Source of the DNA: a virus | Virus record (IMG/VR): IMGVR_UViG_3300027927_000003 | Span: 1-64,000 of that record | Length of the DNA: 64,000 nt | Direction: 5' to 3' (one strand) | In this document: piece after piece, positions 1 to 64,000 of the stretch | Layout of the letters: each line of letters opens with the position of its first letter | How positions within the stretch are numbered: position 1 is the stretch's first letter | The notes under the pieces: model-generated | Told to the model about the DNA's origin: nothing | Database searches by the model: none | What the model saw: only the letters and a program-made list of their open reading frames with translations | Position numbers and translations under genes: made by a program

Positions 1-829
1 CACCGGCGAGAGACTTTCCGGTGCCGTACGGGCCGTAGAGCAGTGTCTTCCGGTTCAGCTTCATACCCGCCTGACGTTGCAGGTCCGCCGTGCGGATAGG
101 ACCCCAAACTGCGGAGTTGAGCCGGTCGAACACTTCCCGTGCGTATGCGACCTTGGCAGGATCAGTCGCGAACGGGTCCAAGAAGGTCGGGTACTCGAAG
201 CCGTCGCGCCCCAGGCGGCCGACGCCAACGATTGCCTTCCCCTTGTAGATGGAGTTGCGCTTCAGGTACTCCTCCACCGCGATGAAGAGCCCCTGGATCT
301 GGGGCTCGTACTTCTTCGGCGCGGTGATCACAACCTCGAAGAGCACGCCGTAGGACGGGTCAATGGTGCCACCCGTCATGATCTCGGCTTCGAGGACCGG
401 GAAATCGATGAGGCCCCAAGGAACTCGGACCTCCTGGCCGGGCGCAACCTCCACTGACCTGTACTCCGGGGGCTGAGTCCCGAAGAAGGAGTGGATGGCC
501 TTGCCCTGGCCACCAACACCAAAGATCTCCCGCATCGTCTCCTGGAGCGCGTAGGCACCGTCCCAGGGGCGGAAGCGGAAGACCTTCCTGAAGGAGTGCT
601 CCTCCTCCATCGACACAGCCTGAGCCGTCACCAGCTTGGCTGCGTTCTTCAGGGACATCCCATCCGGCAGAAGGATCTGACGTCCCTGGTGGTAGGCGAT
701 GCCGGACTCCTCAGTGATCCGGCCACCGCCAAGTTCGCGAAGCGTGTCGAGGATTTCTGCCTTCTTGCGGTCGTCTGCCTTGACGCTGAACTGATTGTTG
801 CTGTGGTTTTCCTGCAAAGTGGCGCTCAT
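1..829 (-). CDS. AAA+ family ATPase, N-terminal part (gene runs off the left edge)
   Basis: My own minus-strand translation; not in the ORF track because there is no stop in the window. ATG at 829 preceded by AGGAAGGA. Protein starts MSATLQENHS... and reaches Walker A LLYGPYGTGKSLAG at nt 1-46. Confidence 0.8.
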   Translation of the reverse strand, partial: MSATLQENHSNNQFSVKADDRKKAEILDTLRELGGGRITEESGIAYHQGRQILLPDGMSLKNAAKLVTAQAVSMEEEHSFRKVFRFRPWDGAYALQETMREIFGVGGQGKAIHSFFGTQPPEYRSVEVAPGQEVRVPWGLIDFPVLEAEIMTGGTIDPSYGVLFEVVITAPKKYEPQIQGLFIAVEEYLKRNSIYKGKAIVGVGRLGRDGFEYPTFLDPFATDPAKVAYAREVFDRLNSAVWGPIRTADLQRQAGMKLNRKTLLYGPYGTGKSLAG

Positions 830-891
830 GGTCTGGGAGCGTCCTTCCTACACGGGTATCCGTGCGTTTGTGGTTGTGTTGGTGTTGGTTG

Positions 892-1158
892 TTACTCGTT
901 CGGGTCGTGAACCTGGTCGAGGCTCAGTTCCGAGTAGCAGAACTCACAAGCCACCCTGCGCGTTGACTTGTGAGTGTGGCCAGTTACTTTCTGGATCTCG
1001 AACTGGAGGTCCGCATCCTTGATGAGACCGATGTCTGCTCCATCGATCACAACGGTGTTGGCCATGTCGCGGATCTCTTGAGCGATCCGCTTTTGCTTCC
1101 TGTTGGGTAGTTCGTCTTCGGTCACGAGGTCAATCGTGAGCCGGGTTACGTGGGCCAT
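892..1158 (-). CDS. hypothetical protein (88 aa)
   Basis: ORF track 892..1227. I prefer the internal ATG at 1158 (MAHVTRLTIDL...), preceded by a GAGAG-rich SD-like stretch. No motif recognised. Confidence 0.55.
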   Translation of the reverse strand: MAHVTRLTIDLVTEDELPNRKQKRIAQEIRDMANTVVIDGADIGLIKDADLQFEIQKVTGHTHKSTRRVACEFCYSELSLDQVHDPNE

Positions 1159-1233
1159 CTCTCTCGTTTCTTGTAGTCGTGGGCTCCTGCCGTGCCTAGG
1201 TCTTGGTGGCGCTCTTGCCAAACCCAAACCCCC

Positions 1234-1482
1234 TTACCCTTCCTGTCCGAGCAGGAGATCTTCGATCTTCTCCTGCATCTCCTCACTGGGTGTTCCGTGA
1301 ACGTCAATGCCGAGGATCCTGCCGCTGTGGTCCCGTACGACTACAGCGACAACACCATGTCGAACATGCCGACAACTCTGTTTCAGGGAGTTGACGACAA
1401 AACGGCCCAGGCTCTCTACGTTGCCTTCATTGCTTTCGTAGAGAACCTGGGCCGTAACGCTCGTTACCGGGCTCTGCTTCAC
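1234..1482 (-). CDS. hypothetical protein (82 aa)
   Basis: GTG start at 1482 preceded by AGGAGG (GATAGGAGGTGATCAAGG-GTG). High GC3. Confidence 0.6.
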   Translation of the reverse strand: MKQSPVTSVTAQVLYESNEGNVESLGRFVVNSLKQSCRHVRHGVVAVVVRDHSGRILGIDVHGTPSEEMQEKIEDLLLGQEG

Positions 1483-1515
1483 CCTTGATCACCTCCTATC
1501 ATCAGGAGGAGGTCT

Positions 1516-2700
1516 TCACCTGCCAGCGGGGGCCTTCGCCTTGACCTCGTGCTTGGCACGGATCCGGTCGGTCTCGTCCCGCAGGCCGCGCTTCCACTGC
1601 GTGTTCTCCACCTTGATGGTGTTCCGCTGAGTGACCAGCGCCATGTTGTTGCTGTCGTTGCGCTCCATCCAGCGGACCGGGTCCTTCAGGTACTCGTAGA
1701 CCGCCTTGGCCCGAGCGAGCCAGTAGGAGTACTGCGTGAGGTCGGTGTCTACGTACCGGTTCATCACAGCCGTGAAGTAGTCCCTGGCCAAGTCGTCGGG
1801 CAAGACCGCGACCTGCTCATCGGTCAGCGTCACGTCCATGCCCTCACGGTCCTGCTCAGCCAGAACGTCTTCGAGCTTCTCACCGGGGTAGACCCAAGCG
1901 GTCCTGCCGTCGTCGGTGACCACGAAGGTGGGCTCGCCCTCCTTGGGCTTGGTCTCCACGGTGACCGTAGCCACCGGCTCTTCGACGGTGGTGTCAACGT
2001 CGGGAGAGGTTGCCACCTTGACCGTGGTCGGCTCGGTCTCAACCTTGACCTCGGTCGGCTCTCCCGCAGCCTCGTAGACGATGACCTCATCGTCCTGCTG
2101 CTTCTTGGCCTTCTTGGCCTTCTTGGCCTTCTTGCCGCGAGTACCCTCCTGGCTCATCTTCTTGGCCACCGGGTGGACGTTGCTGTCCCACTTGTCGTAG
2201 GCCCAGGCCATCCCGTAGACCAGACCACCGATGAACAGCCAGCCACCGACACCGATGCTGGTCACGGCTGCCCAGACGCTCTTCAGCATCCAGGAGCCTG
2301 AGCGGAACACGTACCCGACTGCGCGGAGCGCGTAGTGCGGGACGGCCTTGGCGAACTTGACCATGCCACCCCACATCCACTTGGCCTTGCCAGAGGACCA
2401 GTTCCAGATCCGCCGCATCGAACGACGCGACCAAGCACCTGCACGCTTGGCCTGCTTGACCGTGTAGTTCTTGGTCTTGACCGCAGCGTTCTTGGTCTTC
2501 TTCGCTGCGCTCTTGGTGTTCTTCTTGACGCTCTTGGTCGCCTTGCGGACGACCTTGCGCACCTTGAACGTGGTCTTCTTCCACGTCGGGCGCTTGTTGT
2601 TCTTCTTGCCCTTCTTGGGCTTGACCTTCTCCACACGTACGACAGGCTCGGCCTCGACCGTAACCTCGACGGTGGGAGCCTCAACCGTGGTAGTACTCAC
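1516..2700 (-). CDS. Lys-rich membrane protein (394 aa)
   Basis: GTG start at 2700 with GGAAGGAAG upstream. Strongly basic N-terminal region with KKTK/AAKK-type repeats, hydrophobic segment VGGWLFIGGLVYGMAWAY, then a T/V/E-rich linker. Confidence 0.8.
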   Translation of the reverse strand: MSTTTVEAPTVEVTVEAEPVVRVEKVKPKKGKKNNKRPTWKKTTFKVRKVVRKATKSVKKNTKSAAKKTKNAAVKTKNYTVKQAKRAGAWSRRSMRRIWNWSSGKAKWMWGGMVKFAKAVPHYALRAVGYVFRSGSWMLKSVWAAVTSIGVGGWLFIGGLVYGMAWAYDKWDSNVHPVAKKMSQEGTRGKKAKKAKKAKKQQDDEVIVYEAAGEPTEVKVETEPTTVKVATSPDVDTTVEEPVATVTVETKPKEGEPTFVVTDDGRTAWVYPGEKLEDVLAEQDREGMDVTLTDEQVAVLPDDLARDYFTAVMNRYVDTDLTQYSYWLARAKAVYEYLKDPVRWMERNDSNNMALVTQRNTIKVENTQWKRGLRDETDRIRAKHEVKAKAPAGR

Positions 2701-2790
2701 GGCTGATCACTTCCTTCCTGACTGGATGGGACTGATTGATTTCTTCGCATGTTCAGGCGTTCGCCCCAGGGCTGCTTGGTCCCCTGTAAC

Positions 2791-2828
2791 GCAGAAAGGC
2801 CCCAGAGAGCCGGTATCTCTCTGGGGCC
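2791..2828 (-). terminator. intrinsic terminator hairpin inside a leader
   Basis: Perfect 12-bp stem GGCCCCAGAGAG/CTCTCTGGGGCC (2798-2809 / 2817-2828) with a 7-nt loop, followed on the minus strand by TTTCTGC. Confidence 0.6.
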
Positions 2829-2873
2829 TTCCGTGTGGCGTGCGAAGACATAGCTCCGCTACCAACTACGTTC

Positions 2874-2903
2874 ATTCTATCACAAACGCAGTTTTAGGGT
2901 CAA
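2874..2903 (-). promoter_or_regulatory. sigma-A-type promoter with extended -10
   Basis: Minus strand reads TTGACC (2903-2898), 18 nt, then TGaTAGAAT (TAGAAT = 2879-2874). The -35 overlaps the stop codon of the upstream gene. Confidence 0.5.
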
Positions 2904-3652
2904 GATCCACTGTGGAAGAAGATCTCAACCCCATCAACATCCTCCGTAGCGCCGCAGTTGAGGCACCGAAGAAGAGTCTCCCGCTTCTCGGTCTCGCTGT
3001 GCTGCGATGCTGCGTAGTAGGCGTTGGGGTCTTTCCCCTCCTTGTCGCGGAACCGCCCCACGGAGTGGAGCGAGCGATGGGAGTAAGAGACATCCAATAC
3101 CTGCGCCAGTGATCCGCAACCCCCACATTTGAGAGGGTTGGGCATGAAGTCCTCATTTGCCTCGTTGAGGCCGATCACGACTTCGTTGTACCGCTGAGCG
3201 ATCCAAGCGGGAACGGGATTGGGAACCTCACCGTTCTTGATCCACTCGAAGAACTCAGAGAACTGAGCCGGGGATAGCTTGACCAACTTGGATCGAGCGA
3301 ACCACCCGAGCTCACCTTGGAGCTGGTCTGGCGTGTACCAGGTACCAAGGACGAAGCTGTTGAGCACCCGCTCTTCCCAGTCAGGGAAGTCCTCGGCGTA
3401 CTCGTTCGGGTCCAGAAGCCTCGCGGCGCAGATCACGCTGCCACCGCCGTCTTCAGAGTTGGAGACGGAGACAAAGTCTCCCGGACCCAGGTCGAACTGC
3501 TCTTGGCTTGGCCTAACTTGTTCGGCCACCGCGTCATGCGCGTTACCAGTGAGCATCGACCTACTGATCATTTTGCGGAGGAGTTCCTGTATCTGCTCAG
3601 GGACATCGTCTCCTCCAAACGCGAAGTCGCCTGAGTTGTCATCATTTGCCAT
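2900..3652 (-). CDS. hypothetical protein (250 aa), possible C-terminal zinc ribbon
   Basis: Long ORF with high GC3. Paired Cys motifs CGGCG ... CLNCG near the C-terminus. Confidence 0.8.
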   Translation of the reverse strand: MANDDNSGDFAFGGDDVPEQIQELLRKMISRSMLTGNAHDAVAEQVRPSQEQFDLGPGDFVSVSNSEDGGGSVICAARLLDPNEYAEDFPDWEERVLNSFVLGTWYTPDQLQGELGWFARSKLVKLSPAQFSEFFEWIKNGEVPNPVPAWIAQRYNEVVIGLNEANEDFMPNPLKCGGCGSLAQVLDVSYSHRSLHSVGRFRDKEGKDPNAYYAASQHSETEKRETLLRCLNCGATEDVDGVEIFFHSGS

Positions 3653-3776
3653 AGATGTCGGACCTTTCTAGATCGCGACTGCCTGCATCGGGGCACCCGC
3701 CCCTCAGTCGCTTGGGATCATGCATGGCACCACCTACCTTCCTTGCTAGTAGTTCCTCCTGGATGTTTCCTGCCAT
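3642..3776 (-). CDS. small hypothetical protein (44 aa)
   Basis: Internal ATG at 3776 of ORF 3642..3833, preceded by GTAAGGAGAGAG. Its stop overlaps the start of the next gene (ATGGCAAATGA). Confidence 0.35.
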   Translation of the reverse strand: MAGNIQEELLARKVGGAMHDPKRLRGGCPDAGSRDLERSDIYGK

Positions 3777-3833
3777 CTCTCTCCTTACATGAGGAACCGG
3801 TGGCCCGCATACGCCCCAGCGCACACGGACCAC

Positions 3834-3881
3834 CGGCTATCCCCCCTGCATCCCCCACACAACCCACTGACGGCTATCCCC
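3834..3881. repeat. 11-nt direct repeat CGGCTATCCCC, two copies
   Basis: Exact copies at 3834-3844 and 3871-3881, in the intergenic space between two leftward genes. Confidence 0.6.
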
Positions 3882-3895
3882 ATGTCGTCAGTGGG
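3863..3895 (-). other. 10-bp hairpin (possible weak terminator or RNA element)
   Basis: CCCACTGACG (3863-3872) pairs with CGTCAGTGGG (3886-3895). No T-run follows. The 12-mer CGTCAGTGGGGG also occurs at about 7962-7973, in another leader. Confidence 0.3.
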
Positions 3896-3906
3896 GGTCT
3901 ATCTGC

Positions 3907-4509
3907 CTAAGTAGCAGGCGGCAACTGGAGCCGCTGCTTCAGGCTGTCCACGTTCGGCACGCTGTTAAGCACAGCCTGCTCCTCCTCGGTAAGCGCGGCC
4001 ACCAAGATGTGTCGCCTGGCGTCGGTCGCTTGCTTGTCCAGTTCCTCGCAGACCTCACGGTAGAGACGGTCGCACTCGATGCTCGCCTCGTTGAGCTTCT
4101 TTTGAAGCGAGCGGTCGTGGATCGAGATCGTGAACAGATCTTCGTTGTCGTGCTCGTCGTACTCGTTCTCATCCTCGTCACCGACGAGGAACCGATCCAC
4201 GGCAGGAACGGACAGGTCTACGCCCTGCCCATCAGCCAGCCGCTTCAGCCCCTTGATCCTGTCGAGGAACTCGCTGATCGCTCCGCGAGCTGCGGCCTTG
4301 ATCTCGGTCAGCTCAGGAGCCTGGTGCTGCTCAACGATCTGTGCGTGAACACGCGCCCGCTCCTTGCGGGATTCCTGCTGGAGTTCACGCTTGGCCTGGT
4401 CCAAGTCGTTGTTGAGCAGGCGCTCCAGCGTGCCTTCAGCGCGAGGGTTGATCGGTCGGGCTGCTGAGTAGTTCTGCCACTCGATCCGAGAATCGCCTTC
4501 GTTGATCAT
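3907..4509 (-). CDS. hypothetical protein (200 aa)
   Basis: ORF track entry; ATG at 4509. Charged, coiled-coil-like sequence with no motif recognised. Confidence 0.8.
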   Translation of the reverse strand: MINEGDSRIEWQNYSAARPINPRAEGTLERLLNNDLDQAKRELQQESRKERARVHAQIVEQHQAPELTEIKAAARGAISEFLDRIKGLKRLADGQGVDLSVPAVDRFLVGDEDENEYDEHDNEDLFTISIHDRSLQKKLNEASIECDRLYREVCEELDKQATDARRHILVAALTEEEQAVLNSVPNVDSLKQRLQLPPAT

Positions 4510-4536
4510 GCTCTTCTTCCTGGTTTGTTGTGGGGG

Positions 4537-4686
4537 TTAAGAGGTCGAGACCTTGATCTCGACCTTCCTGCTGGTCTGCCACGAGAGCCAGTTGGCGTGC
4601 TGGTTCAGGTGGCGCTTCTTCATCTCGTCGTACTCAGTGAGCGGCCACTGAGTGATGCCGAGTTCGGCCTTGATCGCGTCGAACAT
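4537..4686 (-). CDS. small hypothetical protein (49 aa)
   Basis: My own translation, below the ORF-track size cutoff: MFDAIKAELGITQWPLTEYDEMKKRHLNQHANWLSWQTSRKVEIKVSTS. Good GC3 but a weak SD. Confidence 0.4.
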   Translation of the reverse strand: MFDAIKAELGITQWPLTEYDEMKKRHLNQHANWLSWQTSRKVEIKVSTS

Positions 4687-4809
4687 CGGCGTGGTTTCTT
4701 CTCTCACAGGGGTCCTAACTACTGGGTTGGATTCCCTCCCCGTTCGGTGAGCAAGTCCTTCACACTCTGTCTCCCTCAGACATGGAAGAACCCAGCATCC
4801 ATAGCCCGA

Positions 4810-4865
4810 CTGGTGCTTAGGAGACGACCTCCAGGGCCGAACTTCCCCTTCGGCCGAAGCACCAG
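4810..4865 (-). other. structured intergenic element (three-stem fold)
   Basis: Outer stem CTGGTGCTT/AAGCACCAG (4810-4818 / 4857-4865) encloses GGAG..CTCC (4820-4832) and GGCCGAA..TTCGGCC (4835-4855). No ORF in the 4700-4903 region. Confidence 0.3.
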
Positions 4866-4903
4866 CCGAGTTACGGACGCTGGGTACGTCCGCGTGGAAG
4901 AAC

Positions 4904-5314
4904 TTAGCCCTTGCGTCCCTTCACTGTGCCACCTGCTGCTTCGAACTCAGCAGGGTGCTTGGCAGACTCGTGCGCGCCTCTGCCTTGCGGAGTGGGTGAA
5001 ATGCGATCACACCACCGGCACTTGAACTCCTCTTCGGACTCCGCGACGACCTGCACCGGCGACTTCTTCTTCGACTTCGGCTTGGTGGCCGACGTGATGC
5101 CGCCCTCCTTGTACGGGCGACCGTAGTGGTTGACGAACTCGCGGATCTCGACCTGGGACATCTTGGTCTCGATCTCCTCGATGTGCGGCGGGCACAGGTG
5201 AACGGACATCGGCTTCACCAGGACGTAGGTGATGTACTCCTCCGCCTCAACCTCTCGGTTCTCGTCCTGCCACTCCTTGTCACAGATGGTGACGACTTTC
5301 GTGTACTGCATCAT
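4904..5314 (-). CDS. hypothetical protein (136 aa) with C2H2-type zinc-finger spacing
   Basis: FKCRWCDRISPTPQGRGAHESAKH fits C-x2-C-x12-H-x4-H. ATGA overlap with the upstream gene; GGAGGA SD. Confidence 0.8.
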   Translation of the reverse strand: MMQYTKVVTICDKEWQDENREVEAEEYITYVLVKPMSVHLCPPHIEEIETKMSQVEIREFVNHYGRPYKEGGITSATKPKSKKKSPVQVVAESEEEFKCRWCDRISPTPQGRGAHESAKHPAEFEAAGGTVKGRKG

Positions 5315-5685
5315 TCCTCCACAGGAATCTTCGCTAGGTCGGGGAACTTGCGCTTGCGGCGCTCCTTGCGAAGCGCCGCCTTTTTGCCGTTGGACTCACT
5401 GATGCGTCCAATGCCTTTCGCCTGCCAGCCCTTGATGTAGTGCTTCTTCAGACCGGTCAGAGCGTTGCCTTGATCGTCCTGCAACTGGGTCCACCAGTTG
5501 CCACAACGACCTCGACACTGGGTGGTCTCTTCCAGAGCCCAGTTACGGCCTCCTTCGAGACGCACCCAGTGCAGAGAGGCAGTGCGCGGATCTGGGGAGC
5601 AACGGTAGAGGCGGCAGTCCAGCCAGTTATTCGGCAGACCCTCCGCGTACTCTTCGAGTTCGAACTCGGTTGGCTCGTTGTCCAT
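5311..5685 (-). CDS. hypothetical protein (124 aa)
   Basis: ORF track entry. ATG at 5685 with GAGGT upstream. Basic C-terminus. Confidence 0.75.
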   Translation of the reverse strand: MDNEPTEFELEEYAEGLPNNWLDCRLYRCSPDPRTASLHWVRLEGGRNWALEETTQCRGRCGNWWTQLQDDQGNALTGLKKHYIKGWQAKGIGRISESNGKKAALRKERRKRKFPDLAKIPVEE

Positions 5686-5695
5686 CCGCGCTACC

Positions 5696-6139
5696 TCAGC
5701 TCTTCTGCTTCTCCGCGAGGTACGCCTTGCCCTCGTCGGTCTTCAGCCAGTCCCTGCCCTCCTTGGTGCGGAGGTCGTAGGGCGGCTTCTTGGAGTCTGC
5801 CTGGACCGGAGCAGGACCGCGAGCAGTCATCGCGGGAACCTTGTCCTTCGGACGCGCACGCTTGTCCGCGTCGGGGTCGAGGTCGTAGTTGGGCATGACC
5901 TGCATCTCCTCGTCGGGGATGTGGTGCCACGCCTTAATGATCGGCGCGACGTAGATCCACTCCTCGCCGCCGCTCTTGCCCTTCAGCGACTCCTTGGCGT
6001 CCGTGACGTGCTCGAAGCACGAGAAGTGCCATTCGTAGGCACCAGCCTCGTCGTACTCGAAGTCGTTCTCAGCCTGGACTGCGACGATGACTGAACCGTC
6101 TTTCTCGCAAACTGGCTGATCACACTTATAGAACTTCAT
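5696..6139 (-). CDS. hypothetical protein (147 aa)
   Basis: Internal ATG at 6139 (MKFYKCDQPV...) of ORF 5696..6352, preceded by CAGGAGAG. The upstream part of the ORF crosses hairpins. Confidence 0.7.
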   Translation of the reverse strand: MKFYKCDQPVCEKDGSVIVAVQAENDFEYDEAGAYEWHFSCFEHVTDAKESLKGKSGGEEWIYVAPIIKAWHHIPDEEMQVMPNYDLDPDADKRARPKDKVPAMTARGPAPVQADSKKPPYDLRTKEGRDWLKTDEGKAYLAEKQKS

Positions 6140-6154
6140 GTGCTCTCCTGACAC

Positions 6155-6185
6155 ATAGAAGAAGACCATGGTCGGGCGACCATGG
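6155..6185 (-). terminator. intrinsic terminator-like hairpin
   Basis: CCATGGTC/GACCATGG 8-bp stem (6166-6173 / 6178-6185), followed on the minus strand by TCTTCTTCT. Confidence 0.45.
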
Positions 6186-6206
6186 CCTGAGCGAAAGCTC
6201 AAAGCC

Positions 6207-6234
6207 GAGCACGGTTTCAGGGGATCCCGTGCTC
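6207..6234 (-). terminator. hairpin downstream of the 83-aa gene
   Basis: GAGCACGG/CCGTGCTC 8-bp stem, followed on the minus strand by GGCTTTGAGCTTTC. Confidence 0.35.
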
Positions 6235-6243
6235 GACGTTCAA

Positions 6244-6495
6244 CTACCGCTTCGGTTCTACTACCTTGGTTCGGATCGGACCGAACGGTGAGTTCCGGAT
6301 CGCCCTCTCCCGAGTGAGGTCGATGTAGGGAGTGAACTCGCAGACCATGCACCTGGTGTGACTCAGGTTCCAGTCGTGGCCTTGCTTGCGACAGTCGTGC
6401 TCAACCGACTTAAGCCCCCGGACCATGAGGGCCACCATCGGAATGAACACGGCCATGAACGCGATGAAGCCGATGAGGATCTGGGTCTCAGTCAT
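6244..6495 (-). CDS. small membrane protein (83 aa)
   Basis: N-terminal transmembrane segment ILIGFIAFMAVFIPMVALMV. 8-nt overlap with the upstream gene. Confidence 0.7.
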   Translation of the reverse strand: MTETQILIGFIAFMAVFIPMVALMVRGLKSVEHDCRKQGHDWNLSHTRCMVCEFTPYIDLTRERAIRNSPFGPIRTKVVEPKR

Positions 6496-6805
6496 CGTCC
6501 TCGGCCTCCATCTTGGCCTCCATTGCGTTCAGCGTCAGTTGGACCACTGCGTGCGCCCAGGCGATCCGCTCACGGAGTGCCTCGGAGTCCTGCACCCGAG
6601 CCTTCAGGTCTGCTACCAGCGCGTCGTACTCGCTGGCGATGAAGTCACCGGTCTGGATCTGCGTGGCGAGCGCCTTCAGTTCTGCGATGTCTTCGGTCCA
6701 GAACTTCATCAGATCGTCGGTCAGCGCCACCTTCTCCTGGAGGCTCAAGCGATGGAGGTTCTGCTTGAACACGTCCATCTCTTCGGTGTACTTGCGCTCG
6801 TACAT
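6488..6805 (-). CDS. hypothetical protein (105 aa)
   Basis: Internal ATG at 6805 (MYERKYTEEMD...) with GAAGGAGG SD and a TGATG overlap with the upstream stop. Confidence 0.7.
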   Translation of the reverse strand: MYERKYTEEMDVFKQNLHRLSLQEKVALTDDLMKFWTEDIAELKALATQIQTGDFIASEYDALVADLKARVQDSEALRERIAWAHAVVQLTLNAMEAKMEAEDDD

Positions 6806-7164
6806 CACGCCTCCTTCACCCAGACGGTGACTCGCTTGGTGACCTCGGGCTCGCGCTCCTCCAGACCCTCGTGCCATCCGATGGGGGCCTGGAGGAAGAT
6901 CACGAAGTGACGAAGGTCGAGAGGAACCTCGTCCAGGGACTTTGGCTGGTAGCCCAGCTCGGTGAGCGCCTTGCGCGTCTCTTCCGCAGCCTCAGCGTCG
7001 ATGAGGTCGCGAGTGGTCTCGGCGTAGGTGGTGCCGAGCAGTTCCACGTAGCCGTTGATGGAGTCGTCCTGCTCCAGACCGTGGAAGCCGAAGTAGTCCT
7101 GACCTTCGCCTTTGTCGTTCGGGCTGTACCGATGGATCTCGGTCATGATGCTCGGGATGTTCAT
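6805..7164 (-). CDS. hypothetical protein (119 aa)
   Basis: Internal ATG at 7164 (MNIPSIMTEI...), preceded by GAAGGAGA. Confidence 0.7.
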   Translation of the reverse strand: MNIPSIMTEIHRYSPNDKGEGQDYFGFHGLEQDDSINGYVELLGTTYAETTRDLIDAEAAEETRKALTELGYQPKSLDEVPLDLRHFVIFLQAPIGWHEGLEEREPEVTKRVTVWVKEA

Positions 7165-7183
7165 CTGTGTCTCCTTCACAGAC

Positions 7184-7215
7184 AGAAAAGCCCCTCAGCC
7201 GAATTGCTGAGGGGC
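7184..7215 (-). terminator. rho-independent terminator
   Basis: GCCCCTCAGC/GCTGAGGGGC 10-bp stem (7190-7199 / 7206-7215) with a 6-nt loop, followed on the minus strand by CTTTTCTG. Confidence 0.7.
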
Positions 7216-7223
7216 TGGTACTG

Positions 7224-7388
7224 CTAGGACGTGTGCAACAGACCGTAGTGCTGGGCGACCAGGACGTTGAGCAGAGCGGCTCTAGAGATGCCGATCTTCT
7301 TCGCCTCGTCGTCTAACTTCTCGGCCATCTCTGGGCGCATCCTCATGTTGAAGTTCACCCAGTCTTTCTCTTCCTCGTCCTCGTTCAC
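7224..7388 (-). CDS. ribbon-helix-helix (CopG/Arc-like) DNA-binding protein (54 aa; alternative start 7418)
   Basis: VNFNMRMRPEMAEKLDDEAKKIGISRAALLNVLVAQHYG fits a beta-strand plus two helices, the RHH pattern. GTG at 7388 has a GGAGGAG SD and a GTGA overlap with the upstream stop. Confidence 0.65.
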   Translation of the reverse strand: MNEDEEEKDWVNFNMRMRPEMAEKLDDEAKKIGISRAALLNVLVAQHYGLLHTS

Positions 7389-7888
7389 GGCGTCTCCTCC
7401 AGGAGACACTGAAGCCACACCAGGTCCTGGGCCGGGAACCGGAGCACGACGATGGGACCACGGTCGTCCCAGTCGTCCTCGTCGTACTCGATGTACCAGG
7501 TGCCGAAGTCACGCTCGACCCACTCTTCGACACCATCGCGCTTGGAGTTCTTCCGGTAGACCGGGGCGGTCAGGATCTTGTTGATCGTGACCTGCCGCTT
7601 GTACGGGTAGTCGAGCTTGTTGTTCTCCCAGTGCTCCAGCAAGTCGTCCCACGCCTTGACGTGGGACATCATCACGTAGCCACCAGGAGGAACCTCGTTG
7701 CCGTCGTAGTCGGTGGTCCAGTCCTCGTCTCCCTGGCAGGAGAAGAAGGTGTGGATACCGCGCTCCCAGAGCAACTCCAGGGTTCGCTTGATCGCGGCGT
7801 CCACCGTGACCAGATAACCCTTCTCGTTGCCATCGGGGTTGTAGAACGCTCGCCACTGCCGGTGGCTGGTAGTGCTCTTGGTCTCCAT
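7385..7888 (-). CDS. hypothetical protein (167 aa)
   Basis: ATG at 7888 (METKSTTSHR...), preceded by GGAAGGAGA. Acidic and Trp-rich. Confidence 0.75.
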   Translation of the reverse strand: METKSTTSHRQWRAFYNPDGNEKGYLVTVDAAIKRTLELLWERGIHTFFSCQGDEDWTTDYDGNEVPPGGYVMMSHVKAWDDLLEHWENNKLDYPYKRQVTINKILTAPVYRKNSKRDGVEEWVERDFGTWYIEYDEDDWDDRGPIVVLRFPAQDLVWLQCLLEETP

Positions 7889-7917
7889 GTGGTCTCCTTC
7901 CACATGTCCCCGTACAT

Positions 7918-7962
7918 AGAAAAAGCCCCTGACCAGGTACGGGGGATGACCTGATCAGGGGC
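7918..7962 (-). terminator. rho-independent terminator inside a leader
   Basis: 13-bp stem (7925-7937 / 7950-7962), with one G.U pair when read on the minus strand, followed by CTTTTTCT. Confidence 0.75.
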
Positions 7963-8008
7963 GTCAGTGGGGGGCGGAGAAGGCGTACTTCCCCTACCCA
8001 CTGCATTC

Positions 8009-8037
8009 AGTGTATCACAAACACACTGATAGCACAA
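8009..8037 (-). promoter_or_regulatory. sigma-A-type promoter with extended -10
   Basis: Minus strand reads TTGTGC (8037-8032), 17 nt, then TGaTACACT (TACACT = 8014-8009). The spacer GTGTTTGTGA is shared with the promoter at 2874-2903. Confidence 0.5.
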
Positions 8038-8088
8038 CTACCTCCTCTCGTCATGAGAGGAGAGACCCGAGCGATACTCGGTTACTCA

Positions 8089-8169
8089 CTACCGCTTGGG
8101 AAGACCCATGTAGATCGCCCAAGCCGCTAGAACGAGCCAGATGATGCTCATGACGAACGTGAGGATCAC
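8089..8169 (-). CDS. micro-ORF, hydrophobic 26-aa peptide
   Basis: GTG at 8169 overlaps the upstream stop (GTGA). Peptide is MILTFVMSIIWLVLAAWAIYMGLPKR. Confidence 0.3.
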   Translation of the reverse strand: MILTFVMSIIWLVLAAWAIYMGLPKR

Positions 8170-8477
8170 TCTTCGATTGCCCTCTTCTTCGCCTCGGCTA
8201 GATCGGTCAGGGCCAGCTTGTACTGCAACTCAGCCAGCTTGATCTGAGCTGAGAAGATCTTAGGCAGTACCTCGTTCTTGATGGCACTGTCGTACTGCCG
8301 ATCCTGGGCATCCCAGAGGGTGTCGAACATGTTCTCACTGCCCCTCTGGATAGACACCTGTTCAGCGATGGCAATCTCCAGATCATCACTGACTCTGGAG
8401 ATTGCCTCCGAGGAAAGGTTCATCAAGTCCCTGAACCATCTCTCTGGCTCGAAGACTGGATCGTCCTTGAAGCTCAC
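8166..8477 (-). CDS. hypothetical protein (103 aa)
   Basis: GTG at 8477 (VSFKDDPVF...) overlaps the upstream stop (GTGA). The longer ORF-track version would overlap the upstream gene by 88 nt. Confidence 0.7.
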   Translation of the reverse strand: MSFKDDPVFEPERWFRDLMNLSSEAISRVSDDLEIAIAEQVSIQRGSENMFDTLWDAQDRQYDSAIKNEVLPKIFSAQIKLAELQYKLALTDLAEAKKRAIEE

Positions 8478-8938
8478 TTCTCGCTCCTGCTCTTCACCTT
8501 GGTGACCTTGACGTTGAACGGACCGATCTTGCGCTCTCTGATGCTCACGTCGATCTCGCAAGGAGGTTCGGCTTCAGGATCAAGCTCTACCTCGTCTTCC
8601 ATAGCTCTGAGCTGCTCCAGCTCAGATCCAGCATCTGCGTAGAACCCGTTCAACATGTTGTTGAACATCATCTGCTGGTGAGCCTGAGCCGCAGGACTGA
8701 GACTGTGGATTCTCAGCCTTATCTTGTTAGCCATCTCCAGAGCACCAAGAACGTGGTCTTCGAGATCACCAGACATCTTCACGATCTGGGCTTTCTCGTA
8801 GTTGTCCAGCATCTGACTACCAACGGTGTTGTCTTGAAGGTCTTCGACAACCACACCGAGATCAGCCAGAGTCGCTCTCATCTCATCCAGATACCGGATG
8901 ATCGGCTGTAGAGCCTCTTCGTACTGTTCTTCGTCCAC
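8474..8938 (-). CDS. hypothetical protein (154 aa), first gene of the leftward arm
   Basis: GTG at 8938 is preceded by GGAAGGGAGA. The ORF-track ATG at 8968 sits directly on the terminator T-tail and has no SD. Confidence 0.7.
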   Translation of the reverse strand: MDEEQYEEALQPIIRYLDEMRATLADLGVVVEDLQDNTVGSQMLDNYEKAQIVKMSGDLEDHVLGALEMANKIRLRIHSLSPAAQAHQQMMFNNMLNGFYADAGSELEQLRAMEDEVELDPEAEPPCEIDVSIRERKIGPFNVKVTKVKSRSEK

Positions 8939-8967
8939 TTGGGTCTCCCTTCCAAAGCATGTGGACA

Positions 8968-8998
8968 TGAAAAAACCCCGAAGCTCTTAACTTCGGGG
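8968..8998 (-). terminator. rho-independent terminator upstream of the first leftward gene
   Basis: CCCCGAAG/CTTCGGGG stem (8976-8983 / 8991-8998) with a 7-nt loop, followed on the minus strand by TTTTTT. Confidence 0.75.
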
Positions 8999-9326
8999 CT
9001 AGTTGGCGGACAGACTCTTCGCCAGAGGGCTATTAACCTCGTCTGGGTACTCCTCTCCCGTCAACTAAGTTAAGTATAACATAAACACTCTAAACACGCA
9101 ACAACCCGAGAGGTTGCTCATTGGGTTGAGCGTTAGTCTCTCGGGTTCTCGATCACCAGGCTAGGGAATGCGTCTCGCTCCTATTACGAGGAGGTCCTAG
9201 ACGTTCTCCTACTGGTAAGCAGTGTTTCCTTGAAGCAGTAGATGGCGTAGTCACATCCTCTTGGGATGTGAACTACCGCGCTGTTCAACTGATTCTCCAG
9301 TCGTAACTGGGGTACTTCCTGCTTGC
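8999..9326 (-). ncRNA. long untranslated leader or candidate ncRNA from the distal leftward promoter
   Basis: No credible ORF or SD on the minus strand. Several stems: CACATCC/GGATGTG, AACCCGAGAG/CTCTCGGGTT, CTCCT/AGGAG, CTACTG/CAGTAG. Confidence 0.3.
9073..9101 (-). promoter_or_regulatory. sigma-A-type promoter with extended -10 (proximal)
   Basis: Minus strand reads TTGCGT (9101-9096), 17 nt, then TGtTATACT (TATACT = 9078-9073). Confidence 0.55.
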
Positions 9327-9332
9327 GTAATC

Positions 9333-9361
9333 ACTATAACACACTCTAAACACTCTTGCAA
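9333..9361 (-). promoter_or_regulatory. sigma-A-type promoter with extended -10 (distal)
   Basis: Minus strand reads TTGCAA (9361-9356), 17 nt, then TGtTATAGT (TATAGT = 9338-9333). The spacer GAGTGTTTAGAGTGTGT nearly duplicates that of the proximal promoter. Confidence 0.55.
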
Positions 9362-9761
9362 CTTATTGGCTGAACATCCTTCGCTCCGCTGGGGCTCCGC
9401 TCCGGATGTTCTCCTCAGTGGCTCTTATTGGCGTGTAGACATAGGCGTACCCTTTATATGGAGCCTATGGGTCGCTAATCCTGTAAGGACTTAGGCGCTG
9501 GAGTAGCCATTACGAACGCCGGTTTCCCACACAACGGTTAGTTGATATCCCAGGGCCGTGTCCTGCTCACCTGGATGAGAGTGTGGTGTCTGCTCTACCT
9601 GCTGGGAGCCTCCTGAAACTGTGTTGTGCCACGACATCCATGCGACGGATTGAGGAAGAACTTGCCATAGAGCTTGACTCTCGTCAACCCTCTCCTACAA
9701 GATGGTCTTGCCTGAGACTGTCTGCCACGACAATCTCCTTGCTGGCCCGCGAAACCAGCGT

Positions 9762-9808
9762 GAACCCCCGGTTGACCGCCCCTTTGGTCCCGGGGGTTCT
9801 TTCTGTCT
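9762..9808 (+). terminator. intrinsic terminator-like hairpin ahead of the first rightward gene
   Basis: GAACCCCCGG/CCGGGGGTTC 10-bp stem (9762-9771 / 9790-9799) with an 18-nt loop, followed by TTTCTGTCT. Confidence 0.5.
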
Positions 9809-9851
9809 ACGAGTCTTGTCAAGATCTACCCGAGCTGGGGTGGATGGTCGT

Positions 9852-10244
9852 ATGGTCGGATCTATGCCCACAGTCTGGATCCGGTCTACGGACCGCCCCC
9901 GCTTTCACCGGGTCGAGGACTGCCGCCATCTGACCAAGCCCCCTGCCAGGGGCGAGGCCAAGCCAGTACGAGCAGTCGAGCTGGCTGACCTGGTGATGGC
10001 GCGACCCTGTAAGCACTGCTATCCCGATGCCCCGTCGTACAAGATCGTGCGGCGGGTCTGTCATGCCTGCAACCCGAGACGGGCGTTGCCCTGCTCGCAC
10101 AACGGGGGTGTTCGCGTCACCCTGACCCGTACGACGAGGTACGTCTCGCTGTTCAGAGACCCTGGGGATGACTTCCCCCAGGTCACCTACGTCTGGCCGG
10201 ATCAGGTCTGGTTCTACGAGCCTGAAGAGGCTCTTGCATCCTAG
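9852..10244 (+). CDS. hypothetical Cys/His-rich protein (about 130 aa; alternative start 9864)
   Basis: The part of ORF 9702..10244 after ATG 9852 has high GC3. The upstream part has low GC3 and contains the hairpin. Motifs FHRVEDCRHL ... CKHCYP ... CHACNP. Confidence 0.55.
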   Translation: MVGSMPTVWIRSTDRPRFHRVEDCRHLTKPPARGEAKPVRAVELADLVMARPCKHCYPDAPSYKIVRRVCHACNPRRALPCSHNGGVRVTLTRTTRYVSLFRDPGDDFPQVTYVWPDQVWFYEPEEALAS

Positions 10245-10312
10245 ACAAGCACCACATACTGTGTAAGCACACGACCGTCGCAATCGTGTAGAGAACCGAA
10301 CGGAGAACCTTC

Positions 10313-11548
10313 GTGGCACAACTCTCAGGCGAGAGCCTGCTCATTTCCGCTCTGATCAACGTGGGCAACGTCGAGGAGGCGCTCTCCTTCGGGGTCACCC
10401 CTGACCACTTCCGTGGCTACAAGGACCAGTACAACTGGCTCCTAAACTATGTCTCGACGTACGGCGACCAGCCGACTCGGGACATTTTTTGTGCCCAGTT
10501 CCGGGACTTCCCCTACTCCGAGCACTCTGACGTACGCAGCGCCGTGGACATGGTGTTCAAGGCCACGGCCAAGTTCGAGTTGACCGAGGCGATGAGCCAA
10601 GCCTTCGACCTGATCGCGATGGGCGAGGTCCACGAGGCGCACCGGGTGCTGACCAAGGCCGAGCCACGTACGACCAAGCCCAAGCCGAAGAAGCTCCTGA
10701 CCGACCTGACCTTCTTCGACACCTGGGAGGACCCGCTGCTGGGCGTGGAGGTCCCCTACCGGACCCTCCAGCGGCACACCGGTGGGATCAAGCCAGGCAA
10801 CCTCTGGTACCTGGCTGCGCGGCCTGGCAACGGCAAGACTGCCCACCTGTGCTCGATTGCCACCAAGGCGGTGCTGGACGGGCACAAGGTGATGTTCTAC
10901 AGCCTGGAGATGACCGAGATGGAGGTCCGGGCGCGGTTCCACGCTGCCTTGGCGACCCATTTCGGCGTCGAGGGGATCACCATGCAGGCGATCCGGGACC
11001 GGCGCGTGGACATGCACGTCTACAAGCAGTTCATCAGTGAGTTGGATGACCGGCTCGACGGTGTTCTGGACATCCACACCCCCAAGGACGGTCCGGTCAG
11101 CCCCTCCACGGTGGCAACCAAGGCTGATGAGTACAGCCTGAACATCGTGGACTACATCGGCCTGATGCGCTCAGACACCGGCTCGGCTGCGGTGGAGGAC
11201 TGGCGTACGGCAGCGGCGATCTCCAACCGGCTCAAAGAGATCGCGCTGGCCCAGCAGACCGGGATGCTGGTGGCTTCTCAGATCAATCGTGACGGTGAGA
11301 GCGGCACCAACCCGCCCAAGGTGGTGAATCTGGCTCAGTCCGACGCGCTCGGTCAGGACGGTGACGTGGTGATCACCATGCGGGCCAAGCCGCACAACGT
11401 CGCCACGGCCTTCTCCTTGGAGAAGAACCGACACGGACAGTCAGGCATCCCGTTCTTCTCACTGTTCGACCCCGACCGAGGGGTCTATACCGAGATCGAC
11501 AAGGACGCCGTGGAAGACCTGCTGCTGCGAGCTGAGGAGAACCTGTGA
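10313..11548 (+). CDS. dnaB: DnaB-like replicative DNA helicase
   Basis: 411 aa. Walker A ARPGNGKT, Walker B-like IVDYIGLM, then SQINRDG and EKNRHG, typical of the DnaB/RecA-fold C-terminal domain. GTG start with GGAGAA SD. Confidence 0.9.
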   Translation: MAQLSGESLLISALINVGNVEEALSFGVTPDHFRGYKDQYNWLLNYVSTYGDQPTRDIFCAQFRDFPYSEHSDVRSAVDMVFKATAKFELTEAMSQAFDLIAMGEVHEAHRVLTKAEPRTTKPKPKKLLTDLTFFDTWEDPLLGVEVPYRTLQRHTGGIKPGNLWYLAARPGNGKTAHLCSIATKAVLDGHKVMFYSLEMTEMEVRARFHAALATHFGVEGITMQAIRDRRVDMHVYKQFISELDDRLDGVLDIHTPKDGPVSPSTVATKADEYSLNIVDYIGLMRSDTGSAAVEDWRTAAAISNRLKEIALAQQTGMLVASQINRDGESGTNPPKVVNLAQSDALGQDGDVVITMRAKPHNVATAFSLEKNRHGQSGIPFFSLFDPDRGVYTEIDKDAVEDLLLRAEENL

Positions 11549-11679
11549 TGGAAGAGTTCCTGCCCTACTGCCCCTGCTCACTGATGAAGCGTGAGGGCGA
11601 ACGTGAGTGGGTCTGTGTGCTGGACGAGCATGACGATGACCGGCATTACTTCGTCCACGCGGTGGCTGAGGCGTCATGA
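11548..11679 (+). CDS. small Cys-rich protein (43 aa)
   Basis: My own translation MEEFLPYCPCSLMKREGEREWVCVLDEHDDDRHYFVHAVAEAS. TGATG overlap with the dnaB stop; high GC3. Confidence 0.45.
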   Translation: MEEFLPYCPCSLMKREGEREWVCVLDEHDDDRHYFVHAVAEAS

Positions 11680-11783
11680 CCTACATCGACTACGAGGTCT
11701 GCCCCTCGTGTGACTGGGACAAGCCTCTGCACGGTACCTGCGAGAACGAGGAGTGCCCCGATGCGCCCGATGACACTGCCTGA
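11676..11783 (+). CDS. small zinc-ribbon-like peptide (35 aa)
   Basis: MTYIDYEVCPSCDWDKPLHGTCENEECPDAPDDTA. ATGA overlap with the previous ORF. Confidence 0.35.
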   Translation: MTYIDYEVCPSCDWDKPLHGTCENEECPDAPDDTA

Positions 11784-12699
11784 GGCTGTCGTTCGTGGCC
11801 ATGGGGTAGAGAGGCCCTTCCTGTGCCCTGTGCACGGCGACAGCAGGCCCTCAGCGTCTTTGAACATCGTCAAGCAGAAGTGGATCTGCTACACCTGTGG
11901 CGCTCACGGCAACCTGACCGGTGAGGACGCGCTGCTGGAGCCTGACTACAACGTGCTGAAGCAGTGGTTCACCGACAAGATGGAGGAGCACCGTGTCTAC
12001 CCCGAAGCCTGGCTCTCCCGCTGGGACGCAGGACCTGTCCACCCCTACTGGCTTAGACGAGTCGGGGAGCGAGCAGCACGCCACTTCCGGCTCGGGTACG
12101 ACGCAGAGCGAGAGGCCGTTACTTATCCGCTCCGCTCGACTGGTGGAAGTGTCCTTGGTGTCGTCAGACGCACCCTGGATCCATCCTCTGACGGTCCTAA
12201 GTACCGCTACCCCAGAGGAGTAGACATTGCGCGGCTTCTCTTCAACTTCAGTCCTGTACGACGAAGTGCCATTGTTTTGTGCGAAGGAGCCCTGGACGCG
12301 ATTGCCCTCTGGAACGTGGGAGTACATGCGTTCGCTATCTACGGCAGCCGCCTCGGAGTGGAGCAGGTCAACCTCATCGACCGGATCGATCCGACCTACG
12401 TGTTCACCGCTTTCGACAATGATGATGCTGGCTACCGCGCTCACACAGCAGTGGAGCAGGCCATGCGTCACCGGTTCGTGGACCGGATCACCTGGCCAGC
12501 GTCTTGGGGCAAGGACGTGGACGAGCTGAGCCTGGCTCGCCGTCGCAAGATCTTGCCTAGACAGCTTGTGGAGGATGACTTGTTGTGTATAGAGTCATCG
12601 TCATGCGGATCAAGCAGCAGCAAGACCCAGAACTCAGCGGAGCGTTCGAGCACTACCGGAACGCGAAGGTCGATGCGGATCAGGCGATCAGTCGCCTAG
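11761..12699 (+). CDS. dnaG: DnaG-like DNA primase (CHC2 zinc finger plus TOPRIM)
   Basis: CPVHGDSRPSASLNIVKQKWICYTCGAHG fits a CHC2 finger. TOPRIM Glu in VLCEGALDAIAL and DxD in FDNDDAG. Start taken at ATG 11761 (alternative 11770). The low-complexity tail overlaps the next gene. Confidence 0.85.
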   Translation: MRPMTLPEAVVRGHGVERPFLCPVHGDSRPSASLNIVKQKWICYTCGAHGNLTGEDALLEPDYNVLKQWFTDKMEEHRVYPEAWLSRWDAGPVHPYWLRRVGERAARHFRLGYDAEREAVTYPLRSTGGSVLGVVRRTLDPSSDGPKYRYPRGVDIARLLFNFSPVRRSAIVLCEGALDAIALWNVGVHAFAIYGSRLGVEQVNLIDRIDPTYVFTAFDNDDAGYRAHTAVEQAMRHRFVDRITWPASWGKDVDELSLARRRKILPRQLVEDDLLCIESSSCGSSSSKTQNSAERSSTTGTRRSMRIRRSVA

Positions 12700-13016
12700 A
12701 GGACGCCGAGGCCAAGCTGCTGAAGGTTCTGGAGGCCAAGCAGCGCAAGACGGTGACTGACAAGCGGGACGGGCTGGTGTTCTCTGCCACCTACACCCAG
12801 CGCAGCACCACGCAGATCAACGAGGCTGGGCTCCGCAAGGCTCTGGGAGCCAGGGTCTTCGACAAGTACACGATCAAGAAGTTGGACCGGAAGGCCATGG
12901 AGAAGGCGATGGAGGAGGGCGTCGTAGACCCCACCACCGTGGCTCAGTACGTGGAGCAGGTGCCGGGGAAGACGTTCTTGACCTACCGAGTGAAGGAAGA
13001 GACCGATGAAGCCTGA
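12585..13016 (+). CDS. hypothetical protein (143 aa)
   Basis: GTG at 12585, 9 nt after GGAGGA. Overlaps the primase 3' end by 115 nt. Confidence 0.7.
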   Translation: MYRVIVMRIKQQQDPELSGAFEHYRNAKVDADQAISRLEDAEAKLLKVLEAKQRKTVTDKRDGLVFSATYTQRSTTQINEAGLRKALGARVFDKYTIKKLDRKAMEKAMEEGVVDPTTVAQYVEQVPGKTFLTYRVKEETDEA

Positions 13017-13338
13017 GATCTACGACGTTGGCGAGGTCAAGGCTGAGACACGCCAGGCACCCGCTTCGCGGATCCTGGAGCAGCTTGAAGGCGAGTACTT
13101 CTCGATGCGCCAGACCGCTGAGATGGTCGGCGTCCACATCGAGACACTCCGCAGGCTCTGCCGTACGCCTCGGGTGAAGGCACCCAGCAAGGCCACGCGG
13201 CAGGGAAAGATGGTGATCTATCTGTTCACCCCCGAGGACGTAGAGGAGGTCAGGCAGTACTTCGCAGGCAAGGACCGGAAGCAGACAGAGATCGAAGCCA
13301 AGGTCCACGGGAACGCTAAGACAGAGCAGGTTCGGTGA
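13006..13338 (+). CDS. MerR/excisionase-type helix-turn-helix DNA-binding protein (110 aa)
   Basis: YFSMRQTAEMVGVHIETLRRLCR ... VIYLFTPEDVEEVRQY resembles the HTH_17/MerR-like pattern. Confidence 0.65.
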   Translation: MKPEIYDVGEVKAETRQAPASRILEQLEGEYFSMRQTAEMVGVHIETLRRLCRTPRVKAPSKATRQGKMVIYLFTPEDVEEVRQYFAGKDRKQTEIEAKVHGNAKTEQVR

Positions 13339-13565
13339 AGATCGCAAGAACTGAGACAGGCTTCATCCGAGAGGGTGATGAGATCACCGTGGCGGTGACT
13401 CACGAAGTGAAGATCGATGGAGAGTCCTCTTGGATCCGCTTCGAGGCCAAGACCAAGGTCAACCAAGAGACATGTGAAGACGCATCAGACAGGATCATTC
13501 GATTCGTCAACGTAGGCGTCATGGATGCAGTCATGAAGACCGTTGAGACAGTGAGGAACCGCTAA
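13335..13565 (+). CDS. hypothetical protein (76 aa)
   Basis: GTG start overlapping the previous stop (GTGA). High GC3. Confidence 0.6.
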   Translation: MKIARTETGFIREGDEITVAVTHEVKIDGESSWIRFEAKTKVNQETCEDASDRIIRFVNVGVMDAVMKTVETVRNR

Positions 13566-14398
13566 TGAAGTTCGGCAAGAGCTACAACTCCGCAGACGAG
13601 GCCACCAGCACTGGTGGAGGCGGCGGAGACTGGATGAAGTACTTCAAGAACGACGCCACCACCTTCCGGATCCTCCAGGAGCCTGGTGACTGGGTGGAGT
13701 ACTGGGAGCACTTCAACCCTGGCGGCTTCCCGTTCCCCTGCACTGGCGACCGCAAGACCTGCCCTGGCTGCACCAGCAGCAACGAGAAGATGCAGAAGGC
13801 GTCGAAGAAGATCGCCTTTAACGTGCTGGAGGGTGAGTGGGTCAACGTTTACAAGGTGCCGAAGACCGTGGCTGACAAGCTCCACTCGCGCTCGGAGCGG
13901 ATCGGTACGATCACTGACCGCGACTACACCATCTACAAGATCCAGTCCAAGAACCGTGACGGCTCAACCAAGACCGATTACGACGTTGAGGGCAACGACA
14001 AGATCCCGGTCGCGATTGCTGAGCTGGAGCCTAAGTTCAAGGACATGGAGAAGATGCTCGCTGACGCCTACGAGCAGGCGTGGGGCGATGACTCCAAGGC
14101 TGCTGAGACCAAGGCTGGCAACGAGTACGACGAGGCTCAGTCAGGTCTGAAGGCCAAGCTCGCTGCTGCTCAGCAGCGGGAGTGGACTGAGGGCAAGAAG
14201 GAAGACATCCCCGACTGGGCAGTTAAGGACGACACCGCCACCGAGACTGATGACACCAATGAGTACGACGAGGCCGACCTCCGTGCGATGGACAAGAGTG
14301 GCATCCTCGCGGTGTGTGACAAGGAAGGTCTCCAGGTCCCTAACGACGTGCAACAGCGCGACGTGAATGGGATCGTGGACTGGTTGCTCGAACAGTAG
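13565..14398 (+). CDS. putative ssDNA-binding protein (gp32-like zinc site, acidic C-terminal region)
   Basis: 277 aa. H-x9-C-x6-C-x2-C (WEHFNPGGFPFPCTGDRKTCPGC), a beta-rich core, and an acidic stretch TATETDDTNEYDEADL. The function call is tentative; the CDS itself is solid. Confidence 0.6.
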   Translation: MKFGKSYNSADEATSTGGGGGDWMKYFKNDATTFRILQEPGDWVEYWEHFNPGGFPFPCTGDRKTCPGCTSSNEKMQKASKKIAFNVLEGEWVNVYKVPKTVADKLHSRSERIGTITDRDYTIYKIQSKNRDGSTKTDYDVEGNDKIPVAIAELEPKFKDMEKMLADAYEQAWGDDSKAAETKAGNEYDEAQSGLKAKLAAAQQREWTEGKKEDIPDWAVKDDTATETDDTNEYDEADLRAMDKSGILAVCDKEGLQVPNDVQQRDVNGIVDWLLEQ

Positions 14399-14402
14399 AG
14401 CC

Positions 14403-14441
14403 GAGGGTGACCCTGTGTGACCGTCCCATGGGGTCACCCTC
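14403..14441 (+). terminator. hairpin after the SSB-like gene
   Basis: GAGGGTGACCC/GGGTCACCCTC 11-bp stem with a 17-nt loop. Only a weak T tract (TTCC) follows. Confidence 0.4.
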
Positions 14442-14446
14442 TTCCA

Positions 14447-14527
14447 GCCTCGTAGGCCCCAAGGTGGGGCAGCGGCCTGTAAAGCCGTCGTCTTCGGACA
14501 TGGGTGGTTCGATTCCACCACGGGGCA
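14447..14527 (+). tRNA. tRNA-Tyr(GTA): tRNA-Tyr (anticodon GTA), class II with long variable arm
   Basis: Hand-folded cloverleaf. Acceptor GCCTCGT/ACGGGGC (7 bp, one G.U), D stem GCCC/GGGC, anticodon stem GCGGC/GCCGT with loop CTGTAAA (GTA at 14479-14481). Variable arm of 14 nt with GTC-TTCG-GAC; T arm GGTGG-TTCGATT-CCACC. Atypical A at position 8 and a short D loop. Confidence 0.75.
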
Positions 14528-14570
14528 CATCCCTATTCTCTTGACTACAAACATGGGGTAAGGTCAGCTC

Positions 14571-17324
14571 ATGAAGATCCGTCGCACACCGCCCAGGATG
14601 CGGATCCGTCGTACTGATGTTTCACGTGAAACAAGGTTCTGGTCCGTCCACACCCACTCGCGGTTCTCCAACAACGACGCGCTGCCCAGCGTGACTGCGA
14701 TTGTGGAGAAGGCTGCGGCGATTGGGCAGAAGGCTGTTGGGCTCACCGATCACGGCAACATGGCTGGATCAGTGGAGCTGTACCAGGCGTGCATGAAGCA
14801 CGGCTTGAAGCCGTTCCCTGGCTCTGAGTTCTACTTCGTCCCTGACATCGAGCAGCACAAGCGGGACTACGCCAACAAGAACGTCAAGGCTCAGCGCTAT
14901 CACATGGGGATCGTGGCGTACTCGTCCAAGGGCTACGAGAACCTGGTGCGGCTCTCCACCCAGAGTCACTACAACCACTTCCACAAGCCGTTGATCGATT
15001 TCACCACGCTGGCTCAGTTTGCCCAGGATGATCGGACTGAGGGCCTGGCTATCACCACCGGCTGCTTCTTCGGCTACACAGCACAGACCCTGATCAACGA
15101 TGGGGAGGATGCATGTGAGCGTTGGCTGGCGACACTGTCCGACTGGTTCCCCGACTCGGTGTACGTGGAGATCCAGAACCACAACATTGACCACGGCGAC
15201 GGTCATAACGATGATCAGCTTGCCGATGCACTGGTATCTGTTGCGGATCGCATGGGACTTCCTGTGGTTATCACGCAGGATTCGCACTACCTCGAACCTG
15301 CTGACAAGGAGCACCATGAGCAACTCAAACGACTCGTCGCATGGGGAGACACGCCAGATGATGCTGTTTTCCCGGGTGACGGATTCCACCTTGCCGACGA
15401 CCGATGGATTGCAGACCATCACCGTGGAGATCGACTTGAGAGAGGCTTGGAGGGGCTGGATCATCTCCTCAGCCGACATTCACTCAGCATCCCGGTCCTT
15501 GACTCTTACGCTTACTCGGTCCCAACCGTCGTAAGTGATCCGCACGCGGCAATGGTCACTCGTGTGTACGGAGAAGCAGACAAGCGGGGACTGACTAGTC
15601 GTAAGTACCAAGAGAAGTTGGCTGAAGAGATCGACACGATCAACTTCTCGGACATGGCGGGCTACATGATGCTGGTCGCCATGGTCACCGACTACATGAC
15701 CGAGAACGGGATCGTCTTCCAGACCCGTGGCTCTGCTGCTGGCTCGCTGGTGTGCTGGCTGCTAGGGATCACCAACGTGGACCCGATCAAGTGGGACTTA
15801 AGGTTCGAGCGGTTCCTGAGCAAGGACCGGACCAAGCCACCAGACATTGACCTCGATATTGCCCATGATCGACGGCAAGAGGTCATCGACTGGCTGGACA
15901 CCAAGTTCGCTGCCCACCAGATCGGTTCCTGGGCCACCTACTCGATGAACGAGAAGGATGATGAGGAGTCCGAGGACAAGGGCTCACTGCTGCGTCGGTA
16001 CTTCTCTAGCGCTCGGACCAAGGGCGTGGAGAACTTCGACAGCATCCCGGCTGAGGACCTGCGGATGCTGTACGGGCTCAGTGACCTGGAGTTGTACTCG
16101 GGGATGGGCACCAACGCCGCAGGCGTGGTGATCACATCAACCAAGGAAGAGTTCGACCGCCTGGTCCCTCTCCATCACATGAACAGGGGTGGCTATGTCT
16201 CGCAGTACCACAAGGACGACATTGAGGCTCTGGGGCTGGTCAAGCTCGACGTGCTCGGCTCAAAGACGCTCACGGTCTTGCGCAGGTGCATGGACAACCT
16301 TGGCCTTGATGTTTCTGAGCTTGCCCACATCGAGCTCACCGACCGACCCACCTTCAGCCTGATGAAGACCGGTCAGCTCGCTGGCATCTTCCAGTTGGAG
16401 GGTGGCTCATCGAGGTTCGGGGTCAAGCGGCTGAAGCCCACTCACATCAAGGACGTGATCGCAGCGATGGCACTGTTCCGTCCTGCCACGATGAGCAGCG
16501 GTGGCACCGATGCGTTCATCAACCGCAAGCACAAGGAGGCTGAGGTACCCGAGCGCCATGACCTGCTGATGAAGGCCACCAAGGACACCTATGGGGTGGT
16601 GCTCTACCAGGAGCAGGTGATCGACATCTTGCGTGGCTTGGGGATGGGCGCTGATGACCTCACCAAGTTCTTGAAGGCGGTCAAGGCCAGCAACAAGAAC
16701 ATCGGAGCAGCGGGCCAGGTGATCCAGTCCTACCGAGTCTGGATCAAGGACAAGTGCGACCAACTAGGGATGAGTGAGGAAGATGAAGCGTTCCTTGACG
16801 AGGCGATTGCTGGATTCGCAGAGTATGGCTTCAACCGCGCACATGCGACGGTCTATGGGATTACTGCTTATCGGTGCGCTTACCTCGCTGTCCACCATGG
16901 CCTTGAGTTCCACGCTGCTCTACTTGCTGTGGCGGCGGGAGATCCAAAGAAAGAGCCCAAGTACCTGCAAGCCACGCGGGGCAGAGGGATCCGGATCAGC
17001 AAGGCAGATATCAATACCTCCGGAGCGACCTACGCAGTGGATGGGCGCAGGGGAGTTATCCGCAAGGGGCTACAAGCGCTCGATGGGATCGGACAGACCA
17101 CCGCAGAGGCGATTGCTGAGTGCCGAGGATCTGAGCCGTTCAGCTCAGTTGCAGATGTGGTGCAACGAGTACCTGCGCGACCAGTGAGCGGGGGCAAGGA
17201 GTTCAAGGCTGCGGGACCAGAAGCATCTCTGGATCACCTGAAGGGCGTACTCGGCAAGTTGCGGGATGCAGGAGCCTTGGACTCGCTCCCTCTCCACGAC
17301 CAACCCAACGCAAGTTTAGGGTGA
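14571..17324 (+). CDS. dnaE: DNA polymerase III alpha subunit (DnaE-type, PHP domain)
   Basis: 917 aa. N-terminal PHP motifs (SVHTHSRFS, GLTDHGNMAG, EFY) and a long region typical of Pol III alpha (PDIDLD, FRPATMSSG, YQEQVI, NRAHA). Confidence 0.9.
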   Translation: MKIRRTPPRMRIRRTDVSRETRFWSVHTHSRFSNNDALPSVTAIVEKAAAIGQKAVGLTDHGNMAGSVELYQACMKHGLKPFPGSEFYFVPDIEQHKRDYANKNVKAQRYHMGIVAYSSKGYENLVRLSTQSHYNHFHKPLIDFTTLAQFAQDDRTEGLAITTGCFFGYTAQTLINDGEDACERWLATLSDWFPDSVYVEIQNHNIDHGDGHNDDQLADALVSVADRMGLPVVITQDSHYLEPADKEHHEQLKRLVAWGDTPDDAVFPGDGFHLADDRWIADHHRGDRLERGLEGLDHLLSRHSLSIPVLDSYAYSVPTVVSDPHAAMVTRVYGEADKRGLTSRKYQEKLAEEIDTINFSDMAGYMMLVAMVTDYMTENGIVFQTRGSAAGSLVCWLLGITNVDPIKWDLRFERFLSKDRTKPPDIDLDIAHDRRQEVIDWLDTKFAAHQIGSWATYSMNEKDDEESEDKGSLLRRYFSSARTKGVENFDSIPAEDLRMLYGLSDLELYSGMGTNAAGVVITSTKEEFDRLVPLHHMNRGGYVSQYHKDDIEALGLVKLDVLGSKTLTVLRRCMDNLGLDVSELAHIELTDRPTFSLMKTGQLAGIFQLEGGSSRFGVKRLKPTHIKDVIAAMALFRPATMSSGGTDAFINRKHKEAEVPERHDLLMKATKDTYGVVLYQEQVIDILRGLGMGADDLTKFLKAVKASNKNIGAAGQVIQSYRVWIKDKCDQLGMSEEDEAFLDEAIAGFAEYGFNRAHATVYGITAYRCAYLAVHHGLEFHAALLAVAAGDPKKEPKYLQATRGRGIRISKADINTSGATYAVDGRRGVIRKGLQALDGIGQTTAEAIAECRGSEPFSSVADVVQRVPARPVSGGKEFKAAGPEASLDHLKGVLGKLRDAGALDSLPLHDQPNASLG

Positions 17325-17719
17325 TTACGGTGGATGTAGCGCTTGTGGTGAGAGAGAATGCGGGGTACCGCTGCCAGGCGATGATCTCGTTCCAGCAGTC
17401 TTGGAAACTCACCTGGACTCGATGCTTCAGATCACCGGTGGAGGTCCACCACATGCTTACTCGGTCCAGAGGAGGGCTGATTCTCGATGCTGCTGGAGAG
17501 ACAGCGCACTTGATTGCGTTGTGCCATGAACACCACAAGTACGCCCATGGCCCAGCAGGACACGAAGCGGGGTTGATGATGAATGGCTATGTCACCACAG
17601 GAGCGGACGGCAGACCTGTATACGAAGGCTCGGATCCACGGCTACAACATCTACGACCCATGGCAGTGCCAGTGGTGCCAGAAGAAGCATCCGGTGCCAG
17701 TACTAGCGAGGGACTGTGA
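17321..17719 (+). CDS. HNH endonuclease
   Basis: VEVHHMLTRSRGG ... LIALCHEHHKYAH. GTG start overlapping the dnaE stop (GTGA). GC3 drops over the last ~35 codons. Confidence 0.8.
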   Translation: MITVDVALVVRENAGYRCQAMISFQQSWKLTWTRCFRSPVEVHHMLTRSRGGLILDAAGETAHLIALCHEHHKYAHGPAGHEAGLMMNGYVTTGADGRPVYEGSDPRLQHLRPMAVPVVPEEASGASTSEGL

Positions 17720-17771
17720 GGACAGACATGATGCAGAGGTTCAACCAGGTGCTGCTGATCAACAGCCCTGA
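17583..17771 (+). CDS. small Cys-rich protein (62 aa)
   Basis: YNIYDPWQCQWCQKKHPVPVLARDCEDRH. This frame carries the high GC3 between about 17620 and 17720, where the HNH frame loses it. Confidence 0.5.
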   Translation: MAMSPQERTADLYTKARIHGYNIYDPWQCQWCQKKHPVPVLARDCEDRHDAEVQPGAADQQP

Positions 17772-18039
17772 GATGCGCAAGAGAGGCGTGGACTGGTGCA
17801 ACGACCACGGGATCAACCCTGACATCGTGCCGCTGTTCGCCACGGTCGAGATCCTCGATCAGGAGCATCTGGAGCTGGAGGTCTACGACACCAACTCCCA
17901 GGGTCAGAAGCTGTGGGATGAGAAGAAGCAGCAGCCGAAGATGCGCTGGCTGCACGTGAAGATCAAGGAGCCGATCCCCGAGGAGCTGCTCGAAGACGTA
18001 TGGGAGGAGATGGATGGACCACTACAAGAAGGCGTGTGA
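17728..18039 (+). CDS. hypothetical protein (103 aa)
   Basis: ATG at 17728 preceded by GAGGA, within ORF track entry 17716..18039. Confidence 0.7.
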   Translation: MMQRFNQVLLINSPEMRKRGVDWCNDHGINPDIVPLFATVEILDQEHLELEVYDTNSQGQKLWDEKKQQPKMRWLHVKIKEPIPEELLEDVWEEMDGPLQEGV

Positions 18040-18187
18040 CTTGCTCACCAAGGCGGAGAAGGCCGAGCAGGAGTACGCGAGCACGTTCATCCGGCTGGCT
18101 GAGATCCACCTGAGCATCTGGAAGACCCAGCAGAGCCGGAATCAACCACCCAAGGGCTACGGGGTCACTTGGAATCAAGGGAGCTGA
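18014..18187 (+). CDS. small hypothetical protein (57 aa)
   Basis: My own translation MDHYKKACDLLTKAEKAEQEYASTFIRLAEIHLSIWKTQQSRNQPPKGYGVTWNQGS. GGGAGGAG SD 4-5 nt upstream. Confidence 0.5.
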   Translation: MDHYKKACDLLTKAEKAEQEYASTFIRLAEIHLSIWKTQQSRNQPPKGYGVTWNQGS

Positions 18188-18188
18188 C

Positions 18189-18260
18189 ATGAAGACCGTA
18201 CTGATCATCCTCGTCATCCTCGTCATCATCTGGTTCGTCTGGGGAAGGCACCGCCTGTGA
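18189..18260 (+). CDS. micro-ORF, 23-aa transmembrane peptide
   Basis: MKTVLIILVILVIIWFVWGRHRL. AAGGGAG SD 5 nt upstream. Confidence 0.3.
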   Translation: MKTVLIILVILVIIWFVWGRHRL

Positions 18261-18352
18261 AGAACTTTGCTGACTGGTGGCATGAGAACGCCTTCATGAT
18301 CACGATGTGGCTGCTCGTCGTGGTCTTAGCGCTGGGAGGGTTTGGCCTGTGA
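18257..18352 (+). CDS. micro-ORF, 31-aa transmembrane peptide
   Basis: MKNFADWWHENAFMITMWLLVVVLALGGFGL. GTGA overlaps at both ends link it to the neighbouring ORFs. Confidence 0.3.
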   Translation: MKNFADWWHENAFMITMWLLVVVLALGGFGL

Positions 18353-19128
18353 AGTTCTCCCAGTTGGCCAAGTACAAGACCAACACTGATCTGGTGATCT
18401 CAGCCCGCCATGAGGCGTGGATGGCTGAGAACGGCAATCCTGTCTACTCGAACAAGGCTCTTGCCCACGCTGCTGAGGAGCTGAGGAAGCAGGCCACGCC
18501 TAGAGACAGGCGGGGAACAGTCTCTGCATCCTCGATGGGCTCGTGCCGTAGGAAGCAGCAGTTCACCTTCATCGGACTGCCAGAAGCGCCGTACAGCACC
18601 AAGACCAACGCGATCTTCCAGAACGGCACCTTCATGCACATCAGGTGGCAGATGGCTGGGATCACCGAGGGCTGGCTGTCTCATGCAGAGATCCCAGTGC
18701 CACAGAACGTGTTGAGGCTGTCCGGGACGATGGATGGGATCGCTTATGACGGATCCATCGTGGAGTTCAAGTCGATCAACTCCAACGGGTTCAGGTCTGT
18801 GCTGAGTTTCGGGCCGAAGGAGATGCACCTGTACCAAGGCGCGACATACGCGCTGTGTACGCCGAGCGTGGAGAAGGTCATCTTCCTCTACGAGGACAAG
18901 GACACTCAGGAGTTCAAGGAGATCGTCAAGACCAGGGACGATCTCCCACTGGGTGAAGCCGCTCTGAGCGCTCAGGTGACCTGGGACCTGATCGACAGGA
19001 AGGAACTGGCTGAGCCCTTGGATGCGTGCATGGCTGGTGAGGGCTATCAGTTCAACGGCTGTCCGTTCCGGAAGCAGTGCCTGAAGATCAGGTCATGGGA
19101 GGAAGCCAATGATCTTGCTGCTCGATGA
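18349..19128 (+). CDS. Cas4/RecB-like PD-(D/E)XK exonuclease
   Basis: One N-terminal Cys (GSCRRK), D...EFK nuclease motif (MDGIAYDGSIVEFKS), QxxxY (YQGATY), and three C-terminal Cys (ACMAGEGYQFNGCPFRKQC). GTG at 18349 with GGGAGGG SD. Confidence 0.8.
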   Translation: MKFSQLAKYKTNTDLVISARHEAWMAENGNPVYSNKALAHAAEELRKQATPRDRRGTVSASSMGSCRRKQQFTFIGLPEAPYSTKTNAIFQNGTFMHIRWQMAGITEGWLSHAEIPVPQNVLRLSGTMDGIAYDGSIVEFKSINSNGFRSVLSFGPKEMHLYQGATYALCTPSVEKVIFLYEDKDTQEFKEIVKTRDDLPLGEAALSAQVTWDLIDRKELAEPLDACMAGEGYQFNGCPFRKQCLKIRSWEEANDLAAR

Positions 19129-19276
19129 GTACACCCTCTGGTACTACAACACCGATGATGGAGTTTGGGTGAAGCACGAGAAGTGCGGGTGGGAAAAGAA
19201 TCTCGACTTCGGCCCCACCGTCCAGGCTGCGCTTGACGCCATAGAGGAGCACACCGATGCGTGTCAGGCGAAGTGA
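19109..19276 (+). CDS. small hypothetical protein (55 aa)
   Basis: My own translation MILLLDEYTLWYYNTDDGVWVKHEKCGWEKNLDFGPTVQAALDAIEEHTDACQAK. GGGAGGAAG SD. Confidence 0.5.
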   Translation: MILLLDEYTLWYYNTDDGVWVKHEKCGWEKNLDFGPTVQAALDAIEEHTDACQAK

Positions 19277-19742
19277 GGAGACGCCGGTCTTGGATGCGCT
19301 AGAAGATGCATCCAAGGATGCACAGGCAATCAGGGAGGCGCAGGCTCAGGTAGCAGCACCAACACACGTCCAGTTCGGGAACAAGCTCACGGAGGTACCC
19401 CTTGGTATCGATCTCCCATCGCCAGATGAGATCAAGGACGAGCTTCTTGGTTACTGCGATGTGCTGCTGGGACGAGTGGCTCCTCCAGTGGAGTCGCCGT
19501 ACCTGGGCCTCTCTGAGATCGCAACCGCCTACTATGCGCGGGGCTGCGAGCTGGACATGCTCATCCATGAGGAAGAGCGTGCAGGCCGTGTCATCCGTGG
19601 CACGCCGTACTACCGCTTGCGGACAGGAGCGCTGAGGTCGTTCCTGGAGATGAGTAAGAAAATGGCTGATCTTGGGTCTCGCCGCCTAACCCAAGAGCAG
19701 GTTCTGATGGAGGCGCGATACGACGCTGGAGAACGATACTGA
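19257..19742 (+). CDS. hypothetical protein (161 aa)
   Basis: ORF track entry with high GC3. No motif recognised. Confidence 0.7.
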   Translation: MRVRRSEETPVLDALEDASKDAQAIREAQAQVAAPTHVQFGNKLTEVPLGIDLPSPDEIKDELLGYCDVLLGRVAPPVESPYLGLSEIATAYYARGCELDMLIHEEERAGRVIRGTPYYRLRTGALRSFLEMSKKMADLGSRRLTQEQVLMEARYDAGERY

Positions 19743-20026
19743 TGAGCACCATGCCGCCCGATGGTGATCGCGATGGAAGCACCTATAACCACGACGAGGA
19801 CTACGACCGGCTGAACCGGCAGATGAAGGACGTGTTCCGCGCCGTCGCTGATGGCGCTTGGCACACTCCTCCAGAGCTGGAGGACAAGACCGGCCACTCT
19901 TGGGCGAGCATCAGTGCTCGTCTGCGGGATCTACGCAAGGACAAGTACGGCGGGTACATCGTAGAGCGCGAGTACTTGGCCAAGGGCCTGTGGATGTACC
20001 GGATCGCTGGAAAGAGGGAGAAGTGA
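19742..20026 (+). CDS. winged-helix-type DNA-binding protein (94 aa)
   Basis: WHTPPELEDKTGHSWASISARLRDLRKDKYGGYIVE resembles the MarR/wHTH recognition helix plus wing. Confidence 0.6.
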   Translation: MSTMPPDGDRDGSTYNHDEDYDRLNRQMKDVFRAVADGAWHTPPELEDKTGHSWASISARLRDLRKDKYGGYIVEREYLAKGLWMYRIAGKREK

Positions 20027-20214
20027 GGAAGAAGAGCGAGATCCTGAAGTACTTCGAGTACAAGCACTTACCTGAGCGGCTGCAACAGGTCAGTTATGAG
20101 TTCTACGTGCTGGCTCAGGCTATGGACGAGCACCTGCCAACCTGCGAGGAGAAGCAAGTCACGCTCAGGAAGCTCTTGGAGGCTAAGGATGCAGCCGTCC
20201 GAGCAGCCTTGTGA
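20023..20214 (+). CDS. hypothetical protein (63 aa)
   Basis: GTG at 20023 overlaps the previous stop (GTGA), with AGAGGGAG SD. Confidence 0.6.
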   Translation: MRKKSEILKYFEYKHLPERLQQVSYEFYVLAQAMDEHLPTCEEKQVTLRKLLEAKDAAVRAAL

Positions 20215-20332
20215 CCTGTACTGCCCACAGTGCAGCAAGCGGATCAGTGCTGATGAGACGCTGTGGACCTGGCAGAACAAGTGGTACTGCTCTGAGAAAT
20301 GCGTACGTGCGCGGATGAAGTCGATGGCCTAG
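20189..20332 (+). CDS. small zinc-ribbon protein (47 aa)
   Basis: MQPSEQPCDLYCPQCSKRISADETLWTWQNKWYCSEKCVRARMKSMA. GGAGG SD 8 nt upstream. Confidence 0.5.
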   Translation: MQPSEQPCDLYCPQCSKRISADETLWTWQNKWYCSEKCVRARMKSMA

Positions 20333-20354
20333 ACAGTCCGGTGACACTGAGTGC

Positions 20355-20510
20355 GTGAGTAAACCTAAGTGGTGTGTCCACTACAAAGCGCCCAGCGATG
20401 GTCGTCAGGTGGAGATCTTCTGTTCCTCCAAGGGTGAGGCCCAGCGCTTCGCTGACATGGTGCGGAAAGTGGATCCCAAGGCTGACCCACAGGTAGAGGA
20501 GCGAGCGTGA
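20355..20510 (+). CDS. small hypothetical protein (51 aa)
   Basis: My own translation from GTG 20355: MSKPKWCVHYKAPSDGRQVEIFCSSKGEAQRFADMVRKVDPKADPQVEERA. Its stop overlaps the ruvC start. Confidence 0.45.
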   Translation: MSKPKWCVHYKAPSDGRQVEIFCSSKGEAQRFADMVRKVDPKADPQVEERA

Positions 20511-20989
20511 TCGTCTGTGGGATTGACCTGGGCGCGAGGAAGGTCGCTATCTCTACCTTCGTGGATGGAGAGCTGACCTTGGCGCAGTCTTTGGAGGTAC
20601 CCAAGACCACCCGCGCCAGGGAGCTGCGCACTCTTGGTGAGTGGACTTTCGGGTACACCAAGATCGCGAATTACGCATTCGTAGAGGAGCCGCTCATTGG
20701 CCGTGGCGTCCGCTCGTCCCTGCAAATAGCGCAAACAGCGGGAGCTGTGATGAGCGCGATGGGCGGCCTCCTCGCCATCGACTCGCGCTTCGTTGACAAC
20801 AAGACCTGGAAGAAGCAGGTCGTTGGCAACGGAAATGCCAGCAAGGAAATGATCGAAGAGTGGTTGAAGCGCACTCATCCTGCTTATGCTGCACTGTGTG
20901 GGAGTAACCAGGACAGGATCGATGCCGCCTGCATCGGGATCTATGGGGTGCAAGTCCTTGAACGCAGAGACACCATGGCAGGGCTTTGA
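20507..20989 (+). CDS. ruvC: RuvC-like Holliday junction resolvase
   Basis: IVCGIDLG (Asp), FVEEP (Glu), NKTWKK, DRIDAACIG (Asp): the RuvC catalytic pattern. Confidence 0.85.
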   Translation: MIVCGIDLGARKVAISTFVDGELTLAQSLEVPKTTRARELRTLGEWTFGYTKIANYAFVEEPLIGRGVRSSLQIAQTAGAVMSAMGGLLAIDSRFVDNKTWKKQVVGNGNASKEMIEEWLKRTHPAYAALCGSNQDRIDAACIGIYGVQVLERRDTMAGL

Positions 20990-21464
20990 CGACTTCCTAG
21001 CGACCACAAACAACGAACCGCCGCTGTTGGACAGTGAGCGGTTCGTTGCATATTCACTCGAAGACCTATATCCCGAGTGGCAGCAAGAGGCGCACTGTCG
21101 AGGGACCGGACTCGACAACTACTTCGGAAATGAAGCAGAGCAGCCCACAATGTCTATCAAGCAGGTGCGCAACGCCTCCAAGCTCTGTGATGTCTGTCCG
21201 GTCTTCCAGGACTGCCTCAGACACGCATTGTCCGTACGCGAGGAGTACGGGGTCTGGGCATCTACCTCTGGCCGAGTACGACGAAAGATGTTCGCTCTGC
21301 TGGACTCTGACCAAGTGAGCATTGAGCAGGTAGTGGAGGACTGGAGCCATGGAAGACGAGACCCCTACACCGCAGGATCCTTCGGCGGAAGCGTCCGAAG
21401 TGATCTACGGAGAGATCGTCCTGACCAGGGCGCAAGAAGCCTACGAGATGAAGCTGTCGGGTAA
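20943..21464 (+). CDS. whiB: WhiB-family transcription factor
   Basis: Four Cys in WhiB spacing (AHCRG ... LCDVCPVFQDC), followed by GVWAST. Start is ambiguous (ATG 20943 or TTG 20958). The tail overlaps the next gene. Confidence 0.8.
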   Translation: MGCKSLNAETPWQGFDDFLATTNNEPPLLDSERFVAYSLEDLYPEWQQEAHCRGTGLDNYFGNEAEQPTMSIKQVRNASKLCDVCPVFQDCLRHALSVREEYGVWASTSGRVRRKMFALLDSDQVSIEQVVEDWSHGRRDPYTAGSFGGSVRSDLRRDRPDQGARSLRDEAVG

Positions 21465-21813
21465 GACTCCCCGCGAGATTGCCGACGAGCTGGGCTATGA
21501 GAGCCCGATGGCTGTGGTTAACGCGATCAGAAGCCAGATGAAGAGTGAGGCGTCCTTCCTCACCGACACTGACCGACAGAGCCTGCTCCAGATGGAGATG
21601 GACCGTCTCGACCGGCTGCTGGCCAAGGTCTGGCCCTCTGCGATGACTGGTGACCCCAAGAGCGTGGAAGCCGCGCTGAAGATCACTGACCGCCGCATCA
21701 AGATCACTGGCCTGGATGCTGTGGACACCACTACTCAGGCGCACACTGTCCTGGTCATCGGAGGCCAGGAACAGGACTATGTACAGAAGCTGAAGGAGCT
21801 GGCCGATGACTAG
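21349..21813 (+). CDS. HTH DNA-binding protein (possible small terminase-like or regulator)
   Basis: LSGKTPREIADELGYESPMAVVNAIRSQMK is sigma-70 region-4-like, followed by a helical region. GGAGGA SD. This frame carries the GC3 across the overlap with whiB. Confidence 0.7.
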   Translation: MEDETPTPQDPSAEASEVIYGEIVLTRAQEAYEMKLSGKTPREIADELGYESPMAVVNAIRSQMKSEASFLTDTDRQSLLQMEMDRLDRLLAKVWPSAMTGDPKSVEAALKITDRRIKITGLDAVDTTTQAHTVLVIGGQEQDYVQKLKELADD

Positions 21814-21848
21814 CCTCTCCCGCGAAGATAGAGGTTGAGGAGGCGTAC

Positions 21849-22235
21849 ATGCCAGCAGCGAACGTGCCCTTGGTGATCGACCAGGGCGAGGACTACACCG
21901 CACAGATCATCTGGACTGATGATTTTGGTGAGCCGCAACAGCTCACTTCTCCGATGCGCTTGGACATCGTGGGCGCTGGTAATCAGACCGTCATCTCTTT
22001 GACCACGCCTGAGACCGAAGTTCCCGAGGGTGAGATCCCCGAGATCAGCTACTCTCCTGACATCGGCCTGATCCAGATCCACATTCCTTCAGAACAGACC
22101 AAGAGCATTCCTCCTGGCCTCTTCCAGTACGACATGTTCGTCACGGTAGATGATGGCGATGAGTACGCAGGAGCCCAGCAGTTCCGGCTGCTGGTCGGTC
22201 AGGTCATCGTCAACAAGCGAATCACCAGGATGTGA
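21849..22235 (+). CDS. small beta-rich virion-associated protein, paralog of 28212..28586
   Basis: 128 aa. Shares the pattern L.i.QG.dY ... YD ... dG ... G..V...iTR with 28212..28586, and both precede collagen-like genes. Confidence 0.75.
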   Translation: MPAANVPLVIDQGEDYTAQIIWTDDFGEPQQLTSPMRLDIVGAGNQTVISLTTPETEVPEGEIPEISYSPDIGLIQIHIPSEQTKSIPPGLFQYDMFVTVDDGDEYAGAQQFRLLVGQVIVNKRITRM

Positions 22236-22238
22236 GCG

Positions 22239-22940
22239 ATGAGTAACGTAATCCGGCTGAACAACGGCGGCTCCATCCAGATCCGCACCGGTGTTCTTCA
22301 GGGGATCGGACCTGTTGGCCCGCCTGGACCTACCGGACCCCAAGGCATCGAAGGTCCTACTGGCCCTCAGGGTGAGACCGGTCCTGTTGGCGCGATCCTC
22401 CAGTACTTAACTAAGGCCAGGATTAGCTCTGGGATTAACCTCCCACCGGACACTGACACACTGGTCAGCTTCGGAACGGTTGAGATAGATGATCTTTCCG
22501 CCGCCAAGTCCGCCACCAACTTTCAGGTCACAGATCCTGGCGACTACCAGTTCACCGCCTGGGTGCGATTCGACCTTCCTATCTCTGCTGGTGACAGCTC
22601 TCGTAGTCTTTGGGTTCAGTCTTCCGCTGGTGGCCTCCTGGCTCGTAACTCTGTGGATGCCATCGCAGACGAGCCGACCTACCTCCAGGTTGTGTGGACG
22701 GACCGGCTCACCAACACCGAGACGCTGAACATCTACGCACGGCACTCGGATGACTCTGACGTGGTGATCTCAGAGGGTCGGCTCTCTATCGTGCGCGTAG
22801 GCGCAGGCAACCCTGGTCCTGCTGGCCCTCAGGGTCCACAGGGGCCTGTCGGACCTCAGGGACCTGCTGGACCTCAGGGCGAGCCTGGCTCGGCTGGTAC
22901 TGGATACGCCACCTACGGTGACCTCAACGCTGGAGCATAA
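22239..22940 (+). CDS. collagen-like minor tail/fibre protein
   Basis: G-X-Y runs at both ends (GPVGPPGPTGPQGIEGPTGPQGETGPVG and [31 protein letters not shown]) flank a globular domain of about 140 aa. Confidence 0.85.
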   Translation: MSNVIRLNNGGSIQIRTGVLQGIGPVGPPGPTGPQGIEGPTGPQGETGPVGAILQYLTKARISSGINLPPDTDTLVSFGTVEIDDLSAAKSATNFQVTDPGDYQFTAWVRFDLPISAGDSSRSLWVQSSAGGLLARNSVDAIADEPTYLQVVWTDRLTNTETLNIYARHSDDSDVVISEGRLSIVRVGAGNPGPAGPQGPQGPVGPQGPAGPQGEPGSAGTGYATYGDLNAGA

Positions 22941-25343
22941 GTGGCTTACGACCACGCCCAGTCGTTCCGCATCACTCAGCGCAACGGTGACCAGACCACT
23001 GGTATCAGGGTTATCGAGAGCCTCAATGAACTGCCCGAGGTTGCCTATCTCGGGCAGTTCATCTACATGCGTGCTGAAGACCGGTTCCGTGTCTATGACG
23101 GCGATGGCTGGCAGGACATGCGTACTGGTCTCCAGACCTATGTCCAAGAGGACGAGCCCACTGAGGGCATGGTGGCTGGGGACAGTTGGCTGGACCCGCT
23201 CACCAAGGTCGTCAAGTACTACGACGGCACGGCCTGGGTTCTCCCTCTGATCGAGGGAGACCAGATTGACCCGAACTACGCCTCCACGATCAGGATCAGC
23301 GCCGACCAACTACAGTCGGGCAATCTGAGTGGCGTCATCGAGCTGATGCCTACTTCGTCTGGTCAGCCAGGCAAGTTCATAGCCAAGAACCCGACCACTG
23401 GCACTGAGGTTCAGTTCGGTGGCGATGGCTTCTTCGTCTATGGTCCGACTTCGGAGAACAGTAAGACCTACGTTCAGTTCCCTACCACCGGTCAGCCGAA
23501 CATCATCAGCGGCACGCTCCAAGCCGAGACGCTCACTGTCGATGGTCATCCCATCACCGAGCAGGCCGCTACCTTCCGTGGCAACTCTCAGTTCGAGCCT
23601 GAGGCCACGCTGACGCTGAACAATGCTGTCGTAGCGCCCGTGGCTGCGCCTACGGTGGAGGCAGTGTCGAACAAGGTGAGCACCGTGACGCTCGGCAGCA
23701 CCTTTACCCCTAGCGGTCTGCACGCCTCAGCCTGGGATGGCACACATCTCTACACCGTTCAGCGCGGCACTACCGGGCCTAACTTCGGTGATCAGCGGAT
23801 GGCGATGTACCGCTACGACCCGGTAGCGAACACCTACACCTTCGTGGCTGACCTGGCATATGGCTACTACTGGATAGAAGGCATCGCCTTCGTCGGTGGG
23901 ACGCTGTACTCGCTGTGGACTCTCTATGACAACTTGTTCTTGGTCGAGCACGGCGACGAGGCAGGCGGCTATGCGAACGTGAACGTCCTAGACCTGGGCT
24001 TCATGGACTACGCGAACTCAACCCCGACGCTCAGTACGGATGGCACGAATCTGTGGGTGGCTTACCTGGCTAACACCCCACAGCGCTACATCGTCTTCAA
24101 GCAGTACTCGCCCGCACTCGCTCTGCTTCAGACGATCACCACCAGTACGACGATCCCCTACACGAACTCGGTACAGGTGGTCCTGCACAGCCTGGTCGTT
24201 GGGTCATGGGATTGGGGAGACCAGACCTTCTACCTGACCTACGGCGCGTCCAGCGGCAAGGGCTTGATCACCTTCAACTCCACTGGGGTCAGGACAGCTT
24301 CTCGGGACTTCCAACTGATGGAGGCGATCAACCCGGCGTTCGTGTACTACCACGAGGTCGAGGAGAGGTTCTACCAGTTCAGCAGGACCAACGGATCGAA
24401 CTATCCGCACGCGCTGTTCCAGTACTCCAAGAACTTCATGGATAACTCAACCGCGCAGTGGAAGATTTCGAACACCTACTACCGACCAAGCGGACCTGAA
24501 GCCGAGACTGACATCTCGCCTGAGGCGAGCTTGCTGATGAAGAGCCGCTGGTGGTGGAAGGTCACAACCACCACGCCTCCTGCTGGCTTGCAGAGCCGGA
24601 TCTACCTAGACCCGAATAGCTCTGGCACCAGGCGCTTGCAGTACTCGATGGACGTCGGGATCACGTCGGTGACCTCAGATGTCTTCGACATGGGCGGTGC
24701 CGCACCCAGAACTGATATCCCCTTCGCGGGCGCTACTCCGTCCAAGATCATCTCCCAGGCCACGGACGCCGATTCAGGGGCCACGCTGCCTTCCATCGAG
24801 CTGCGTGGTGATGGCTACGCCCGAATCCGGGAGATCTACAGCTCTAAGCTGCTGCTGACCTCGACCCAGGACGTGACCGGAGACCCAGGCAACACGCCGC
24901 CGCTTCGTATCGGGAACATCAACGGCTCACACCTGCGGATGGATGGCAACGAGATCCAGTCGATGAAGAGCAACACGCTCAACGACTGGAACAGCCTCTA
25001 CCTCAACCTTGGCGGCGGAAGCGTTGAGGTTGGTGGTCAGCTCAACGTACGAAACAACGGGCTCAACCTTGGCTCCAACTCCAGGACCATCAAGCGGTTC
25101 GACTTCGGCACGAACGTCGTCTCGCTGAACGCCAGCGGCTATGGCTACGTGACCCACTCACTCGGGGTCGTTCCACAGGCGGTGTCGCTAGTCCCTGCCT
25201 CGAACTACGAATCAGGTAACTACTACCTGTGGGCCAACGGTGACACGACTGCATCACGGATCTACATGTACTGCCGCAAGGGAGATGGCACAGTGCAGAC
25301 TGGTGATCGTACGGTCACCTTCATTGCGGTCAGCGCCAGCTAA
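22941..25343 (+). CDS. large minor tail/receptor-binding protein (800 aa)
   Basis: GTG start directly after the previous stop. Long beta-rich protein with an aromatic-rich central region (possible propeller). Confidence 0.8.
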   Translation: MAYDHAQSFRITQRNGDQTTGIRVIESLNELPEVAYLGQFIYMRAEDRFRVYDGDGWQDMRTGLQTYVQEDEPTEGMVAGDSWLDPLTKVVKYYDGTAWVLPLIEGDQIDPNYASTIRISADQLQSGNLSGVIELMPTSSGQPGKFIAKNPTTGTEVQFGGDGFFVYGPTSENSKTYVQFPTTGQPNIISGTLQAETLTVDGHPITEQAATFRGNSQFEPEATLTLNNAVVAPVAAPTVEAVSNKVSTVTLGSTFTPSGLHASAWDGTHLYTVQRGTTGPNFGDQRMAMYRYDPVANTYTFVADLAYGYYWIEGIAFVGGTLYSLWTLYDNLFLVEHGDEAGGYANVNVLDLGFMDYANSTPTLSTDGTNLWVAYLANTPQRYIVFKQYSPALALLQTITTSTTIPYTNSVQVVLHSLVVGSWDWGDQTFYLTYGASSGKGLITFNSTGVRTASRDFQLMEAINPAFVYYHEVEERFYQFSRTNGSNYPHALFQYSKNFMDNSTAQWKISNTYYRPSGPEAETDISPEASLLMKSRWWWKVTTTTPPAGLQSRIYLDPNSSGTRRLQYSMDVGITSVTSDVFDMGGAAPRTDIPFAGATPSKIISQATDADSGATLPSIELRGDGYARIREIYSSKLLLTSTQDVTGDPGNTPPLRIGNINGSHLRMDGNEIQSMKSNTLNDWNSLYLNLGGGSVEVGGQLNVRNNGLNLGSNSRTIKRFDFGTNVVSLNASGYGYVTHSLGVVPQAVSLVPASNYESGNYYLWANGDTTASRIYMYCRKGDGTVQTGDRTVTFIAVSAS

Positions 25344-25351
25344 GGAGAGCC

Positions 25352-25606
25352 ATGGACGTTCAGGAGTACCGCTCACTCCTGTACAAGCAGCGCATCGGTG
25401 AGATGGCTGTCGAGTACGAAGAGAAGATCGCTGGTCTCCGGATCGAAAACCAACTGCTACGTCAGCAAGTCGAGGAGTTGACCAATGCCAACGCTGCCAA
25501 CGATCACGGTCACCCAGGAGATCTTGGACCGGCTGATCGCCACTTTCGGAACGACTCAGAACTACAAGCAGGAACTGAGGATCTGGCTCCGGGAGAGAGT
25601 GACTGA
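25352..25606 (+). CDS. small coiled-coil protein (84-aa ORF; likely functional N-terminal ~45 aa)
   Basis: AAGGAGAG SD. MDVQEYRSLLYKQRIGEMAVEYEEKIAGLRIENQLLRQQVEEL, after which the tail overlaps the next gene. Confidence 0.6.
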   Translation: MDVQEYRSLLYKQRIGEMAVEYEEKIAGLRIENQLLRQQVEELTNANAANDHGHPGDLGPADRHFRNDSELQAGTEDLAPGESD

Positions 25607-25703
25607 GTTCGAGACCCGGAAGACCATGGATCAGCACCAGCAAGAGCTGATAGCTAAGCGACAGCAGATCAAGACCGATCTCAGCGACACGGCTTTGCAG
25701 TGA
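25485..25703 (+). CDS. hypothetical protein (72 aa)
   Basis: GAGGAG SD 8 nt upstream of ATG. Helical sequence. 122-nt overlap with the previous ORF. Confidence 0.6.
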   Translation: MPTLPTITVTQEILDRLIATFGTTQNYKQELRIWLRERVTEFETRKTMDQHQQELIAKRQQIKTDLSDTALQ

Positions 25704-25742
25704 CGCGGGTGAGACGATAAGAGCAGAAAGTGAGGGCTGACC

Positions 25743-26066
25743 ATGCCTGACTACACCCCTATGCAGGGCTTCCCGTACCCGGTTCTTGGTGATGACCCTG
25801 ATGTCCCAGGGGACATGCAGGCGCTCGCTAGCAGCGTGGAGCGTCGGGTGATGGGCGTCTACGCAGACGCTGCTGACCGCGATGCCAAGATCACGTCGCC
25901 ACAGACCGGCCAGTTCGCCTACCTGGCTGGCTCCAACCAGGTCACGGTGTACACCGGTGCTGGCTGGATCGACTACCCCGAGGCCAACATTCAGCAGACT
26001 CACTACGGGACCTCCGCACCCGCGTCCAGCCTCGGCAACGACGGCGATGTCTACTTCCGGGTCTGA
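25743..26066 (+). CDS. minor tail protein (107 aa)
   Basis: An N-terminal MPDYTPMQGFPYPVLGDDPDVPGDMQALASSVE-type motif is common in actinophage minor tail proteins (from memory). Confidence 0.7.
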   Translation: MPDYTPMQGFPYPVLGDDPDVPGDMQALASSVERRVMGVYADAADRDAKITSPQTGQFAYLAGSNQVTVYTGAGWIDYPEANIQQTHYGTSAPASSLGNDGDVYFRV

Positions 26067-26069
26067 TCG

Positions 26070-27137
26070 ATGTCTATCTACTTCAAGGCCAACGGCAACT
26101 GGATCCCGGTCAAGCGCCCTTACCTGAAGGTGAACGGGGTCTGGAAGCCTGCGCTGGAGGCCCTCATCAAGGACGCTGGAGCCTGGGAGCAGAGTTATGA
26201 GTACGACGTAACACCTTCGGCCATCCCTGAACTGAGCTTGCAAATCATCGACAGCCGCTACATCAAGGTCGGTGCTCGTCTGCCTGGTGCTGGACATGAC
26301 TCTGATCTGAAGCGGATCAGGGTGCTCTACCTGCCTGACAAGTCTCCGACCACCCCGTTCGGGGACGGCTACCGCACCGCCAAGGACTCCAAGTGGGACA
26401 AGGAGAACTGGTCGGACTGGTACTTCAACGGGATGAACACCGAGTCGCGCTCGGACTCCTCGGTGTACACCTTCAAGACCTGGCCTGCTGATCCAGGGGA
26501 CAAGACCAACCTGCCTGGTGGCCAGTACTACTACTTCGCGGCCTGGTCTGAAGACATGGAGGGCAACTGGTCAGCCGGGGTCTTCCACAAGATCTGGATG
26601 CCCAAGGGCGATGTCACCCAACGACGAGTGCTTAAGGAGATGCGGGTCAGGCCCAACGAGATGGGCACGATGATCGGTCCTGGCGCTGACTCCTGGCGAG
26701 CAGGACGAGCTGAGGCGCAGGCTAACCCCCGGCGCAACGGGATGCTGTTCTACGGCAACCAGATCACTGATTCCATCGGCTTCCACTCCAAGAACGTGAC
26801 GATCCGGAGCGCGAAGATCCGGCTCGCCCGCGACACCTATGGCTCTAACGCCACGGCCAAGCCTCGGCTGTTCTGGCACCGAGAGCACCTGTCTAGCTTT
26901 GTTTATGGTGACTGGGGATCAGCGAACCACGAAGAGGTCACCGTGATCGGTGAACTGAACAAGGGCGAGGCCAAATGGTTCGATCTCCCCTCAACCTGGC
27001 ACAACAACCTGCAAGCTGGTGTGAAGGGGATCGGGATCCAGTACGGCACACTCGCTCAGAACTACGTCTCGATCAAGGGTCCTGCGGACGATCCCCGTGC
27101 GGGTGAACTGCACATAGTTTGGGAAGAAGATCTGTAG
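26070..27137 (+). CDS. minor tail protein (355 aa)
   Basis: Starts MSIYFKANGNWIPVKRPYLKVNGVWKP, a repeated NG.W.P.K pattern seen in fibre proteins. Beta-rich. Confidence 0.75.
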   Translation: MSIYFKANGNWIPVKRPYLKVNGVWKPALEALIKDAGAWEQSYEYDVTPSAIPELSLQIIDSRYIKVGARLPGAGHDSDLKRIRVLYLPDKSPTTPFGDGYRTAKDSKWDKENWSDWYFNGMNTESRSDSSVYTFKTWPADPGDKTNLPGGQYYYFAAWSEDMEGNWSAGVFHKIWMPKGDVTQRRVLKEMRVRPNEMGTMIGPGADSWRAGRAEAQANPRRNGMLFYGNQITDSIGFHSKNVTIRSAKIRLARDTYGSNATAKPRLFWHREHLSSFVYGDWGSANHEEVTVIGELNKGEAKWFDLPSTWHNNLQAGVKGIGIQYGTLAQNYVSIKGPADDPRAGELHIVWEEDL

Positions 27138-27145
27138 GAGGAGTC

Positions 27146-27340
27146 GTGATCGGTGTCCGCACACGTACGGTCATCATCGGTGTGGTCACCGGCGTTTGGG
27201 CTACCAACTTCTTCGCGGGGTTGGTAGTCAATGACTACAAGCCTGACCAGGCGATCAACGGGATCTTCATGGCCATCGTCGGTGGCCTGTTCGCTCTCGG
27301 GGCTCGGTCCAAGAAGGACGGAGATGAGGACGGCGAGTAA
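27146..27340 (+). CDS. small membrane protein, 2 TM (64 aa)
   Basis: GTG at 27146 after AGGAGGAG. TM segments VIIGVVTGVWATNFFAGLVV and GIFMAIVGGLFALGA. Confidence 0.6.
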   Translation: MIGVRTRTVIIGVVTGVWATNFFAGLVVNDYKPDQAINGIFMAIVGGLFALGARSKKDGDEDGE

Positions 27341-27468
27341 TGGTCGAGTATCTGATGGAGAGCAGCGTCTGGTCAGTTGGAGGGCTGATCGTCGGCTACG
27401 TTCTCGGACGCACGGAGAGGGGCGTCTGGGAAATCAAGAGGAAGGTAGTTGATGATGACAACCCCTGA
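27340..27468 (+). CDS. micro-ORF, 42-aa membrane peptide
   Basis: TAATG overlap with the previous gene. MVEYLMESSVWSVGGLIVGYVLGRTERGVWEIKRKVVDDDNP. Confidence 0.35.
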   Translation: MVEYLMESSVWSVGGLIVGYVLGRTERGVWEIKRKVVDDDNP

Positions 27469-27877
27469 GCGCCTGCGCAGGCGGCAGCGGATTGAGGGCG
27501 GGATCTTGATCTTGCTCGGGATCTTCATCGCGGTACAGAGCCTGTACTTCTCGCTAGAGGACCGGGATCAGCGCAAGTGCTTCGAGGAGAACTTCTCCAA
27601 GCTTTCCTACGCGCTCGATGCTCGGTCCCAGCTGACCGAGCGAGAGACTAACCAGAACAAGAAGCTCTGGCTGATCTACGCCAAGGCTGCTGGGATCGTC
27701 AAGGACAGCGGTAAGCCAGCAGATGAAGCGCTAACTGAGAAACAGCGGAACGAGTTCAACAACCAGTTGGTCGAGCAACTGTTGACCTACCAAAGCGAGA
27801 TCCGCAAGATCGAGGAGGATCGCAGGAAGAACCCGCTTCCGCCGTACCCGGTGGGCGTGTGTGAGGACGAGCAGTGA
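27452..27877 (+). CDS. membrane-anchored protein (141 aa)
   Basis: AAGAGGAAGG SD. N-terminal TM segment GGILILLGIFIAVQSLYF, followed by a helical charged domain. Confidence 0.7.
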   Translation: MMTTPERLRRRQRIEGGILILLGIFIAVQSLYFSLEDRDQRKCFEENFSKLSYALDARSQLTERETNQNKKLWLIYAKAAGIVKDSGKPADEALTEKQRNEFNNQLVEQLLTYQSEIRKIEEDRRKNPLPPYPVGVCEDEQ

Positions 27878-28215
27878 TCACGGCAGGAACGGTCTCTTGG
27901 TTCCCACAGCAGTACGCCGAGTGGCTCTTCTTGTTCAAGGGCACGCTCGGCATGATCTCGGTGATCATGTTGATCTGGCACATGAACCAGGCTTGGTGCT
28001 GCATCAAGCGGCCTTCACAGCAGATGCGCTACCTGACTCTGCTGGCGTACGCGGTCTTGGTCGCTGGGGCTTCGGTCGAGCAGGTAAGTGAAGGCGAGCT
28101 GGTCAGCTACCGGCATCTAGGATCAGTAGTCGTGGTTCTGATGCTTATCGTCTCAATGGTGGTCTCCATGCTGGATGATCAGCACAACCATCCGACACGC
28201 AAGGAGTCATCGTGA
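27874..28215 (+). CDS. membrane protein, 3 TM (113 aa)
   Basis: GTGA-coupled start. Hydrophobic segments WLFLFKGTLGMISVIMLIW, LTLLAYAVLVAGA and VVVVLMLIVSMVVSML. Confidence 0.7.
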   Translation: MITAGTVSWFPQQYAEWLFLFKGTLGMISVIMLIWHMNQAWCCIKRPSQQMRYLTLLAYAVLVAGASVEQVSEGELVSYRHLGSVVVVLMLIVSMVVSMLDDQHNHPTRKESS

Positions 28216-28586
28216 TCCCAGTCAGTCGCAACCTGACGCTGTACCAGGGTGACACCTACTCGTTCACCTTCCGGCTCAGAGACCTCTCGCCCCAGGGAGA
28301 CCCTGGTAACTACGTGGATCTGACTGGTGTGACTGCCAAGGCTCAGATCCGGCAGAGCGAGACCACCAGTGCGGTGGCTGCGGAGTTCACCGCCACGATT
28401 CCCGACCAGACGGTGGCTGAGGACACCGGTCGGGTGGTCCTCTCCCTGACTCCAGCAGAGACCGCTGCGCTGAACCTGACCAACAACGCTGGGGTCTGGG
28501 ACGTACAGCTCACCTTCCCAGACGGCACGATCAAGACCTACCTGCGCGGGGCCATCCGAGTGATCAGGGAGGTCACTCGTGTCTAG
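28212..28586 (+). CDS. small beta-rich virion-associated protein, paralog of 21849..22235
   Basis: 124 aa, GTGA-coupled. See 21849..22235. Confidence 0.75.
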   Translation: MIPVSRNLTLYQGDTYSFTFRLRDLSPQGDPGNYVDLTGVTAKAQIRQSETTSAVAAEFTATIPDQTVAEDTGRVVLSLTPAETAALNLTNNAGVWDVQLTFPDGTIKTYLRGAIRVIREVTRV

Positions 28587-30267
28587 CCGTAACTACGCTA
28601 TTGAACTCACCACCGACGAGGGTGGGGTGATCCTGGAGAACACTCATCCCGTCGATGTGGTCGAGGTTTACATCGATGGTCCCTACGGTGGCGAGATCCT
28701 AGAGGTCTTGGAGGCAGGTCCTCAGGGTCCTGCTGGTGCCGATGGCCCTGCTGGACCACAGGGTGAGCAGGGCATCCCTGGTGAACAAGGGCCACAGGGC
28801 ATCCCTGGCGAGCAGGGCCTCCAGGGTGATCCAGGGCCTGGTCTGCCTACTGGTGGTGCGGTAGGTCAGATTCCGATCAAGGCCAGTACGTCGGACTTCG
28901 ACGTGGCGTGGGACGACATCCCGCCGAGCTTGTTCCGAGGAGAGTGGGTAGCCGCATCCTCACGGCTGGTCGATCAGCCGATGACTAGCAACACCGCGCC
29001 TGCGCCATACGTGGCGAGTACCTCTGGGTCAACGGGGTCCGCGTTCAGGCTGTTCGACCAGTCCTCACAACAATGGCAATGGTCGTATGGCGCGGACACC
29101 GCATCAGCGACCATCTCACTTGGATCAGCGAAGACTCTGACTCGCTACGAGATCCAGATTGGTTCCACCAACGAAGCCCCGGTGTCCTGGGTCGTGGCAG
29201 GGTCCTCGAATGGATCGACCTGGACTGATGTCGATTCCCGCAGCAATGTCTCATGGAACAGCAATAACGAGACACGCTCGTTTGCTGTCACCAGCCCAGT
29301 GGCTTACAGCTACTACCGACTCACAGCGACGTTCACTACGGGAACGATGTGGCGGACGGTGCTGGAATGGATTCTCTGGAACGAGAGCAACGAGCCGTAC
29401 ATGGGAGGCGAGTACGTCACTCACCAGGGTCGGCTGTGGAAGTCGAACTCGGACAACAACCCAAGCACCCCTGGCACGTCGGGCTGGACTGAGATTCCGC
29501 TTGTCAACACGGCTGCGAACACCACGTTTGCTCCGACCGGAGCCATCGCTGCGACCACCGTTCAGGCAGCCCTCGCTGAGCTTGACAGCGAGAAGTCGAG
29601 TACGACGCACAAGCACCCCTCGTCACTAACTCCCGGCCTGTTTCGTGGCGTATGGATAGCAGGAGCAACCCGGCTTGTGGATCAGCCGATGACGGGCAAC
29701 ACGTCGCCAGCGCCTTATGTCGCGAGCACTAGCGCTGCTTACTCTGGCGGCGGATATGCCCTGTTCCAGCACGCCGACTACTGGCAGTTTTCCTCAAATA
29801 ACGTACCGGCGTGGGCGTCAATCGACCTCGGCACCGCGAAGACCCTTGACCGCTATGCGCTCAACATTGGAGGGCAGGGGCTCGCTGCGTTCCAGGTTCA
29901 GGGCTCTAACGACGGCGCGACTTGGACTACGGTGGACTCTCGAACGGGTTCCTACGCCAGCAGTACGTACTCGTTCACGCTTGCTACTCCTGCCACCTAC
30001 CGTCGCTTCCGTCTCTACATCACTCAGGTAACCGGCTCTTGGCCGGTTATCAACGAGTGGGAGCTGTGGAACGACGTTGACAATCCCTACATGACCGGCG
30101 AGTACGTCGTTCATGATGGCTACTTGTGGAAGTCTGACACCGATACTAACGGCAATACACCTGGAGTCTCAGGCTGGACCTTGGTTCCGCTCCGCAGCCC
30201 TCACGGAACCGCGCTTCCTGTTGACCCACTGCCGTACAAGTACCAGCTCTTCGTCAAGCACGTCTAA
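28579..30267 (+). CDS. collagen-like fibre protein with two tandem carbohydrate-binding-type modules
   Basis: G-X-Y run [42 protein letters not shown], then two homologous ~200-aa repeats. Each ends with Y-M-(G/T)-GEYV-x-H-x-G-x-LWKS ... PG-x-SGWT, a CBM5/12-like aromatic motif. Confidence 0.85.
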
Positions 30268-30273
30268 GGAGTC

Positions 30274-30429
30274 ATGATGCCGATCAACCGTCCTGATGGG
30301 CGTCACTGGTGCGCCCCTGATCAGGAGACGCCAGATGAGAACGGGCGGTGGACGTGCCCTGAGTGCAGTACGGCGTGGTCCTTTGATGAGTCGCAGCGGT
30401 TGTGGTCTCAGATAGAGGTGAGTAACTGA
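30274..30429 (+). CDS. small zinc-ribbon protein (51 aa)
   Basis: My own translation MMPINRPDGRHWCAPDQETPDENGRWTCPECSTAWSFDESQRLWSQIEVSN. AAGGAG SD; TGATG overlap with the next gene. Confidence 0.45.
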   Translation: MMPINRPDGRHWCAPDQETPDENGRWTCPECSTAWSFDESQRLWSQIEVSN

Positions 30430-31289
30430 TGGCAGGTAACTACCCAGATGTTCCCTCGTGGCGGTTTGCCTACGACCGTGATGGCACCCAGGTCTTTCAA
30501 CTGAACATCACCACCAGCTCTGTGGTGAAGCAGTTCACTTCTACTGAAGTCAGGGCGTTCAACGACGAGACGGGCTTGGTCGGAGACACCTTTCAGAACC
30601 TTCAGTATCTCGGTGTCTGCTTCATCTTCCCTGAGTTGCGTGATCTGGATGCCTACTTGTTCCAGGTCGCGATCACGCAGTACAGCCTCTCGAACGCAGT
30701 AGTCGCGGTCTCCAGCGATACCACTAACGGGATCGATGGGACTTGGACGTCTCTTGGAGCCTGGACGTCGAAGAGCTTCTCAGTGGAAGAGATTCGTACT
30801 GGAGTTACCTCTACGACGGCACTCGGGATCAAAGCCATCAGGTTCACCGGCACTGGCTCGTCAACCAGTGCTGACTGGGCTATCCACAACATCCATCTCT
30901 TCGGTGAGCCGATCCCAGGCGCGAACCCCAACCGACTAGATCTCTGGGATCCTTCTAGCGATCAGCGGGTCACTCCTGCGTTCTTCGACTTCGGTGAGTT
31001 TGCCCGTCAAGACACTGAGCAGAAGACGTTCCGGGTCAAGAACAGGTCCGCCACACAGACCGCTACGTCGATCCGAGTGGCGATGGAGGCACTGTCTGAC
31101 AAGACGCCTTCGGTGCCTGGGCAGTTCCAGTTGTCCTTGGATGGCAACACGTATCTGCCTCAGGTGAACATCGGTGATCTCGCTCCTGGTGCGACCTCGG
31201 CTCCGATCATCTTGCGTGGATCACTGACTGACACCGCCGTGCTCGGGTTGTCCTGGTTCCGCGTGTTCGCTGAGGGAACGTGGGCGTGA
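30429..31289 (+). CDS. minor tail/fibre-associated protein (286 aa)
   Basis: Beta-rich ORF inside the fibre block. No specific motif recognised. Confidence 0.75.
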   Translation: MAGNYPDVPSWRFAYDRDGTQVFQLNITTSSVVKQFTSTEVRAFNDETGLVGDTFQNLQYLGVCFIFPELRDLDAYLFQVAITQYSLSNAVVAVSSDTTNGIDGTWTSLGAWTSKSFSVEEIRTGVTSTTALGIKAIRFTGTGSSTSADWAIHNIHLFGEPIPGANPNRLDLWDPSSDQRVTPAFFDFGEFARQDTEQKTFRVKNRSATQTATSIRVAMEALSDKTPSVPGQFQLSLDGNTYLPQVNIGDLAPGATSAPIILRGSLTDTAVLGLSWFRVFAEGTWA

Positions 31290-31295
31290 TCTGAC

Positions 31296-31607
31296 ATGGC
31301 TGCTGCTGATGCTGCTGAGTACGTCTACCTGAACGTCGGGGTAGCCGAGACTCCTAACCCAGATGCGGTGGAGTACACCTATCTGAACGTCACCGAGCCA
31401 CCGTCCACGGTGCACTACTCGGACGGGCTTCAGTGGTTCTGGCTGCCTGACTCGAACGTGGTGAAGGGCTGGATCGCGGACGCCAAGGAGGAGTCCGTCT
31501 TCTACACCAACACCAAGACAGCATCGGTGATCTTGGTTTCCCCTGACGGGACCAAGTGGAGGCTCAGCGTGAACGACGACGGCTCACTGAACACGACGGC
31601 GGTGTAG
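31296..31607 (+). CDS. hypothetical protein (103 aa)
   Basis: ORF track entry. Internal repeat AEYVYLNV / VEYTYLNV. Confidence 0.65.
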   Translation: MAAADAAEYVYLNVGVAETPNPDAVEYTYLNVTEPPSTVHYSDGLQWFWLPDSNVVKGWIADAKEESVFYTNTKTASVILVSPDGTKWRLSVNDDGSLNTTAV

Positions 31608-31609
31608 CG

Positions 31610-32530
31610 ATGCCAAGACACATTACGACCCAGGATGAACTCGGGAGCCTGGCTGGGGTCGTCGGCACCCCAGAAGACGGCCAGGTGCTCACCTGGGATT
31701 CAGAGATCGGGGGCTGGACCCCCAAGCCAGGAGGAGTCGAAGTGGGCGCATGGGAACTAAACCAGACCTTCACGTGGATCTGCCCGTCGTTCTACGAGCA
31801 GAACATGACGGCGAGCCCGGTTGCGGTCGGTAACGTCAAGCCTGCTGCGCCTACGGTCTCCTTCACGGTCACCCAAGACATGCTGGTCACCTGCGACCGA
31901 TCCGATGTCGCCTGGGAGCAGGTGATGGTCGTGGACGCGACAGTGGACTGGAAGACTGGGACTGGCACGGTCGGATACTGCTACTTCGAGCTTCTCGTGA
32001 ACGGACAGGCGATAACAAATACCTCCGCAGGAGGCTTGGCAGTCACCGAGCGGACCAATGGTGCCTGGGGATATCGGAATCCTGCTGTCGGTGACGTAGT
32101 GGAGTTGCGGCTTTGGGGCAACACGGATTTCACCGGAGTCTGTGACTGGTGGGGCAGGCACGCCACGCCTACACGAATGTTTCAGCCGGGTCCCAGCGGC
32201 AGATACCTCGTCACTAACGTCCGAGAGGACGCCTACACCGCGACCCCAACCGTTGCCACGGTCTTTTCCTCCAAGGGAGCGGTCACGTACTCAGCGCAGC
32301 AGTCGGGGCACTACTACATCGGCACTGACTACTACACGGGCATGAACGTGGACAACAAAACATTCCTCGTGCCGTCGCCCGGATATGGCATTCATAGGTC
32401 GTACATCGGGGACTACGGTATGTATCGGGTGATCGACAGCACCGGAGTCCAGGTCGCGTGGAATCAAGTTCCGACTCGGGTCACAGTGGACCGTCTCCTG
32501 ATCCCAGCTCCGCAGCCGGTGCAGCCATAG
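31610..32530 (+). CDS. minor tail protein (306 aa)
   Basis: ATG at 31610 directly after the previous stop, within ORF track entry 31556..32530. N-terminal motif DGQVLTWDSEIGGWTPK is typical of fibre N-termini. Confidence 0.75.
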   Translation: MPRHITTQDELGSLAGVVGTPEDGQVLTWDSEIGGWTPKPGGVEVGAWELNQTFTWICPSFYEQNMTASPVAVGNVKPAAPTVSFTVTQDMLVTCDRSDVAWEQVMVVDATVDWKTGTGTVGYCYFELLVNGQAITNTSAGGLAVTERTNGAWGYRNPAVGDVVELRLWGNTDFTGVCDWWGRHATPTRMFQPGPSGRYLVTNVREDAYTATPTVATVFSSKGAVTYSAQQSGHYYIGTDYYTGMNVDNKTFLVPSPGYGIHRSYIGDYGMYRVIDSTGVQVAWNQVPTRVTVDRLLIPAPQPVQP

Positions 32531-32583
32531 AAGACTGGCGCATAGGCGCACACTGGAGGTAAGACCGCCCAACAGGAGGACGC

Positions 32584-32670
32584 ATGGATGTAGATGAGAA
32601 GGCTCTGGACGACCACAGCGCCGAGGACGTGCATGAGCACGTAGGCGAGGAAGTCGAGGATGACGAATGA
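32584..32670 (+). CDS. micro-ORF, acidic 28-aa peptide
   Basis: AGGAGGA SD. MDVDEKALDDHSAEDVHEHVGEEVEDDE. ATGA overlap with the endolysin start. Confidence 0.3.
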   Translation: MDVDEKALDDHSAEDVHEHVGEEVEDDE

Positions 32671-33344
32671 GCTACTACCTTGCGCCCTCTCTGGAGAAGC
32701 TTCGAAGTGAGATCAACAAGCGGTTCCCGAACCGAGACAAGACCAGCGACGGATGGATTGGGGACACGAGCCACCAAGCTCGTCCTAGCGACCATAATCC
32801 CGATTGGGCTGACGGGGGTGTGGTCCGAGCTATTGATGTGGATGTTGACGACGGTGATCCTGGCCGTGATCTACGTACTTCACTTATCAACGCAGCGAAG
32901 CGGGACAAGCGGACGTACTACATCATCAGCGACGGCTACATCTACTCCCGCACCTACGGCTTCACCAAGCGGGTCTACTACGGCTCCAACTCTCACCATT
33001 CCCACGTACACATCTCGATCCGCTCGGGTCGTGAGTACGAGGACGACACGCGGCCATGGTTCGCAGCTTTGCCCCTTGTGGATCTATCCAACGTGCGGCG
33101 CGAGTTCCACAACGCCCGCGAGGGCCGTAAGGTCAAGCGCCTGCCTGGAGTGCGACACGTACAGCGCGCACTGAACGCTCGGTACAAGGCGGGGCTGAAG
33201 GCTGATGGCATCGCTGGGGACAAGACCCTCGATGCGTACGGTGATCACGAACGGCAGTCTGGCACTGGTGATGGTGGCGCTCGGATCCCTGATCTGGAGT
33301 CGTTGAAGAACCTTGGTCGGAACCGCTTCAGAGTGAGGAAGTGA
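32667..33344 (+). CDS. endolysin: LAS/M15-type zinc peptidase plus peptidoglycan-binding domain
   Basis: SDHNPD ... VRAIDVDV ... HSHVHIS fits the H..D ... HxH LAS pattern. The C-terminal VRHVQRALNARYKAGLKADGIAGDKTLDAY matches the PG_binding_1 pattern. Confidence 0.8.
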   Translation: MSYYLAPSLEKLRSEINKRFPNRDKTSDGWIGDTSHQARPSDHNPDWADGGVVRAIDVDVDDGDPGRDLRTSLINAAKRDKRTYYIISDGYIYSRTYGFTKRVYYGSNSHHSHVHISIRSGREYEDDTRPWFAALPLVDLSNVRREFHNAREGRKVKRLPGVRHVQRALNARYKAGLKADGIAGDKTLDAYGDHERQSGTGDGGARIPDLESLKNLGRNRFRVRK

Positions 33345-33345
33345 C

Positions 33346-33666
33346 ATGCAGGTAGGAATCTCTGAGGCGGCGAAAGCCTATGTGGCGCTTGCTGGGGCTA
33401 TTGCTACTGCTCTACTGGGGGTCTTTGCTTCTGATACTGGCGTGGGACAAGTTCTTACGGTGATCGCGGTTATCGCGACTGCTGTGTCTACCTGGGCGGT
33501 CCCGAACAAGCCCAAGAAGCGGACCACCACGGCATACGTGGGAGGAGGTAGGCACATGAAGCGTGACGAGGCTGGCCATTACAACGGCGGTCCCTACGGG
33601 ATCGTTGGGGTGATCGTCCTGGTACTGCTGCTCCTGATCCTGCTCGCCGTTGTGGGCGTGATCTGA
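33346..33666 (+). CDS. holin-like membrane protein (106 aa)
   Basis: Three hydrophobic segments (AYVALAGAIATALLGVFA, VLTVIAVIATAVSTWAV, IVGVIVLVLLLLILLAVVGVI). Lies immediately downstream of the endolysin. Confidence 0.7.
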   Translation: MQVGISEAAKAYVALAGAIATALLGVFASDTGVGQVLTVIAVIATAVSTWAVPNKPKKRTTTAYVGGGRHMKRDEAGHYNGGPYGIVGVIVLVLLLLILLAVVGVI

Positions 33667-33686
33667 CCTAGCTTGTAGTAGAACTA

Positions 33687-33720
33687 AGGGAGGAGGGCAA
33701 TGCGCCCTCCTCCCTTTCTC
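33687..33720 (+). terminator. rho-independent terminator
   Basis: Perfect 12-bp stem AGGGAGGAGGGC/GCCCTCCTCCCT (33687-33698 / 33704-33715) with a 5-nt loop, followed by TTCTC. Confidence 0.8.
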
Positions 33721-33736
33721 ATAACCAGGAGGAGCA

Positions 33737-34045
33737 GTGGATACAGCCATCATCGAAGGCAGGTTCGTCGCCAAGGAGACCGGTGAGCCGGTAGATGGCG
33801 TAGTGGAGTTCCTACCCAGCAGGCTCTGGGTGAGCGAGGGAGACAAGGACTACGCCACGCTGTCACCCAGGGTGATCACCAACGAGGGCCGGTTCAGCGT
33901 GGAAGTCACTACTACCCAGGCTCGCGAGCATGACTTCGGTTGGCACTACACCGTGAAGTGTCCGGTGGGGACCTGGACGATCAAGGTCGAGGTACCGGGT
34001 AAGCACCGACTTCGCGATTTGCTGCCCACGAGGTTCTCTCAGTGA
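33737..34045 (+). CDS. hypothetical beta-rich protein (102 aa) upstream of terminase
   Basis: GTG at 33737 after AGGAGGAG. All-beta-looking sequence, not a typical helical small terminase. Confidence 0.7.
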   Translation: MDTAIIEGRFVAKETGEPVDGVVEFLPSRLWVSEGDKDYATLSPRVITNEGRFSVEVTTTQAREHDFGWHYTVKCPVGTWTIKVEVPGKHRLRDLLPTRFSQ

Positions 34046-35550
34046 GTATCGTCCTGGACAGACCTCCAAAGAACGAGGAGGAGCTGTGGTGGCTGACCCA
34101 GGCTCTGTGGGGACACAAGATCCCCAGGACCAAGGTCTGCCCGGATCACGACGCACCGTTCGACGCCTTCGCGACGGCCTACTTCGAGCGCGAACCGATG
34201 ATCCTGATCCACGGTTCCCGTGGTCTCGCTGGGAAGTCCCGGACCCTCTCTATCCTCGGATTGACCAAGGCTGCGATCAAGGGCGCTGATGTCAACATCC
34301 TTGGTGGCTCGCTGAACCAGTCCAACAACATCCACCAGACCATGCGTGATGCTTGGGACTCCCGACACGCACCCAAGTACATGGTCCAAGACGACTCGAT
34401 GACGCTGATCAAGCTCCGCAACGGAGCGAAGATCCGACCGCTCACCGCGTCCCAGAAGACCGTCCGTGGTCCGCACCCACCATTCCTGCTGCTCGATGAG
34501 ATCGATGAGATGGACCAGTCCATCCTCGATGCGGCGCTAGGTCAGCCGATGCCGCAGAAGAACTGGCTTGGCGAGATCGTCCAGGCACAGACCACAATGT
34601 CCTCGACCTGGCAGTACGCCGACAAGACCTTCGCGGAGATGTACCGGCGCTTCCAGGAGGAGAACCTCCCGATTTACACATGGTGTTACCGGGAAACATC
34701 TAACCCTGTGGACGGCTGGCTCGACCCGTCGTTCATCGAACAGAAGAAGCGGGAGATTCCCGCTGAGATGTGGAGGGTGGAGTATGAGCTTGGTGAACCG
34801 TCTATTGGCAATCGTGCGTTCGATTCTGAGGCCGTCGAGAGGACCTTCTCCCTACCGCCGCCGTCCGAGACGACGACTGTAAAGGTCGCCAAGGACTTCG
34901 AGCAGTACAAGTTCGCTGAGTACTCAGAGACCAGCGACTACGTGATCGCAGCAGACTGGGCGAAGGAGCAGGACTTCACCGTCGTCACGGTCTGGGACGT
35001 CACCCACATGCCGGTCAAGAAGGTCTACCACCTGAAGATGCGGCGGCGTCCCTACCCGGTGATGATCAACTACTTCGACCAACTCATGCGCAAGTACCGA
35101 GCTGAGGCGATCCACGACGCAACCGGCCTGGGAGGGGTAGTCGCTGATCTGATCGACTCTCGCGCTTACGGGTTCAAGATGACCGGGGAGAAGCGCGACA
35201 ACATGCTCTCTGAGTACGTCGCAGCCGTGGAGAATGACAAGGTGCGCTGCCCACGGGTGGAGAGCGACTACAAGGCGCACCTGTACGCATCAGTGGAGGA
35301 TCTCTACTCCCGAGCCAAGGAGTTCCACCTGCCTGATGAGGTCTGCTCCTCAGCGCTGGCCTGGCACATCGTGTCTCGGCGGGCTTACCCCTCAGAGCCA
35401 CTAGTGCTGCCCAACCTGGATGACCCGAACTGGATGGCCAACGAGATCGAGCACAACAAGGCCAGCAACAGCAATAAGAAGAGTGAGTGGAACGTCGGAC
35501 AGGTCCGCAGGAAGACTGATGAGTACGACGAGTTCTCGCTGATGGTCTGA
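34042..35550 (+). CDS. terL: terminase large subunit
   Basis: Walker A-like HGSRGLAGKS, Walker B LLLDEIDE, and a C-terminal RNaseH-like nuclease region (VIAADWAKEQDFTVV ... IHDATGLGG). GTGA-coupled start. Confidence 0.9.
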   Translation: MSIVLDRPPKNEEELWWLTQALWGHKIPRTKVCPDHDAPFDAFATAYFEREPMILIHGSRGLAGKSRTLSILGLTKAAIKGADVNILGGSLNQSNNIHQTMRDAWDSRHAPKYMVQDDSMTLIKLRNGAKIRPLTASQKTVRGPHPPFLLLDEIDEMDQSILDAALGQPMPQKNWLGEIVQAQTTMSSTWQYADKTFAEMYRRFQEENLPIYTWCYRETSNPVDGWLDPSFIEQKKREIPAEMWRVEYELGEPSIGNRAFDSEAVERTFSLPPPSETTTVKVAKDFEQYKFAEYSETSDYVIAADWAKEQDFTVVTVWDVTHMPVKKVYHLKMRRRPYPVMINYFDQLMRKYRAEAIHDATGLGGVVADLIDSRAYGFKMTGEKRDNMLSEYVAAVENDKVRCPRVESDYKAHLYASVEDLYSRAKEFHLPDEVCSSALAWHIVSRRAYPSEPLVLPNLDDPNWMANEIEHNKASNSNKKSEWNVGQVRRKTDEYDEFSLMV

Positions 35551-35584
35551 TAGCTTCGACGCAGATCCCTGCTTGGGTCTGCTG

Positions 35585-35628
35585 AGGGGTGGTGGGATTT
35601 CCTGGTTTTCTCACCACCCCTTCTTCAT
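35585..35628 (+). terminator. intrinsic terminator-like hairpin after terminase
   Basis: AGGGGTGGTG/CACCACCCCT 10-bp stem (35585-35594 / 35612-35621) with a 17-nt loop, followed by TCTTCAT. Confidence 0.5.
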
Positions 35629-35660
35629 ATGCGGCTGGAACAGAGCAGGAGACTGTAGAT

Positions 35661-36473
35661 ATGGCTACCAGCGCGTTCGGCGTGGACCACGGTCTCGTCT
35701 CTAAGTCCTACGTCGGTGGTGGGGTGTTCAAGCCCGCCAGCGCGCTCCGCGCCGCTGGTAAGAAGCGGGTGCCTGGCTCTTACGCTCGGTCCAAGGGTCC
35801 GACCAAGGCAGACACGAAGTTCAAGGCAGAAGCCACCAAGCTCACTCAACAGTTGCGCCACAACGAGAAGGTGATGACCGAGCCTGGTCGTAGACCTCGT
35901 TTCGATGACCCAGACTTCAAGCAGGTCAAGGTCAGGGGTCAGCGCAAGCCGGTCAACGTGTACGGCGAGAGTTCTTTCCTCAGCCGCACTCTTCCCTCAG
36001 GGGTAGGGGGCCTTACTCTCCGCACCGGTAGCAAGAGCAGTGGTCAGAGCCATGTCATCTACGACAAGACCAAATCTGGTGCGAAGAAGACGCTGAAGCA
36101 CGAGATGGCACACGCTCAGCCCAAGCGCTCGATTTATCGGATGCAGCAGATCGCTGACAGCCCGAAGAAGACCATGCGTGAAGAGGCTAGGGCTGATGCG
36201 GTTCTGGGTCACTACCGGAAGGTCAAGCCGAACAGCGCATACCAGCAGGTTGCACAGGCGCGGAACACACAGAGGAAGGTCAGGAAGACACCGATCATCG
36301 GTGGGCTCAGGGCCAAGCCGCAGAAGATGCAGTTGAAGGCTGGGCTGAAGAACATGTCTGCTGCTGGTGGTCCTCGGTACAAAGTGAAGCCCAAGGACGT
36401 AGACGCTTACCGTAAGGTCCAGAACGACATCGCTCGCAACCAGAAGCGCAACAAGCGTAGGAGCCGCTCGTGA
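35661..36473 (+). CDS. SAFG-leader protein 1: basic protein with HExxH motif (270 aa)
   Basis: ATG at 35661 after AGGAGA. Starts MATSAFGVDHGLVSK and contains TLKHEMAHAQPKR ... REEARAD. Paralog of 53256..53903. Confidence 0.75.
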   Translation: MATSAFGVDHGLVSKSYVGGGVFKPASALRAAGKKRVPGSYARSKGPTKADTKFKAEATKLTQQLRHNEKVMTEPGRRPRFDDPDFKQVKVRGQRKPVNVYGESSFLSRTLPSGVGGLTLRTGSKSSGQSHVIYDKTKSGAKKTLKHEMAHAQPKRSIYRMQQIADSPKKTMREEARADAVLGHYRKVKPNSAYQQVAQARNTQRKVRKTPIIGGLRAKPQKMQLKAGLKNMSAAGGPRYKVKPKDVDAYRKVQNDIARNQKRNKRRSRS

Positions 36474-38305
36474 CCAGCAGAGTGCCTGAGGCTGACATCC
36501 TCTACCAGGACGACCTCGCGGAGAGCGCCGAGATCAAGGACGCCGGTCCCATGATCGAGATGGGCGTCACCGGCATCAAGCGTGCTGGCGGGTATGTCGA
36601 TGAGGAGTTTCTCCCGGCGCTGCGGGGCAGGAAGGCCGTCAAGGTCTTCAAGGAGATGTCCCAGAACGACTCGATGGTCGGCGCTCTGCTGTTCGCCATC
36701 GACAAGCTGATCCGGGAAGTGGACTGGAAGGTGATCCCTTCCGACCAGACTCCTGAGGGACAGGCTGCTGCTGAGTTCCTGGAGTCGTGTAGGGATGACA
36801 TGTCCCACTCCTGGGACGATTTCATCGGTGAAGTGCTCTCCATGCTCACCTACGGCTGGAGCTGGCACGAGATCGTCTACAAGCGCCGGATCGGTCCTTG
36901 GGAGAAGGACGGCAAGAAGAAGTCCAAGTACACCGATGGACTGTTCGGCTGGCGGAAGATGCCAATCCGCTCGCAGGAGACCATGATGAAGTGGGTCTTC
37001 GATGAGTCGGGCGGGATCAAGGCGATGACCCAGATGGCCCCACCGCACTACAAGACGGTGAACATCCCCATCGAGAAGTCCCTGCTGTTCCGGACCAACC
37101 TGTCCAAGGGCAACCCCGAGGGCATGTCCCTGCTCCGTACCGCGTACCGATCCTGGTACTTCAAGAAGCGTCTGGAAGAGTTCGAGGCTATCGGTGTTGA
37201 GCGTGACCTGGCAGGTATGCCAGTGGCAAGAGTGCCCTCTGATTACCTCTCTGCGCCCAAGGGGAGCAAGCAGGCCAAGACCGTCGAGGCGTTCAAGAAG
37301 ATGGTCCGTGGTGTGCGTCGTGACGAGAACGAGGGCTTGGTGCTTCCCACTGCCTACGACCCGGACACGAAGCAGCCGCTGTTCGACTTCGAACTCATGT
37401 CGTCTGGCGGCTCTCGCCAGTTCGACACCACCGGGATCATCCAGCGGTATGAGCAGCGGATCCTGATGAGCGTGTTGGCTGACTTCATCTTGGTCGGTCA
37501 TCAGGCCAACGGGTCGTACTCTCTGCACACTGACAAGACCGGTATCTTCCGGGCGGCGTTGAACGCGATCACCAAGTCCATCGCTGACACGCTCAACCGC
37601 CATGCGGTGCCGAAGCTTTTTGAGGTCAACGGCTGGAAGCTCGATGAACTGCCTAAGTTCGAGCCCACCAACATCGACCCGCCTGACCTGAACCAGCTCG
37701 CCTCGTTCATCAGCGCTACCGCTGGTGCGGGTATGCAGTGGTTCCCCGATCCTGAGCTGGAGAAGTTCGTTCGGGACATCGCTCGCCTGCCTGAGATGAC
37801 CGATGAGACAGTGGACTTCAAGCGGGAGATGTACAACCAGCAGCAGGCGATGGAGTTCGCTGAGACTCAGATGAACGTGCTCGGCATGAAGCAGAAGGCC
37901 GAGATGACTGCGCAGGGCTTCTCTCCTGAACAGGCGCAGATGGCCTCGCAGGCTCAGACCCCGGACATGCGGGTGCAGGAGCAGCTCAACGAGGACGAGG
38001 CGCAGATGGCTCACATGCAGCATCCTGCGGGCCAAGTCGAGCAACAGCAGATGCAAGAGCAGATGGCCATGCAGAACCAGCCTGAGGAGGACTCCCCCGC
38101 TGCTCAGGCCCAGCATGAACGCGAGAAGGAGAAGATGCTCCTCTCCGAACAGCAGGAAGAGAAGCGCTTCGGGCGCGAACGCGAGAAGATGACTCTCCAG
38201 GAGCGGTTGGAGCAGGAGAAGTCCAAGCGCGAGAAGGAAAAACTGCGTGAGCAGTTGAAGGCACAGTCGAGGCGCAAGCCTCCGTCGAAGGGTGACAGGC
38301 GATGA
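36470..38305 (+). CDS. portal protein (Mu gp29/DUF935-like)
   Basis: 611 aa. Position and length fit a portal. N-terminal KVFKEMSQNDSMVGALLFAIDKLIREVDWKV pattern and a Q/E/M-rich C-terminal tail. GTGA-coupled start. Confidence 0.85.
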   Translation: MTSRVPEADILYQDDLAESAEIKDAGPMIEMGVTGIKRAGGYVDEEFLPALRGRKAVKVFKEMSQNDSMVGALLFAIDKLIREVDWKVIPSDQTPEGQAAAEFLESCRDDMSHSWDDFIGEVLSMLTYGWSWHEIVYKRRIGPWEKDGKKKSKYTDGLFGWRKMPIRSQETMMKWVFDESGGIKAMTQMAPPHYKTVNIPIEKSLLFRTNLSKGNPEGMSLLRTAYRSWYFKKRLEEFEAIGVERDLAGMPVARVPSDYLSAPKGSKQAKTVEAFKKMVRGVRRDENEGLVLPTAYDPDTKQPLFDFELMSSGGSRQFDTTGIIQRYEQRILMSVLADFILVGHQANGSYSLHTDKTGIFRAALNAITKSIADTLNRHAVPKLFEVNGWKLDELPKFEPTNIDPPDLNQLASFISATAGAGMQWFPDPELEKFVRDIARLPEMTDETVDFKREMYNQQQAMEFAETQMNVLGMKQKAEMTAQGFSPEQAQMASQAQTPDMRVQEQLNEDEAQMAHMQHPAGQVEQQQMQEQMAMQNQPEEDSPAAQAQHEREKEKMLLSEQQEEKRFGREREKMTLQERLEQEKSKREKEKLREQLKAQSRRKPPSKGDRR

Positions 38306-38718
38306 TCAGCGCGTTCGGCGTCGAGCACGGCGATGAGTTCAGCAAGCGCGAGAAAGACCCCAAGCGCGGCGGCAAGGCGTTCGGCTCTGCTGGGAAGACC
38401 GCTGCCGTGGTCGGTGGTGCTGGCGCACTACTGATCGGTCGTGGACGAGCGAACAAGATCGGCGCGGGTATCGCGCAGCGGATGGTGGGCCGTGCTCACT
38501 GGTCTGCTGGTCGAGCAGCGGAGATGCCTAAGGGCAAGCTCGCCAACGCTAGGTACACCTACGCTCGAAAGCTGGAAGACATCGCCAACAAGGGGCCTGC
38601 CAAGAACCAGGATGTTCGAGAGTGGGCTGGCCGTGCTGCTGTGGGTGGTGGCGCTGGCGGTGTCGCCGGTGGCGTGGTCTACGGGCGCAAGAAGCTCTCG
38701 GCCAAGGAAGGGCAGTAA
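38302..38718 (+). CDS. SAFG-leader protein 2: basic Gly/Ala-rich protein (138 aa)
   Basis: MISAFGVEHGDEFSK. ATGA overlap with the portal stop. Gly/Ala hydrophobic stretches GKTAAVVGGAGALLIG and AAVGGGAGGVAGGVVYG. Confidence 0.75.
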   Translation: MISAFGVEHGDEFSKREKDPKRGGKAFGSAGKTAAVVGGAGALLIGRGRANKIGAGIAQRMVGRAHWSAGRAAEMPKGKLANARYTYARKLEDIANKGPAKNQDVREWAGRAAVGGGAGGVAGGVVYGRKKLSAKEGQ

Positions 38719-38721
38719 GAG

Positions 38722-41700
38722 ATGGTTCTAACTCCGATCATCAAGTCTGATGATCCTCACTTCAATCACCGGGCTGCCCAGCTCGCTGCTGAAGCAGTGA
38801 TGAAGATGGACGAGGACGAGGCTCGCATCTTCACGTCCTTCGTGGTCAGCGATGTCTTGGAAGAGGACATCGAGAAGAACCTTCGTACTCTTCAGCGTCG
38901 GCTGGACACTGTGGTGGCCAAGCGCATCGAGCGGGTCAAGAAGGCGCTGATCAGTACGACGGTCTCCAAGGGTGCCGCTGACCAGGAAGCGCTGGCCTAC
39001 GCCCAAGCGCTCTCGGCGCTGGAGGAGATCTCCAAGGCCAACCCGTATGACTACGGCTACCGGTTCGATGAGAACGACTTTCGGCGTGACCCGAAGACCG
39101 GTCAGTTCCAGACCAAGATCAAGCACACCCAGCGCAGGCCGATCAGTGATCGAGATGCTCGGGTCGTTGGTATCGACCAGGGTGCCCCTGGCTCTGAGAA
39201 GCGCAAGATCTACAACAAGCTGAGCCGGGAGGCCAAGGCTCAGTACCAGGACGAGTACCGGCAGATCTCTAACTTCCTTGGTGCGGTCTACCAGTCCACC
39301 AAGAACCCTGGCGACACTGACGTGATGGTGCATGTCCAGGGCAAGGACGGCTCGCGACGGATCGTTCGGCCCACGGGAATGAAGGTCGAACTGGGTCAGG
39401 ACTACAACCCTGAGCAGGAGCGGATCATCGGAGTCGCCGCTCGGCCCAAGGGCTTGAACCTGGGTGGCGCTTCGTTCGGTCTTACCTCAGCTCTTGGTGC
39501 TCCACAGGGTCGGCGCAGCGTGGAGGCGCTGAACCGAGCCGAGGACAACTTCGGTACGTTCTCCAACGACTGGACCAAGCCTGGGGACAACAACTCCAAC
39601 ACCCGGCTCTATAACCGGGTCGCAGGTGGCTCGAAGTTCGTTGAGCAGGTGGCACCGTACGGCTCGAAGTTGCAGATCGCTGGTGCCTTCGGTCGGATCG
39701 TCGGTGAGCACGGTCAAGAGGCTGAGAAGGTCTTCGGTCCTGCCACCCGCAAGGCTGGCTACCGGTACCGGGGTACGGAGAAGAAGCCTGACACCGAACT
39801 GCTGAACAGTTACCGGCGTGAGGTCGGGATCGCTACTCGTCCTGATCGGCTGACTGACGAGGATCAGAAGAAGATCCGTTCGGCTCAGTCGCAGGCGGAG
39901 CTCCAAGAGCGTGAGCGCAAGTGGCGCGAGATCAACGAGGGTCAGGACACGATCCCGGGTCGTGGCAAGTTCACTCCGCTTCAGGAAGTCACCCTTTCTC
40001 GGGAAGAGAAGGGAGCGATCCGCACCAAGATCCGTGACGCCTACGTCAAGCAGAAGATGGAGGAGGCTGGCCCCACCGAGACCGGTATCGAAGCTGGCCG
40101 TGCCGTCCTGCTCCAGCATCTTCAGGAGCGGATGCCTGACAAGGATCTGTACGAACTCCACCTGGATGCTGGTAACACTCCTCCGTCCGAGGGATTCCTG
40201 ATCGACCGGCATGGCCAGATCCACGCGCAGGCTGTCGGGTACGGCGATGATCACTACCTGCCGTTCAATCTGAAGAACCTGGCTGCCCTGAAGGGCGGCG
40301 AGTACATCCGTACTCGGTCAGTGGGTGGTCCTACCTCGGAGGACATCTACACCGGGCTGATGGCTGGTGCTCGACGGCTCACGGTGACCTCGCGCTCGGG
40401 TACGTTCACGATCAACTTCGAGGACGATTTCCGTGGCGGTCGTCGGCACAACCAGAAGGCGCACCGGATGGTACGTCGCTACGAGCAGATCCTCGACTCG
40501 GTGCAGTCTGGCTCGGTAGAGCGCAAGGACGTCAACCGCGACACCAAGGCGATGTTCCGTAATGAGATCGAGCGGGACTACCCGGCGCTCTCGGACAAGG
40601 CCAAGCGGGAGATGCTCACTACCAAGATCCAGGAGTACAAGCGCGACCCGATTCCGACCCAGGATCAAGAAGACGCTCTGGAGCAGCACATCCAGGCTCA
40701 GACTCGTGGGATGCCTGAGCCACGGGCGCGTGCGATCCGACAGAAGATCCTGAACGACAACGCCAACGAGCGGGAGTTCTTCTTCCATCTCAACGGTGTT
40801 GGCTACGCGGCTGCGCTGGAAGCGCTGCGTGAGCAGTTCCCGTACTACATCACGGTCGAGCACGTCGCCACTGTTGATCCTGACCGCAGAGAGTTCAGCC
40901 GAGACAAGGGCTACGTCGAGCCTGGTCGCAACCGACCTACTCAGGCAAAGGCTGGCTGGCACGGTACGGGTACCAACAAGGGCGAGAAGGTCTCTGCCTC
41001 TACGGTGGACTACCAGAACGAGAGCGGTCTGTACGGCGTTCGGACTGAGGCTCCGAAGAAGGTTGGCGAGGACGAGCGGGAAGCGGCTGCTGCCAAGGAG
41101 AAGGCAGCCGAGACCAAGGCAGAGAACGGCGAGAAGGACAAGGAAGCAGCCACTATTGCTGGCCGAGTTCAGGAGCGGAAGGCTGCGGTCAAGTTCAAGC
41201 CTGAGGCGATGGCGATCTGGAAGAAGATCTCCAAGGAGACTTGGGGAGAGACTCCCGAGCAGCAGCAAAAGGTGCGGGCTAATTTCCCGATTCTGTTCAT
41301 GGACGAGAAGGAGGCCGAGCGTTCCCTGGAAGACCCTCGGGTCGCCAAGCAGTTGGTGGACTTCGTGCAGACCTATCGCAAGGAACTGACTACTACTGGT
41401 CCACAGGGTCAGGCTGCTGTGCTTTCCTACCAGGACCTGACTAGGTTCCAGGCTGCCTCTGGTCGGATCGGTCGTCAGCCGTACGACAAGGCCACTCGGT
41501 TCACGTCGAAGGAAGTCCCTCGGTTCACCGAGACACGCAGCGGTGCGCGGGACGCCTACAAGGAAGACGCACCGGCTGAGCAGGTGGAGAAGGAGGCCGA
41601 GGTCATCTCTGAGATCACCAAGCCAACTACCACCAGCAAGAAGCTGAAGGAGATGAGCGAAGCCGAACTTCTGGACGAGTTGGCCAACCTCCAGAACTTC

Positions 41701-42270
41701 CAGAGCGCATTGCAGGCAGTTGGTAACGACGCTCCACTGGAAGAGAAGTTGAAGAAGATCGGTCCTGACGGGATGGGCTTCGACACCAGCAACGCTGGCG
41801 TGGTTGAGCTCGTGGAGAAGCCTGACATCTTCGACCGGGTGGTTGAGGATGTTCACCGGATGCGGGCGCTGAACCTGAACCGCAAGGTCTCTGAGGCTGG
41901 CGACATCCAGGTCTCTGTACGCACTGGTAGCGCACGAGAGGAAAGCAGGGAAGACCTCACCTTCGACCGCGATGAGCTGAAGCACCGAGCTGACATGATG
42001 CGAGCAGCGGCCAAGCGCGCTACTAGATCCAGCCGGGCGACTCTGGCTCGTAGGCTCGAAGACGACGCCAACACCATCGAGGGGCTGCTCTCTGAGGGCT
42101 CTGCCGCTGGCCCGAGTGATGTACGGATGGCGCTGGAGCAGACAGCACAGTCGTATGAGACTGCTCAGAAACTGGTCGAAGAGGTAGCGCGAGAGGCGAT
42201 GAGCAACACTCGCGGCCTGGAGCGAACTCGTCGGTACGAGGACGACAAGACGAAGAAGTACGGTGAGTAG
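38722..42270 (+). CDS. very large virion-module protein of unknown function (1182 aa)
   Basis: Uninterrupted high-GC3 ORF between the portal and MuF genes. No catalytic motif that I can assign. Confidence 0.85.
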   Translation: MVLTPIIKSDDPHFNHRAAQLAAEAVMKMDEDEARIFTSFVVSDVLEEDIEKNLRTLQRRLDTVVAKRIERVKKALISTTVSKGAADQEALAYAQALSALEEISKANPYDYGYRFDENDFRRDPKTGQFQTKIKHTQRRPISDRDARVVGIDQGAPGSEKRKIYNKLSREAKAQYQDEYRQISNFLGAVYQSTKNPGDTDVMVHVQGKDGSRRIVRPTGMKVELGQDYNPEQERIIGVAARPKGLNLGGASFGLTSALGAPQGRRSVEALNRAEDNFGTFSNDWTKPGDNNSNTRLYNRVAGGSKFVEQVAPYGSKLQIAGAFGRIVGEHGQEAEKVFGPATRKAGYRYRGTEKKPDTELLNSYRREVGIATRPDRLTDEDQKKIRSAQSQAELQERERKWREINEGQDTIPGRGKFTPLQEVTLSREEKGAIRTKIRDAYVKQKMEEAGPTETGIEAGRAVLLQHLQERMPDKDLYELHLDAGNTPPSEGFLIDRHGQIHAQAVGYGDDHYLPFNLKNLAALKGGEYIRTRSVGGPTSEDIYTGLMAGARRLTVTSRSGTFTINFEDDFRGGRRHNQKAHRMVRRYEQILDSVQSGSVERKDVNRDTKAMFRNEIERDYPALSDKAKREMLTTKIQEYKRDPIPTQDQEDALEQHIQAQTRGMPEPRARAIRQKILNDNANEREFFFHLNGVGYAAALEALREQFPYYITVEHVATVDPDRREFSRDKGYVEPGRNRPTQAKAGWHGTGTNKGEKVSASTVDYQNESGLYGVRTEAPKKVGEDEREAAAAKEKAAETKAENGEKDKEAATIAGRVQERKAAVKFKPEAMAIWKKISKETWGETPEQQQKVRANFPILFMDEKEAERSLEDPRVAKQLVDFVQTYRKELTTTGPQGQAAVLSYQDLTRFQAASGRIGRQPYDKATRFTSKEVPRFTETRSGARDAYKEDAPAEQVEKEAEVISEITKPTTTSKKLKEMSEAELLDELANLQNFQSALQAVGNDAPLEEKLKKIGPDGMGFDTSNAGVVELVEKPDIFDRVVEDVHRMRALNLNRKVSEAGDIQVSVRTGSAREESREDLTFDRDELKHRADMMRAAAKRATRSSRATLARRLEDDANTIEGLLSEGSAAGPSDVRMALEQTAQSYETAQKLVEEVAREAMSNTRGLERTRRYEDDKTKKYGE

Positions 42271-44597
42271 TGAGCGCACTCCCAGCAGAGGCACCGTCCC
42301 CTCCATGGGTTGAACTCCATGTTCGCCAGCCGCTCTCCCCACAGGAGCGGCTGGCGCTCGCTGCTCGAAACTCCTCAGCAGATCCGATCCTGGCCTGGAC
42401 TACCTCGCTGCTTGCCGTGCGAGAGGAGATCATTCCTCGGATCCGCAAGGAACTGGTAGACGTAGCTCTGCTGGATGAGACGGTGATCCGGCAGGCGCTG
42501 GATATCGCGTGGACAGCAGCGTTTCCGTCTATGCATCGAGCGACAGGGCCGATGATCGCAGAGGCGTACATCCGTGCCTTTCGTCAGGCCGAATCTGGTC
42601 AAGTGCCGATCCAGATGATCTACGCCCTGGCTGAAGAGCACGCTCGTCGGGTCGGCGGCTACTTTCACGAGACCTCATCGGATGCGCTGATCCAGGGCTT
42701 CAACACCTACGTGAACCGGCGTGTCCCACAACGGGCTGCGCTGGAACGGGTGCTTGATGCCTACGGTCTGACACCGCGACAGATGTCTGGACTGACCTCG
42801 GCCAAGCAGTTCGATGACAAGATCGAGTCCTCGCTTCCTCGTCGGATGAAGCAGAAGATGCTCTCCTACATCGGGAAGAGCATCCGTGATCGACTGAAGA
42901 TCTTTGCCAAGCAGGAGACGCACAACCTGGATGAGCAGGCCAAGCAGGTGGCTTGGATGTGGATGGTCCAGCACGGCAAGCTCCCTGAGACAGCGGTGAA
43001 GATGTGGCTCACCGCCAAGGATGAGAAGGTCTGTCCTGTCTGTGGCCCGCTGCATGGGATGAAGGTCGGGATCGGAGAGAAGTTCACCACCGACGACGGC
43101 AAGGAGTACTTCGTTCCCGGTGCTCACGTGAACTGCCGCTGCTCGGTGCGGCTGATGATCAACCCGTTCGAGTCGGTCAAGAAGGATCTGGAGGGACGGG
43201 AACTATTCGAGTTCAACCAGAAGCATCCGCGTGGTCAAGGTGGTCGGTTCGCTCGGAAGCCAGAGACCAAGACTGCTGACCCACGCAGGGTGGATCCCCG
43301 GGTAGAGCAGATGATCCGCGAGGCACAGAACCCTGGTCCTGAGCCTCAGCGACAACCACAGCGAGAGCCCACCGCTCCTGAACCGCTCCCGTACAAGGAG
43401 CCGGTGGCCCCTGCCCCTGGTCTGGAGGAGGCGCTGGCTGAGGAGCGGGAGCGGGCAGAAGCAGAGCGTCTACTGGCAGAGGCACAGCGCTACGAGAAGA
43501 AGCCACGAGCACTGGGACGACCACTCGGTCGTACTTTGGGTCGGCCTATCACTGGTCGTCCTGTCGGTCGGCCTATCGAGATCAAGAGCGAGGCTAGAGC
43601 GCTAGGCACGCCTGAGGGTGGTCGCGCTCTTAAGCCCAGCGTTCGTCCTGTGCCGGTAGAGGTCCAAGCGCGTGTTCGCGGTCTTCGGCCAGCAGAGGCA
43701 CGTCAGGTTGAGACTGCCCGCGCATATCTCGATGCTCGGAAGTTGTTTGCTCACTATCAGCAAGAGGCCGAACAGCGGATCGCTCGCAAGAGAAAGGTCC
43801 GCGAGGCAGAGCTGTACACGCCGGTCGCTCCGTTTGGACAGACCTCTTACTACATCGGTGACGACATCGTCATAAGCACGGCTCGGGACGAGGATGCCCC
43901 GATGGGCAAGGCTCAGTTCCGCGACACCCAGATGCACCCGCTGGACGAGGGAGAGCTGGCCCGACTGGTTCAGGAGAAGTACGAAGAAAACGTCAGCAAC
44001 CTCGTGGACGAGTTGATGTACGGCGAAGCGAACACCATCACCCGGCAGGATCCTGAAGTTCCTGGCCGGATGCTTCGGCATACTTTCACCGAGGAGGAGC
44101 TGGAGGGGATTCTCCAAGACGCTGGTATGTCGATGCTGCCTGGAGCGACACCAGGTGCCGCTGTAGAGATCGACTGGTACGACGAGAACAACGAGTTCGC
44201 TGAGATCAGCAACGCCTACTACCCAGATGAACTGGTGAAGAGCTTCTTCTCGATGGACATCGATAGTTTCGCTGTGAAGCTCTACGAGGCTGATGAGGGC
44301 TATGACACTGAAGACTTCGGGACGGAGTTCAACGGCAAGGCTTACACGATTGAAGGCCCCTTCCGGGTCGTCAGTGACTCCTATGAGAATACGTATGTTG
44401 CGCCGATGCGTCGGATCGTGGTTGAGCCCATCGTGGAGACCACGCTGCGTGAGACCACCGGCATCGAGCCTGAGGCTGAGGTCGTTGAGGACGAGGTGAT
44501 TCCCTGGCGCGAGGAGGACCGCAGAGCATCAGAGCGGAGAGCCTCAGAGGAGTGGGATCGCTACCGCAACAACAAACGTGACTGGCCCCATGCCTAG
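42270..44597 (+). CDS. MuF/SPP1 gp7-like head morphogenesis protein with long C-terminal extension
   Basis: KVCPVCGPLHGMKV ... GAHVNCRCSVRL is the Phage_Mu_F signature at about aa 250-295. About 480 further residues include GRPLGRTLGRPITGRPVGRPI. Confidence 0.85.
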   Translation: MSALPAEAPSPPWVELHVRQPLSPQERLALAARNSSADPILAWTTSLLAVREEIIPRIRKELVDVALLDETVIRQALDIAWTAAFPSMHRATGPMIAEAYIRAFRQAESGQVPIQMIYALAEEHARRVGGYFHETSSDALIQGFNTYVNRRVPQRAALERVLDAYGLTPRQMSGLTSAKQFDDKIESSLPRRMKQKMLSYIGKSIRDRLKIFAKQETHNLDEQAKQVAWMWMVQHGKLPETAVKMWLTAKDEKVCPVCGPLHGMKVGIGEKFTTDDGKEYFVPGAHVNCRCSVRLMINPFESVKKDLEGRELFEFNQKHPRGQGGRFARKPETKTADPRRVDPRVEQMIREAQNPGPEPQRQPQREPTAPEPLPYKEPVAPAPGLEEALAEERERAEAERLLAEAQRYEKKPRALGRPLGRTLGRPITGRPVGRPIEIKSEARALGTPEGGRALKPSVRPVPVEVQARVRGLRPAEARQVETARAYLDARKLFAHYQQEAEQRIARKRKVREAELYTPVAPFGQTSYYIGDDIVISTARDEDAPMGKAQFRDTQMHPLDEGELARLVQEKYEENVSNLVDELMYGEANTITRQDPEVPGRMLRHTFTEEELEGILQDAGMSMLPGATPGAAVEIDWYDENNEFAEISNAYYPDELVKSFFSMDIDSFAVKLYEADEGYDTEDFGTEFNGKAYTIEGPFRVVSDSYENTYVAPMRRIVVEPIVETTLRETTGIEPEAEVVEDEVIPWREEDRRASERRASEEWDRYRNNKRDWPHA

Positions 44598-44619
44598 CCA
44601 GAGATAGGAACATAGATAC

Positions 44620-45657
44620 ATGAGCAGGGTTGCGAAGCGGCTTTACGCCACAGACGAGACGTTCCGTGAGGTTGCCGACCTGCTTTTCGGTGGAGGAGCT
44701 GACGAGCTGGTCTCCAAGCTCTCCCCCAAGAAGGAGGAAGCAAAGCGTCAGAAGCGACAGGCTCAGGTCGGGCTCGCTTCTAACGTCGTAGGGATCACCG
44801 CTGGTACGGCGGGGCTCTCTGCTGCCCTGAAGGACGAGCGACTGAACCAGGGCGGCAAAGTCGGTCAGAAGCTCTACCGGATCGGCACCGGTATGGAGAA
44901 CGCAGCCAACAAGACCAAGATCGGTGGCAAGTACTACAAGTGGGTGGCCAAGCCTGGTGTCGCACCCAAGCTTGCCGCTGGTGCTGTCGGCCTCCAGACT
45001 GCGAACCTCGCTGGCGATGCGGTTGCCAACCGGGTGCTGTCTCGGGAGTCGAAGAAGAAGGTCTCCAAGCGCGGTGGTCGGCTGGTGCCGATCTCCAAGG
45101 CTGAGCCTGGCTCCTCTGATGTCCACTCTCTGTCCGCTGGCAAGCTGAAGCGGATCGCTACCCAGAAGGTGCTCAACGAGACCCCTGAGGTCGGTGGCAA
45201 GGTCAAGCAGTTCGTCCGAGGCAAGAAGAAGGCTGAGGTCACCAAGTCGATCACCTGGGAGGGCGAGATCTCCAAGGTGGACGCCGACAAGCGTCAGGTG
45301 TTCGGCTGGGCCTCCATCGTGGAGATGAACGGTCAACCTGTAGTTGACCTTCAAGGTGACTACATCGATATCGATGAGATCGAGAAGTCCGCATACGACT
45401 ACGTGGTGAAGTCTCGTAAGGGTGGCAACATGCACCTGCGCAACGGGACCGAGCCGGTACATGTCTCGGACATGATCGAGTCCTTCCTCGTCACTCCGGA
45501 GAAGAAGGAGAAGATGGGGCTGCCTGAGTCTGTACCTACTGGCTGGTGGGTCGGCTACCAGATCAACGACGACGAAGCCTGGAACCTGGTTAAGTCCGGT
45601 AAGCGGACTGGGTTCTCTATCCATGGTCGCGGGCAGCGGACCCCGACAGTCATCTAG
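44620..45657 (+). CDS. XkdF-like putative prohead protease with basic N-terminal extension
   Basis: The C-terminal domain ISKVDADKRQVFGWASIVEMNGQPVVDLQGDYIDIDEIEKSAYDYV ... MHL ... MIESF matches my memory of Peptidase_S78_2 (XkdF). The N-terminal ~215 aa are basic and Gly/Ala-rich. Confidence 0.75.
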   Translation: MSRVAKRLYATDETFREVADLLFGGGADELVSKLSPKKEEAKRQKRQAQVGLASNVVGITAGTAGLSAALKDERLNQGGKVGQKLYRIGTGMENAANKTKIGGKYYKWVAKPGVAPKLAAGAVGLQTANLAGDAVANRVLSRESKKKVSKRGGRLVPISKAEPGSSDVHSLSAGKLKRIATQKVLNETPEVGGKVKQFVRGKKKAEVTKSITWEGEISKVDADKRQVFGWASIVEMNGQPVVDLQGDYIDIDEIEKSAYDYVVKSRKGGNMHLRNGTEPVHVSDMIESFLVTPEKKEKMGLPESVPTGWWVGYQINDDEAWNLVKSGKRTGFSIHGRGQRTPTVI

Positions 45658-45666
45658 GAGAAGAAA

Positions 45667-46023
45667 ATGATTATCTCGGCTTTCGGGGTAGAGCACGGTG
45701 ACTTCATCAGCAAGGCTGATGAGCCGAAGTACAGCTCTGGTCGTCGCAACCTGGCCACCATCTACGGGCCTACTCACTCGATATACGCAGCGAAGAAGGG
45801 CAAGCGCGCTCGCTCCTACGGCAGATCGCTCGGTTACCAGACCGCAGGAGCTGGCGCTGGCGGCGCTCTCGGCGCTGGTATCGCTGCGGCTGCCACCCGT
45901 GGCAAGAGTGGCGGCGCCATGATGGGTGGCGGAATCGCTGGTGCTCTCGGTGGTGCCTACACCGGGAACAACCGAGCTTTCCACGCGAACAACAAGCGTG
46001 GTTACTACAAGCGCGAGGAGTGA
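45667..46023 (+). CDS. SAFG-leader protein 3: basic Gly-zipper protein (118 aa)
   Basis: MIISAFGVEHGDFISK. AGGAGAAG SD. GAGAGGALGAGIAAAA and GGAMMGGGIAGALGGAY. Confidence 0.75.
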   Translation: MIISAFGVEHGDFISKADEPKYSSGRRNLATIYGPTHSIYAAKKGKRARSYGRSLGYQTAGAGAGGALGAGIAAAATRGKSGGAMMGGGIAGALGGAYTGNNRAFHANNKRGYYKREE

Positions 46024-46025
46024 AC

Positions 46026-48509
46026 ATGCTTAGCGCGTTCGGTGTCGATCACCACTTCGAGGTCTCTAAGGCTGACGAGGTTAAGCGGCCTGAGGACAAC
46101 ACGAAGAGGAACGTCGCTATCGGCGCTGGCGCTGCTGGTGTTGGTGGAACGGCTGTCCTGGCTGGTACGAAGATGCCAGAGCACTCTCACTACTCCCGGA
46201 AGACTCGGAAGTACCTCAACTCGCTTCCTGCTGGGGTCCACGAAGTGGATACCAAGATCCTGGCCAAGAAGCCCAGGAAGCTTGGTGCTCGTAAGCAACA
46301 GGCTCCCTACGTGGCAGCGATGGCACAGGAGCGTCCCACGCCGTACTCACCTGTCCCGATCACTCGGTACAAGGACGGCATCATCCAGCGTGACAACGCG
46401 CACTCGGTGATGGCGAACAACATGAAGGGTCGCAAGACCACGATCAAGATCGAGGACGCGGATGGCTACCGCCCGTCTCGTCGTACTGGTGAAGAGCTGG
46501 TCCGTCGCGCTCAGAGCCGCTACCAGCAGAGCCGACTGAAGCGGCACACGAACCTCTCTGAGAAGAAGATCGAGGGGATCAGGGCTAAGTACAAGGACAA
46601 GTCGCGGATCGCCAACACCACCAAGCGACCGCATGGTGTGGTCGAGGAAGGCTTCAAGGTTGCTCAGAAGCCGTTCGGCGTCAAGCGAGCGCTGAGTTTC
46701 GCCAAGGCCGATGACCGGAATCGTCAGCGTGCTGCTGGTGCTGCTGCGGTTACCGGTACCGGTGTACTGGCGTCCACACCAGTACGACGGTCTGCTGCCA
46801 AGGTGGACATCAACAACGGTCAGATCAAGTCCTCAGACGCCAAGAAGATCGTCAGTCCTGGCTACCGACCTGGGAACAAGCGAGCCATCCAGGTGATGGC
46901 TCGGAACCTGGGTCATCTGGAGAACAGTCCTTCCACCGTGATCCGGTACAAGGACGGTTCCGTCATCCCTTTTGACGGTAACCACCGAGCCACTGCTCGT
47001 GTCGCTCGGGGCGACAAGAGTGTTCCGGTGAAGGTGGTTGAAGGTGGCGAGCGCCCTGCTATCAGCGCTGCTCGAAACGCATATCACGTTGCTGGGCAGC
47101 GGCTCCATCGAGCGCGGATGAACCGTGATGCTTTCAAGCCGACTGCTCGTACTGGTAAGCACGCTGGTGAGTCCAAGGTCTACTCGCGTGTAGCGAATGC
47201 CTCGCCGCTGCGCTCTGGAAGTCGAGTCGATATCGGATCGACCAAGCTGGCATCTGGTCCGACCAAGACCATGTTGCGTGGGAGGCAGGCAGCGACTGTC
47301 GGCACCGGTGTCGCGCTGCTCGGTACTGCTCAGCATCTCAGCTCGAAGAAGGAGAAGGTCGGTAAGTCTGCCAAGCCGCTGTCTCCAACTGAGATCAAGG
47401 ACAAGAAGCGCAAGCAGTCACGGATCAGCCAGGCTACTGGTGCTCTTGGTCTGGCTGCTCTAGGTGGAACTGCGCTGTCTACCCGTGGTGGACAGAAGGC
47501 ACTGGCTACTGGGTTCAAGCGGATCAATAAGCCGGTGCCCAAGAGTTTGCAGGCTCCAAAGCGTGAGAAGGGGATCAGCTCAACGGTCACGCCGTTGCTG
47601 GCTACCTCTGCTGGTCTTGGTGCTCTGGGTTCGTTCAACTTCGCCTCGTACACCCGGGCCGAAGCAGATAAGGGGAAGAGAGTGAAGAAGAACAACTACG
47701 GTGGCTACGACCACGGCAACGTCTTCGGCTCAACCACGATCTCCAAGGCTATGGAGGAGGAGATCGAGAAGTTCAAGGTTCCTGGCTCGGTGCTGAAGCC
47801 GCTCAACGCAGCCAAGCCGAAGGTGATGGGTGCGAAGAACAAGGCTCAGGCCATGGGCTCTGGTGCCAAGCACGGCTTCAAGGTTGGCCCGAGCGCGGCG
47901 ATCCCGGCTCCGATGAGCCAGTCCTTCCAGCGTGGTGCCCGAATGGGGCAGCAGGCCAACAAGGGTCTGACCTCTGCGAAGACCTTCGCCAGCCAGAACA
48001 AGGCTGCCATCGGTGCTGGTGCTACCGCTGGTGTCGCCGGTGGTCTGGTCGGTAGCCAGATGAACAAGCCGAAGCCTGGCACGATTGTCCGCAAGGAGTA
48101 CGACCCTGAGGGCAAGCGGATGAAGCGTGCTGACAACTACGAGCGGGCTGGGTACGTCGGTGCTGGTCTGCTCGGAGCTGGCGCTACTCACCAGGGTGCA
48201 AAGGCACGTAGGAACTACAAGAGCGCCAAGCCGATCAAGGCTGTGGGGATCTCCAATCTCGAACTCGGTACCAACAAGTCCAAGAAGGCTGCCGCTGAAG
48301 AGGCGTTCGATGTCTTCAAGCCTTCGGAACTGAAGCGTGCCAAGGTCGCTGGCAGGAAGGCTGCTATCCCTGCTGCGCTGATGGGCACTTCTGCTGTTGG
48401 TGCTGCATACGGGGCGAAGAAGATCGGAGACAAGAAGAAGGAAGGCGGGTCTTGGTCTCCATATGTCGCCAAGTCCGCAAGCTCTGCTTTCGGCATTGTT
48501 CATGACTGA
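46026..48509 (+). CDS. SAFG-leader protein 4: 827-aa basic multi-repeat protein (alternative GTG start 46020)
   Basis: Starts MLSAFGVDHHFEVSK and ends ...SSAFGIVHD. At least 8 Gly/Ala hydrophobic segments separated by Lys/Arg-rich linkers. Two RYKDG ... D(G/N)xH repeats. Confidence 0.8.
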   Translation: MLSAFGVDHHFEVSKADEVKRPEDNTKRNVAIGAGAAGVGGTAVLAGTKMPEHSHYSRKTRKYLNSLPAGVHEVDTKILAKKPRKLGARKQQAPYVAAMAQERPTPYSPVPITRYKDGIIQRDNAHSVMANNMKGRKTTIKIEDADGYRPSRRTGEELVRRAQSRYQQSRLKRHTNLSEKKIEGIRAKYKDKSRIANTTKRPHGVVEEGFKVAQKPFGVKRALSFAKADDRNRQRAAGAAAVTGTGVLASTPVRRSAAKVDINNGQIKSSDAKKIVSPGYRPGNKRAIQVMARNLGHLENSPSTVIRYKDGSVIPFDGNHRATARVARGDKSVPVKVVEGGERPAISAARNAYHVAGQRLHRARMNRDAFKPTARTGKHAGESKVYSRVANASPLRSGSRVDIGSTKLASGPTKTMLRGRQAATVGTGVALLGTAQHLSSKKEKVGKSAKPLSPTEIKDKKRKQSRISQATGALGLAALGGTALSTRGGQKALATGFKRINKPVPKSLQAPKREKGISSTVTPLLATSAGLGALGSFNFASYTRAEADKGKRVKKNNYGGYDHGNVFGSTTISKAMEEEIEKFKVPGSVLKPLNAAKPKVMGAKNKAQAMGSGAKHGFKVGPSAAIPAPMSQSFQRGARMGQQANKGLTSAKTFASQNKAAIGAGATAGVAGGLVGSQMNKPKPGTIVRKEYDPEGKRMKRADNYERAGYVGAGLLGAGATHQGAKARRNYKSAKPIKAVGISNLELGTNKSKKAAAEEAFDVFKPSELKRAKVAGRKAAIPAALMGTSAVGAAYGAKKIGDKKKEGGSWSPYVAKSASSAFGIVHD

Positions 48510-48547
48510 CTTGCGCGTACCTAGAGACTAAGAGTGAGGTTTAGAGA

Positions 48548-49345
48548 ATGGCACCCAGACCAGCACGCAAGCTGACCAACATGGAGATCGATGAGATCTC
48601 CCTGGTGGACAAGGGCGCAAACCAGCACGCGATGATCACCATCGCAAAGAGGGCTCCCGAGGAGGAAACGATGCCCGAGTTCTACAACGAGGATGGACAG
48701 CTCCTCGCGGAGGACGCTTCTCTCAACGACGGCGACATCATCTACGACGAGGACGGTAACGCTTACGAGTTCTCGCTCGACGCCGATGAAGAGGTTGCCG
48801 AGGAGCGTGAGCCCGAGCCTGTCGGCAAGTCCGCTTTCTTCAACACTCCCGCACCGCGCAGCAACTTCGCTGCTCAGGTGATGGAGGAGCTGTCGAAGGC
48901 ATACACCGATGACGACCGTGACGCGGTGATCGCCAAGGCTCTTGGCCGGGTCGAGGAGCTGGAGAACCAGTACTCCCAGGCCGAGCTGATCGCCAAGTCT
49001 GAGCGCGACCTTCGTCTCACCCGTGAGTACATCTCCAAGGCAGCCGAGTACAACGTGCCGGTTGACCCCGAGGAGCTTGGCCCGGTGCTCTACCGGATGG
49101 CCGAGACCATGGACTACGACGACTGCGCCGTGATCGCCAAGGCCCTCGAAGGCTCTGGCGCGATGATCATGGACGAGATCGGCTACATCGGTGGTGGCGA
49201 CAACAGCGATGTGATGAGCCAGGTTGAGCTTCACGCTCAGCAGGAGTTCGGTAAGAGCGTTGACGCAGAGAGCATCACCAAGGTGTTCGACATGTCTCCG
49301 CAGGCGTACGACGAATACCTCGCGTCACAGCGGGGCGGATACTGA
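48548..49345 (+). CDS. scaffolding protein (acidic, 265 aa)
   Basis: Lies between the protease and capsid genes. Acidic and helical. The N-terminal EIDEISLVDKGANQHA motif is recalled from protease/scaffold families. Confidence 0.7.
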   Translation: MAPRPARKLTNMEIDEISLVDKGANQHAMITIAKRAPEEETMPEFYNEDGQLLAEDASLNDGDIIYDEDGNAYEFSLDADEEVAEEREPEPVGKSAFFNTPAPRSNFAAQVMEELSKAYTDDDRDAVIAKALGRVEELENQYSQAELIAKSERDLRLTREYISKAAEYNVPVDPEELGPVLYRMAETMDYDDCAVIAKALEGSGAMIMDEIGYIGGGDNSDVMSQVELHAQQEFGKSVDAESITKVFDMSPQAYDEYLASQRGGY

Positions 49346-49366
49346 TAAGAAAGGTAGGGAACTGCT

Positions 49367-49774
49367 GTGGCGTACGAAGAGTCCATTCGGTCTATCACGC
49401 TCACGTCGGACAACACTCTCGCTGTCCGTACCGGCGTTAGCAACGCGCCTGGCTCCCCGGCTGACAACGCGGGCAACCAGTACCGCTTCGTTACGGTGAA
49501 GGGCGAGCACCTTGCTGGTCTCGCTGACGCCGACGACGTTGTCATCGGGGTTCTCCAGAACAAGCCACAGGTGCCGACTGAGGCGGCTACTGTGGCGATC
49601 CGTGGTGTCAGCAAGGTCCGCGTCGCTGGCGCGGTCTCGGCTGGTGCCAGTGTGGTGCCTGACGCCACTGGTAAGGCGGCTGCGGCTGGCGTCGGTGTTG
49701 ACGGCGTTGGTATCGCACTCGCGACGGCAACGGAGGCGGATGAACTCATCCCGGTCCTCCTTCGGCTGGGCTGA
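49367..49774 (+). CDS. head decoration/cement protein (DUF2190-like)
   Basis: 135 aa, Gly/Ala/Val-rich beta protein immediately upstream of the capsid gene. GTG start after AAGGTAGGGA. Confidence 0.65.
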   Translation: MAYEESIRSITLTSDNTLAVRTGVSNAPGSPADNAGNQYRFVTVKGEHLAGLADADDVVIGVLQNKPQVPTEAATVAIRGVSKVRVAGAVSAGASVVPDATGKAAAAGVGVDGVGIALATATEADELIPVLLRLG

Positions 49775-49789
49775 TAGGAGGATCGAGTA

Positions 49790-50782
49790 ATGCCTAACCC
49801 CACTCAGTCTGATCTTCACATCAACGTCCCGCTGACGAATGTGTCGATTGGCTACATGATCGACCGTAAGGACTTCATCGCGGACAAGGTGTTCCCGCGT
49901 GTCCCGGTCAACAAGCAGTCAGACCTGTACTGGAAGTACCGCAAGTCGGACTGGCGTCGTACTGACGCTCAGCGTCGTGCGCCTGGTACCGAGACGGTCG
50001 GAGCCGGTTGGAAGACCGACACCGGGCAGTACTACTGCCACGTCTACGGTGTCCACAAGGATCTGGATGACCAGACCCGGGCCAACGCCGACTCCTTCTG
50101 GAGCCTGGACAAGGACGCCACGCTGTTCGTCACCAACCAGCTCCTGCTTCGTCGGGACATCGACTGGAACAACACCTACTTCAAGCCGGGTGTCTGGGCC
50201 ACCGATCAGGCTGGCGGTACTGACTTCGACCCGTGGAACGACGTGGCCTCGGACCCCATCGTCCAGTTCGCGAACCTCCAGACGGAGTTCATCCGTCAGT
50301 CGGGTCGTAAGGCCAACACCCTGGTGCTCGGTGCCAACGCGATCACCACGCTGAAGAACCACCCCGACATCATTGACCGCATCAAGTACACCCAGCGCGG
50401 TGTCGTGACCGAGGATCTCCTCGCCTCGCTCTTCGATGTGGACAAGATCCTGGTCAGCTACGCGACCCAGGAGACCTCGGGCCAGGAGTTCGCCAACGGT
50501 CAGCAGCAGGACGACAACGCTGACTACCAGTTCATGAGCAACTCCAACTCGGCGCTGCTCTGCTACACCCCGTCTGCTCCGTCGCTGATGACCCCTGCGG
50601 CTGGCTACATCTTCACCTGGAACGGTTACCTCGCTGGTAACCAGTACGGCATCCGGATGAAGAACTTCCGCATGGAGCACATCGCTTCTGACCGGATCGA
50701 GGGTGAGATGACCTACGACATGAAGGTGGTCTCTCCTGAGATGGGCGTCTTCCTGTCCGATGTCAACGGCGTTACCCCGTAA
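49790..50782 (+). CDS. major capsid protein (lambda gpE-like family)
   Basis: 330 aa with no delta domain. Its position after scaffold and decoration genes and its sequence style match the Phage_cap_E family, from memory. Confidence 0.85.
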   Translation: MPNPTQSDLHINVPLTNVSIGYMIDRKDFIADKVFPRVPVNKQSDLYWKYRKSDWRRTDAQRRAPGTETVGAGWKTDTGQYYCHVYGVHKDLDDQTRANADSFWSLDKDATLFVTNQLLLRRDIDWNNTYFKPGVWATDQAGGTDFDPWNDVASDPIVQFANLQTEFIRQSGRKANTLVLGANAITTLKNHPDIIDRIKYTQRGVVTEDLLASLFDVDKILVSYATQETSGQEFANGQQQDDNADYQFMSNSNSALLCYTPSAPSLMTPAAGYIFTWNGYLAGNQYGIRMKNFRMEHIASDRIEGEMTYDMKVVSPEMGVFLSDVNGVTP

Positions 50783-50810
50783 TCGGGTAGCACCCTTTCG
50801 GGGAACTCTG

Positions 50811-50848
50811 ATGGAGGGGTCATGCTTCGGTGTGGCCCCTCCATTTTC
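50811..50848 (+). terminator. rho-independent terminator after the capsid gene
   Basis: ATGGAGGGG/CCCCTCCAT stem (50811-50819 / 50836-50844), followed by TTTTCATC. Confidence 0.7.
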
Positions 50849-50862
50849 ATCTAGGAGTGAAG

Positions 50863-51141
50863 ATGTACTCAGCGTTCGGTGTTGAGCATGGGGAGGGGTT
50901 CTCCAAGCGTGCCCCGTCCCTGAAGGCGCTGCTGTCCCCGTACAAGGGTGGGGTGCCTAGGAACGCGAAGCGGACTCCTTCTCTGGAGAACCGCCTTGCT
51001 CCGTACAAGGGAGCTGTCCCTAAGTCCAAGGGGATCGATCAACTGAACCCGGCCAACCGACCGCTGACCATGAAGCTCCGCTCAGCACGTCGGAACGCTG
51101 CTTTCGGTAGGCAGCCCAAGCCTGGAGAGGCAATGCGATGA
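50863..51141 (+). CDS. SAFG-leader protein 5 (92 aa, basic)
   Basis: ATG at 50863 after AGGAGTGAAG. MYSAFGVEHGEGFSK. Internal repeat L(S/A)PYKG(G/A)VP(R/K). Confidence 0.7.
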   Translation: MYSAFGVEHGEGFSKRAPSLKALLSPYKGGVPRNAKRTPSLENRLAPYKGAVPKSKGIDQLNPANRPLTMKLRSARRNAAFGRQPKPGEAMR

Positions 51142-51473
51142 GTTACTCAGCGTTCGGTGTTGATCACGGTGGTGAGATCAGCAAGGGCTTGCCTAGCGCG
51201 CTGCGATCAGGTTATCGAGCAGGCTCAGGCACACAGGCAATCCGACAGAACAACCGGATCGCTGCTCACAAGTATGGTCGCGAAGCCGCGAGGAATCTGA
51301 GCGGTCAGAAGAACCCCAAGGCTGCGTTGCAGAATCCCCAGTGGGGTTCCAGTGCGCAGACTGCTTCGCATCGCATCCAGAGTGGCAAGACCCAGAAGGG
51401 CTTCTTCAGGCAGGGTCTGAGCGGTCCTGGCGGTCGCAGACTCAACAAGCCCAACGGATTCGGACTGGAGTAA
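51138..51473 (+). CDS. SAFG-leader protein 6 (111 aa, basic)
   Basis: MSYSAFGVDHGGEISK. ATGA overlap with the previous family member. Confidence 0.7.
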   Translation: MSYSAFGVDHGGEISKGLPSALRSGYRAGSGTQAIRQNNRIAAHKYGREAARNLSGQKNPKAALQNPQWGSSAQTASHRIQSGKTQKGFFRQGLSGPGGRRLNKPNGFGLE

Positions 51474-51476
51474 GAA

Positions 51477-52010
51477 ATGCCATCAATCCTTCGTGATCTC
51501 CCGGCTGTTGCCTGGGTCGCCGGTAAGAACTTCAACTTCAAGGGGAAGTCGTACCAGGTCGGGGACGAGGTTCCTGAGATCAATGAGTTCCCTCGCCTAG
51601 AAGTCTTCGTCCGGACCCGTACGGTGATCCCGGTCGTGGACTCTATTGAAGACACTCCATTCCAGTTCCGGCACACGGTGATGACTCGGGAGCGTGCTCA
51701 GCACAAGCTCAGCATCGGTCATCCCGCTGGTGGCCCCTCTGACCGGAAGCACTCGGAGACGACTGTTCGGGATCTGGGTAATACCTCCGCAGAGCAGGAG
51801 TCCGCTGAGGAGGTCGATGAGAACGAGTTCAACCCTGCCAACCACTCCATCGATGAGGTCATGGAGTACGTCGAGGAGAACCCTGACGAGGTTCTCTCGG
51901 TCTACGCCCTCGAAGAGCAGGGCAAGGACCGTCCCCGCCTGAAGAAGAAGCTGGACGAGATCCTCAACCGCCAGGCTGAGGAAGAGAACGAGGAGTCTGA
52001 CAATGAGTGA
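51477..52010 (+). CDS. hypothetical head-module protein (177 aa)
   Basis: ORF track entry with an acidic C-terminus. GGAG SD. Confidence 0.75.
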   Translation: MPSILRDLPAVAWVAGKNFNFKGKSYQVGDEVPEINEFPRLEVFVRTRTVIPVVDSIEDTPFQFRHTVMTRERAQHKLSIGHPAGGPSDRKHSETTVRDLGNTSAEQESAEEVDENEFNPANHSIDEVMEYVEENPDEVLSVYALEEQGKDRPRLKKKLDEILNRQAEEENEESDNE

Positions 52011-52344
52011 GAACCAGAACGCTGAGTACGACCCGAACGCCGAGCGCGTGGACGACCAGCGCGAAGGCACCATCAAGGATGGCGAGGCTCGTCGCGAGCA
52101 GGAGCGAGCGATCCGCGAGGCTGAGGACGCTGGTCGTCCTGGTACCGGTCTCCCCGACGAGGTTCTGGTAGACGGGCCTTCCAAGCTCGCCCACGAGGAC
52201 ACTCCGGTGCGCTCCTTCAAGGAGGCCGAGCTTGCCGAGACCCGCGACGGTCGTGACTTCGAGGGTGCTCCCTCGGCACGTGACCTTCGTGACCGTGAGC
52301 GCGAGGAGCGCGCTGAGGAGCGCGAAGAGCGTCGCGAGGCGTAA
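52003..52344 (+). CDS. hypothetical acidic/Arg-rich protein (113 aa)
   Basis: GAGGAG SD. 8-nt overlap with the previous gene. Confidence 0.65.
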   Translation: MSENQNAEYDPNAERVDDQREGTIKDGEARREQERAIREAEDAGRPGTGLPDEVLVDGPSKLAHEDTPVRSFKEAELAETRDGRDFEGAPSARDLRDREREERAEEREERREA

Positions 52345-52357
52345 GTAAGGAGAGGAC

Positions 52358-52837
52358 ATGTCAGCTACCTACGTAGGCCCCGACTCATCGGACAAGGACG
52401 CGGTTCGGTTCTTGCTCGGTGATACTGACATGTCCTCTCCCCTGGTCACTGACGAAGAGATCACCTGGGTCCTGAGCAAGTGGATGCCAGTTCACGGCAC
52501 TATCGAGTACGCCGCCGCTGCCGTGGCTGAGTCCATCGCTGCCAGGTTCGCGAAGGAGGCCAACTTCTCCGCAGATGGCGTCTCCATCTCACTGGCCAAC
52601 CTTGGCACCCAGTTCCGCGAACTTGCTGCCTCTCTGCGGAGTCAGCACAAGAGTCTGCTCGTCGGTGGGCTACCAGATGTGGGCGGCATCTCCACCGGCG
52701 AGCAGTCTGATCCGAGCGTCAAGCCGCTGGACATGGGGACCGGGATGCACGACCACCCCGAGGCTGGTCGGCAGTCGTACGGTCAGAACGACTACGTGAA
52801 CGGTTACTACGACCCGTACGAGCAGCCAGGAGTCTGA
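52358..52837 (+). CDS. head-tail adaptor (gp6/SPP1 gp15-like)
   Basis: AAGGAGAGG SD. The N-terminal DAVRFLLGDTD ... LVTDEEI pattern is typical of head-tail connector proteins. Confidence 0.7.
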   Translation: MSATYVGPDSSDKDAVRFLLGDTDMSSPLVTDEEITWVLSKWMPVHGTIEYAAAAVAESIAARFAKEANFSADGVSISLANLGTQFRELAASLRSQHKSLLVGGLPDVGGISTGEQSDPSVKPLDMGTGMHDHPEAGRQSYGQNDYVNGYYDPYEQPGV

Positions 52838-52839
52838 TA

Positions 52840-53259
52840 GTGAGCGTCTACGGGATTTCATCCCGCGCTCGTGACTACATCCGCAGGCGCGCCTCTTACA
52901 CCATGGAGGCGACCTGTCGGATCGAACGGGTGCTCCCACCTGTCTTTGACCAGACCTCAGGCAGGGCTACATCTGGCTCGCGTACGACGATCTATGAAGG
53001 CAAGTGCCGGATCTGGGAAGTCAACGCTGGTAGTGGCGTGGTCAACATCGGTGACGACGACATCTTGATGCCCACTACCCAGCTCTCCTTGCCTTGGGAC
53101 ATCGATCCGATTCCTGATCGCAAGGACCAGGTGCTGATCACTGATCACGACTCAGACTCTTCGATGATCGGTCAGCGGTTCGAGATCCAGTCTCACGTGA
53201 AGGCCGGTGACCTCCGAGCAACCCGGCGCTTCACAGTCCTGGGATTCGATCAGCGATGA
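52840..53259 (+). CDS. head closure/stopper protein (SPP1 gp16-like)
   Basis: 139 aa. The pattern C.I ... G ... LSLPW ... D.VLI ... FEI and its position fit this family. Confidence 0.65.
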   Translation: MSVYGISSRARDYIRRRASYTMEATCRIERVLPPVFDQTSGRATSGSRTTIYEGKCRIWEVNAGSGVVNIGDDDILMPTTQLSLPWDIDPIPDRKDQVLITDHDSDSSMIGQRFEIQSHVKAGDLRATRRFTVLGFDQR

Positions 53260-53903
53260 TCAGCGCATTCGGTATTGAACACGGGGTCATCAGCAAGTCG
53301 ATGATCAAGCCTGGTGTGTACCGGGCTGCCTCTTCATTGTCTGGTGCAGAGCGCACAGGCTTGAAGGCTGGCATCAAGCAGGCCAAAGCAGGATACGCTG
53401 ACGACATCTTCCCCACGCGGTACAACCGCACAACTAAGCAGCCACTTGGACATGCCCCAAGCGCCAACGCCTACGGCGGTCGAAAGCTCCATGGCAAGAA
53501 TGGTCCTCGGTGGGGCGAGAACAGGGTGGAGTGGAAATCGCCTACTGATCCAGGTGCTAAGACCACGCTGACAAACGGTGCTGACTCCACCGCAGGTGGC
53601 AGGGCGTTCGCCACCTCTAATCGCGGGACTGGCGTGATCCAGATGTATGGGAAGCCCGGAGGCACGATCAAGGGCACGCCTTCTTCTGAGGTACTTCGTC
53701 ATGAACGGCGACACATCGCTCCCAAGCGCAACCCGGTCCGTTGGCGAGAGCGCAGGGCCAGTGATCTAGTACGCGGGCGTGAAGAAGGGCGTGCTGACTT
53801 CGGTGTTCCTCGTGACCATGAGTATGGAGGCAGCCCTGAGTTCCGCGCAGGCTATGAAGAGGTACAGCGCAAGATGGCTGCGGCGAGACGGAGGAAGCAA
53901 TGA
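53256..53903 (+). CDS. SAFG-leader protein 7: basic protein with HExxH motif (215 aa)
   Basis: MISAFGIEHGVISK. ATGA overlap with the stopper gene. EVLRHERRHIAPKR ... REEGRAD. Paralog of 35661..36473. Confidence 0.75.
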   Translation: MISAFGIEHGVISKSMIKPGVYRAASSLSGAERTGLKAGIKQAKAGYADDIFPTRYNRTTKQPLGHAPSANAYGGRKLHGKNGPRWGENRVEWKSPTDPGAKTTLTNGADSTAGGRAFATSNRGTGVIQMYGKPGGTIKGTPSSEVLRHERRHIAPKRNPVRWRERRASDLVRGREEGRADFGVPRDHEYGGSPEFRAGYEEVQRKMAAARRRKQ

Positions 53904-54346
53904 GCAGCGTTGCTTCCGCTGACATCTACCGGCTCGCTGAGGCGATGCGGGAGTCTGCTGGTGGCGCTGAGATCACCACACAGAATGTGCTGGTCCACTC
54001 GGCCAACTACATCAAGTCAGACATGGAGGCGCGTGCTCCTGTCCGTACTGGTCGGTTGCGTCAGTCGATTGAGATCAAGGTAGCCACCAACAAGGTGATC
54101 ATCGGCCCCAACACCGAGTACGCCGCCTACGTGGAGTTCGGCACCAAGCCACACGTGATCTTGCCGAAGAACAAGAAGGTGCTCGTCTTCAACATGGGTG
54201 GGCAGAAGGTGTTCGCCTCTAAGGTGAACCACCCTGGCACCAAGGCTCAGCCCTATGTTCGCCCTGCCTTCGAAGCTTGGGTGGATACTCTTGGCGCGTT
54301 GGTCGCTGAGGCCAACATCAAGAGGTTGGAGGAGGCGTACAAGTGA
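53900..54346 (+). CDS. HK97 gp10-like neck/tail-completion protein
   Basis: ARAPVRTGRLRQSI ... YAAYVEFGT is the HK97 gp10 family signature. Confidence 0.8.
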   Translation: MSSVASADIYRLAEAMRESAGGAEITTQNVLVHSANYIKSDMEARAPVRTGRLRQSIEIKVATNKVIIGPNTEYAAYVEFGTKPHVILPKNKKVLVFNMGGQKVFASKVNHPGTKAQPYVRPAFEAWVDTLGALVAEANIKRLEEAYK

Positions 54347-54810
54347 CCGTACCCACCATCAACCGTGGCCCGATCACCGTTCGCCTCCTCGCAGAACTGA
54401 GAGAGGCCGGACTACCGGTTGGAGACAACGCCGCACCCACTGATCCCTACGGCTGGCAGGGAGAGCCGAACTCAGAGGGCACGAACTTCATTCCCTGGAT
54501 GGTACTCACCGCTGGGACTGCTACTGCTGGCACAGGGTCGTTTGCCGCCTCCGCTACGGAGTGGAGGCTGCCTTACACCGTCTTCTACGCTGGAGTTACA
54601 AGAGATCAACTTGACTGGCTAGCAGACAAGATGCGGGTGAAGCTCACCAACATCGAACGGGAGTCGGTGACGACCGACGCAGGAAACTGGCGGATCCAGC
54701 AGATCCGCTGTACCTCGGTGGGAGGTACGAACAGGATTGGGTCCACCTTTCCTGATTACTTCACAGAAACGGACCTCTTCGAGGTCTGGCTATCAAAGGA
54801 GAGGTCATGA
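54343..54810 (+). CDS. tail terminator-like protein (155 aa)
   Basis: Lies between the gp10-like and major tail genes. GTGA-coupled with GGAGGAGG SD. Confidence 0.6.
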   Translation: MTVPTINRGPITVRLLAELREAGLPVGDNAAPTDPYGWQGEPNSEGTNFIPWMVLTAGTATAGTGSFAASATEWRLPYTVFYAGVTRDQLDWLADKMRVKLTNIERESVTTDAGNWRIQQIRCTSVGGTNRIGSTFPDYFTETDLFEVWLSKERS

Positions 54811-55016
54811 GCCGCAGCAAGACGGTCGTCATCGAGAAGGATGGCGTTCGCGGAGTTGCAACCGAGCAGACCTTCGCTGGACTGGCGAAGCGCGGCTGGA
54901 CGGTTGTAGATGATGGAGACAAGGACCAGAAGAAGGCAGTCAACGAGCGCAAGCAGACTGTCGAGAAGATTGAGCAGCAGGAGCAGAAGCTCTTCGGCTC
55001 TGACACCAAGGAGTAA
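54807..55016 (+). CDS. hypothetical protein (69 aa)
   Basis: ATGA-coupled ORF with charged sequence. Confidence 0.6.
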   Translation: MSRSKTVVIEKDGVRGVATEQTFAGLAKRGWTVVDDGDKDQKKAVNERKQTVEKIEQQEQKLFGSDTKE

Positions 55017-55018
55017 CG

Positions 55019-55501
55019 ATGGCGCGGCTCATCCCAAATGAGAACACTTGGGTTGGCTTCCTTCCCGAGGCCAGCCTTGCGGACCACACCGCACCTACAG
55101 CTCTGGAAGTTGCTGCTGCGGAGGATCTCACCGGCTTCCTGATCTCGCTCAACGCATCGAGCCGGGGCAACGCTGTGCCTACCCCTGCGTTCGACTCGCT
55201 GTTCGAGACCAGCACTGCCGGTACCAGCTCGGCTACCTTCGACGCTGACTTCTACCGCGACGACGAGAACGACGCTGCTTGGGAGCTGCTCCCGCGTGGT
55301 ACTCGTGGCTACTTCCTGGTCAGTCGCTTCGGCGGTACTGGTACTGACAACCTGCCGATTGCTACTGACGAGATCGAGGTCTGGCCGGTCATGGTCACGT
55401 CCCGGACGATGGCGAACATGAGCAACAACACCGTGCTCACCTTCACCGTCTCCTGTGCTGTGAACATCGAGCCTGCTGAAGACGCTGTTGTCGCTGCGTA
55501 G
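55019..55501 (+). CDS. major tail protein
   Basis: 160 aa, beta-rich, immediately upstream of the chaperone pair and tape measure gene. Confidence 0.75.
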   Translation: MARLIPNENTWVGFLPEASLADHTAPTALEVAAAEDLTGFLISLNASSRGNAVPTPAFDSLFETSTAGTSSATFDADFYRDDENDAAWELLPRGTRGYFLVSRFGGTGTDNLPIATDEIEVWPVMVTSRTMANMSNNTVLTFTVSCAVNIEPAEDAVVAA

Positions 55502-55547
55502 TACAACTTCATAGCGCTACACCCTCCTACCGCCCAAGGAAGGCACA

Positions 55548-55982
55548 ATGCCAAGCAACGAGAGCAAGACCGTCGAAGCGCGCCAGAAGCAGAGCGATGT
55601 CTCCAAGGCCGCGACTCTAGACCTGTTGAAGGGAAAGAGTCGCGCCAAGGAGACGTTCTCTATTTACCTGGCTGGAGACGACGGTGAGCAGAACGAGGTC
55701 ACCCTCACCTACCAGGCCATCGGTGCCAAGGAGTACGACAAGCTCGTCTCCAAGCACCCGCCCACCGCAGAGCAGCGGGTCGATGGTTCGTCCTTCAACA
55801 TCGACTCTTTCGCCCCTGCACTGATCGCCAAGGTGTGCGTTGAGCCTGAGATGACTGAGAAGGACGCTAAGGAGATCTGGGAGTCACCGGAGTGGTCGCG
55901 TGGTGATCTGATGGTGCTGTTCCGTCACGCGGTTGAGCTGAACAACCGGGGCGTGGACATCCCTTTCAACGGAAACGTCTAA
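55548..55982 (+). CDS. tail assembly chaperone (G-like)
   Basis: 144 aa, AAGGAAGG SD. Canonical position upstream of the tape measure gene. Confidence 0.75.
   Translation: MPSNESKTVEARQKQSDVSKAATLDLLKGKSRAKETFSIYLAGDDGEQNEVTLTYQAIGAKEYDKLVSKHPPTAEQRVDGSSFNIDSFAPALIAKVCVEPEMTEKDAKEIWESPEWSRGDLMVLFRHAVELNNRGVDIPFNGNV
55961..55967 (+). promoter_or_regulatory. -1 programmed frameshift slippery heptamer C CCT TTC
   Basis: X XXY YYZ in the zero frame of the 55548 ORF (ATC CCT TTC). The -1 frame is open from 55937 and continues into ORF 56003..56344. Confidence 0.65.
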
Positions 55983-56002
55983 GGACGGATCCGAACTTCT
56001 TC

Positions 56003-56344
56003 TTGGAGATGTCCTTCTGCTTCGAGCAGGGGATACCTCATTCAGAGTTCCTCGACTGGGCTCCTGAAGACAAGGCAAAGACTCTCGCCTTCGCCATGGA
56101 GCAGGCTGCGCGTTGTTCGATGTGCGGTACTGCTCCATGGGAGTGGGAAGAGAACAAGTACGCCTACACTGCTGTTGACGAGTTCTGTAATGGCTGTTAC
56201 CAGAAATCTGTCTTCAGTGATCAGGAGTCAAGATCGCTACCAGGCACTAACGTAAAGCTGATCGCGACTACGCCATTGGTGAAGGCAAAGATGCAGGTAG
56301 CGGCCAAGAGGCGCAGGGCGAAGATGAGGTCAGTCGAGGAGTAG
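56003..56344 (+). CDS. tail assembly chaperone, T-portion (expressed as a G-T fusion by -1 frameshift)
   Basis: In the -1 frame relative to 55548..55982, with no convincing SD of its own. Contains FLDWAPEDKAK ... CSMCGT ... CNGC. Confidence 0.7.
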   Translation: MEMSFCFEQGIPHSEFLDWAPEDKAKTLAFAMEQAARCSMCGTAPWEWEENKYAYTAVDEFCNGCYQKSVFSDQESRSLPGTNVKLIATTPLVKAKMQVAAKRRRAKMRSVEE

Positions 56345-56347
56345 TAG

Positions 56348-59300
56348 ATGACATCGCAGCCGATGGAAGCCAATGTCGTACTCACCGCTGACACATCTCA
56401 GTACGACGCTTCCCTACAGCAGTCGGCTAACGCTACTGAACAGTTCGCCAAGGGTCTCGACTCGGTAACCAAGAAGCTCAACGACCTCTCCAAGTGGGGT
56501 GGGAAGAAGCTTCTGGGCTTTGCGGCAGCGGACATGGCCGCGATCACTGGTGCGACCACTGCCTATGCAGCCTTTGAGAAGCAGATGGAGAGCCTCCAGG
56601 CTCAGGCTGCTGTGCTCAACAAAGACATGGACGTGCAGAAGCGTACGTTCACTGAGTACACGGCTGCGGTCAACAGCCTGCGTTCTGCCTACGGCACATC
56701 TACCAGAGAAGCCACTGCTCTGGTCCAGGTGCTGTCCAAGGTCGGAGACAACACTCGCGGGATCACCCAGCTTGCGGACACCTTCACCCGGCTGGGCAAC
56801 GCTACTGGTGAGTCTTCTGCTGCGCTGGCACAGTCCATGCTCCAGCTCCAGCGGACCATGGGTACTCCGCAGCGAGACACCGAGAAGTACGCGAACACGC
56901 TGACCTCGCTGGCTGCGAAGACCAACACCAGCGCTCAGGGGATCTTGGAGTTCGCCAACCAGATTGCCCCGGTCGGTCGGATGATCGGCATGACCCAGAA
57001 CGAGATCACTGGTGTCTCGACTGCGTTCATCAAGGCCGGTCAGGACGGCTACACCGCTGGTAACGCCTTCAACAAGATCGTCAGCGACATCGCCTACGCG
57101 ACTCAGACCGGCTCACCAGACCTGGCTAAGTACGCCAACCTGGTCGGTGTCACGGTTGGTCAGTTCAAGGAGATGGACAAGACCGAGGCCGTCACCAAGA
57201 TCTTCGACACCCTGAACCGGCAGGGTCCTGCTGCGATCACCACGCTGAACCGTCTTGGTCTCGACGGGATGCGGACCATGCGGGCGATCACTGCAATGAG
57301 CCAGCAGACCGGTGGTATCGGTGCTGCCATCGCACAGGCAAACGGTGCTGATCCAAACGCGATGACGCGAGGATCGAAGGCAGCAACAGATGGTCTGTTC
57401 GACTCACTGAAGCGGCTCCGCTCTGAAGTGACGATGACCGCCGAGGCGTTCGGTGAGAATTTCGCGCCGTACGCAGACAAGTTCGTCACCGGCATCGAGA
57501 AGATGGCCTCAGCGGTACGAAGTCTGATGTCTGGACCTATCGGGGACATGGCATCGACACTGGCTGGTCTTGCTGCGCCACTGGCTGCCATTGGCGGTCT
57601 TGCGATGACCGCTGCGGCACCACTGGCGACCATGGCGCTGATCCGCCAGGTCGGTCGTGGCTCTCTTGGTTACGGCATCCGAGAAGGCCGTAGGGGTGGC
57701 GGCAGGATCGATGTCGGTCAAGGCAACAACATGCGGATCGGTGATCGGATCGCTGATCGTGGCGCGTTCGGTCAGCGCTGGGCGTACAACGCAGGCATCA
57801 TGGCCAGCAACCTGCTACCTGCTGCTCGGCAGCAGCCAAGCCTGGCCTCGCGTGCGCTCTACACCGCCACCGGTGGCATGTACGGGGCTCCGCGCACGCA
57901 TGGTCCGATAAGCCGAATCGCGGGTGCTGCTGGTAGTACCGCTGGCTGGGCTGCTCGGATGATCGGTGACACCTACTCACCGATGTGGTGGGGTGTGCCA
58001 GGCAAGATGGGTCTGAACGACCCGACTCAGCGGGTGCGCTGGTTCAACGCGCAGCGGCTCAGCGACTACGCAGCTATCGGCAGGATGAACGATGCTTGGC
58101 GGAACCTGGGTCAGGGTCCTGGTGGTGTGGCTACCCAGGCTGCTGCAACGGGCATGTCAGGTCGGTTCTCAGCCTTGATGAGCGGCCAGAGTCTTCCCAA
58201 GACTCTGGACGACTTCCGTGCTCGGCTTGGACCGATGGCTGGGCAAGTCAACATGCAGCAGTTGATCACCCAGGCTAACGCTGGCCTGGCCGGTACTGCT
58301 TCTTCGATGCGGATCCCTGAGGCATCAGACAAGCTGGCCAAGGCGTTCCGCACGCTGTCCTTGGAGAGCCAGTCGGCTGCACGCGGCATGGGCGGCTTCT
58401 CCCGAGGCATGGGCTCGCTGGTGTCCTCGCTGGCCATGGCTGGCGCAGGCGCTGCGCGACAGGGCGTTGGGCTGCTCGGTAAGGGTCTTGGCGCTCTGGG
58501 CATGAGCGGCCCAATGCTGGGGATCATGGGTGCCTTCGGCGGCTACATGGCCTACGACGCGATGCGGGATAAGACGGTCGGCAAGACTGAGGACCTCACT
58601 GGCTCGCTCGATCCCTACCTCCAAGCTTCTGGTCGTACCGGTCTGCCCACCTACGCAGGACAGTGGGAGAACAAGAAGCCCGAAGTCACCACGATGTCTC
58701 GGGCGAACAGGGTCACGCGCCGGGACAAGAACGTTGCTCGGCACAGCGACCACTTCCTTTCCCAGCAGAGCCTGAAGGGGCTGAGCAAGGAAGAGACCGC
58801 TGAGTATCTGTCTACTCAGTACGACATCATTCGCAACGACCCTGCCGCGATCCAGGAAATGAAGCTGGATCTGATCGACAAGTTCGATGCGTCCACTGCT
58901 GAGCAGATCATGCGGGATCTGCGCGAGGGTGATGTCGTAGACGGTGCTGCGCTCCGGTCTGCGATGAACCAGCCCAACCGGTACAAGGTCTTCGGGCCGA
59001 GCAACGAGGCGGTTGGTAAGAAGCTCAGCTACGCGCAGTCGATGCGCGATGAGCGGGTTGATCTGGTCTGGAGCAAGTACGGTGACCGCGCCGCTGACAT
59101 CGAGCGTGGTCGTGGCATGGCTGCCATGGTCGGTGGCTTCACCAGAGAGGGTGGCACCAGAGCTGGTGTCGCCCAAGACAGGTTCCGGCTCGACTTCGGT
59201 GGGCTGGGCTTTGGTAACAAGACCGGCTTCGACAAGTTCACCGACGAGCAGGAAGAGTTCGCTCGGCACCTGCAAGACGCCTACGGCTGGCAGTCCTTCG

Positions 59301-62300
59301 ATGTCGAAGACCTGATGCGCGCTGCTCCGCAGATGGGGAAGGCGAAGACTGACCAGGAGCGGTTCATTGCTCTGGCCGAGCACTCGATCTTCGCCCCCGA
59401 CAAGCGTGGCGACACCGGTATCTCTGAGGATGACCGGAAGCGGCTGCTCAGCGATCTCGGTCTGAACACCGACCTTCGTGGTCAGAAGGCTATCGATGCG
59501 ATCCGGAAGAAGATTGGTGAGGACTACACCAAGGGTGGGGAGCTTGACACCACTGATCCATTGATCAGGCGGATCGGCAAGATCCCTGGCGCAGAGGGGC
59601 TGATGGAACTCCCCTCGATTGCGAAGGCTCTGGAATCACCAGATGACGTGAACCTCCAGATCACCGCGATCAAGGATCTGCTGTCGGCTGTCAAGGACGC
59701 CGGTAACGATGCGCCCAAGGTGCAGCGGATCATGGGCGAGATCCAGGCGCTGGTCCAGGATCCATCCAACCCGCTCTACGGGTTCGCGGCAGGCGCTGAG
59801 GCTCGCAACGCTCAGTACCGAGGCTACGAGATCGCTGCGATGAACCCGATGCAGCAGTTCCGAGCACGGACCACTGACTACGTGACGGCGATGTCCATCA
59901 CGCCCACCGGTGCTGAGGCACGGCAGAAGCAGGAGGCTGCCACTGGTGAGTACATGGACTACCTGGAAGGTCAGCGTCAGTACTTCACTCAGCTCCTGAT
60001 CCAGAAGCGTGAGTTCGAGATCCAGCAGCAGCGTGGTCAAGACGACTTCGACAAGCAGCGTCGTCGGATGGACTACGACTATGAACTTCAGCGGGCTCGT
60101 GCGCAAGAAGACTTCCACCTTCAGCGCCAGTACCAGGAAGAGGATTACCAGCGGGGCAGAAGTCGGGCTGAGTTCGACTTCGAGCTTCAGCGTGAGCGTG
60201 CCTCAGAGAACTATCACCGCTCGCTGAAGCGGCAACGGCATGACTTCAACCTGTCGCGTAGGCGTCAGGAGGAGGACTTCCACCACCAGGTGGAGCTCAT
60301 GACCGAGCAGGCCGCGAAGAACATGTACAACGTCTACGAGCGGGTCAGCGTCCAGCGCACCCAGTCCGCTGGCTACTCACTGTTCAACATGCAGGACCAG
60401 CTCAACCGGATGCAGGAGCAGAGCAGCCAGCTCGATCAGCTCCGAGGGATGGGGCTTTCTGACAACGCCATTCAGCAACTCGGACTGACCGATCCCAAGA
60501 ACGCCCAGCAACTTTCTCGGTTCATCGGGGATGTCACCGAGAACCCAGAGATGATCCAGCAGTTCAACCGGGCGGTCGCTAAGCGACTGAAGGCTGCTGG
60601 GAAGCTGGTCACTGACGAGTCCTCTACTGAGTGGCAGGAGTTCAACCGGTCGCACCGGCTGGCTCGTACCCGGGCGATGGCTGACTTCGAGCGCTCGGTT
60701 CGGCGCAGCCGTCAGGACTTCCGCCGCAACATGGGGCAGATGGAGGAGGACTTCCGTCGCTCGATGAGCCGTCAGGCTGATGACTACGAGCGCTCGCAGG
60801 ACCGGCAGCAAGAAGCCTTCTCCAAGTCGATGGCGCGCTCTGCTGAGGACTACGCAACCGCAGTGTCTCGGATGGTCACTGACTTCGGTACCTCGATGAC
60901 ACGGGCTCAGCGGGACCTGGCGCGGGCTGCCAAGGGGATCAGCGGAAACCTGGAAGACATCCTCACCACGTCAGCGAACAAGCTTTCTGGTCACGCGCAG
61001 CGGCAGGCGAAGACGATCCTGCGCGAACTCGGTGATCTGAAGAAGGACACTCGCCCGGTCGCGGTCGAGATCATGACCATGCTCGCTGATGTCTTCGGTG
61101 TGGACTACACCGCTCCCAAGGGCACTAGCGGCGGCGGTGGGCGCAGCGGACGTACCCCTGGTGCCACGGCTGCTCACGAGAGCAAGCTGAAGGGCGACTC
61201 TTCGCCAACTGGTCGCCAGCCCTGGAGTACCTGGGACACCGGTGGCGGTGGTGGTGGTCGCGCTGCGGCTACTGCTCCACTTCCGGCTGGTACCTACACC
61301 ACTGGCTACAACGATTACGGCTCTCAGAACTCGCGTTACGCCAAGGGCTACCACACTGGTGACGACTACTCAGCCGCTGCTGGTACGCCGATTCTCGCTG
61401 CGCTGTCTGGCACTGTGGCCTCGGCTGGCTGGGGTGGTGCTTACGGAAACCTGGTGGTCCTCGATCACGGTGGCGGGCTTCAGACCTACTACGCCCACCA
61501 GAGCAACATCGGAGTGAAGCCTGGCGAGAAGGTCAACGCAGGTCAGCGGATCGGTGCGGTGGGTAACACCGGCCAGTCCTTTGGTGATCACTTGCACTTC
61601 GAGGTCCGGATGAACGGGGTGGACGTGGACCCCGACACCCTGGGTCGGCTGGCCAAGTCGCAGATGAGCGCTGCCAGCATCTTGAAGGACCGCTACCCCA
61701 AGCTGGAGCGGATGGCTGCACGACTCTCTGGTGCGAACATCTTCGATGAGGGTGACTTCTCCGGGATCATCAACAAGTTCGCAGCCCGAGCGATCAAGAA
61801 GATGGAGAAGGCTACCGGGGTCGATCTGTCGAACCCGACTGGCGACCCTGGGCATCAGGACATCCCCTCCAACGTGAAGTCCAACGTGAGCCTCGGTCAG
61901 AAGCTGGCTCGGGCCTACGGCTGGGACAAGGGACCGCAGTGGAACGCTCTGGTTGAACTGTGGATGCGTGAGTCGGGCTGGAAGCACACCGCTGACAACC
62001 CGACCTCCTCGGCCTACGGCATCCCGCAGGCGCTGATCGACATGCACCAGATGCCGAGGGGCTACTACGACTCCAAGGTCGGTAGTGGACGCAACACCCA
62101 GGGCATCGGTGGTGACCCTCGGGTGCAGATCGGCTGGGGTCTGAACTACATCCGGAACAGCGGTAACTTCCACGACCCGCTCAGCGCGCTGAAGTTCCAC
62201 GACGCGAACAACTGGTACGCCGAGGGCTCGATCTTCTCTGGCCCACAGGTGATCGGTGTTGGTGAGCGTGGTCCTGAGGCAGTGCTGCCGTTGGACCGGA

Positions 62301-62557
62301 AGGGCGTGGACTTCCTCGCCACCTTGATGGACCGGCTCAGCGTTGGTCAGGCAGGCCGCAGCGCACGTACTGCTGGCTACCAGCAGCCGGTGGTGTGCAA
62401 CCACTCCACCAGCTATCAGATCGACCGCTCTACGACGTTCTCTGGTCCGATCACTGTCCAGGCGAACAACCCGAACGAGTTGATCACCCAGCTTCGAACT
62501 CGGGAGCGAGCAGCAGCGTTGACCCGGCCTTCAGTCGGCGGTAGGAGAGTGCCATGA
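56348..62557 (+). CDS. tape measure protein with M23 peptidase and transglycosylase-like domains
   Basis: 2069 aa. M23 motifs GYHTGDDY ... LDHGGGLQTYYAH ... GNTGQSFGDHLHFEV (about 61340-61620). WMRESGWKHTADNPTSSAYGIPQAL (about 61940-62040). Long helical repeats. Confidence 0.95.
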   Translation: MTSQPMEANVVLTADTSQYDASLQQSANATEQFAKGLDSVTKKLNDLSKWGGKKLLGFAAADMAAITGATTAYAAFEKQMESLQAQAAVLNKDMDVQKRTFTEYTAAVNSLRSAYGTSTREATALVQVLSKVGDNTRGITQLADTFTRLGNATGESSAALAQSMLQLQRTMGTPQRDTEKYANTLTSLAAKTNTSAQGILEFANQIAPVGRMIGMTQNEITGVSTAFIKAGQDGYTAGNAFNKIVSDIAYATQTGSPDLAKYANLVGVTVGQFKEMDKTEAVTKIFDTLNRQGPAAITTLNRLGLDGMRTMRAITAMSQQTGGIGAAIAQANGADPNAMTRGSKAATDGLFDSLKRLRSEVTMTAEAFGENFAPYADKFVTGIEKMASAVRSLMSGPIGDMASTLAGLAAPLAAIGGLAMTAAAPLATMALIRQVGRGSLGYGIREGRRGGGRIDVGQGNNMRIGDRIADRGAFGQRWAYNAGIMASNLLPAARQQPSLASRALYTATGGMYGAPRTHGPISRIAGAAGSTAGWAARMIGDTYSPMWWGVPGKMGLNDPTQRVRWFNAQRLSDYAAIGRMNDAWRNLGQGPGGVATQAAATGMSGRFSALMSGQSLPKTLDDFRARLGPMAGQVNMQQLITQANAGLAGTASSMRIPEASDKLAKAFRTLSLESQSAARGMGGFSRGMGSLVSSLAMAGAGAARQGVGLLGKGLGALGMSGPMLGIMGAFGGYMAYDAMRDKTVGKTEDLTGSLDPYLQASGRTGLPTYAGQWENKKPEVTTMSRANRVTRRDKNVARHSDHFLSQQSLKGLSKEETAEYLSTQYDIIRNDPAAIQEMKLDLIDKFDASTAEQIMRDLREGDVVDGAALRSAMNQPNRYKVFGPSNEAVGKKLSYAQSMRDERVDLVWSKYGDRAADIERGRGMAAMVGGFTREGGTRAGVAQDRFRLDFGGLGFGNKTGFDKFTDEQEEFARHLQDAYGWQSFDVEDLMRAAPQMGKAKTDQERFIALAEHSIFAPDKRGDTGISEDDRKRLLSDLGLNTDLRGQKAIDAIRKKIGEDYTKGGELDTTDPLIRRIGKIPGAEGLMELPSIAKALESPDDVNLQITAIKDLLSAVKDAGNDAPKVQRIMGEIQALVQDPSNPLYGFAAGAEARNAQYRGYEIAAMNPMQQFRARTTDYVTAMSITPTGAEARQKQEAATGEYMDYLEGQRQYFTQLLIQKREFEIQQQRGQDDFDKQRRRMDYDYELQRARAQEDFHLQRQYQEEDYQRGRSRAEFDFELQRERASENYHRSLKRQRHDFNLSRRRQEEDFHHQVELMTEQAAKNMYNVYERVSVQRTQSAGYSLFNMQDQLNRMQEQSSQLDQLRGMGLSDNAIQQLGLTDPKNAQQLSRFIGDVTENPEMIQQFNRAVAKRLKAAGKLVTDESSTEWQEFNRSHRLARTRAMADFERSVRRSRQDFRRNMGQMEEDFRRSMSRQADDYERSQDRQQEAFSKSMARSAEDYATAVSRMVTDFGTSMTRAQRDLARAAKGISGNLEDILTTSANKLSGHAQRQAKTILRELGDLKKDTRPVAVEIMTMLADVFGVDYTAPKGTSGGGGRSGRTPGATAAHESKLKGDSSPTGRQPWSTWDTGGGGGGRAAATAPLPAGTYTTGYNDYGSQNSRYAKGYHTGDDYSAAAGTPILAALSGTVASAGWGGAYGNLVVLDHGGGLQTYYAHQSNIGVKPGEKVNAGQRIGAVGNTGQSFGDHLHFEVRMNGVDVDPDTLGRLAKSQMSAASILKDRYPKLERMAARLSGANIFDEGDFSGIINKFAARAIKKMEKATGVDLSNPTGDPGHQDIPSNVKSNVSLGQKLARAYGWDKGPQWNALVELWMRESGWKHTADNPTSSAYGIPQALIDMHQMPRGYYDSKVGSGRNTQGIGGDPRVQIGWGLNYIRNSGNFHDPLSALKFHDANNWYAEGSIFSGPQVIGVGERGPEAVLPLDRKGVDFLATLMDRLSVGQAGRSARTAGYQQPVVCNHSTSYQIDRSTTFSGPITVQANNPNELITQLRTRERAAALTRPSVGGRRVP

Positions 62558-63036
62558 GGCAAGCGATCCCGGTAGATGTCACCGACCCGACCAAGACCGG
62601 ACTCCAGTATCTGGCTGTAGAGGTCAGTTACGGCAGTCAGTGGGTGAACATCAACGATGGTGTGAACTACAAGATCAACGCCGAGGGGACCAGGGACAGT
62701 TCCTCCAAGACCTGGCGGAAGATCACCACGCAGTCTCCCGTGCTTGGTGGTAACTACCTGGTCCACGCCGTACCGGAGATGATCAACGAGACCATCAACG
62801 TCTGGGTGCATGGAAGCACCCAGACAGACCTGGCTGACAACTTCTTCACTCTGGAGATGCTGTTCGAGCAGTTCGACTATCGGATCCGCTGGACTACGAA
62901 CGAGTACCGTGAGTACTGGCGCTGTCAGTTGGCTGATACCACTTCGAGTCGCGGTCACATCTGGTCGCACTCACAGATGGCTCAGATGAGCTTCACGGTG
63001 CCTCGTTATCCAGAGATCACCAGGGAGCGCATCTGA
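62554..63036 (+). CDS. minor tail protein (distal tail region, 160 aa)
   Basis: ATGA-coupled to the tape measure stop. Beta-rich. Confidence 0.75.
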   Translation: MRQAIPVDVTDPTKTGLQYLAVEVSYGSQWVNINDGVNYKINAEGTRDSSSKTWRKITTQSPVLGGNYLVHAVPEMINETINVWVHGSTQTDLADNFFTLEMLFEQFDYRIRWTTNEYREYWRCQLADTTSSRGHIWSHSQMAQMSFTVPRYPEITRERI

Positions 63037-63488
63037 TGGCAGGTAGGCCAACACTGTGGGGCGCAGGGCAGATCCTGCGGGCCTTCATCTCTCGGTCTGC
63101 CGAGATCCCTCCTAACTTCTACCTAGCGCTTGCCAGAGAGATTCCGCCCAACCCCTACATCTCTGGTGCTGAGCTGGATGAGCCGACTATCGATGACGGC
63201 TACCAGCGGGTAGAGATCGCAAACAGCATCGAGATGTGGGGCGATACTGACTCCGGTCAGCTCCACCTGGTCGCCAACGGCGATGACATCTCGTTCATCA
63301 CCGCCACCACTGAGTGGGGTCGCTGCCGATACTGGGCGCTGTGCAACGCAGACACAGATGGCTACGTGTACTTCTACGGCAGGCTGATCGACCCAGTGTT
63401 CGTGGAGGCGGGTGATCAGGTAGTTGTCGGCGCTGGTGAGTTGGTAGTCGAGTTCGGGCCGTTCTTCCTCGATGAGGAAGAAGTCTGA
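63036..63488 (+). CDS. minor tail protein (150 aa)
   Basis: TGATG-coupled ORF. Confidence 0.7.
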   Translation: MAGRPTLWGAGQILRAFISRSAEIPPNFYLALAREIPPNPYISGAELDEPTIDDGYQRVEIANSIEMWGDTDSGQLHLVANGDDISFITATTEWGRCRYWALCNADTDGYVYFYGRLIDPVFVEAGDQVVVGAGELVVEFGPFFLDEEEV

Positions 63489-64000
63489 TGGCGATCAAGT
63501 ACGTCAGCCCTGAGCCAGTCCGGATCGAGAGCAGCGCCACGGCCAACGCTCGTCCGGTGCCTTCTCCGCTGCATGAAGCACCTGGTGGGCTCTTTCCGAT
63601 CAGGTTCGCCGTGCATGAGCTGGATGAGTATCGAATGGCTGCTGGCTGGCCGGTCTCTGTCCCCGAGTGCGACATCGTTGCTCGCACGCTGGCCAGCGCA
63701 GATGGTGAAGTGATCGGGTACCGGCAAAGGCCGCTGGATCTGATCACCGACGCCATGGTTCGCTGGGTCGCAGACCCTGACTACTACGACGAGACTTCTC
63801 TGGTCTGGCGTCCCTACCAGTCCTCGCTAGACATCGTGTTCGAGACCGGTGCTGACTTCGCGCCGACGATGATCACTGACTACGACTACCGCGTTGGCAC
63901 TGAGCGGCTCTACATGAGCGCGATGAACTTCGACTCAGACTCCCGTGAGCACTTCCATGCGAACCTGAGCGGGGTCGTGGGTGGTGGCTCTGGCTACACG
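63488..64000 (+). CDS. minor tail protein, 5' part (runs off the right edge)
   Basis: My own translation from ATG 63488 (MAIKYVSPEPVRIESSATANARPVPSPLHEAPGGLFPIRF...). Open to the end of the window, with high GC3. Confidence 0.7.
   Translation, partial: MAIKYVSPEPVRIESSATANARPVPSPLHEAPGGLFPIRFAVHELDEYRMAAGWPVSVPECDIVARTLASADGEVIGYRQRPLDLITDAMVRWVADPDYYDETSLVWRPYQSSLDIVFETGADFAPTMITDYDYRVGTERLYMSAMNFDSDSREHFHANLSGVVGGGSGYT

Follow-up and report, generated by a model that had tools for sequence, protein, structure and literature searches.

A conserved promoter, hairpin and terminator cassette ahead of left-arm gene blocks in an uncultured high-GC tailed phage and its relatives

The left arm of an uncultured tailed phage carries a module in which a promoter is followed by a 5'-terminal RNA hairpin, P1, and directly afterwards by an intrinsic terminator, all ahead of the first gene. 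The window, that is, the whole 64,000-nucleotide stretch analysed (positions 1 to 64,000 of IMG/VR record IMGVR_UViG_3300027927_000003), has four promoter copies, and 10 contigs of related uncultured phages yielded 19 folded cassettes with the same layout: promoter, P1, an intrinsic terminator 0-5 nt further on, a T-run, often the box (G/T)CATG(T/C)CC, then the Shine-Dalgarno sequence (SD) and the gene. The module is conserved and real; it amounts to a variation on promoter/terminator cassettes already known from phages and does not demonstrate a new antitermination system. It is best read as a modular premature-termination unit in the 5' untranslated region that would also end the upstream operon, a reading to which we give about an even chance. 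The initial annotation, which had recognized two of the cassettes, A and B, and proposed for them the logic of antitermination or of short regulatory RNAs, was partly supported.

The elements identified in the window are as follows.

9333..9361, minus strand: promoter C, TTGCAA-17-TGTTATAGT, the upstream partner in a tandem pair with D
8963..9145, minus strand: cassette D, with an upstream hairpin CCCGAGAG..CTCTCGGG at 9145..9105
9101..9073, minus strand: promoter D, with -35 TTGCGT at 9101..9096 and TGTTATACT at 9081..9073
9066..8963, minus strand: remainder of cassette D, with P1 at 9066..9001 beginning AGTTGACGGGAGAGG, terminator and T-run at 9000..8970 and CATGTCC at 8969..8963
8041..8063, minus strand: hairpin (T)CTCCTCTC-atgac-GAGAGGAG(G), read directly upstream of the -35 of promoter A
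8037..7918, minus strand: cassette A
8032..8037, minus strand: -35 TTGTGC of promoter A, followed by a 17-nt GT-rich spacer
8009..8017, minus strand: extended -10 TGATACACT of promoter A, among the only five TGNTANNNT sites of the window
7966..8002, minus strand: P1 of cassette A, AGUGGG-UA-GGGGAAG-uacgc-CUUCUCC-gccc-CCCACU, starting at the predicted +1, A8002
7962..7925, minus strand: intrinsic terminator of A, a 14-15-bp GC-rich stem (hairpin dG -28.0), with the T-run TTTTTCT at 7924..7918
7912..7919, minus strand: post-terminator box CTATGTAC of A, a variant of (G/T)CATG(T/C)CC
7385..7888, minus strand: first gene after A, a 167-aa orphan with ATG at 7888 and SD GGAAGGAG at 7901..7894
7189..7216, minus strand: extra co-directional intrinsic terminator within the left arm, without a promoter of its own
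6160..6244, minus strand: cassette-like element without promoter, AGTTGAACG..., with hairpin CGAGCACGG/CCGTGCTCG and terminator 6188..6163, then CTATGTG
2900..3652, minus strand: 250-aa Cys4 zinc-ribbon protein, always directly upstream of the B-type cassette
2903..2788, minus strand: cassette B
2874..2903, minus strand: promoter B, with TTGACC (2903..2898), 18 nt, and TGATAGAAT (2882..2874)
2833..2867, minus strand: P1 of cassette B, GUUGGU-a-GCGGAG-cuaugu-CUUCGC-ac-GCCAcAC, starting at the predicted +1, A2867
2788..2832, minus strand: intrinsic terminator of B, stem 2832..2794 (core 2828..2798), hairpin dG -32.1, with a weak T-run TTTCTGCGTT
1516..2700, minus strand: gene after B, 394 aa with lysine-rich repeats and a hydrophobic core, GTG at 2700

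The order that the initial annotation had given for A and B, namely promoter, leader, terminator and then SD and start codon, was found at these positions. The small hairpins that it had picked out, GGGGAAG/CTTCTCC in A and GCGGAG/CTTCGC in B, are present and form the inner part of the longer helix P1. Its hand-aligned identity of about three quarters was reproduced, with 35 of 46 nt matching (76%; 14/17 for the promoter portion, 21/29 for the transcribed one), and the flanking genes of A and B are unrelated, as it had stated, with nothing below E = 0.6 by blastp. The similarity that it had called a conserved leader is real, but about a third of it is promoter spacer and -10. It had given the leader 75-90 nt; the distance from the predicted +1 to the end of the T-run is 86 nt in A and 80 nt in B, and the start codon lies 114 nt (A) and 167 nt (B) from +1. 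A degenerate 32-nt consensus of A and B matched only these two sites even with three mismatches, against 0.00 expected from shuffles. The whole leaders fold with RNAfold dG -46.6 (z = -6.2) in A and -43.7 (z = -5.8) in B. Relative to the family consensus, P1 of A has compensatory pairs at 5'-arm positions 4, 6 and 14, and P1 of B has compensatory changes at positions 6, 10 and 11. No leader-peptide ORF with SD and start codon was found in the leaders of A, B and D, and the ATG of the post-T-run box is in frame with the gene in some cassettes only. The sole match of the 167-aa protein in a set of 5.8 billion proteins was itself. The 394-aa gene has an ortholog after P3_x (28% identity), similar gene starts (MST../MAT..) follow the cassette in L1_d, L196, L207 and L208, and in relatives an AAA ATPase comes next after the B-type downstream gene.

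Cassettes A and B had been presented as twins; they proved instead to belong to a family of four promoters that includes C (9361..9333) and D (9101..9073). All four follow the pattern TTGnnn-17/18-TGnTAnnnT. The motif TGNTANNNT occurs at five sites in 64 kb versus 39.7 +/- 6.3 expected, and four of the five are promoters A-D. These are found in the left arm only, all on the minus strand; the promoters of L001, L002 and P3, which have 3-4 copies each, are likewise confined to the left arm. The leader from promoter C is about 260 nt long and runs through promoter D, and tandem promoter pairs are also present in L001, L002 and P3. Promoter D, like its orthologs in L001 and P3, has a hairpin adjoining the -35 that is comparable to the one upstream of promoter A, and the block 9138..9107 is near-identical in P3. 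The -35 of promoter B contains the stop codon of the upstream gene. Neither TGNTANNNT nor TANNNT was found at the right distance in the cassette-like element at 6160..6244. A phage-encoded RNA polymerase was considered as the cause of the promoter asymmetry, and none was found among the large right-arm proteins.

The source phage is uncultured, high in GC and tailed, with a tape-measure protein and a Mu-type portal, and its closest cultured relatives are actinobacteriophages. At the protein level it comes nearest to Gordonia and Brevibacterium phages, with about 36% DnaE identity; no close GenBank phage relative was detected by megablast, nor when cassette D was searched with sensitive blastn. 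Relatives are 50-72% identical in the right arm and share almost no genes in the left. None of the 10 left-arm proteins first scanned matched Pfam, PHROG gave one marginal match (E 0.0011), and one of the proteins is a singleton. Motif scans of viral, metagenome and genome collections returned genuine matches only in the L001 and P3 phages and the fragment L196, those in the genome collection being due to chance and offering no clue to the host. Protein-anchored scans with the genes after cassettes A and B retrieved no relatives. No relevant Rfam family was found for the cassettes or P1 at gathering or permissive thresholds.

In the cassettes of related phages, for which a covariation analysis had been suggested, both the layout and a leader helix with compensatory changes recurred. 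The first 11 leaders folded all gave a 5'-terminal helix and a terminator (z = -3.5 to -10.5), and the five found later have the same fold. The P1/leader motif is always exactly 6 nt past the -10; if +1 is taken 7 nt after the -10, there are 0-4 unpaired 5' nucleotides before P1 in all 16 leaders. The promoter-terminator units predicted from these 16 cassettes are 63-157 nt long, with the main terminator 30-120 nt downstream of the predicted start. Covariation was assessed with an explicit pair table and a swap test, since MAFFT cannot register the 3' arms across variable inserts. Compensatory changes were found at positions 4 (UA to GC), 6 (AU to GC, twice, and AU to UA in L207), 10 (GC to CG), 11 (AU to GC) and 14 (GC to AU), together with nine G-U pairs. 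In the swap test, the own 3' arm ranked first for the diverged win_A, L208 and L2_b, win_A being tested among 12 cassettes. The summed stability of P1 was -252 kcal/mol for the sense versus -228 kcal/mol for the antisense strand, so that the sense strand is only modestly more stable, a point against the favored reading.

The 15-nt 5' arm AGTTGACGGGAGARG is invariant in seven cassettes from four contigs (window, L001, P3 and L196), while its 3' partner drifts; the 15-nt 5' arm of cassette D is identical in L1_b, L1_c, P3_x and P3_y. In win_A, win_B, L208, L210-L212 and L2_b/c the hairpin is kept but the P1 motif is not, and the short-P1 orthologs have in common an 8-9-nt purine-rich loop (AGARGUGYG). 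The post-T-run box is also present in win_D, L1_b, L1_c, L2_b, P3_x, P3_y, L208, L210, L211 and L212. Variable inserts lie in or after P1 in win_D, L1_b, P3_y, L196 and L2_c. Nine cassettes of the B type are flanked by the same pair of genes, the proteins of which are only 20-45% identical; these orthologs have retained the promoter and, at the 6-nt spacing, the 5' hairpin, as well as the terminator and the post-T-run box. In L207, the orthologous cassette has a tRNA-His(GTG) precisely in the space from P1 to the terminator, so that the promoter-terminator interval serves there to produce a small stable RNA. The window's own tRNA-Tyr sits outside the cassettes.

The elements, their order and conservation, the covariation of P1 and the tRNA cargo are read directly from the sequences. 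In the favored reading, the cassette would be a compact transcription module in the 5' untranslated region of an early, mostly orphan gene block. Host RNA polymerase with its primary sigma factor would initiate at a promoter predicted to be very strong (TTG -35, GT-rich spacer and extended -10). The predicted start, 7 nt after the -10, was placed from the -10 distance alone, and the first nucleotides would fold into P1, with the putative terminator directly after it. We infer a termination efficiency that allows partial read-through. Polymerases stopping at the terminator would then release an RNA of about 65-160 nt with a hairpin at each end, whereas those reading through would produce the mRNA of the downstream gene with a structured 5' end, of a type known to protect from 5'-end-dependent decay, and RNA stabilisation may follow. 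Because the terminator lies downstream of the promoter, it would also end transcripts from the upstream gene block. The module may in this way be terminator, promoter and attenuator at once and set the early-gene dose, and it could carry a small stable RNA as cargo, as with the tRNA-His in one relative.

Units of this general kind are known. In virulent Pseudomonas phages, terminators lie inside 5'UTRs, from which ncRNA candidates derive, and transcription either stops there as a short RNA or continues (Putzeys et al. 2024, PMC10914365). Those units and the present ones have the terminator less than 250 nt after the promoter and before the first gene, giving a short structured RNA or a read-through mRNA of the same 5' end, in the present ones as predicted products; some of the Pseudomonas elements are conserved among related phages. 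The Pseudomonas units are experimentally defined and were not described as a repeated family with a common leader, whereas those reported here are known from sequence alone and form a family of paralogs and orthologs whose geometry is fixed, whose 5' hairpin covaries and whose post-T-run box is conserved. The second comparison is with the T4-type PeSL (promoter-early stem-loop), composite promoter/stem-loop cassettes that flank ORFans (Arbiol et al. 2010, PMC2839356; Comeau et al. 2014, PMC4122927). Like PeSLs, the module is a repeated composite of a consensus host sigma-70-type early promoter and a terminator-like stem-loop, is intergenic and ahead of orphan genes in a hyperplastic arm, and has copies that flank non-homologous genes; here too a hairpin, an accessory one, adjoins the -35 of promoters A and D. 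However, the PeSL stem-loop lies inside the promoter, upstream of it or right ahead of the start, while the main terminator is here 30-120 nt downstream, and a transcribed 5'-terminal hairpin precedes it, so that the promoter's own transcripts meet the terminator. PeSLs belong to T4-like myoviruses of Gram-negatives, in contrast to a high-GC tailed phage near actinobacteriophages, and cassette recombination is something that we infer here. With regard to P1 itself, 5'-terminal stem-loops stabilise mRNA, and RppH needs unpaired 5' nucleotides (review PMC3997798). P1 resembles the 5' stabilisers of ompA and aprE, STAB-SD and the SP82 polypurine element (PMC3997798) in that the hairpin is 0-4 nt from the predicted 5' end and the purine-rich GGGAGARG is similar to the phage's own SDs (GGAAGGAG, AGGGAGAC). 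The known stabilisers are not followed by a terminator, however, and the SD-like tract is here often base-paired.

The possibility was considered that P1 is a cis-acting RNA signal for processive antitermination, acting alone like put or with a protein like nut/N, which would make polymerase resistant to the adjacent and further left-arm terminators, so that short RNAs appear early and the full operon later. In lambda, nut/N involves an RNA hairpin near the start of the early transcripts, and at pR'-6S RNA-tR' the promoter faces a nearby terminator and a short RNA results unless polymerase is modified with Q; in HK022 put, two stem-loops, neither of them a terminator, act on polymerase. Several observations fit such a signal: a conserved RNA element heads each early transcript with the terminator directly after it, further promoter-less co-directional terminators lie in the left arm (7216..7189 and 6188..6163) and also in L193, and the 5' arm is conserved beyond the needs of pairing, as are the purine-rich loops of the short P1s. 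No self-contained antiterminator fold was found, and therefore any regulation would need a trans factor or direct action on polymerase; a riboswitch-type alternative fold was rejected, as P1 persists without the terminator 3' arm and the terminator 5' arm is free of upstream pairing in 9 of 10 leaders. The resemblance to lambda extends to the promoter aimed at a terminator, the early RNA hairpin and, for cassette B, a conserved gene upstream of the promoter in the position of Q. However, none of the 16 leaders contains a boxA (YGCTCTTWA-like, at most one mismatch), a GNRA-type boxB loop is lacking, and the P1 loops of the window, UACGC in A, CUAUGU in B and a 40-nt insert in D, share no boxB-type pentaloop. 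There is no promoter-proximal N-like gene either, nor any ORF between promoter and first terminator able to supply an N-like protein without read-through: in A, B and D the first ORF comes only after the terminator, and the interval between C and D holds only unconserved ORFs of 16-34 codons. HK022 put likewise has structured RNA right after early promoters, in more than one copy per genome and with covariation between copies. Two adjacent stem-loops are present here as well, but the second has the U-run of a canonical terminator, and not all cassettes keep the P1 sequence. Add to this that there is no Rfam family and no conserved small basic protein, and that the sole conserved neighbour, the zinc-ribbon protein, does not match known antiterminators. 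The specific antitermination analogies of the initial interpretation fail on each testable defining feature, and we consider processive antitermination doubtful. A variant in which the zinc-ribbon protein is a Q-like factor that loads on promoter-paused polymerase and carries it through the terminator was also weighed. The order of regulator gene, promoter, short terminated RNA and operon is lambda-like and kept in nine contigs, with orthologs of the protein in L001, L196, P3, L207, L208 and L210-L212. The family comprises 95 representative clusters; C176, C179, C230, C233, the four cysteines, and W117 are invariant across 74 sequences, and a few members weakly match the transcription-type zinc ribbons TFIIS, TFIIB and Ogr/Delta. 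The first structural model was too low in confidence, and the structure search rests on a second, confident AF2 model (pLDDT 87.9), for which there was no PDB or BFVD match at E <= 0.001, Q proteins included; no Pfam or PHROG family was assigned, and a PDB sequence search was empty. A Q-like identity was rejected for want of a significant structural neighbour to this confident model. Moreover, 14 of the 16 leaders, including A, B and D, have no -10-like pause element (TANNNT, +1..+30), the genes downstream of B-type cassettes encode a K-rich protein, an AAA ATPase and an SPFH protein and not virion, lysis or other late functions, and cassettes A and D share the design without a zinc-ribbon gene upstream. 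Late control of the Q type is thus highly improbable.

A different explanation is that the short terminated transcripts are themselves the functional product, as early sRNAs serving as regulators, as decoys for RNases or RNA-binding proteins or as cargo carriers, with gene expression a leaky by-product. The stretch from promoter to terminator has all the parts of a small-RNA gene, with a hairpin at either end, and several cassettes have variable inserts. The tRNA in L207 occupies this very interval, and it lends indirect support to the short-RNA half of the earlier interpretation; abundant short RNAs derived from 5'UTRs are documented in Pseudomonas phages (PMC10914365). Nevertheless, complementarity of the window leaders to other window transcripts was unconvincing, the best non-self matches of 11-14 nt being at the level of chance. 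Most of the conserved 5' arm is base-paired, an unusual state for a seed region, and the complete turnover of leaders from one ortholog to another (L208, L210-L212) speaks against a trans target that is conserved. We regard this explanation as quite unlikely. Control at the level of DNA would make AGTTGAC...GTCAACT a pair of operator half-sites at +1 for an early-promoter repressor, for example the candidate ribbon-helix-helix (RHH) protein at 7224..7418, and the RNA hairpin incidental. The motif is indeed fixed in position relative to the -10, a sub-threshold RHH ORF lies in the early arm, and a TTGAC-N4-GTCAA palindrome is found in the rightward control region (9676-9689). The spacing of the arms, however, ranges from about 9 to about 70 nt, both arms of diverged cassettes have compensatory changes, and G-U pairs matter only in RNA. 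The rightward palindrome 9676-9689 is absent as a conserved feature in relatives, and the RHH matches fall below the Pfam thresholds. An operator is accordingly very unlikely.

Simple attenuation, as in the favored premature-termination unit, leaves unexplained the invariance of the 15-nt 5' arm and the conservation of the short-P1 loop and the post-T-run box, which points to an additional sequence-specific partner or a DNA-level constraint. Setting a strong terminator directly behind a strong promoter wastes transcription if neither the short RNA itself nor conditional read-through matters. It is conceivable, though improbable in our judgment, that P1, whose invariant 5' arm AGUUGACGGGAGARG sits at +1, is a new promoter-linked RNA signal that sets the fate of polymerase at the adjacent terminator in high-GC Gram-positive phages. 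It would act directly, like put, or through a phage or host factor, possibly the novel-fold zinc-ribbon protein, and the cassettes would then be a timed switch from short early RNAs to full expression of the early operon.

The cassettes provide a sequence-defined, conserved regulatory module for an uncultured phage clade in which nearly all early genes are orphans, and they yield strong candidates for early promoters, transcript 5' ends and terminators. The module suggests a way in which the dose of early genes is set and gene blocks are exchanged. At about 150 bp it is self-contained and naturally takes RNA cargo, in the form of a tRNA, and is thus directly testable in reporter or in vitro transcription assays; it is also a potential small-RNA expression part for high-GC Gram-positive bacteria. 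The invariant first 15 transcribed nucleotides, the post-T-run box and the zinc-ribbon neighbour are leads to a new transcription or RNA-binding factor.

Since copies flank non-homologous genes, as T4-type PeSLs do, the module is probably also a recombination joint. Shuffling of the module may be reflected in the 167-aa gene after window cassette A, a weak homolog (27%) of which is the first gene after the D-type cassette of P3, and in the promoter-less relic copy at 6244..6160.

On the minus strand of the leftward arm, cassettes A and B had each been described in the initial annotation as an extended -10 promoter, a leader and an intrinsic terminator ahead of the next start codon, and all of these elements were found where that annotation placed them.

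8037..8032, minus strand: cassette A -35 TTGTGC, then a 17-nt spacer
8017..8009, minus strand: cassette A extended -10, TGATACACT
7962..7925, minus strand: cassette A terminator hairpin, 14-15 bp, GC-rich, then TTTTTCT
7888, minus strand: ATG after cassette A, with SD GGAAGGAG
2903..2898, minus strand: cassette B -35 TTGACC, then an 18-nt spacer
2882..2874, minus strand: cassette B extended -10, TGATAGAAT
2832..2794, minus strand: cassette B hairpin, then TTTCTGCGTT; GTG at 2700
9361..9333, minus strand: promoter C, in the divergent intergenic region, in tandem with D
9101..9073, minus strand: promoter D, then a leader and terminator 9000..8974
2900..3652, minus strand: gene of a 250-aa Zn-ribbon protein, its stop codon within the promoter B -35

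The A and B strings, estimated earlier to be about three-quarters identical, agree at 35 of 46 positions (14 of 17 in the promoter part, 21 of 29 in the transcribed part), and the flanking genes are indeed unrelated. A degenerate A/B consensus had no further site in the window with three or fewer mismatches (0.00 expected). The kinship of the proposed twins is real, but they are not just a pair, the window having four promoters of this family. The motif TGNTANNNT occurs at 5 sites in 64 kb, fewer than the 39.7 +/- 6.3 in dinucleotide shuffles, and four of these are minus-strand left-arm sites preceded by a TTG -35 and a GT-rich spacer, indicating that this strong promoter motif is avoided elsewhere in the genome.

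The window (G+C 59.5%) has a divergent gene layout, with a leftward arm of small genes (minus strand, from about 9500 to position 1) and a long rightward arm (plus strand) that starts with DnaB, primase, tRNA-Tyr and a DnaE-type polymerase and continues with portal, Mu-F-like, tape-measure and collagen-like proteins. No DNA-level match to it was found among GenBank phages; judged by DnaE, its closest relatives in culture are phages of Gordonia and Brevibacterium (about 36% identity). Scans of ten left-arm proteins gave no Pfam family and a single marginal PHROG match (E = 0.0011), and one left-arm protein searched against 5.8 billion proteins had no match but itself, on a contig of 76,253 bp. 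A DnaB-anchored search recovered two syntenic viral contigs, L001 (DnaB identity 72%) and L002 (61%). A leader-motif scan yielded a third phage, P3 (loci L086, L176, L183 and L190), 69% identical to the window phage in DnaE and 67% in DnaB, and a metagenome scan yielded the L001 phage in a 77-kb version, as well as the fragment L196. Protein identity among these relatives is 50-72% in the replication arm, and the left arms have almost no genes in common. The extended -10 promoters of the recovered relatives are on the left-arm strand only, three or four per genome, and in each phage a tandem promoter pair heads the left arm.

The leader starts with AGTTGACGGGAGAGG, exactly 6 nt past the -10, in window cassette D (win_D) and in four cassettes of the relatives (L1_b, L1_c, P3_x and P3_y). 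The starts of L1_d and L196 are one base off, and the window leaders win_A and win_B carry the variants AGTGGGTAGGGGAAG and AGTTGGTAGCGGAGC. This 5' arm has its reverse complement directly ahead of the terminator. In RNAfold predictions, pairing begins at nucleotide 1-5 of every leader. The helix so formed, P1, closes either on a short loop or around an insert of 20-60 nt, and the terminator hairpin comes 0-5 nt further on, except in L196, where an additional hairpin separates the two. The small hairpins reported for A and B are present, but as the inner part of this longer helix. Leader fold z-scores ranged from -3.5 to -10.5 relative to dinucleotide shuffles. Covariation among homologous cassettes, proposed earlier as a check, was tabulated position by position, and compensatory double changes were found in P1.

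Compensatory double changes in P1, by 5'-arm position
Position 4: U-A to G-C, win_A
Position 6: A-U to G-C, win_A and win_B
Position 6: A-U to U-A, L207
Position 10: G-C to C-G, win_B
Position 11: A-U to G-C, win_B
Position 14: G-C to A-U, win_A

Several G-U pairs are also present. In an arm-swap test with twelve 3' arms, the diverged leaders win_A, L208 and L2_b each paired best with their own arm, and P1 was modestly more stable on the sense than on the antisense strand. In seven cassettes the 15-nt 5' arm does not vary while the arm it pairs with drifts; conservation is also seen in the loops of the short P1 helices and in a box after the T-run.

Of the left-arm genes, that of the Zn-ribbon protein, upstream of cassette B, is the only one conserved throughout the relatives. 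Five further loci (L207, L208, L210, L211 and L212) came from searching for homologs and looking up contigs. At nine of nine orthologous positions, the same order of elements comes after the Zn-ribbon gene: extended -10, 6 nt, hairpin at or near +1, terminator with T-run, next gene. In most of these cassettes (G/T)CATG(T/C)CC stands directly 3' of the T-run. Identity between the flanking proteins reaches only 20-45%, and some orthologs (L208, L210-L212) have a wholly replaced P1 sequence. In L207, a tRNA-His(GTG) (2691-2764, ARAGORN) lies exactly between P1 and the terminator, indicating that the promoter-to-terminator interval serves in nature as a small-stable-RNA gene. The Zn-ribbon protein appears to represent a widespread uncharacterised phage protein family. 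It has 95 representative clusters in metagenomes, with four invariant cysteines, and searches against known families gave no family match, only scattered weak zinc-ribbon Pfam matches. The AlphaFold (AF2) model, a confident one (pLDDT 87.9), consists of an SH3-like barrel and a long beta-hairpin Cys4 zinc ribbon, and neither the PDB nor a viral structure library gave it a significant match.

The best-supported reading is that the cassette is a modular unit combining three functions, those of promoter, 5'-terminal hairpin and terminator. The first would be a strong early promoter of host type. The hairpin would be of the kind shielding transcripts from 5'-end-dependent decay, a known form of transcript protection (PMC3997798), and the intrinsic terminator would both end the upstream operon and attenuate the cassette's own transcripts. 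This reading matches the terminators within 5'UTRs of virulent Pseudomonas phages, which give rise to abundant short RNA or read-through mRNA (PMC10914365), as well as the PeSL composite promoter/stem-loop cassettes of T4-type phages, which flank ORFans and mediate modular shuffling (PMC2839356, PMC4122927). There are signs of gene shuffling here too: the gene after cassette A has its homolog in P3, as the first gene behind the D-type cassette, and a promoter-less element resembling a decayed cassette is present at 6160-6244 (minus strand; AGTTGAACG, hairpin, terminator 6188..6163, CTATGTG). The cassettes are a variation on known phage promoter/terminator cassettes, in a poorly known clade.

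The possibility was also considered that the cassettes act in antitermination, the initial annotation having likened them to lambda nut/N, HK022 put and Q-type systems or to short regulatory RNAs. That interpretation is borne out in part: the sequences support the architecture and the short-RNA logic, but not membership of the N, put or Q systems. No boxA was found in any leader, 14 of 16 leaders lack a -10-like element in their first 30 nt, promoter and terminator enclose no ORF, and the small ORFs between promoters C and D are not conserved. The Zn-ribbon gene is placed relative to the B-type promoter much as lambda Q is to its own, but, unlike in Q-type late control, the operon that follows encodes a lysine-rich protein, an AAA ATPase and an SPFH protein rather than late genes. 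A put- or nut-like mechanism is kept alive as a minority hypothesis by three features for which the modular-unit reading does not account, the invariant 5' arm, the conserved loops and the conserved box, which together suggest a sequence-specific partner. A riboswitch-type antiterminator was rejected: in 9 of 10 leaders folded without the terminator 3' arm, P1 was kept and the terminator 5' arm formed no pairs with upstream sequence. A search within the window revealed no convincing trans target of its leaders. A DNA palindrome that repeats the leader words, in the control region of the rightward arm, was set aside, not being conserved in the relatives.

Several further features were observed. 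A 20-codon hydrophobic ORF (MSIIWLVLAAWAIYMGLPKR) lies at 8090-8151 (minus strand), between promoter A and the gene ending at 8166. The block GAGACTAACGCTCAACCCAATGAGnAACCTCT (9107-9138, minus strand) adjoins the promoter D -35 upstream; the P3 copy is identical bar one variable position (n), and none was found in viral contigs besides these two phages. A small ORF at 7224-7418 (minus strand), ending just ahead of a terminator (7216..7189), had sub-threshold matches to RHH_1 (E = 0.024) and RHH_3 (E = 0.042), and its product may be an early-arm DNA-binding regulator, a ribbon-helix-helix candidate. The divergent intergenic region holds a noncoding block (9435-9560, about 125 nt) that the window phage and P3 share at roughly 85-90% identity, with partial conservation in L001. 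The block is no tRNA, its alifold signal was weak, and it could be the rightward control region, an origin or an ncRNA. Ahead of the first conserved rightward gene (start near 9846) is a terminator-like hairpin with TTCTTTCTGTC after it (9778-9797, plus strand), so that the rightward arm may likewise open with a terminated leader.

In the region 14404-14528 (plus strand), the tRNA-Tyr(GTA) (14447-14528) lies just before dnaE, with an 11-bp hairpin (GAGGGTGACCC..GGGTCACCCTC) upstream but no cassette-type promoter; L001 has a tRNA-Asn at the equivalent position. Seven right-arm genes (plus strand; starts at 35661, 38302, 45667, 46023, 50860, 51138 and 53253), with products of roughly 90-830 aa, share the N-terminal peptide M(x)SAFG(V/I)(E/D)HG..(F/I)SK, which looks like a common tag, for targeting or as a propeptide, on proteins of the virion region. 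Two right-arm proteins (22239-22940 and 28579-30267, plus strand) have collagen-like Gly-X-Y repeats, in one case joined to F5/8 type C (discoidin) domains, and probably serve as tail fibres or in receptor binding.

Follow-up and report, generated by a model that had tools for sequence, protein, structure and literature searches.

A short conserved peptide marks basic accessory proteins in the head gene block of a metagenomic phage clade and may serve as a detachable prohead label

A window of 64,000 nt from an uncultured soil phage (positions 1 to 64,000 of the IMG/VR virus record IMGVR_UViG_3300027927_000003) was analysed, and all genes located below lie on its + strand. Seven open reading frames of the head module, starting at 35661, 38302, 45667, 46026, 50863, 51138 and 53256, open with the motif M-x(1-2)-SAFG[VI][ED]H, which is followed within 1-4 residues by [VIF]SK; terminase, portal, neck and tape-measure genes flank them. 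The first encodes a protein of 270 aa (35661..36473, pI 11.0), which sits between terminase and portal, carries the N-terminal tag MATSAFGVDHGLVSK (nt 35661-35705) and contains HEMAH..PKR..EEARAD in its body; this slot is empty in close relatives. The untagged portal gene (36470..38305, phrog_113) is joined through an ATGA overlap at its stop codon to the gene for a 138-aa tagged protein (38302..38718, pI 10.6, Gly+Ala 38%) with the N-terminal tag MISAFGVEHGDEFSK (nt 38302-38346), orthologs of which are tagged in locus L215 and bear a decayed tag in L199. An untagged 775-aa protein with a Mu-F / SPP1 gp7-like head-morphogenesis domain (42270..44597) and a prohead serine protease of the XkdF type (44620..45657) lie further downstream. 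Immediately 3' of the protease gene, a 118-aa protein (45667..46023, pI 10.2) with the N-terminal tag MIISAFGVEHGDFISK (nt 45667-45714) is encoded, and beyond it a protein of 827 aa (46026..48509, pI 10.7) that is tagged at both ends, namely at the N-terminus (nt 46026-46070) and, as an eighth copy, at the C-terminus (YVAKSAS-SAFGIVH-D and stop, nt 48465-48506). This large protein contains eight uncharged Gly/Ala-rich segments and corresponds to two genes fused into one; in L015 and L016 these genes stand apart, the first N-tagged and the second C-tagged. The acidic, scaffold-like protein p265 (48548..49345, pI 4.1), an untagged and conserved 135-aa neighbour classified by PHROGs as a head scaffolding protein (49367..49774, phrog_673) and the untagged, lambda-E-like major capsid protein (49790..50782, phrog_1005), which is devoid of a phi-[SA]-K site, follow. 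The remaining tagged genes encode proteins of 92 aa (50863..51141, pI 11.3, tag at nt 50863-50907), located immediately 3' of the major capsid gene, of 111 aa (51138..51473, pI 11.5, tag at nt 51138-51185), joined to the former by an ATGA overlap, and of 215 aa (53256..53903, pI 10.7, tag at nt 53256-53297), with HERRH..PKRNP..REEGRAD in its body.

The seven-residue core would be expected to match by chance 0.0003 times in the six frames of the window, and its back-translated pattern gave zero matches in 100 dinucleotide-preserving shuffles. A tag profile scored 27-36 bits at the seven sites and less than 3 bits at the next best stretch of the window. All seven N-terminal copies and the C-terminal one lie inside the head block, which takes up 18 kb of the 64-kb window. 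At the nucleotide level, the 21-nt core is on average only 72% identical between pairs of copies (range 57-90%), with GGC, GGG and GGT as glycine codons and GTG, GTC, GTA and GTT as valine codons. Since serine is encoded by both AGC (four times) and TCN (four times), selection acts on the tag peptide and not on a DNA site. The tagged proteins range from 92 to 827 aa with pI values of 10.2-11.5, whereas most head proteins without a tag are acidic; ATGA or GTGA overlaps join tagged reading frames to portal, DUF6093 and neighbouring genes. A preliminary description of this DNA had pointed out the near-identical starts, the synonymous differences, the strongly basic character and length range of the proteins and their translational coupling, all of which the present data bear out, the synonymous divergence more strongly than claimed. 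It had also regarded the protein bodies as mostly unrelated to each other. This statement has to be limited to the other pairs, because the 270-aa (35661) and 215-aa (53256) proteins are paralogues with 29% identity (E 2e-12) that have HExxH..PKR..EExRAD in common. Hydrophobic segments rich in Gly and Ala occur in several tagged proteins, and an HExxH motif in two.

The protease, a candidate for the tag-processing enzyme, contains a Peptidase_S78_2 domain (Pfam PF14550, E 2.6e-19) at aa 216-340, the sole protease domain in the head block, in which the catalytic residues His (in GGxMH) and Ser (in GFS[IV]xG) are invariant in 42 homologues. Its N-terminal approximately 215 aa form a basic, Gly/Ala-rich module resembling the tagged proteins, which is a separate gene in L047. 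EISK, the sequence directly N-terminal of the protease domain, belongs to the fold. The protein p265 carries a conserved internal VGK-SAFF (nt 48821-48841) that is related to the tag, and six phi-[SA]-K sites (phi, hydrophobic residue), an enrichment that amphipathic helices alone could explain. The SAFF site is missing from p265 in one tag-bearing sub-clade (L048-L054, L061 and L078); thus, the motif of the scaffold is not strictly tied to that of the cargo.

In 115 loci, the non-redundant copies of the tag numbered 159 at N-termini, 43 at C-termini and 10 at internal positions, with the invariant core S-A-F-G-[VI]-x-H. The variable position is usually acidic (Asp in 88 and Glu in 62 of the 159 N-terminal copies) and is relaxed at C-termini to V, Q, N, Y and others; five of 12 such relaxed copies end in His-Asp-stop. 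N-terminal cores are followed within 10 residues by phi-[SA]-K in 104/141 cases, later bins holding 1-4 of 141, and phi-x-K lies between core and cargo in 130/141. At C-termini the arrangement is mirrored, with phi-x-K no more than 10 residues before the core in 39/40 copies and in 0-4 of 40 farther away. In the six listed internal copies of these loci, phi-x-K stands on both sides, and in most internal copies a lysine directly precedes SAFG. Several proteins carry multiple tags at their module junctions (four in P0059, three each in P0132 and P0124). Among 139 leaders that are 2-3 residues long, 134 put the free N-terminus two residues ahead of the core. The element had previously been taken for a purely N-terminal leader in at least seven copies. 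The seven starts stand, but the eighth, C-terminal copy and the VGK-SAFF of p265 had been overlooked, and the element is two-part and occurs in either orientation, also at C-termini and internally.

Among metagenomic relatives, the tag was found in 60 of the 62 whose capsid proteins reach 54% identity or more, and in none of the 16 whose capsid proteins stay at 46% or less. The tag is far better conserved than the proteins that bear it: in phages with approximately 75% identical capsid proteins, the tagged bodies are usually not detectable by BLAST and the tag is invariant. The slots that hold tagged genes vary, the genes themselves are not the same in close relatives, and fusions and splits fall exactly at the tags; in some relatives, tagged genes lie beyond the head-neck block, some 10 kb upstream of terminase. 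A search of 1.84 billion protein representatives gave 402 matches, i.e. about 400 tag-bearing protein clusters; the best 150 of these measure 51-399 aa, and those inspected were all small, basic and without assigned function. The tag was not found in 50,697 deposited phage genomes, nor in Pfam, NCBIfam, PHROGs or the searched literature, in keeping with the earlier remark that the motif was not recognised from any described system. No cultured relative of the phage was found. The former assumption of an actinophage is unsupported, because the best cultured capsid match, from a Microbacterium phage, is only 42.5% identical, and matches from Pseudomonas and Rhizobium phages are 39-40% identical.

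We consider it rather probable that the tag is a two-part, detachable prohead label, whose core docks the cargo and from which the head protease then detaches it. In this model, S-A-F-G-[VI]-x-H would be a short docking peptide that brings fast-evolving, highly basic accessory proteins to some conserved part of the prohead, which may be the scaffold, the protease or the inside of the shell; the major capsid protein is a candidate docking surface. After assembly, the hydrophobic-x-Lys element would be cut by the HK97/XkdF-type serine protease with lysine at P1, freeing the cargo inside the head. The lysine specificity of the XkdF-type enzyme is assumed here, taken over from other family members; the HK97 protease cuts at K103/S104, and the phi12 head protease has K or R at P1. 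The order of parts would be core, phi-S-K and cargo at the N-terminus, cargo, phi-x-K and core at the C-terminus, and a core with phi-x-K on both sides between cargoes, so that a modular element could work in all three positions. Once freed, the basic proteins would be co-packaged with the DNA and probably reach the host by ejection, similar to the internal proteins of phage T4. A cargo-loading and/or processing tag on capsid-internal proteins, as proposed in the preliminary description, remains the best explanation, with capsid location, cutting and binding argued by analogy. It has gained new sequence evidence in the conservation of the tag beyond that of its carriers, its use at both ends and within fusions, the cargo-side phi-x-K, the related site in p265 and the protease gene. 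The tagged genes outside the head-neck block in some relatives and the sub-clade whose p265 has no SAFF site speak against the model. A more specific version, in which the SAFG core is an orientation-independent zip code that fits into an inner-face pocket of the HK97-fold shell and flanking lysine sites release the cargo, is tentative and rather unlikely. If true, it would represent a phage version of encapsulin cargo loading and offer a ready-made, programmable means of filling phage heads with proteins of choice and freeing them there. The cargo would then comprise effectors delivered to the host, including an HExxH enzyme and basic Gly/Ala-rich proteins that are maybe membrane-acting.

It appears doubtful that the tag is a protease recognition and cleavage module only, i.e. 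a propeptide or inter-domain linker whose removal separates or activates potentially toxic basic or membrane-active proteins that reach the head otherwise or act outside of it. Tags at every junction of P0059, P0132 and P0124 do resemble viral polyprotein sites, p265 as an expected protease substrate carries VGK-SAFF, and the lysine before SAFG in most internal copies fits the K/S cleavage of HK97. However, the N-terminal core is preceded by just two residues and the C-terminal core often followed by 0-2, so at one of the two ends an invariant seven-residue core would be useless for cleavage alone, and N-terminal, C-terminal and internal versions have in common only the core and the cargo-side cut site. 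That same cargo-side placement of phi-x-K, together with its presence on both sides of internal copies, is left unexplained if the tag stays uncut as a structural anchor, either as an added strand on the shell interior, the portal or a partner or by co-assembly into an inner body. We regard such an anchor as quite improbable, even though function would be independent of position, the core is small and hydrophobic with invariant Phe and His, and both the leader rule (134/139) and the His-Asp-stop ends (5/12) suggest a pocket that reads chain termini.

Recognition by a host factor is very unlikely. The tag could be read by a chaperone, an export system or a host protease (cf. Prp with staphylococcal phage 80alpha), and PMC8569155 mentions a precedent, a common N-terminal motif of phage head proteins that is cut by a host enzyme. 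Nevertheless, the tag is limited to a single clade of phages and is accompanied by a related site in the phage's own scaffold-like protein, the matches inspected among the best 150 of 402 are small basic proteins, and C-terminal and internal tags are unfit as N-terminal export or L27-type signals. Finally, tagged genes that fuse and split at the tags in variable slots might point to a recombination by-product, a gene-boundary linker for cargo shuffling without peptide function. This explanation is extremely improbable, as DNA copies only 57-90% identical encode an invariant peptide and the mixture of AGC and TCN serine codons argues for selection at the protein level.

The favoured reading of a detachable label can be compared with several known systems. 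The capsid-targeting sequences of T4 (IPI/II/III and Alt, removed by gp21) are likewise short common leaders on unrelated basic proteins that are co-packaged with DNA, serve as address and cleavable propeptide, and belong to dispensable, fast-evolving proteins; packaging of the proteins described here is inferred. T4 leaders end in (L/I)-x-E, whereas the present tag combines a SAFG[VI][ED]H core with phi-x-K. The gp21 site is not contained in it, as Gly stands where Leu or Ile is due and Asp is the commoner acidic residue, and a gp21-type (S77) processing enzyme can be dismissed because the head block encodes only Peptidase_S78_2 / XkdF. In contrast to T4, the phage has a siphovirus-like genome of approximately 76 kb and a lambda-E-like capsid protein, and its tag is also used C-terminally and internally. 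In giant phages (phiKZ gp175, SPN3US gp245), one head protease processes many head and ejection proteins at the short consensus S/A/G-x-E. G-V-E of the core formally fits this consensus in 62/159 N-terminal copies, with G-V-D in 88/159, but giant-phage propeptides are long and without a fixed seven-residue core, and the protease family differs. Like the tag, encapsulin cargo peptides are short and terminal and can sit at either end of varied cargo (here 159 N-terminal and 43 C-terminal copies, besides 10 internal ones), and docking to the interior of an HK97-fold shell would be a further common feature. Encapsulins, however, lack portal, tail and protease, and their uncleaved peptides have unrelated consensus motifs; an encapsulin shell is rejected here, since terminase, portal, neck and tape-measure genes adjoin the tagged genes. 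Substrates of HK97-family (S78) proteases are similar in that the cargo genes here have a serine protease gene of this broad family beside them, with Lys at the presumed P1, Ser, Ala or Gly at P1' and a related site in the scaffold-like protein. The HK97 substrate is the delta domain of the capsid protein itself, whereas here the capsid protein lacks a site and accessory proteins carry both sites and an invariant core. The capsid and scaffold proteins of 80alpha also share a conserved N-terminal peptide that is removed proteolytically. This peptide resembles the N-terminal extension of ribosomal protein L27, ends in Phe-Ala and is cut by the host cysteine protease Prp, but it is located on capsid and scaffold and not on accessory cargo, and the tag has neither the L27-like motif nor any sequence similarity to it. 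The Dar proteins of P1 (DarA/Hdf-dependent antirestriction loading) are accessory proteins loaded during head morphogenesis and ejected, as would be the case here, but their loading needs specific partner proteins and N-terminal regions rather than a short motif common to all cargo. The tag is not a member of the T4 IP/Alt, P1 Dar or encapsulin systems. With its C-terminal and internal use, it is best read as a previously undescribed variation on T4-style capsid-targeting sequences.

The tag is a two-part, sharply defined and previously undescribed signal of an uncultured clade of soil phages. Six-frame translation of the window located the core SAFG[VI][ED]H at all seven starts that had been listed in the preliminary description (35661, 38302, 45667, 46026, 50863, 51138 and 53256, all on the + strand; products T1 to T7). 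The core is found two to three residues past the ATG and in 7/7 starts [VIF]SK follows one to four residues further on. By chance, the core is expected 0.0003 times per window. Its back-translated pattern was not matched in any of 100 dinucleotide-preserving shuffles, and with a profile of the tag the seven sites reached 27-36 bits, everything else in the window 3 bits or less. One further copy, overlooked earlier, closes the 827-aa protein T4 (..YVAKSAS-SAFGIVH-D-stop, nt 48465-48506), which raises the number of copies in the window to eight. The reported synonymous variation was confirmed, as serine is encoded by AGC in four copies and by TCN in four, and the 21-nt core averages 72% nucleotide identity between copies. 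Since codons vary freely among the copies, the constraint acts on the peptide and not on the DNA, and explanations at the DNA or RNA level (a recombination linker or a translation-initiation element) were rejected. The seven proteins are indeed basic (pI 10.2-11.5) and their untagged neighbours are mostly acidic.

The tagged genes are located in a phage head-to-neck module. The block starts with the large terminase (34042-35550), followed by T1 (35661-36473), the portal (36470-38305), T2 (38302-38718), a conserved 1182-aa protein (38722-42270), a 775-aa protein with a Mu-F domain, the XkdF-type serine protease (44620-45657; Peptidase_S78_2, E 2.6e-19), T3 (45667-46023) and T4 (46026-48509). 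These genes are followed by p265 (an acidic, scaffold-like protein of 265 aa), a 135-aa protein (49367-49774), the major capsid protein (49790-50782), T5 and T6 (3' of the capsid gene, starts 50863 and 51138), four small proteins including a DUF6093 protein, T7 (53256-53903) and Neck1, with the tape-measure protein further on. The 1182-aa protein had no match in Pfam, PHROGs or NCBIfam; its relatives share 24-46% identity and are always positioned between portal/T2 and the Mu-F-domain protein. PHROGs labels the 135-aa protein as 'head scaffolding' (phrog_673). Despite this label, p265 resembles a scaffold more closely, which makes the function of the 135-aa protein uncertain. Genes for a DnaB-like helicase, a primase, a DNA polymerase and a Cas4-like nuclease are found upstream of the block (replication block 10313-19128), and a tRNA-Tyr (GTA) at 14447-14528 directly precedes the DNA polymerase gene. 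An ORF at 28579-30267, upstream of the terminase and apart from the tail genes behind the tape-measure protein, appears tail-fibre-like based on matches to several tail-fibre families, one of which is described as collagen-like.

Comparison of non-redundant copies from the window and its metagenomic relatives revealed 159 N-terminal, 43 C-terminal and 10 internal tags. The earlier view of a purely N-terminal leader is therefore incomplete. N-terminal tags have the form M-x(1-2)-SAFG[VI][DE]H-G-x(0-4)-[VIF][SEA]K followed by the cargo. C-terminal tags mirror this layout, the cargo being followed by phi-x-K-x(0-4)-SAFG[VI]xH-x(0-13)-stop, where phi is a hydrophobic residue. Internal tags mark fusion junctions of two cargo genes and are flanked by phi-x-K on both sides (e.g. 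..KKVSK-RDTE-SAFGVEH-GE-VSK-LFG..). Two to four tags per protein also occur, as in P0059 (399 aa), whose four tags each have the layout phi-x-K-SAF[GN]..H..phi-x-K. The lysine site is tightly positioned. The strict form phi-[SA]-K was detected within the first 10 residues past the core in 104/141 N-terminal tags and in only 1-4/141 in each later bin, and the loose form phi-x-K was present in the 10-residue stretch that precedes the core in 39/40 C-terminal tags and in 0-4/40 farther away. The sole constant architecture is thus the core plus a lysine site between core and cargo, which is as expected for a tag that becomes separated from its cargo. Putative protease-substrate peptides from this system are MISAFGVEHGEISKA… and …VKKSAFGVEHEVEKS….

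The residues preceding the core follow a rule. Of 117 two-residue leaders (M-x), 115 have a bulky second residue, so that the methionine is kept, and in three-residue leaders this position is Ser, Thr, Ala or Pro in 19/22 cases, so that the methionine is removed (Fisher p = 2.6e-18 for leader length versus second residue; tagged ORFs of the window and loci L001-L196). After methionine excision, the chain would thus start exactly two residues before SAFG in 134/139 of such leaders. The acidic position of the core is looser at C-termini (acidic in 31/43 versus 150/159 at N-termini, p = 1.5e-4); five of the 12 non-acidic C-terminal copies end in His-Asp-stop, and the window copy (48483-48506) does likewise.

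More than 100 IMG/VR contigs contain the same module. The tag was present in 60/62 loci with a capsid protein at least 54% identical to that of the window, with loci L047 and L051 as the tagless exceptions, and in 0/16 loci with a capsid identity of 46% or less. It is used at least twice in 88/116 sequences examined. L007 is tagged by a C-terminal SAFGIYH, and one divergent sub-clade (L059, L060 and L062) replaces SAFGV.H with NAFGV.H. The core genes of the relatives are syntenic and share 45-80% identity. Tagged genes occupy variable slots, namely those behind the protease, capsid and p177 genes and others around DUF6093, and their bodies are mostly beyond BLAST detection between phages, with the tag remaining invariant. 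In loci L102, L168, L172 and L194, tagged genes lie in stretches without homologues of the head, neck or tail proteins of the window. Those of L102 and L168 precede the terminase gene by about 10 kb (contig coordinates), where the window has none, and the tag is thus not strictly limited to the head-neck block. An exhaustive profile search of 1.84 billion representative proteins yielded 402 clusters at E <= 0.001. Nearly all of the best 150 of these 402 matches begin at residue 1, every sequence examined is a small basic protein, and a Pfam domain was found in 0/48 scanned matches. In agreement with the preliminary description, the motif could not be traced to any described system: the four core variants were absent from the full-text literature searched, the head block had no megablast match among deposited phage genomes, and a consensus tag searched against them by tblastn yielded only chance matches in helicases. 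The best capsid match among deposited phages is 42.5% identical. A capsid-protein scan of 185,579 species genomes produced one 41%-identical MAG contig and neither a prophage relative nor a clue to the host. With no close deposited phage and no host clue, the label 'actinophage' given earlier is not supported.

None of the tagged proteins matched a known family in Pfam, PHROGs or NCBIfam. Their bodies had been described as mostly unrelated, which is correct for most pairs but not for T1 and T7, which are paralogues (E 2e-12). An identical copy of T7 is present on a 76-kb metagenomic contig. Both paralogues contain an invariant HExxH-x2-PKRN, followed about 20 residues on by REEGRAD. The pattern E-x-x-x-D, as in REEGRAD, is a feature of gluzincin metallopeptidases, and the order of secondary structure elements is strands, HExxH helix, Glu helix. 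The AlphaFold2 model of T7 was weak (pLDDT 67, pTM 0.42) and had no PDB match with E <= 0.001, so that a gluzincin-like fold is suggested by motifs and secondary-structure order only. T1 and T7 may be a zinc peptidase carried as cargo. They were rejected as the tag-processing enzyme, because close relatives (L199, L201, L203 and L215) have no gene in the position that T1 occupies between terminase and portal, L215 and the five-tag locus L001 being from one contig, and because T7 homologues are rare, with 18 clusters versus approximately 400 tagged clusters. In T4, an N-tagged and a C-tagged gene are fused; L015 and L016 carry these two genes separately. The T4 sequence contains eight uncharged Gly/Ala-rich segments of 16-28 residues with very basic linkers between them. 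Two such segments are found in T3, one in T2 and similar ones in the tape-measure protein; they may be membrane-active or self-associating elements. A natural case of tag loss is provided by the T2 ortholog of L199 (6824-7390), which is extended by 38 residues at its N-terminus and whose tag has decayed (ASPFGVPRD..AEFGK for SAFGVEH..EFSK).

A tag-like site is also present in the assembly machinery. In nearly every main-clade relative, an acidic variable linker of p265 contains the conserved internal sequence E[LMP]xxVGK-SAFF. The p265 of L005 reads AVAK-SAFG at this position, and in the tagless L047 and L051 p265 is without the SAFF site. A strict coupling of this site to the cargo tag was rejected, as one sub-clade is tagged yet lacks SAFF; the coupling is therefore partial. 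Six phi-[SA]-K sites were counted in p265 (0.5 expected), six in the protease (1.5 expected) and zero in the capsid protein, and helical bias could contribute to these counts. The XkdF protease has a His and a Ser, the latter within GFSIHG, that are invariant in 42/42 homologues examined. Cleavage behind a basic residue is typical of this broad protease family, as in HK97 (K103/S104, PMC10275583) and phi12 (K/R at P1, PMC8569155). An EISK preceding the protease domain was rejected as evidence of self-cleavage, as it is part of the domain and conserved in distant tagless relatives. The N-terminal 215 aa of the protease (44620-45265) hold a basic Gly/Ala-rich module that resembles tagged cargo. 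This module is a free-standing untagged gene in L047 (7864-8502), and protease length ranges from 234 to 598 aa across relatives with this capsid type. Some phages thus seem to have fused cargo modules to their protease, which suggests a second route of cargo loading. The N-terminus of p265 (48548-48640), MEIDEISLVDKGANQHAMITIAKRA, matches the segment behind the protease domain of fused protease-scaffold proteins (phrog_80 positions 350-399). It therefore appears that insertion of the T3 and T4 genes has separated protease and scaffold parts that elsewhere form a single unit.

We consider it fairly probable that the core docks cargo onto a conserved prohead component during assembly, that the XkdF-type protease would then cut at phi-x-K, and that the basic cargo would remain with the DNA and probably be ejected. 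All of this (docking, cleavage, location in the capsid and ejection) is inferred from the architecture of the tag and by analogy with phage T4. The main rival is a pure processing site without any targeting role, which would account for the multi-tag proteins but leaves an invariant 7-residue core at chain ends unexplained, where a cut removes little or nothing; this reading is considerably less probable. A structural anchor that is retained fits less well and is unlikely, a signal read by the host fits less well still and is very unlikely, and a recombination linker, against which the codon variation among copies argues, is hardly credible.

To our knowledge, capsid-targeting signals are well defined for phage T4 only and partly for P1 and giant phages, and it is mostly unexplained how accessory or ejected proteins enter the heads of ordinary HK97-type tailed phages. 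The 7-residue core with its lysine site offers a compact, sharply defined signal, and the relatives provide natural experiments: the tag may stand at either terminus or inside the chain, tagged genes are fused or split, one tag has decayed, and two relatives have none. If docking and detachment of cargo hold true, many small basic phage proteins that cannot currently be annotated would be marked as capsid cargo. The tag would also supply a sequence rule for predicting virion-internal and ejected proteins and a portable means of loading proteins into phage capsids.

The functionally closest system is the capsid-targeting sequence of phage T4. The tag described here differs from it in motif, in protease family and in its use at either end or internally, and the defining features of the phage T4 system, a gp21 site and an S77 protease, were both found to be absent. 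Like encapsulin cargo peptides, the tag can be used at either end and might bind the shell; unlike encapsulins, the system belongs to a tailed phage.

Follow-up and report, generated by a model that had tools for sequence, protein, structure and literature searches.

The 827-aa basic protein encoded at positions 46026..48509 (+ strand) of the window, by which we mean the whole 64-kb stretch of DNA analysed here, is on balance probably a capsid-internal cargo protein of an uncultured tailed phage: a short peptide tag would load it into the head, a prohead protease would trim it, and its basic fragments would be delivered together with the DNA. The protein has a pI of 10.7, a net charge of +97 and no Cys residues, and its sequence joins in frame two genes, A and B, which most relatives have side by side as separate genes. 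Most likely it is a chain of modules in the order tag, Gly/Ala segment with a degenerate ParB/Srx module (A), Gly/Ala segment with a ParB/Srx module containing DGNHR (B), module C1, variable module C2 and a second tag. The protein gave no Pfam matches at E ≤ 0.1. In the full-length AF2 model the tags, the Gly/Ala segments and aa 510–827 are left unstructured, and the majority of the protein is predicted to be disordered. The best match of the major capsid protein (MCP) in a cultured phage was 42.5%.

The longest reading of the ORF in the ORF listing starts at GTG 46020 and gives 829 aa. ATG 46026 seems to be the better start, because it gives M-x-SAFG, a spacing found in 165 of 194 distinct N-terminal tags. 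A GGAG is located 8–9 nt upstream of this ATG, and the stop codon of the preceding gene lies just before it. An earlier note on this DNA had claimed a tag at both ends of the protein, and both copies were found. The N-terminal tag, MLSAFGVDHHFEVSK (aa 1–15, 46026..46070, +), consists of the core SAFGVxH and a hydrophobic-S-K motif with a putative protease site after K15. The C-terminal tag, SASSAFGIVHD (aa 817–827, 48474..48506, +), is preceded by VAK (48465–48473) and followed directly by the stop codon (48507–48509), so that the C-terminus reads YVAKSASSAFGIVHD-stop. This C-terminal copy is conserved in relatives, which end in SWEPYAKRDTSAFGVSHD, SWATYSKSATSAFGVMHD or about 10 other versions, and the general C-terminal pattern of the B family is [ST]W.[PS]Y.K(0-4 residues)SAFG[VI].H. 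The degenerate internal copy that the same note had placed at about aa 570 is present at aa 561–575 (YDHGNVFGSTTISKA, 47706..47750, +), but of the tag it retains just the distal half with the putative cleavage site ([FY]G...hydrophobic-S-K-A). Cleavage might occur after K574, where the relative P0002 ends, and a distal half-tag is seen at the same place in relatives (e.g., PEYGEVAKAW and PTFGEEGFSKAW). Similar to the distal half of the tag are also EGEISKVD, the first strand of the protease domain, and DEISLVD at the N-terminus of the scaffold.

A six-frame scan of the 64-kb window for [SA]AFG[VI]xH gave eight copies, all on the + strand, seven of which are ORF N-termini and the eighth the C-terminus of the 827-aa protein. 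One copy in the 827-aa protein is expected by chance with a frequency of ≈5e-5. The copies vary at synonymous codon positions, which points to selection on the peptide. The other tagged basic proteins found by the tag scan, all encoded on the + strand, are protein 1 (270 aa, HExxH, 35661..36473), protein 2 (138 aa, two Gly/Ala segments, 38302..38718), protein 3 (118 aa, two Gly/Ala segments, 45667..46023, directly upstream of the 827-aa ORF), protein 5 (92 aa, 50863..51141), protein 6 (111 aa, 51138..51473) and protein 7 (215 aa, HExxH, a paralog of protein 1, 53256..53903). The seven tagged proteins have pI values of 10.2–11.5, compared to 4.1–5.6 for MCP, scaffold, portal and MuF. Their genes all lie scattered among head and connector genes, with none elsewhere in the window; that of the 827-aa protein lies between the prohead protease and scaffold genes, and MuF is a separate gene (42270–44597).

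The 125 related loci contain 339 instances of the tag (277 N-terminal, 29 C-terminal and 33 other), with the logo M-x-S-A-F-G-[V/I]-[D/E]-H-G-x-[IV]-S-K-[AGS]. Whether N-terminal, C-terminal or internal, the tags adjoin a hydrophobic-x-Lys motif between tag and protein body, and internal copies have VSK or ISK on either side. The core SAFGVxH is always either at most about three residues away from a chain end or enclosed by two candidate cleavage sites. Each genome encodes 5–8 tagged proteins, all within the head gene cluster. The tag occurs only in a single clade of uncultured phages (at least 100 IMG/VR contigs) with one common set of MCP, scaffold and protease, and the head genes of this clade are present at 97 of 117 tag-matching IMG/VR loci. 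All 190 distinct N-tagged ORFs of the clade are net positive (median +11.6 per 100 aa). One tagged ORF (locus L004) forms a fusion with an HK97-gp10-like connector protein, which is hard to square with a strictly lumenal position of the tagged proteins.

The presumed processing enzyme is an XkdF-type prohead protease (PF14550 at residues 216–340) encoded at 44620..45657 (+). Its N-terminal extension is basic and contains Gly/Ala segments as well as the tag-like LLFGGGADELVSK (44680–44718). The tag would act as an address peptide: it would bind some component of the procapsid (the shell interior, the scaffold or the protease), whereby the basic proteins would be co-assembled into the prohead. 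The protease would then cleave on the C-terminal side of the Lys in the flanking motif. K15, K227, about K448, K574 and K816 are the candidates, and cuts behind them would take off the tags and part the modules. The site at K227 is in FAK (aa 225–227, 46698..46706, +), which is followed by ADDRNR and marks the boundary between modules A and B; the relative P0020 begins at this boundary, and P0015 has a tag joined directly there. With five occurrences observed and ≈4.4 expected, the Lys-rich 827-aa protein shows no enrichment of the hydrophobic-[SA]-K motif, and it is only the positions and conservation of the motifs that argue for cleavage. The basic fragments would remain with the packaged DNA and exit with it at infection. 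In the host, module B would serve as an NTP-binding ParB/Srx domain that acts on DNA by nicking or clamping, a kind of role proposed for the DdrB-like ParB domains of head-delivered polyvalent proteins (PMC5512222).

Where the window has one ORF, most relatives have two adjacent genes. Gene A of these relatives encodes ≈460 aa with an N-terminal tag and two ParB/Srx modules, while gene B encodes 230–320 aa and almost always has its tag at the C-terminus; the fusion is therefore tagged at both ends. At least ten homologs of 455–473 aa end at about aa 455 of the query, and at the syntenic loci L001, L004 and L008 the gene A homolog is followed by a gene of 252–318 aa that is collinear with aa 452–827. 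The junction (aa 440–460, SKKEKVGKSAKPLSPTEIKDK, 47343..47405, +) keeps a relic AAGGAG and contains neither an in-frame stop nor a start codon, at a place where the relatives have a stop/start overlap. The module boundaries match both the gene boundaries of the relatives and hydrophobic-x-Lys motifs, one of which is found directly upstream of the start of the B module in the fused forms. The two separate genes at this position in most relatives could raise the suspicion that a stop codon was lost or a frameshift introduced in sequencing or assembly, joining two real genes. We regard such an artefact as highly improbable: there are four independent fused versions (the window, P0002, P0015 and P0020), and the three outside the window run over the same junction with linker sequences that are all different. 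Larger fusions of the B family are also common, and the junction reads through in frame into conserved downstream sequence. The polyprotein or internal DNA-associated protein that the earlier note had envisaged fits the two-gene fusion, the coincidence of boundaries and the basic tagged ORFs of the head cluster; its association with the virion is putative.

Modules A and B both belong to the ParB/Srx superfamily, a fold the earlier note had named as worth checking. Three lines of evidence back this assignment: the fold search, the profile search and a connection to a ParB_N domain validated by Pfam. Module A (aa 49–205, 46170..46640, +) is the best-ordered region of the AF2 model (pLDDT 66–90). 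Module B (aa 252–372, 46779..47141, +) contains an invariant PGYRPGN loop (aa 278–284) and DGNHR (aa 317–321, 46974–46988), with D317-G318-N319-H320-R321 being conserved in 15 of 15 homologs. The two DGxHR-like repeats of the earlier note, PITRYKDGIIQRDNAHSVMA (aa 111–130) and VIRYKDGSVIPFDGNHRATA (aa 305–324), are both present and can be aligned with each other, and a profile-profile comparison of the modules with hhalign gave 92% probability (E 5.5e-7). Module A lacks the DGxHR arginine, however, and has RDNAHS (46389–46406) in its place. Only one of the repeats therefore looks potentially active, and module A is evidently a degenerate duplicate. The best sequence match in the PDB was SbnI, aligned over the DGxHR core, with DGNHR of module B opposite DGVHR of SbnI and DGMHR of P0023.

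The AF2 models (module B alone, pLDDT 68.5, and full length) predict strand-helix-helix-strand-strand-helix-strand-helix in both modules. When module B was compared to the PDB with Foldseek, 44 of the best 45 matches were Srx, KorB, ParB, Noc or SbnI, and the named matches in BFVD were mostly phage ParB/Sulfiredoxin proteins. Probabilities reached 0.99–1.0, but the E-values were weak (1e-3 to 4e-2) with TM-scores of 0.3–0.55. The nearest relative outside the family is P0023, linked by exhaustive HMMER search, which contains Phage_Mu_F followed by two ParB_N-type domains. The region of P0023 aligned to the modules is a ParB_N domain above the Pfam gathering score, and BLASTP of modules A and B to it gave E-values of 4e-6 to 2e-5. 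A scan of module B from all 15 members (E ≤ 10) yielded neither ParB_N (PF02195) nor ddrB-ParB, and a weak DUF6551 match was seen in 5 of the 15 (best E 0.0055). The modules are tied to ParB_N indirectly, by way of P0023.

The modules share the fold and the DGxHR/GxxR phosphate-binding loop region with ParB, KorB, Noc, sulfiredoxin, SbnI/SerK and Osa. The protein is not a sulfiredoxin, because it has no cysteine at all and thus lacks the catalytic Cys of FG[GS]CHR. We also rejected a canonical partition protein of the ParB/KorB/Noc type: one to three helices only are predicted after each ParB/Srx core (AF2), no HTH family or dimerisation domain was detected in the 827-aa protein, no ParA partner was found, and the neighbours are head genes rather than parA. 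Unlike SbnI, the protein is without a kinase C-domain.

Eight uncharged Gly/Ala-rich runs of 11–19 aa were found, whereas shuffled sequences (n = 2000) had 0.72 on average and never more than 4, and each run has 2–6 K/R per 12 aa beside it. This agrees with the earlier claim of at least eight such segments with Lys/Arg-rich flanks. On the + strand, segment 1 (aa 30–48) is at 46113..46169, segment 2 (aa 236–251) at 46731..46778, and segment 3 (aa 422–435), where gene A ends in most relatives, at 47289..47330. Segments 4 (aa 470–486, 47433–47483) and 5 (aa 524–537, 47595–47636) are in module C1, while segments 6 (aa 660–677, 48003–48056), 7 (aa 711–721, 48156–48188) and 8 (aa 783–794, 48372–48407) are in module C2. 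Module C1 (aa 456–574, 47391..47747, +) is the conserved start of gene B and comprises a basic helix together with its two segments. It is the most widely conserved module and more widespread across the clade than the ParB modules. Module C2 (aa 575–816, 47748..48473, +) is a variable low-complexity basic region that ends in the conserved SW.PY.AK. The positions and composition of the segments are kept among homologs, and the same type of segment was seen in tagged proteins 2 (138 aa) and 3 (118 aa) as well as in the N-terminal extension of the protease, where the earlier note had also placed it. Most likely the segments serve the internal protein mass as flexible elements for self-association or as spacers.

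The earlier note had suggested Gly-zipper helices and speculated about a conduit-forming protein, and no positive evidence emerged for this. A membrane-active ejection protein, with eight glycine-zipper transmembrane helices forming a DNA channel in the host membrane while the ParB-like domains hold the DNA end, seems unlikely to us. The conserved uncharged segments with basic flanks do give a positive-inside-like pattern, six of the eight contain (G/A/S)xxx(G/A/S)xxx(G/A/S), and the widely conserved C1 looks like a helical hairpin of segments 4 and 5. AF2 also places helices over segments 3 and 4 (pLDDT ≈43–71). However, the mean hydropathy over 17 residues is 1.0–1.7, which is below or at the usual transmembrane range, and most segments are too short or too polar to span a bilayer; most also have pLDDT <50 with no helix predicted. 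That the same segments are also found in small tagged proteins and the protease extension speaks for a function within the capsid. A DNA channel is usually supplied by the tape measure protein, and the phage is siphovirus-like with a tape measure protein of 2069 aa, which in relatives carries lysozyme and peptidase domains.

A purely structural role is improbable as well. The protein would then condense DNA or form an inner scaffold, by charge neutralisation or as an internal core, with ParB-like domains that are catalytically dead DNA binders and nothing that acts in the host. All tagged ORFs are strongly positive, the DGxHR arginine is lost in module A, most of the protein is predicted to be disordered, and lysines of T4 internal proteins are known to touch DNA phosphates (PMC3012670). 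On the other hand, the DGNHR and the PGYRPGN loop of module B are invariant over all 15 homologs, which would argue for a conserved ligand or catalytic site over bulk charge. The ParB modules occur in only a subset of the clade and thus behave as accessory cargo rather than core structure, and MuF, which is known to carry delivered effectors, has a related ParB_N pair fused to it in P0023. The tag itself could have another purpose than encapsidation, as a removable propeptide or a recognition motif for some other process (e.g., zymogen control, chaperone binding or degradation timing) in a protein that acts in the infected cell. The virion location of the tagged proteins is deduced, the L004 fusion partner is of a connector type outside the capsid lumen, and with its likeness to the protease and scaffold sequences the distal half-tag could be a mere substrate motif. 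We nevertheless give this little credence, as the tagged genes of the window are found only among head and connector genes, the tag is restricted to a clade sharing one MCP, scaffold and protease set, its core has a placement typical for docking peptides (near a chain end or with a candidate cleavage site on either side), and the protease is itself a prohead-internal enzyme.

To our knowledge, capsid addressing of internal proteins is almost unstudied outside T4, P1, P22, T7, N4 and jumbo phages, and internal (ejected) phage proteins are hard to recognise by sequence. Here a strictly conserved 7-residue core and a Lys motif mark every strongly basic head-cluster protein in at least about 100 contigs of one clade. 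Were this a loading signal, it would provide a sequence-only way of listing virion cargo, make the loading mechanism testable (binding partner, protease specificity, need for a chain end) and offer a compact tag for packing foreign proteins into phage heads. It is possible, though we propose it tentatively, that SAFG[VI]xH with its flanking hydrophobic-x-Lys constitutes a self-contained, position-independent and protease-removable cargo-loading cassette, by which polyproteins such as the 827-aa chain are loaded by either end and then cut into separate effectors. In function it would unite a T4 CTS (see below) with an encapsulin targeting peptide. In that case the genome would reveal the complete internal cargo manifest of these phages: 5–8 basic proteins, among them HExxH peptidase-like proteins and an NTP-dependent ParB/Srx domain that acts on DNA. 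The ParB/Srx cargo would also be an independent case for the proposal of Iyer et al. (2017; PMC5512222) that phages deliver ParB-type domains along with their DNA, here addressed by a tag and not by MuF fusion or a polyvalent chain.

In T4, a capsid targeting sequence (CTS) on basic internal proteins directs them into the prohead core (PMC3012670). IPI, IPII, IPIII and Alt of T4 are similar to the present case in that a short terminal peptide is common to unrelated basic DNA-associated head proteins, seven of them in the window, with varied cargo and a constant tag. The CTS is then removed by the T4 prohead protease, following an L/I-x-E cleavage rule. The sequences of CTS and present tag show no similarity, however, and the CTS is N-terminal only, whereas the present tag is also C-terminal and internal. 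The present tag is much more strictly conserved (SAFG.xH invariant) with candidate cleavage after Lys, and the protease is XkdF-type (PF14550) instead of gp21. Encapsulin cargo-loading peptides resemble the tag in position independence, being short C-terminal or, for some cargos, N-terminal peptides that dock cargo inside an HK97-fold shell (PMC8346489). They differ in consensus (TVGSL or GSL-type vs. SAFGVxH). We know of no encapsulin peptide that is cleaved off.

MuF-fused head effectors (SPP1 gp7/Mu F family) are a precedent for capsid delivery (PMC5512222), and the MuF and ParB_N pair of P0023, which aligns to both modules, represents the same type of cargo. In the window MuF is a separate gene, and the ParB protein would be addressed by its tag rather than by covalent fusion. 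The Dar proteins of P1, including ParB-type DdrB, and polyvalent proteins are proteolytically processed, packaged in the head and co-ejected with the DNA (PMC5512222; PMC12810830). As in DdrB and DdrB-like ParB polyvalent proteins, a ParB/Srx domain is here part of a large modular, shuffled protein encoded among virion late genes, with several modules (two ParB-type and two further) in one chain. Unlike DdrB, the 827-aa protein has no match to the Pfam ParB_N or ddrB-ParB models, and it contains tandem ParB modules, one of them degenerate, as well as Gly/Ala segments. Zincin metallopeptidase domains are frequent in polyvalent proteins, but the chain has no metallopeptidase domain or HExxH, which is instead found in two separately tagged neighbours, and loading in P1 needs DarA/Hdf and not a common short tag. 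The tag system is thus best read as what may be a variation on the theme of the T4 CTS, the P1 Dar proteins and the polyvalent proteins.

The ORF at 46026–48509 (+) is open, and its translation agrees with the earlier note's description of an 827-aa basic protein. The longest form in the ORF listing begins at a GTG at 46020, but the ATG at 46026 is the preferred start since it gives M-L-SAFG, an M-x-SAFG spacing shared by 165 of 194 distinct N-terminal tags of the clade, and since a GGAG and the stop codon of the upstream gene lie just ahead. The product has a pI of 10.65 and a net charge of +97, with 14% Ala, 11% Lys, 11% Gly and no Cys. The Gly/Ala segments of the earlier note are eight uncharged runs of 11–19 aa, all with basic flanks. 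Shuffling the sequence 2000 times gave 0.72 such runs on average and never more than 4.

The window is a phage genome with a GC content of ≈60%. Its head genes run from the terminase, a tagged protein, the portal, another tagged protein and a 1182-aa protein through a MuF protein (PF04233), an XkdF-type prohead protease (PF14550) and a tagged 118-aa protein to the target. They are followed by a scaffold-like protein, a small cement-like protein, the major capsid protein (MCP) and two tagged proteins, then by connector genes including one further tagged protein, and finally by tail genes with a 2069-aa tape measure protein. The protease, scaffold and MCP genes lie at 44620–45657, 48548–49345 and 49790–50782. 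The 1182-aa ORF (38722–42270), which comes after the gene of a tagged 138-aa protein and ahead of MuF, matches no family in Pfam or PHROGs and is conserved at 27–47% identity in 22 related contigs. Some relatives carry an HNH endonuclease gene between the scaffold and cement genes (12278–12760 in contig L005, also L006 and L007), which is missing from the window. No cultured relative of the target was found among 50,697 phage records, either with megablast of the 44–50 kb region or with tblastn of the protein. The best cultured capsid relative is that of Microbacterium phage ValentiniPuff (42.5% identity), and the head regions of this phage and of Arthrobacter phage Kovu differ in gene order and lack the tag.

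The tag has the core SAFG[VI]xH; in the target it occupies residues 1–15, where a hydrophobic-S-K motif is included, and 817–827. A six-frame scan of the 64 kb for [SA]AFG[VI]xH gave eight copies, all on the + strand. Seven are N-terminal (ORFs at 35661, 38302, 45667, 46026, 50863, 51138, and 53256), and the single C-terminal copy ends the target, where one copy would be expected by chance at only ≈5e-5. Synonymous codons differ among the eight copies, which argues for selection on the peptide and not for a DNA repeat. This variation, together with the C-terminal copies, rules out a nucleotide-level element such as a start-associated or RBS repeat.

A degenerate DNA pattern for S-A-F-G-[VIM]-[DE]-H-G matched at least 117 stretches in IMG/VR, many with 2–4 matches within a few kb. 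Homologs of the window's head genes were present in 97 of the 117 stretches among the matches listed (MCP identity 50–91%), and by this gene content the tag is evidently a property of one uncultured clade. In 125 loci the tag was counted 339 times: 277 copies are N-terminal, 29 are at most 8 codons from a stop and 33 fall elsewhere, including internal copies such as KKKVSK-RDTE-SAFGVEHG-EVSK-LFG. The N-terminal logo reads M-x-S-A-F-G-[V80/I20]-[D58/E38]-H-G83-x-[IV]-S-K-[AGS]. The same pattern was run against 185,579 species genomes, and the matches listed included no prophage or host; they were isolated, chance-like single matches in unrelated phyla, with no clusters of tagged ORFs. No paper with the motif or such a tag was found in the literature. 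One relative (contig L001) has an orphan tag-coding mini-ORF at 6207, SGESAFGIQHGGEISKASRAQESTLVE followed by a stop, ≈200 nt upstream of its tagged gene A (6415); duplication of the tag, a frameshift or an error of assembly may account for it.

Why the target should carry a tag at both ends, as the earlier note had rightly claimed, can be seen from its relatives. The 14 homologs of the target are all metagenomic, unnamed and devoid of Pfam domains, and most are 455–473 aa long and end at the equivalent of target residue ≈455. Syntenic contigs have the order MuF, protease, gene A (≈460 aa), gene B (252–318 aa), scaffold, cement and MCP. The gene B products are collinear with target residues 452–827, have no N-terminal tag and end in a C-terminal one (e.g., SWEPYAKRDTSAFGVSHD and SWATYSKSATSAFGVMHD, each running into the stop codon), as do nearly all the proteins sampled from the B family, which has 21 members. 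Joining an N-tagged gene A to a C-tagged gene B explains both tags of the target. From these comparisons the target is a genuine fusion of two genes, since three other proteins (P0002, P0015, and P0020) also run through the junction, with linkers that differ, and the window junction has neither an in-frame start nor an in-frame stop codon. Module boundaries shift among these relatives: P0020 starts at the equivalent of residue ≈228, P0015 has the tag joined directly to module B, and P0002 has a 140-aa extension in front of an internal tag and stops where the target has its half-tag, residue ≈575. Judged by these boundaries, four modules in a row make up the target, A (≈49–205), B (≈252–372), C1 (≈456–574), and C2 (≈575–816). 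Among tag-bearing viral contigs, BLAST finds modules A and B in a subset only and C1 more widely, and does not detect C2.

On profile and model evidence both folded modules of the target belong to the ParB/Srx superfamily. Profile-profile comparison of module B (residues 246–372) with module A (50–210) gave a probability of 92% (E 5.5e-7). The best PDB sequence match of the module B profile was SbnI, which has the ParB/Srx fold, with an E of only 0.71 and an alignment over DGxHR and G..VPV. The AlphaFold2 model of module B (pLDDT 68.5) has the order strand-helix-helix-strand-strand-helix-strand-helix, and in Foldseek 44 of its 45 top PDB matches were sulfiredoxin, KorB, ParB, Noc, SbnI, Atu1540 or Pyrococcus furiosus 1vk1 (best E 7e-3, probability 0.99). 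Among viral predicted structures the named top matches were mostly ParB/Sulfiredoxin or ParB-like nuclease (best E 1e-3, a weak value like the other statistics of the fold search). The full-length model is ordered only at residues ≈50–200 and ≈256–345, with the same secondary-structure order in both, and matches this superfamily alone; it adds nothing for residues 510–827.

In a word-indexed profile search, module B matched no more than four fragments, and exhaustive HMMER found only 8 proteins among 1.84 billion representatives, so the family is tiny. One of the eight, P0023 (1135 aa), has Phage_Mu_F, a ParB_N domain above Pfam's cut-off and a second copy. BLASTP aligned module B with both copies at 38% identity (E 4e-6 and 5e-5) and module A with the Pfam-validated copy (E 2e-5), placing RDNAHS on RDGMHR. 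The ParB/Srx-like repeats of the earlier note are thus upheld by profile comparison, fold search and the ParB_N alignment of P0023. DGNHR and the PGYRPGN loop are invariant in module B (15/15 sequences), and module A has lost the arginine of DGxHR. Neither Pfam nor PHROGs has a family for the target or any tagged protein (PHROGs only for the 270-aa one), and as the target has no direct Pfam match its modules appear to be a divergent lineage of the superfamily. Sulfiredoxin function or chemistry is ruled out by the lack of Cys. P0023 itself is a MuF protein with two ParB_N-type domains on a small unrelated contig (L248, 952–4359). Its Gly/Ala-rich segments resemble those of the target (e.g., MVAGGVLVGTAAALVT, ≈55 aa ahead of the second domain), and the segment-plus-ParB unit may thus be older than the tag system.

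All seven tagged proteins of the window are basic (pI 10.2–11.5, vs. 4.1–5.6 for MCP, scaffold, portal and MuF). A net positive charge is common to every one of the clade's 190 distinct N-tagged ORFs, the median being +11.6 per 100 aa, and 61% of these ORFs have a Gly/Ala segment. The tagged proteins at 35661–36473 (270 aa) and 53256–53903 (215 aa) are paralogs over their full length, with no Pfam or PHROG family (PHROGs only for the 270-aa one). Both have HExxH at the same position (HEMAH, 36099–36113; HERRH, 53700–53714), then PKR...REE.RAD, and may be a minimal zinc-metallopeptidase cargo. In contig L004 (14019–15551) one 510-aa ORF covers both a tagged protein and the HK97-gp10-like connector encoded next downstream, which does not sit easily with a strictly lumenal position for every tagged protein; the window counterparts (53256–53903 and 53900–54346) are two genes with a 4-nt overlap.

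The protease has a basic N-terminal extension of ≈215 aa with Gly/Ala segments and a tag-like LLFGGGADELVSK (44680–44718) that is conserved in relatives. The extension also contains VPISK/AEPGSSDVH (45085–45126; the slash follows the lysine), and its P..SD[LV]H part recurs at the MCP N-terminus (PTQSDLHINVPLTN, 49799–49840) and after the first Lys in relatives' proteases. The scaffold-like protein begins with MEIDEISLVDKGANQ (48581–48625), then a conserved ITIAK/RAPEE. As the match of MEIDEISLVDKGANQ is to the C-terminus in models of prohead proteases (Peptidase_S78 and the PHROG head maturation proteases), this start looks like the relic of a protease-scaffold fusion.

Lysines recur beside the tags. 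The first Lys lies five residues after the His in 104 of 194 N-terminal tags, and a hydrophobic-x-Lys lies 0–4 residues upstream of C-terminal tags and just ahead of the conserved B-module start in fused B-family proteins (PVSK/ARLMSDAEIK, SVSK/AGRVMSDAEIR, KVHK/SERIMSDAEIK). In two B-family proteins, P0030 and P0043, the chain continues beyond the tag that closes the B module, first with hydrophobic-x-K and then with another basic Gly-rich module, so a single tag lies between two cargo modules. The target has hydrophobic-[SA]-K five times: at 13–15 after the N-terminal tag, at 79–81, at 225–227 on the A/B boundary before ADDRNR, at 572–574 in the internal half-tag (561–575, a degenerate distal half of the tag), and at 814–816 ahead of the C-terminal tag. 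The count was dropped as a cleavage statistic; five against ≈4.4 expected is chance level, and only position and conservation are informative.

We infer that the tag is most likely an encapsidation signal removed by the prohead protease. It is a short invariant peptide, always near a terminus or flanked on both sides by candidate cut sites, sits on basic proteins only, is restricted to the head gene cluster, is co-inherited with one set of MCP, scaffold and protease, and has a tag-like counterpart on the protease; a propeptide with a role outside the virion is less likely, as is an assembly artefact as the source of the 827-aa ORF. From their hydropathy (1.0–1.7), length and AlphaFold2 confidence, the Gly/Ala segments are not likely to act in a membrane or as a conduit. 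A purely structural, charge-neutralizing target fits the amino-acid composition but explains neither the invariant DGNHR and PGYRPGN nor why the ParB modules are distributed as accessories.

With the tag as an encapsidation signal, either end of the target would serve to load it into the capsid, and cuts would follow at K15, K227, ≈K448, K574, and K816, each after the lysine, which would set module B free. By analogy with other ParB/Srx domains, module B might then be an NTP-binding domain that nicks or clamps DNA, or it might shield the genome on its way in.

Neither internal head proteins that are addressed by a tag and processed by a protease nor ParB/Srx domains delivered from the head are new in kind. 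New here are a strictly conserved tag that had not been described and can stand at either terminus or inside the chain, a candidate Lys-directed site linked to an XkdF-type protease, a ParB/Srx cargo that appears to be addressed by a tag and not by MuF fusion, and a family of ≈20 sequences without a curated model. The mechanism proposed for the target is directly testable. For the tag, the precedent is T4, where a conserved capsid targeting sequence sends a range of basic internal proteins to the scaffolding core (PMC3012670). The proposed processing, packaging and co-ejection of a ParB-type protein have theirs in the P1 Dar proteins, including ParB-type DdrB (PMC5512222; PMC12810830). For the position at either terminus it is the encapsulin targeting peptides, where one docking motif is functional at both (PMC8346489).
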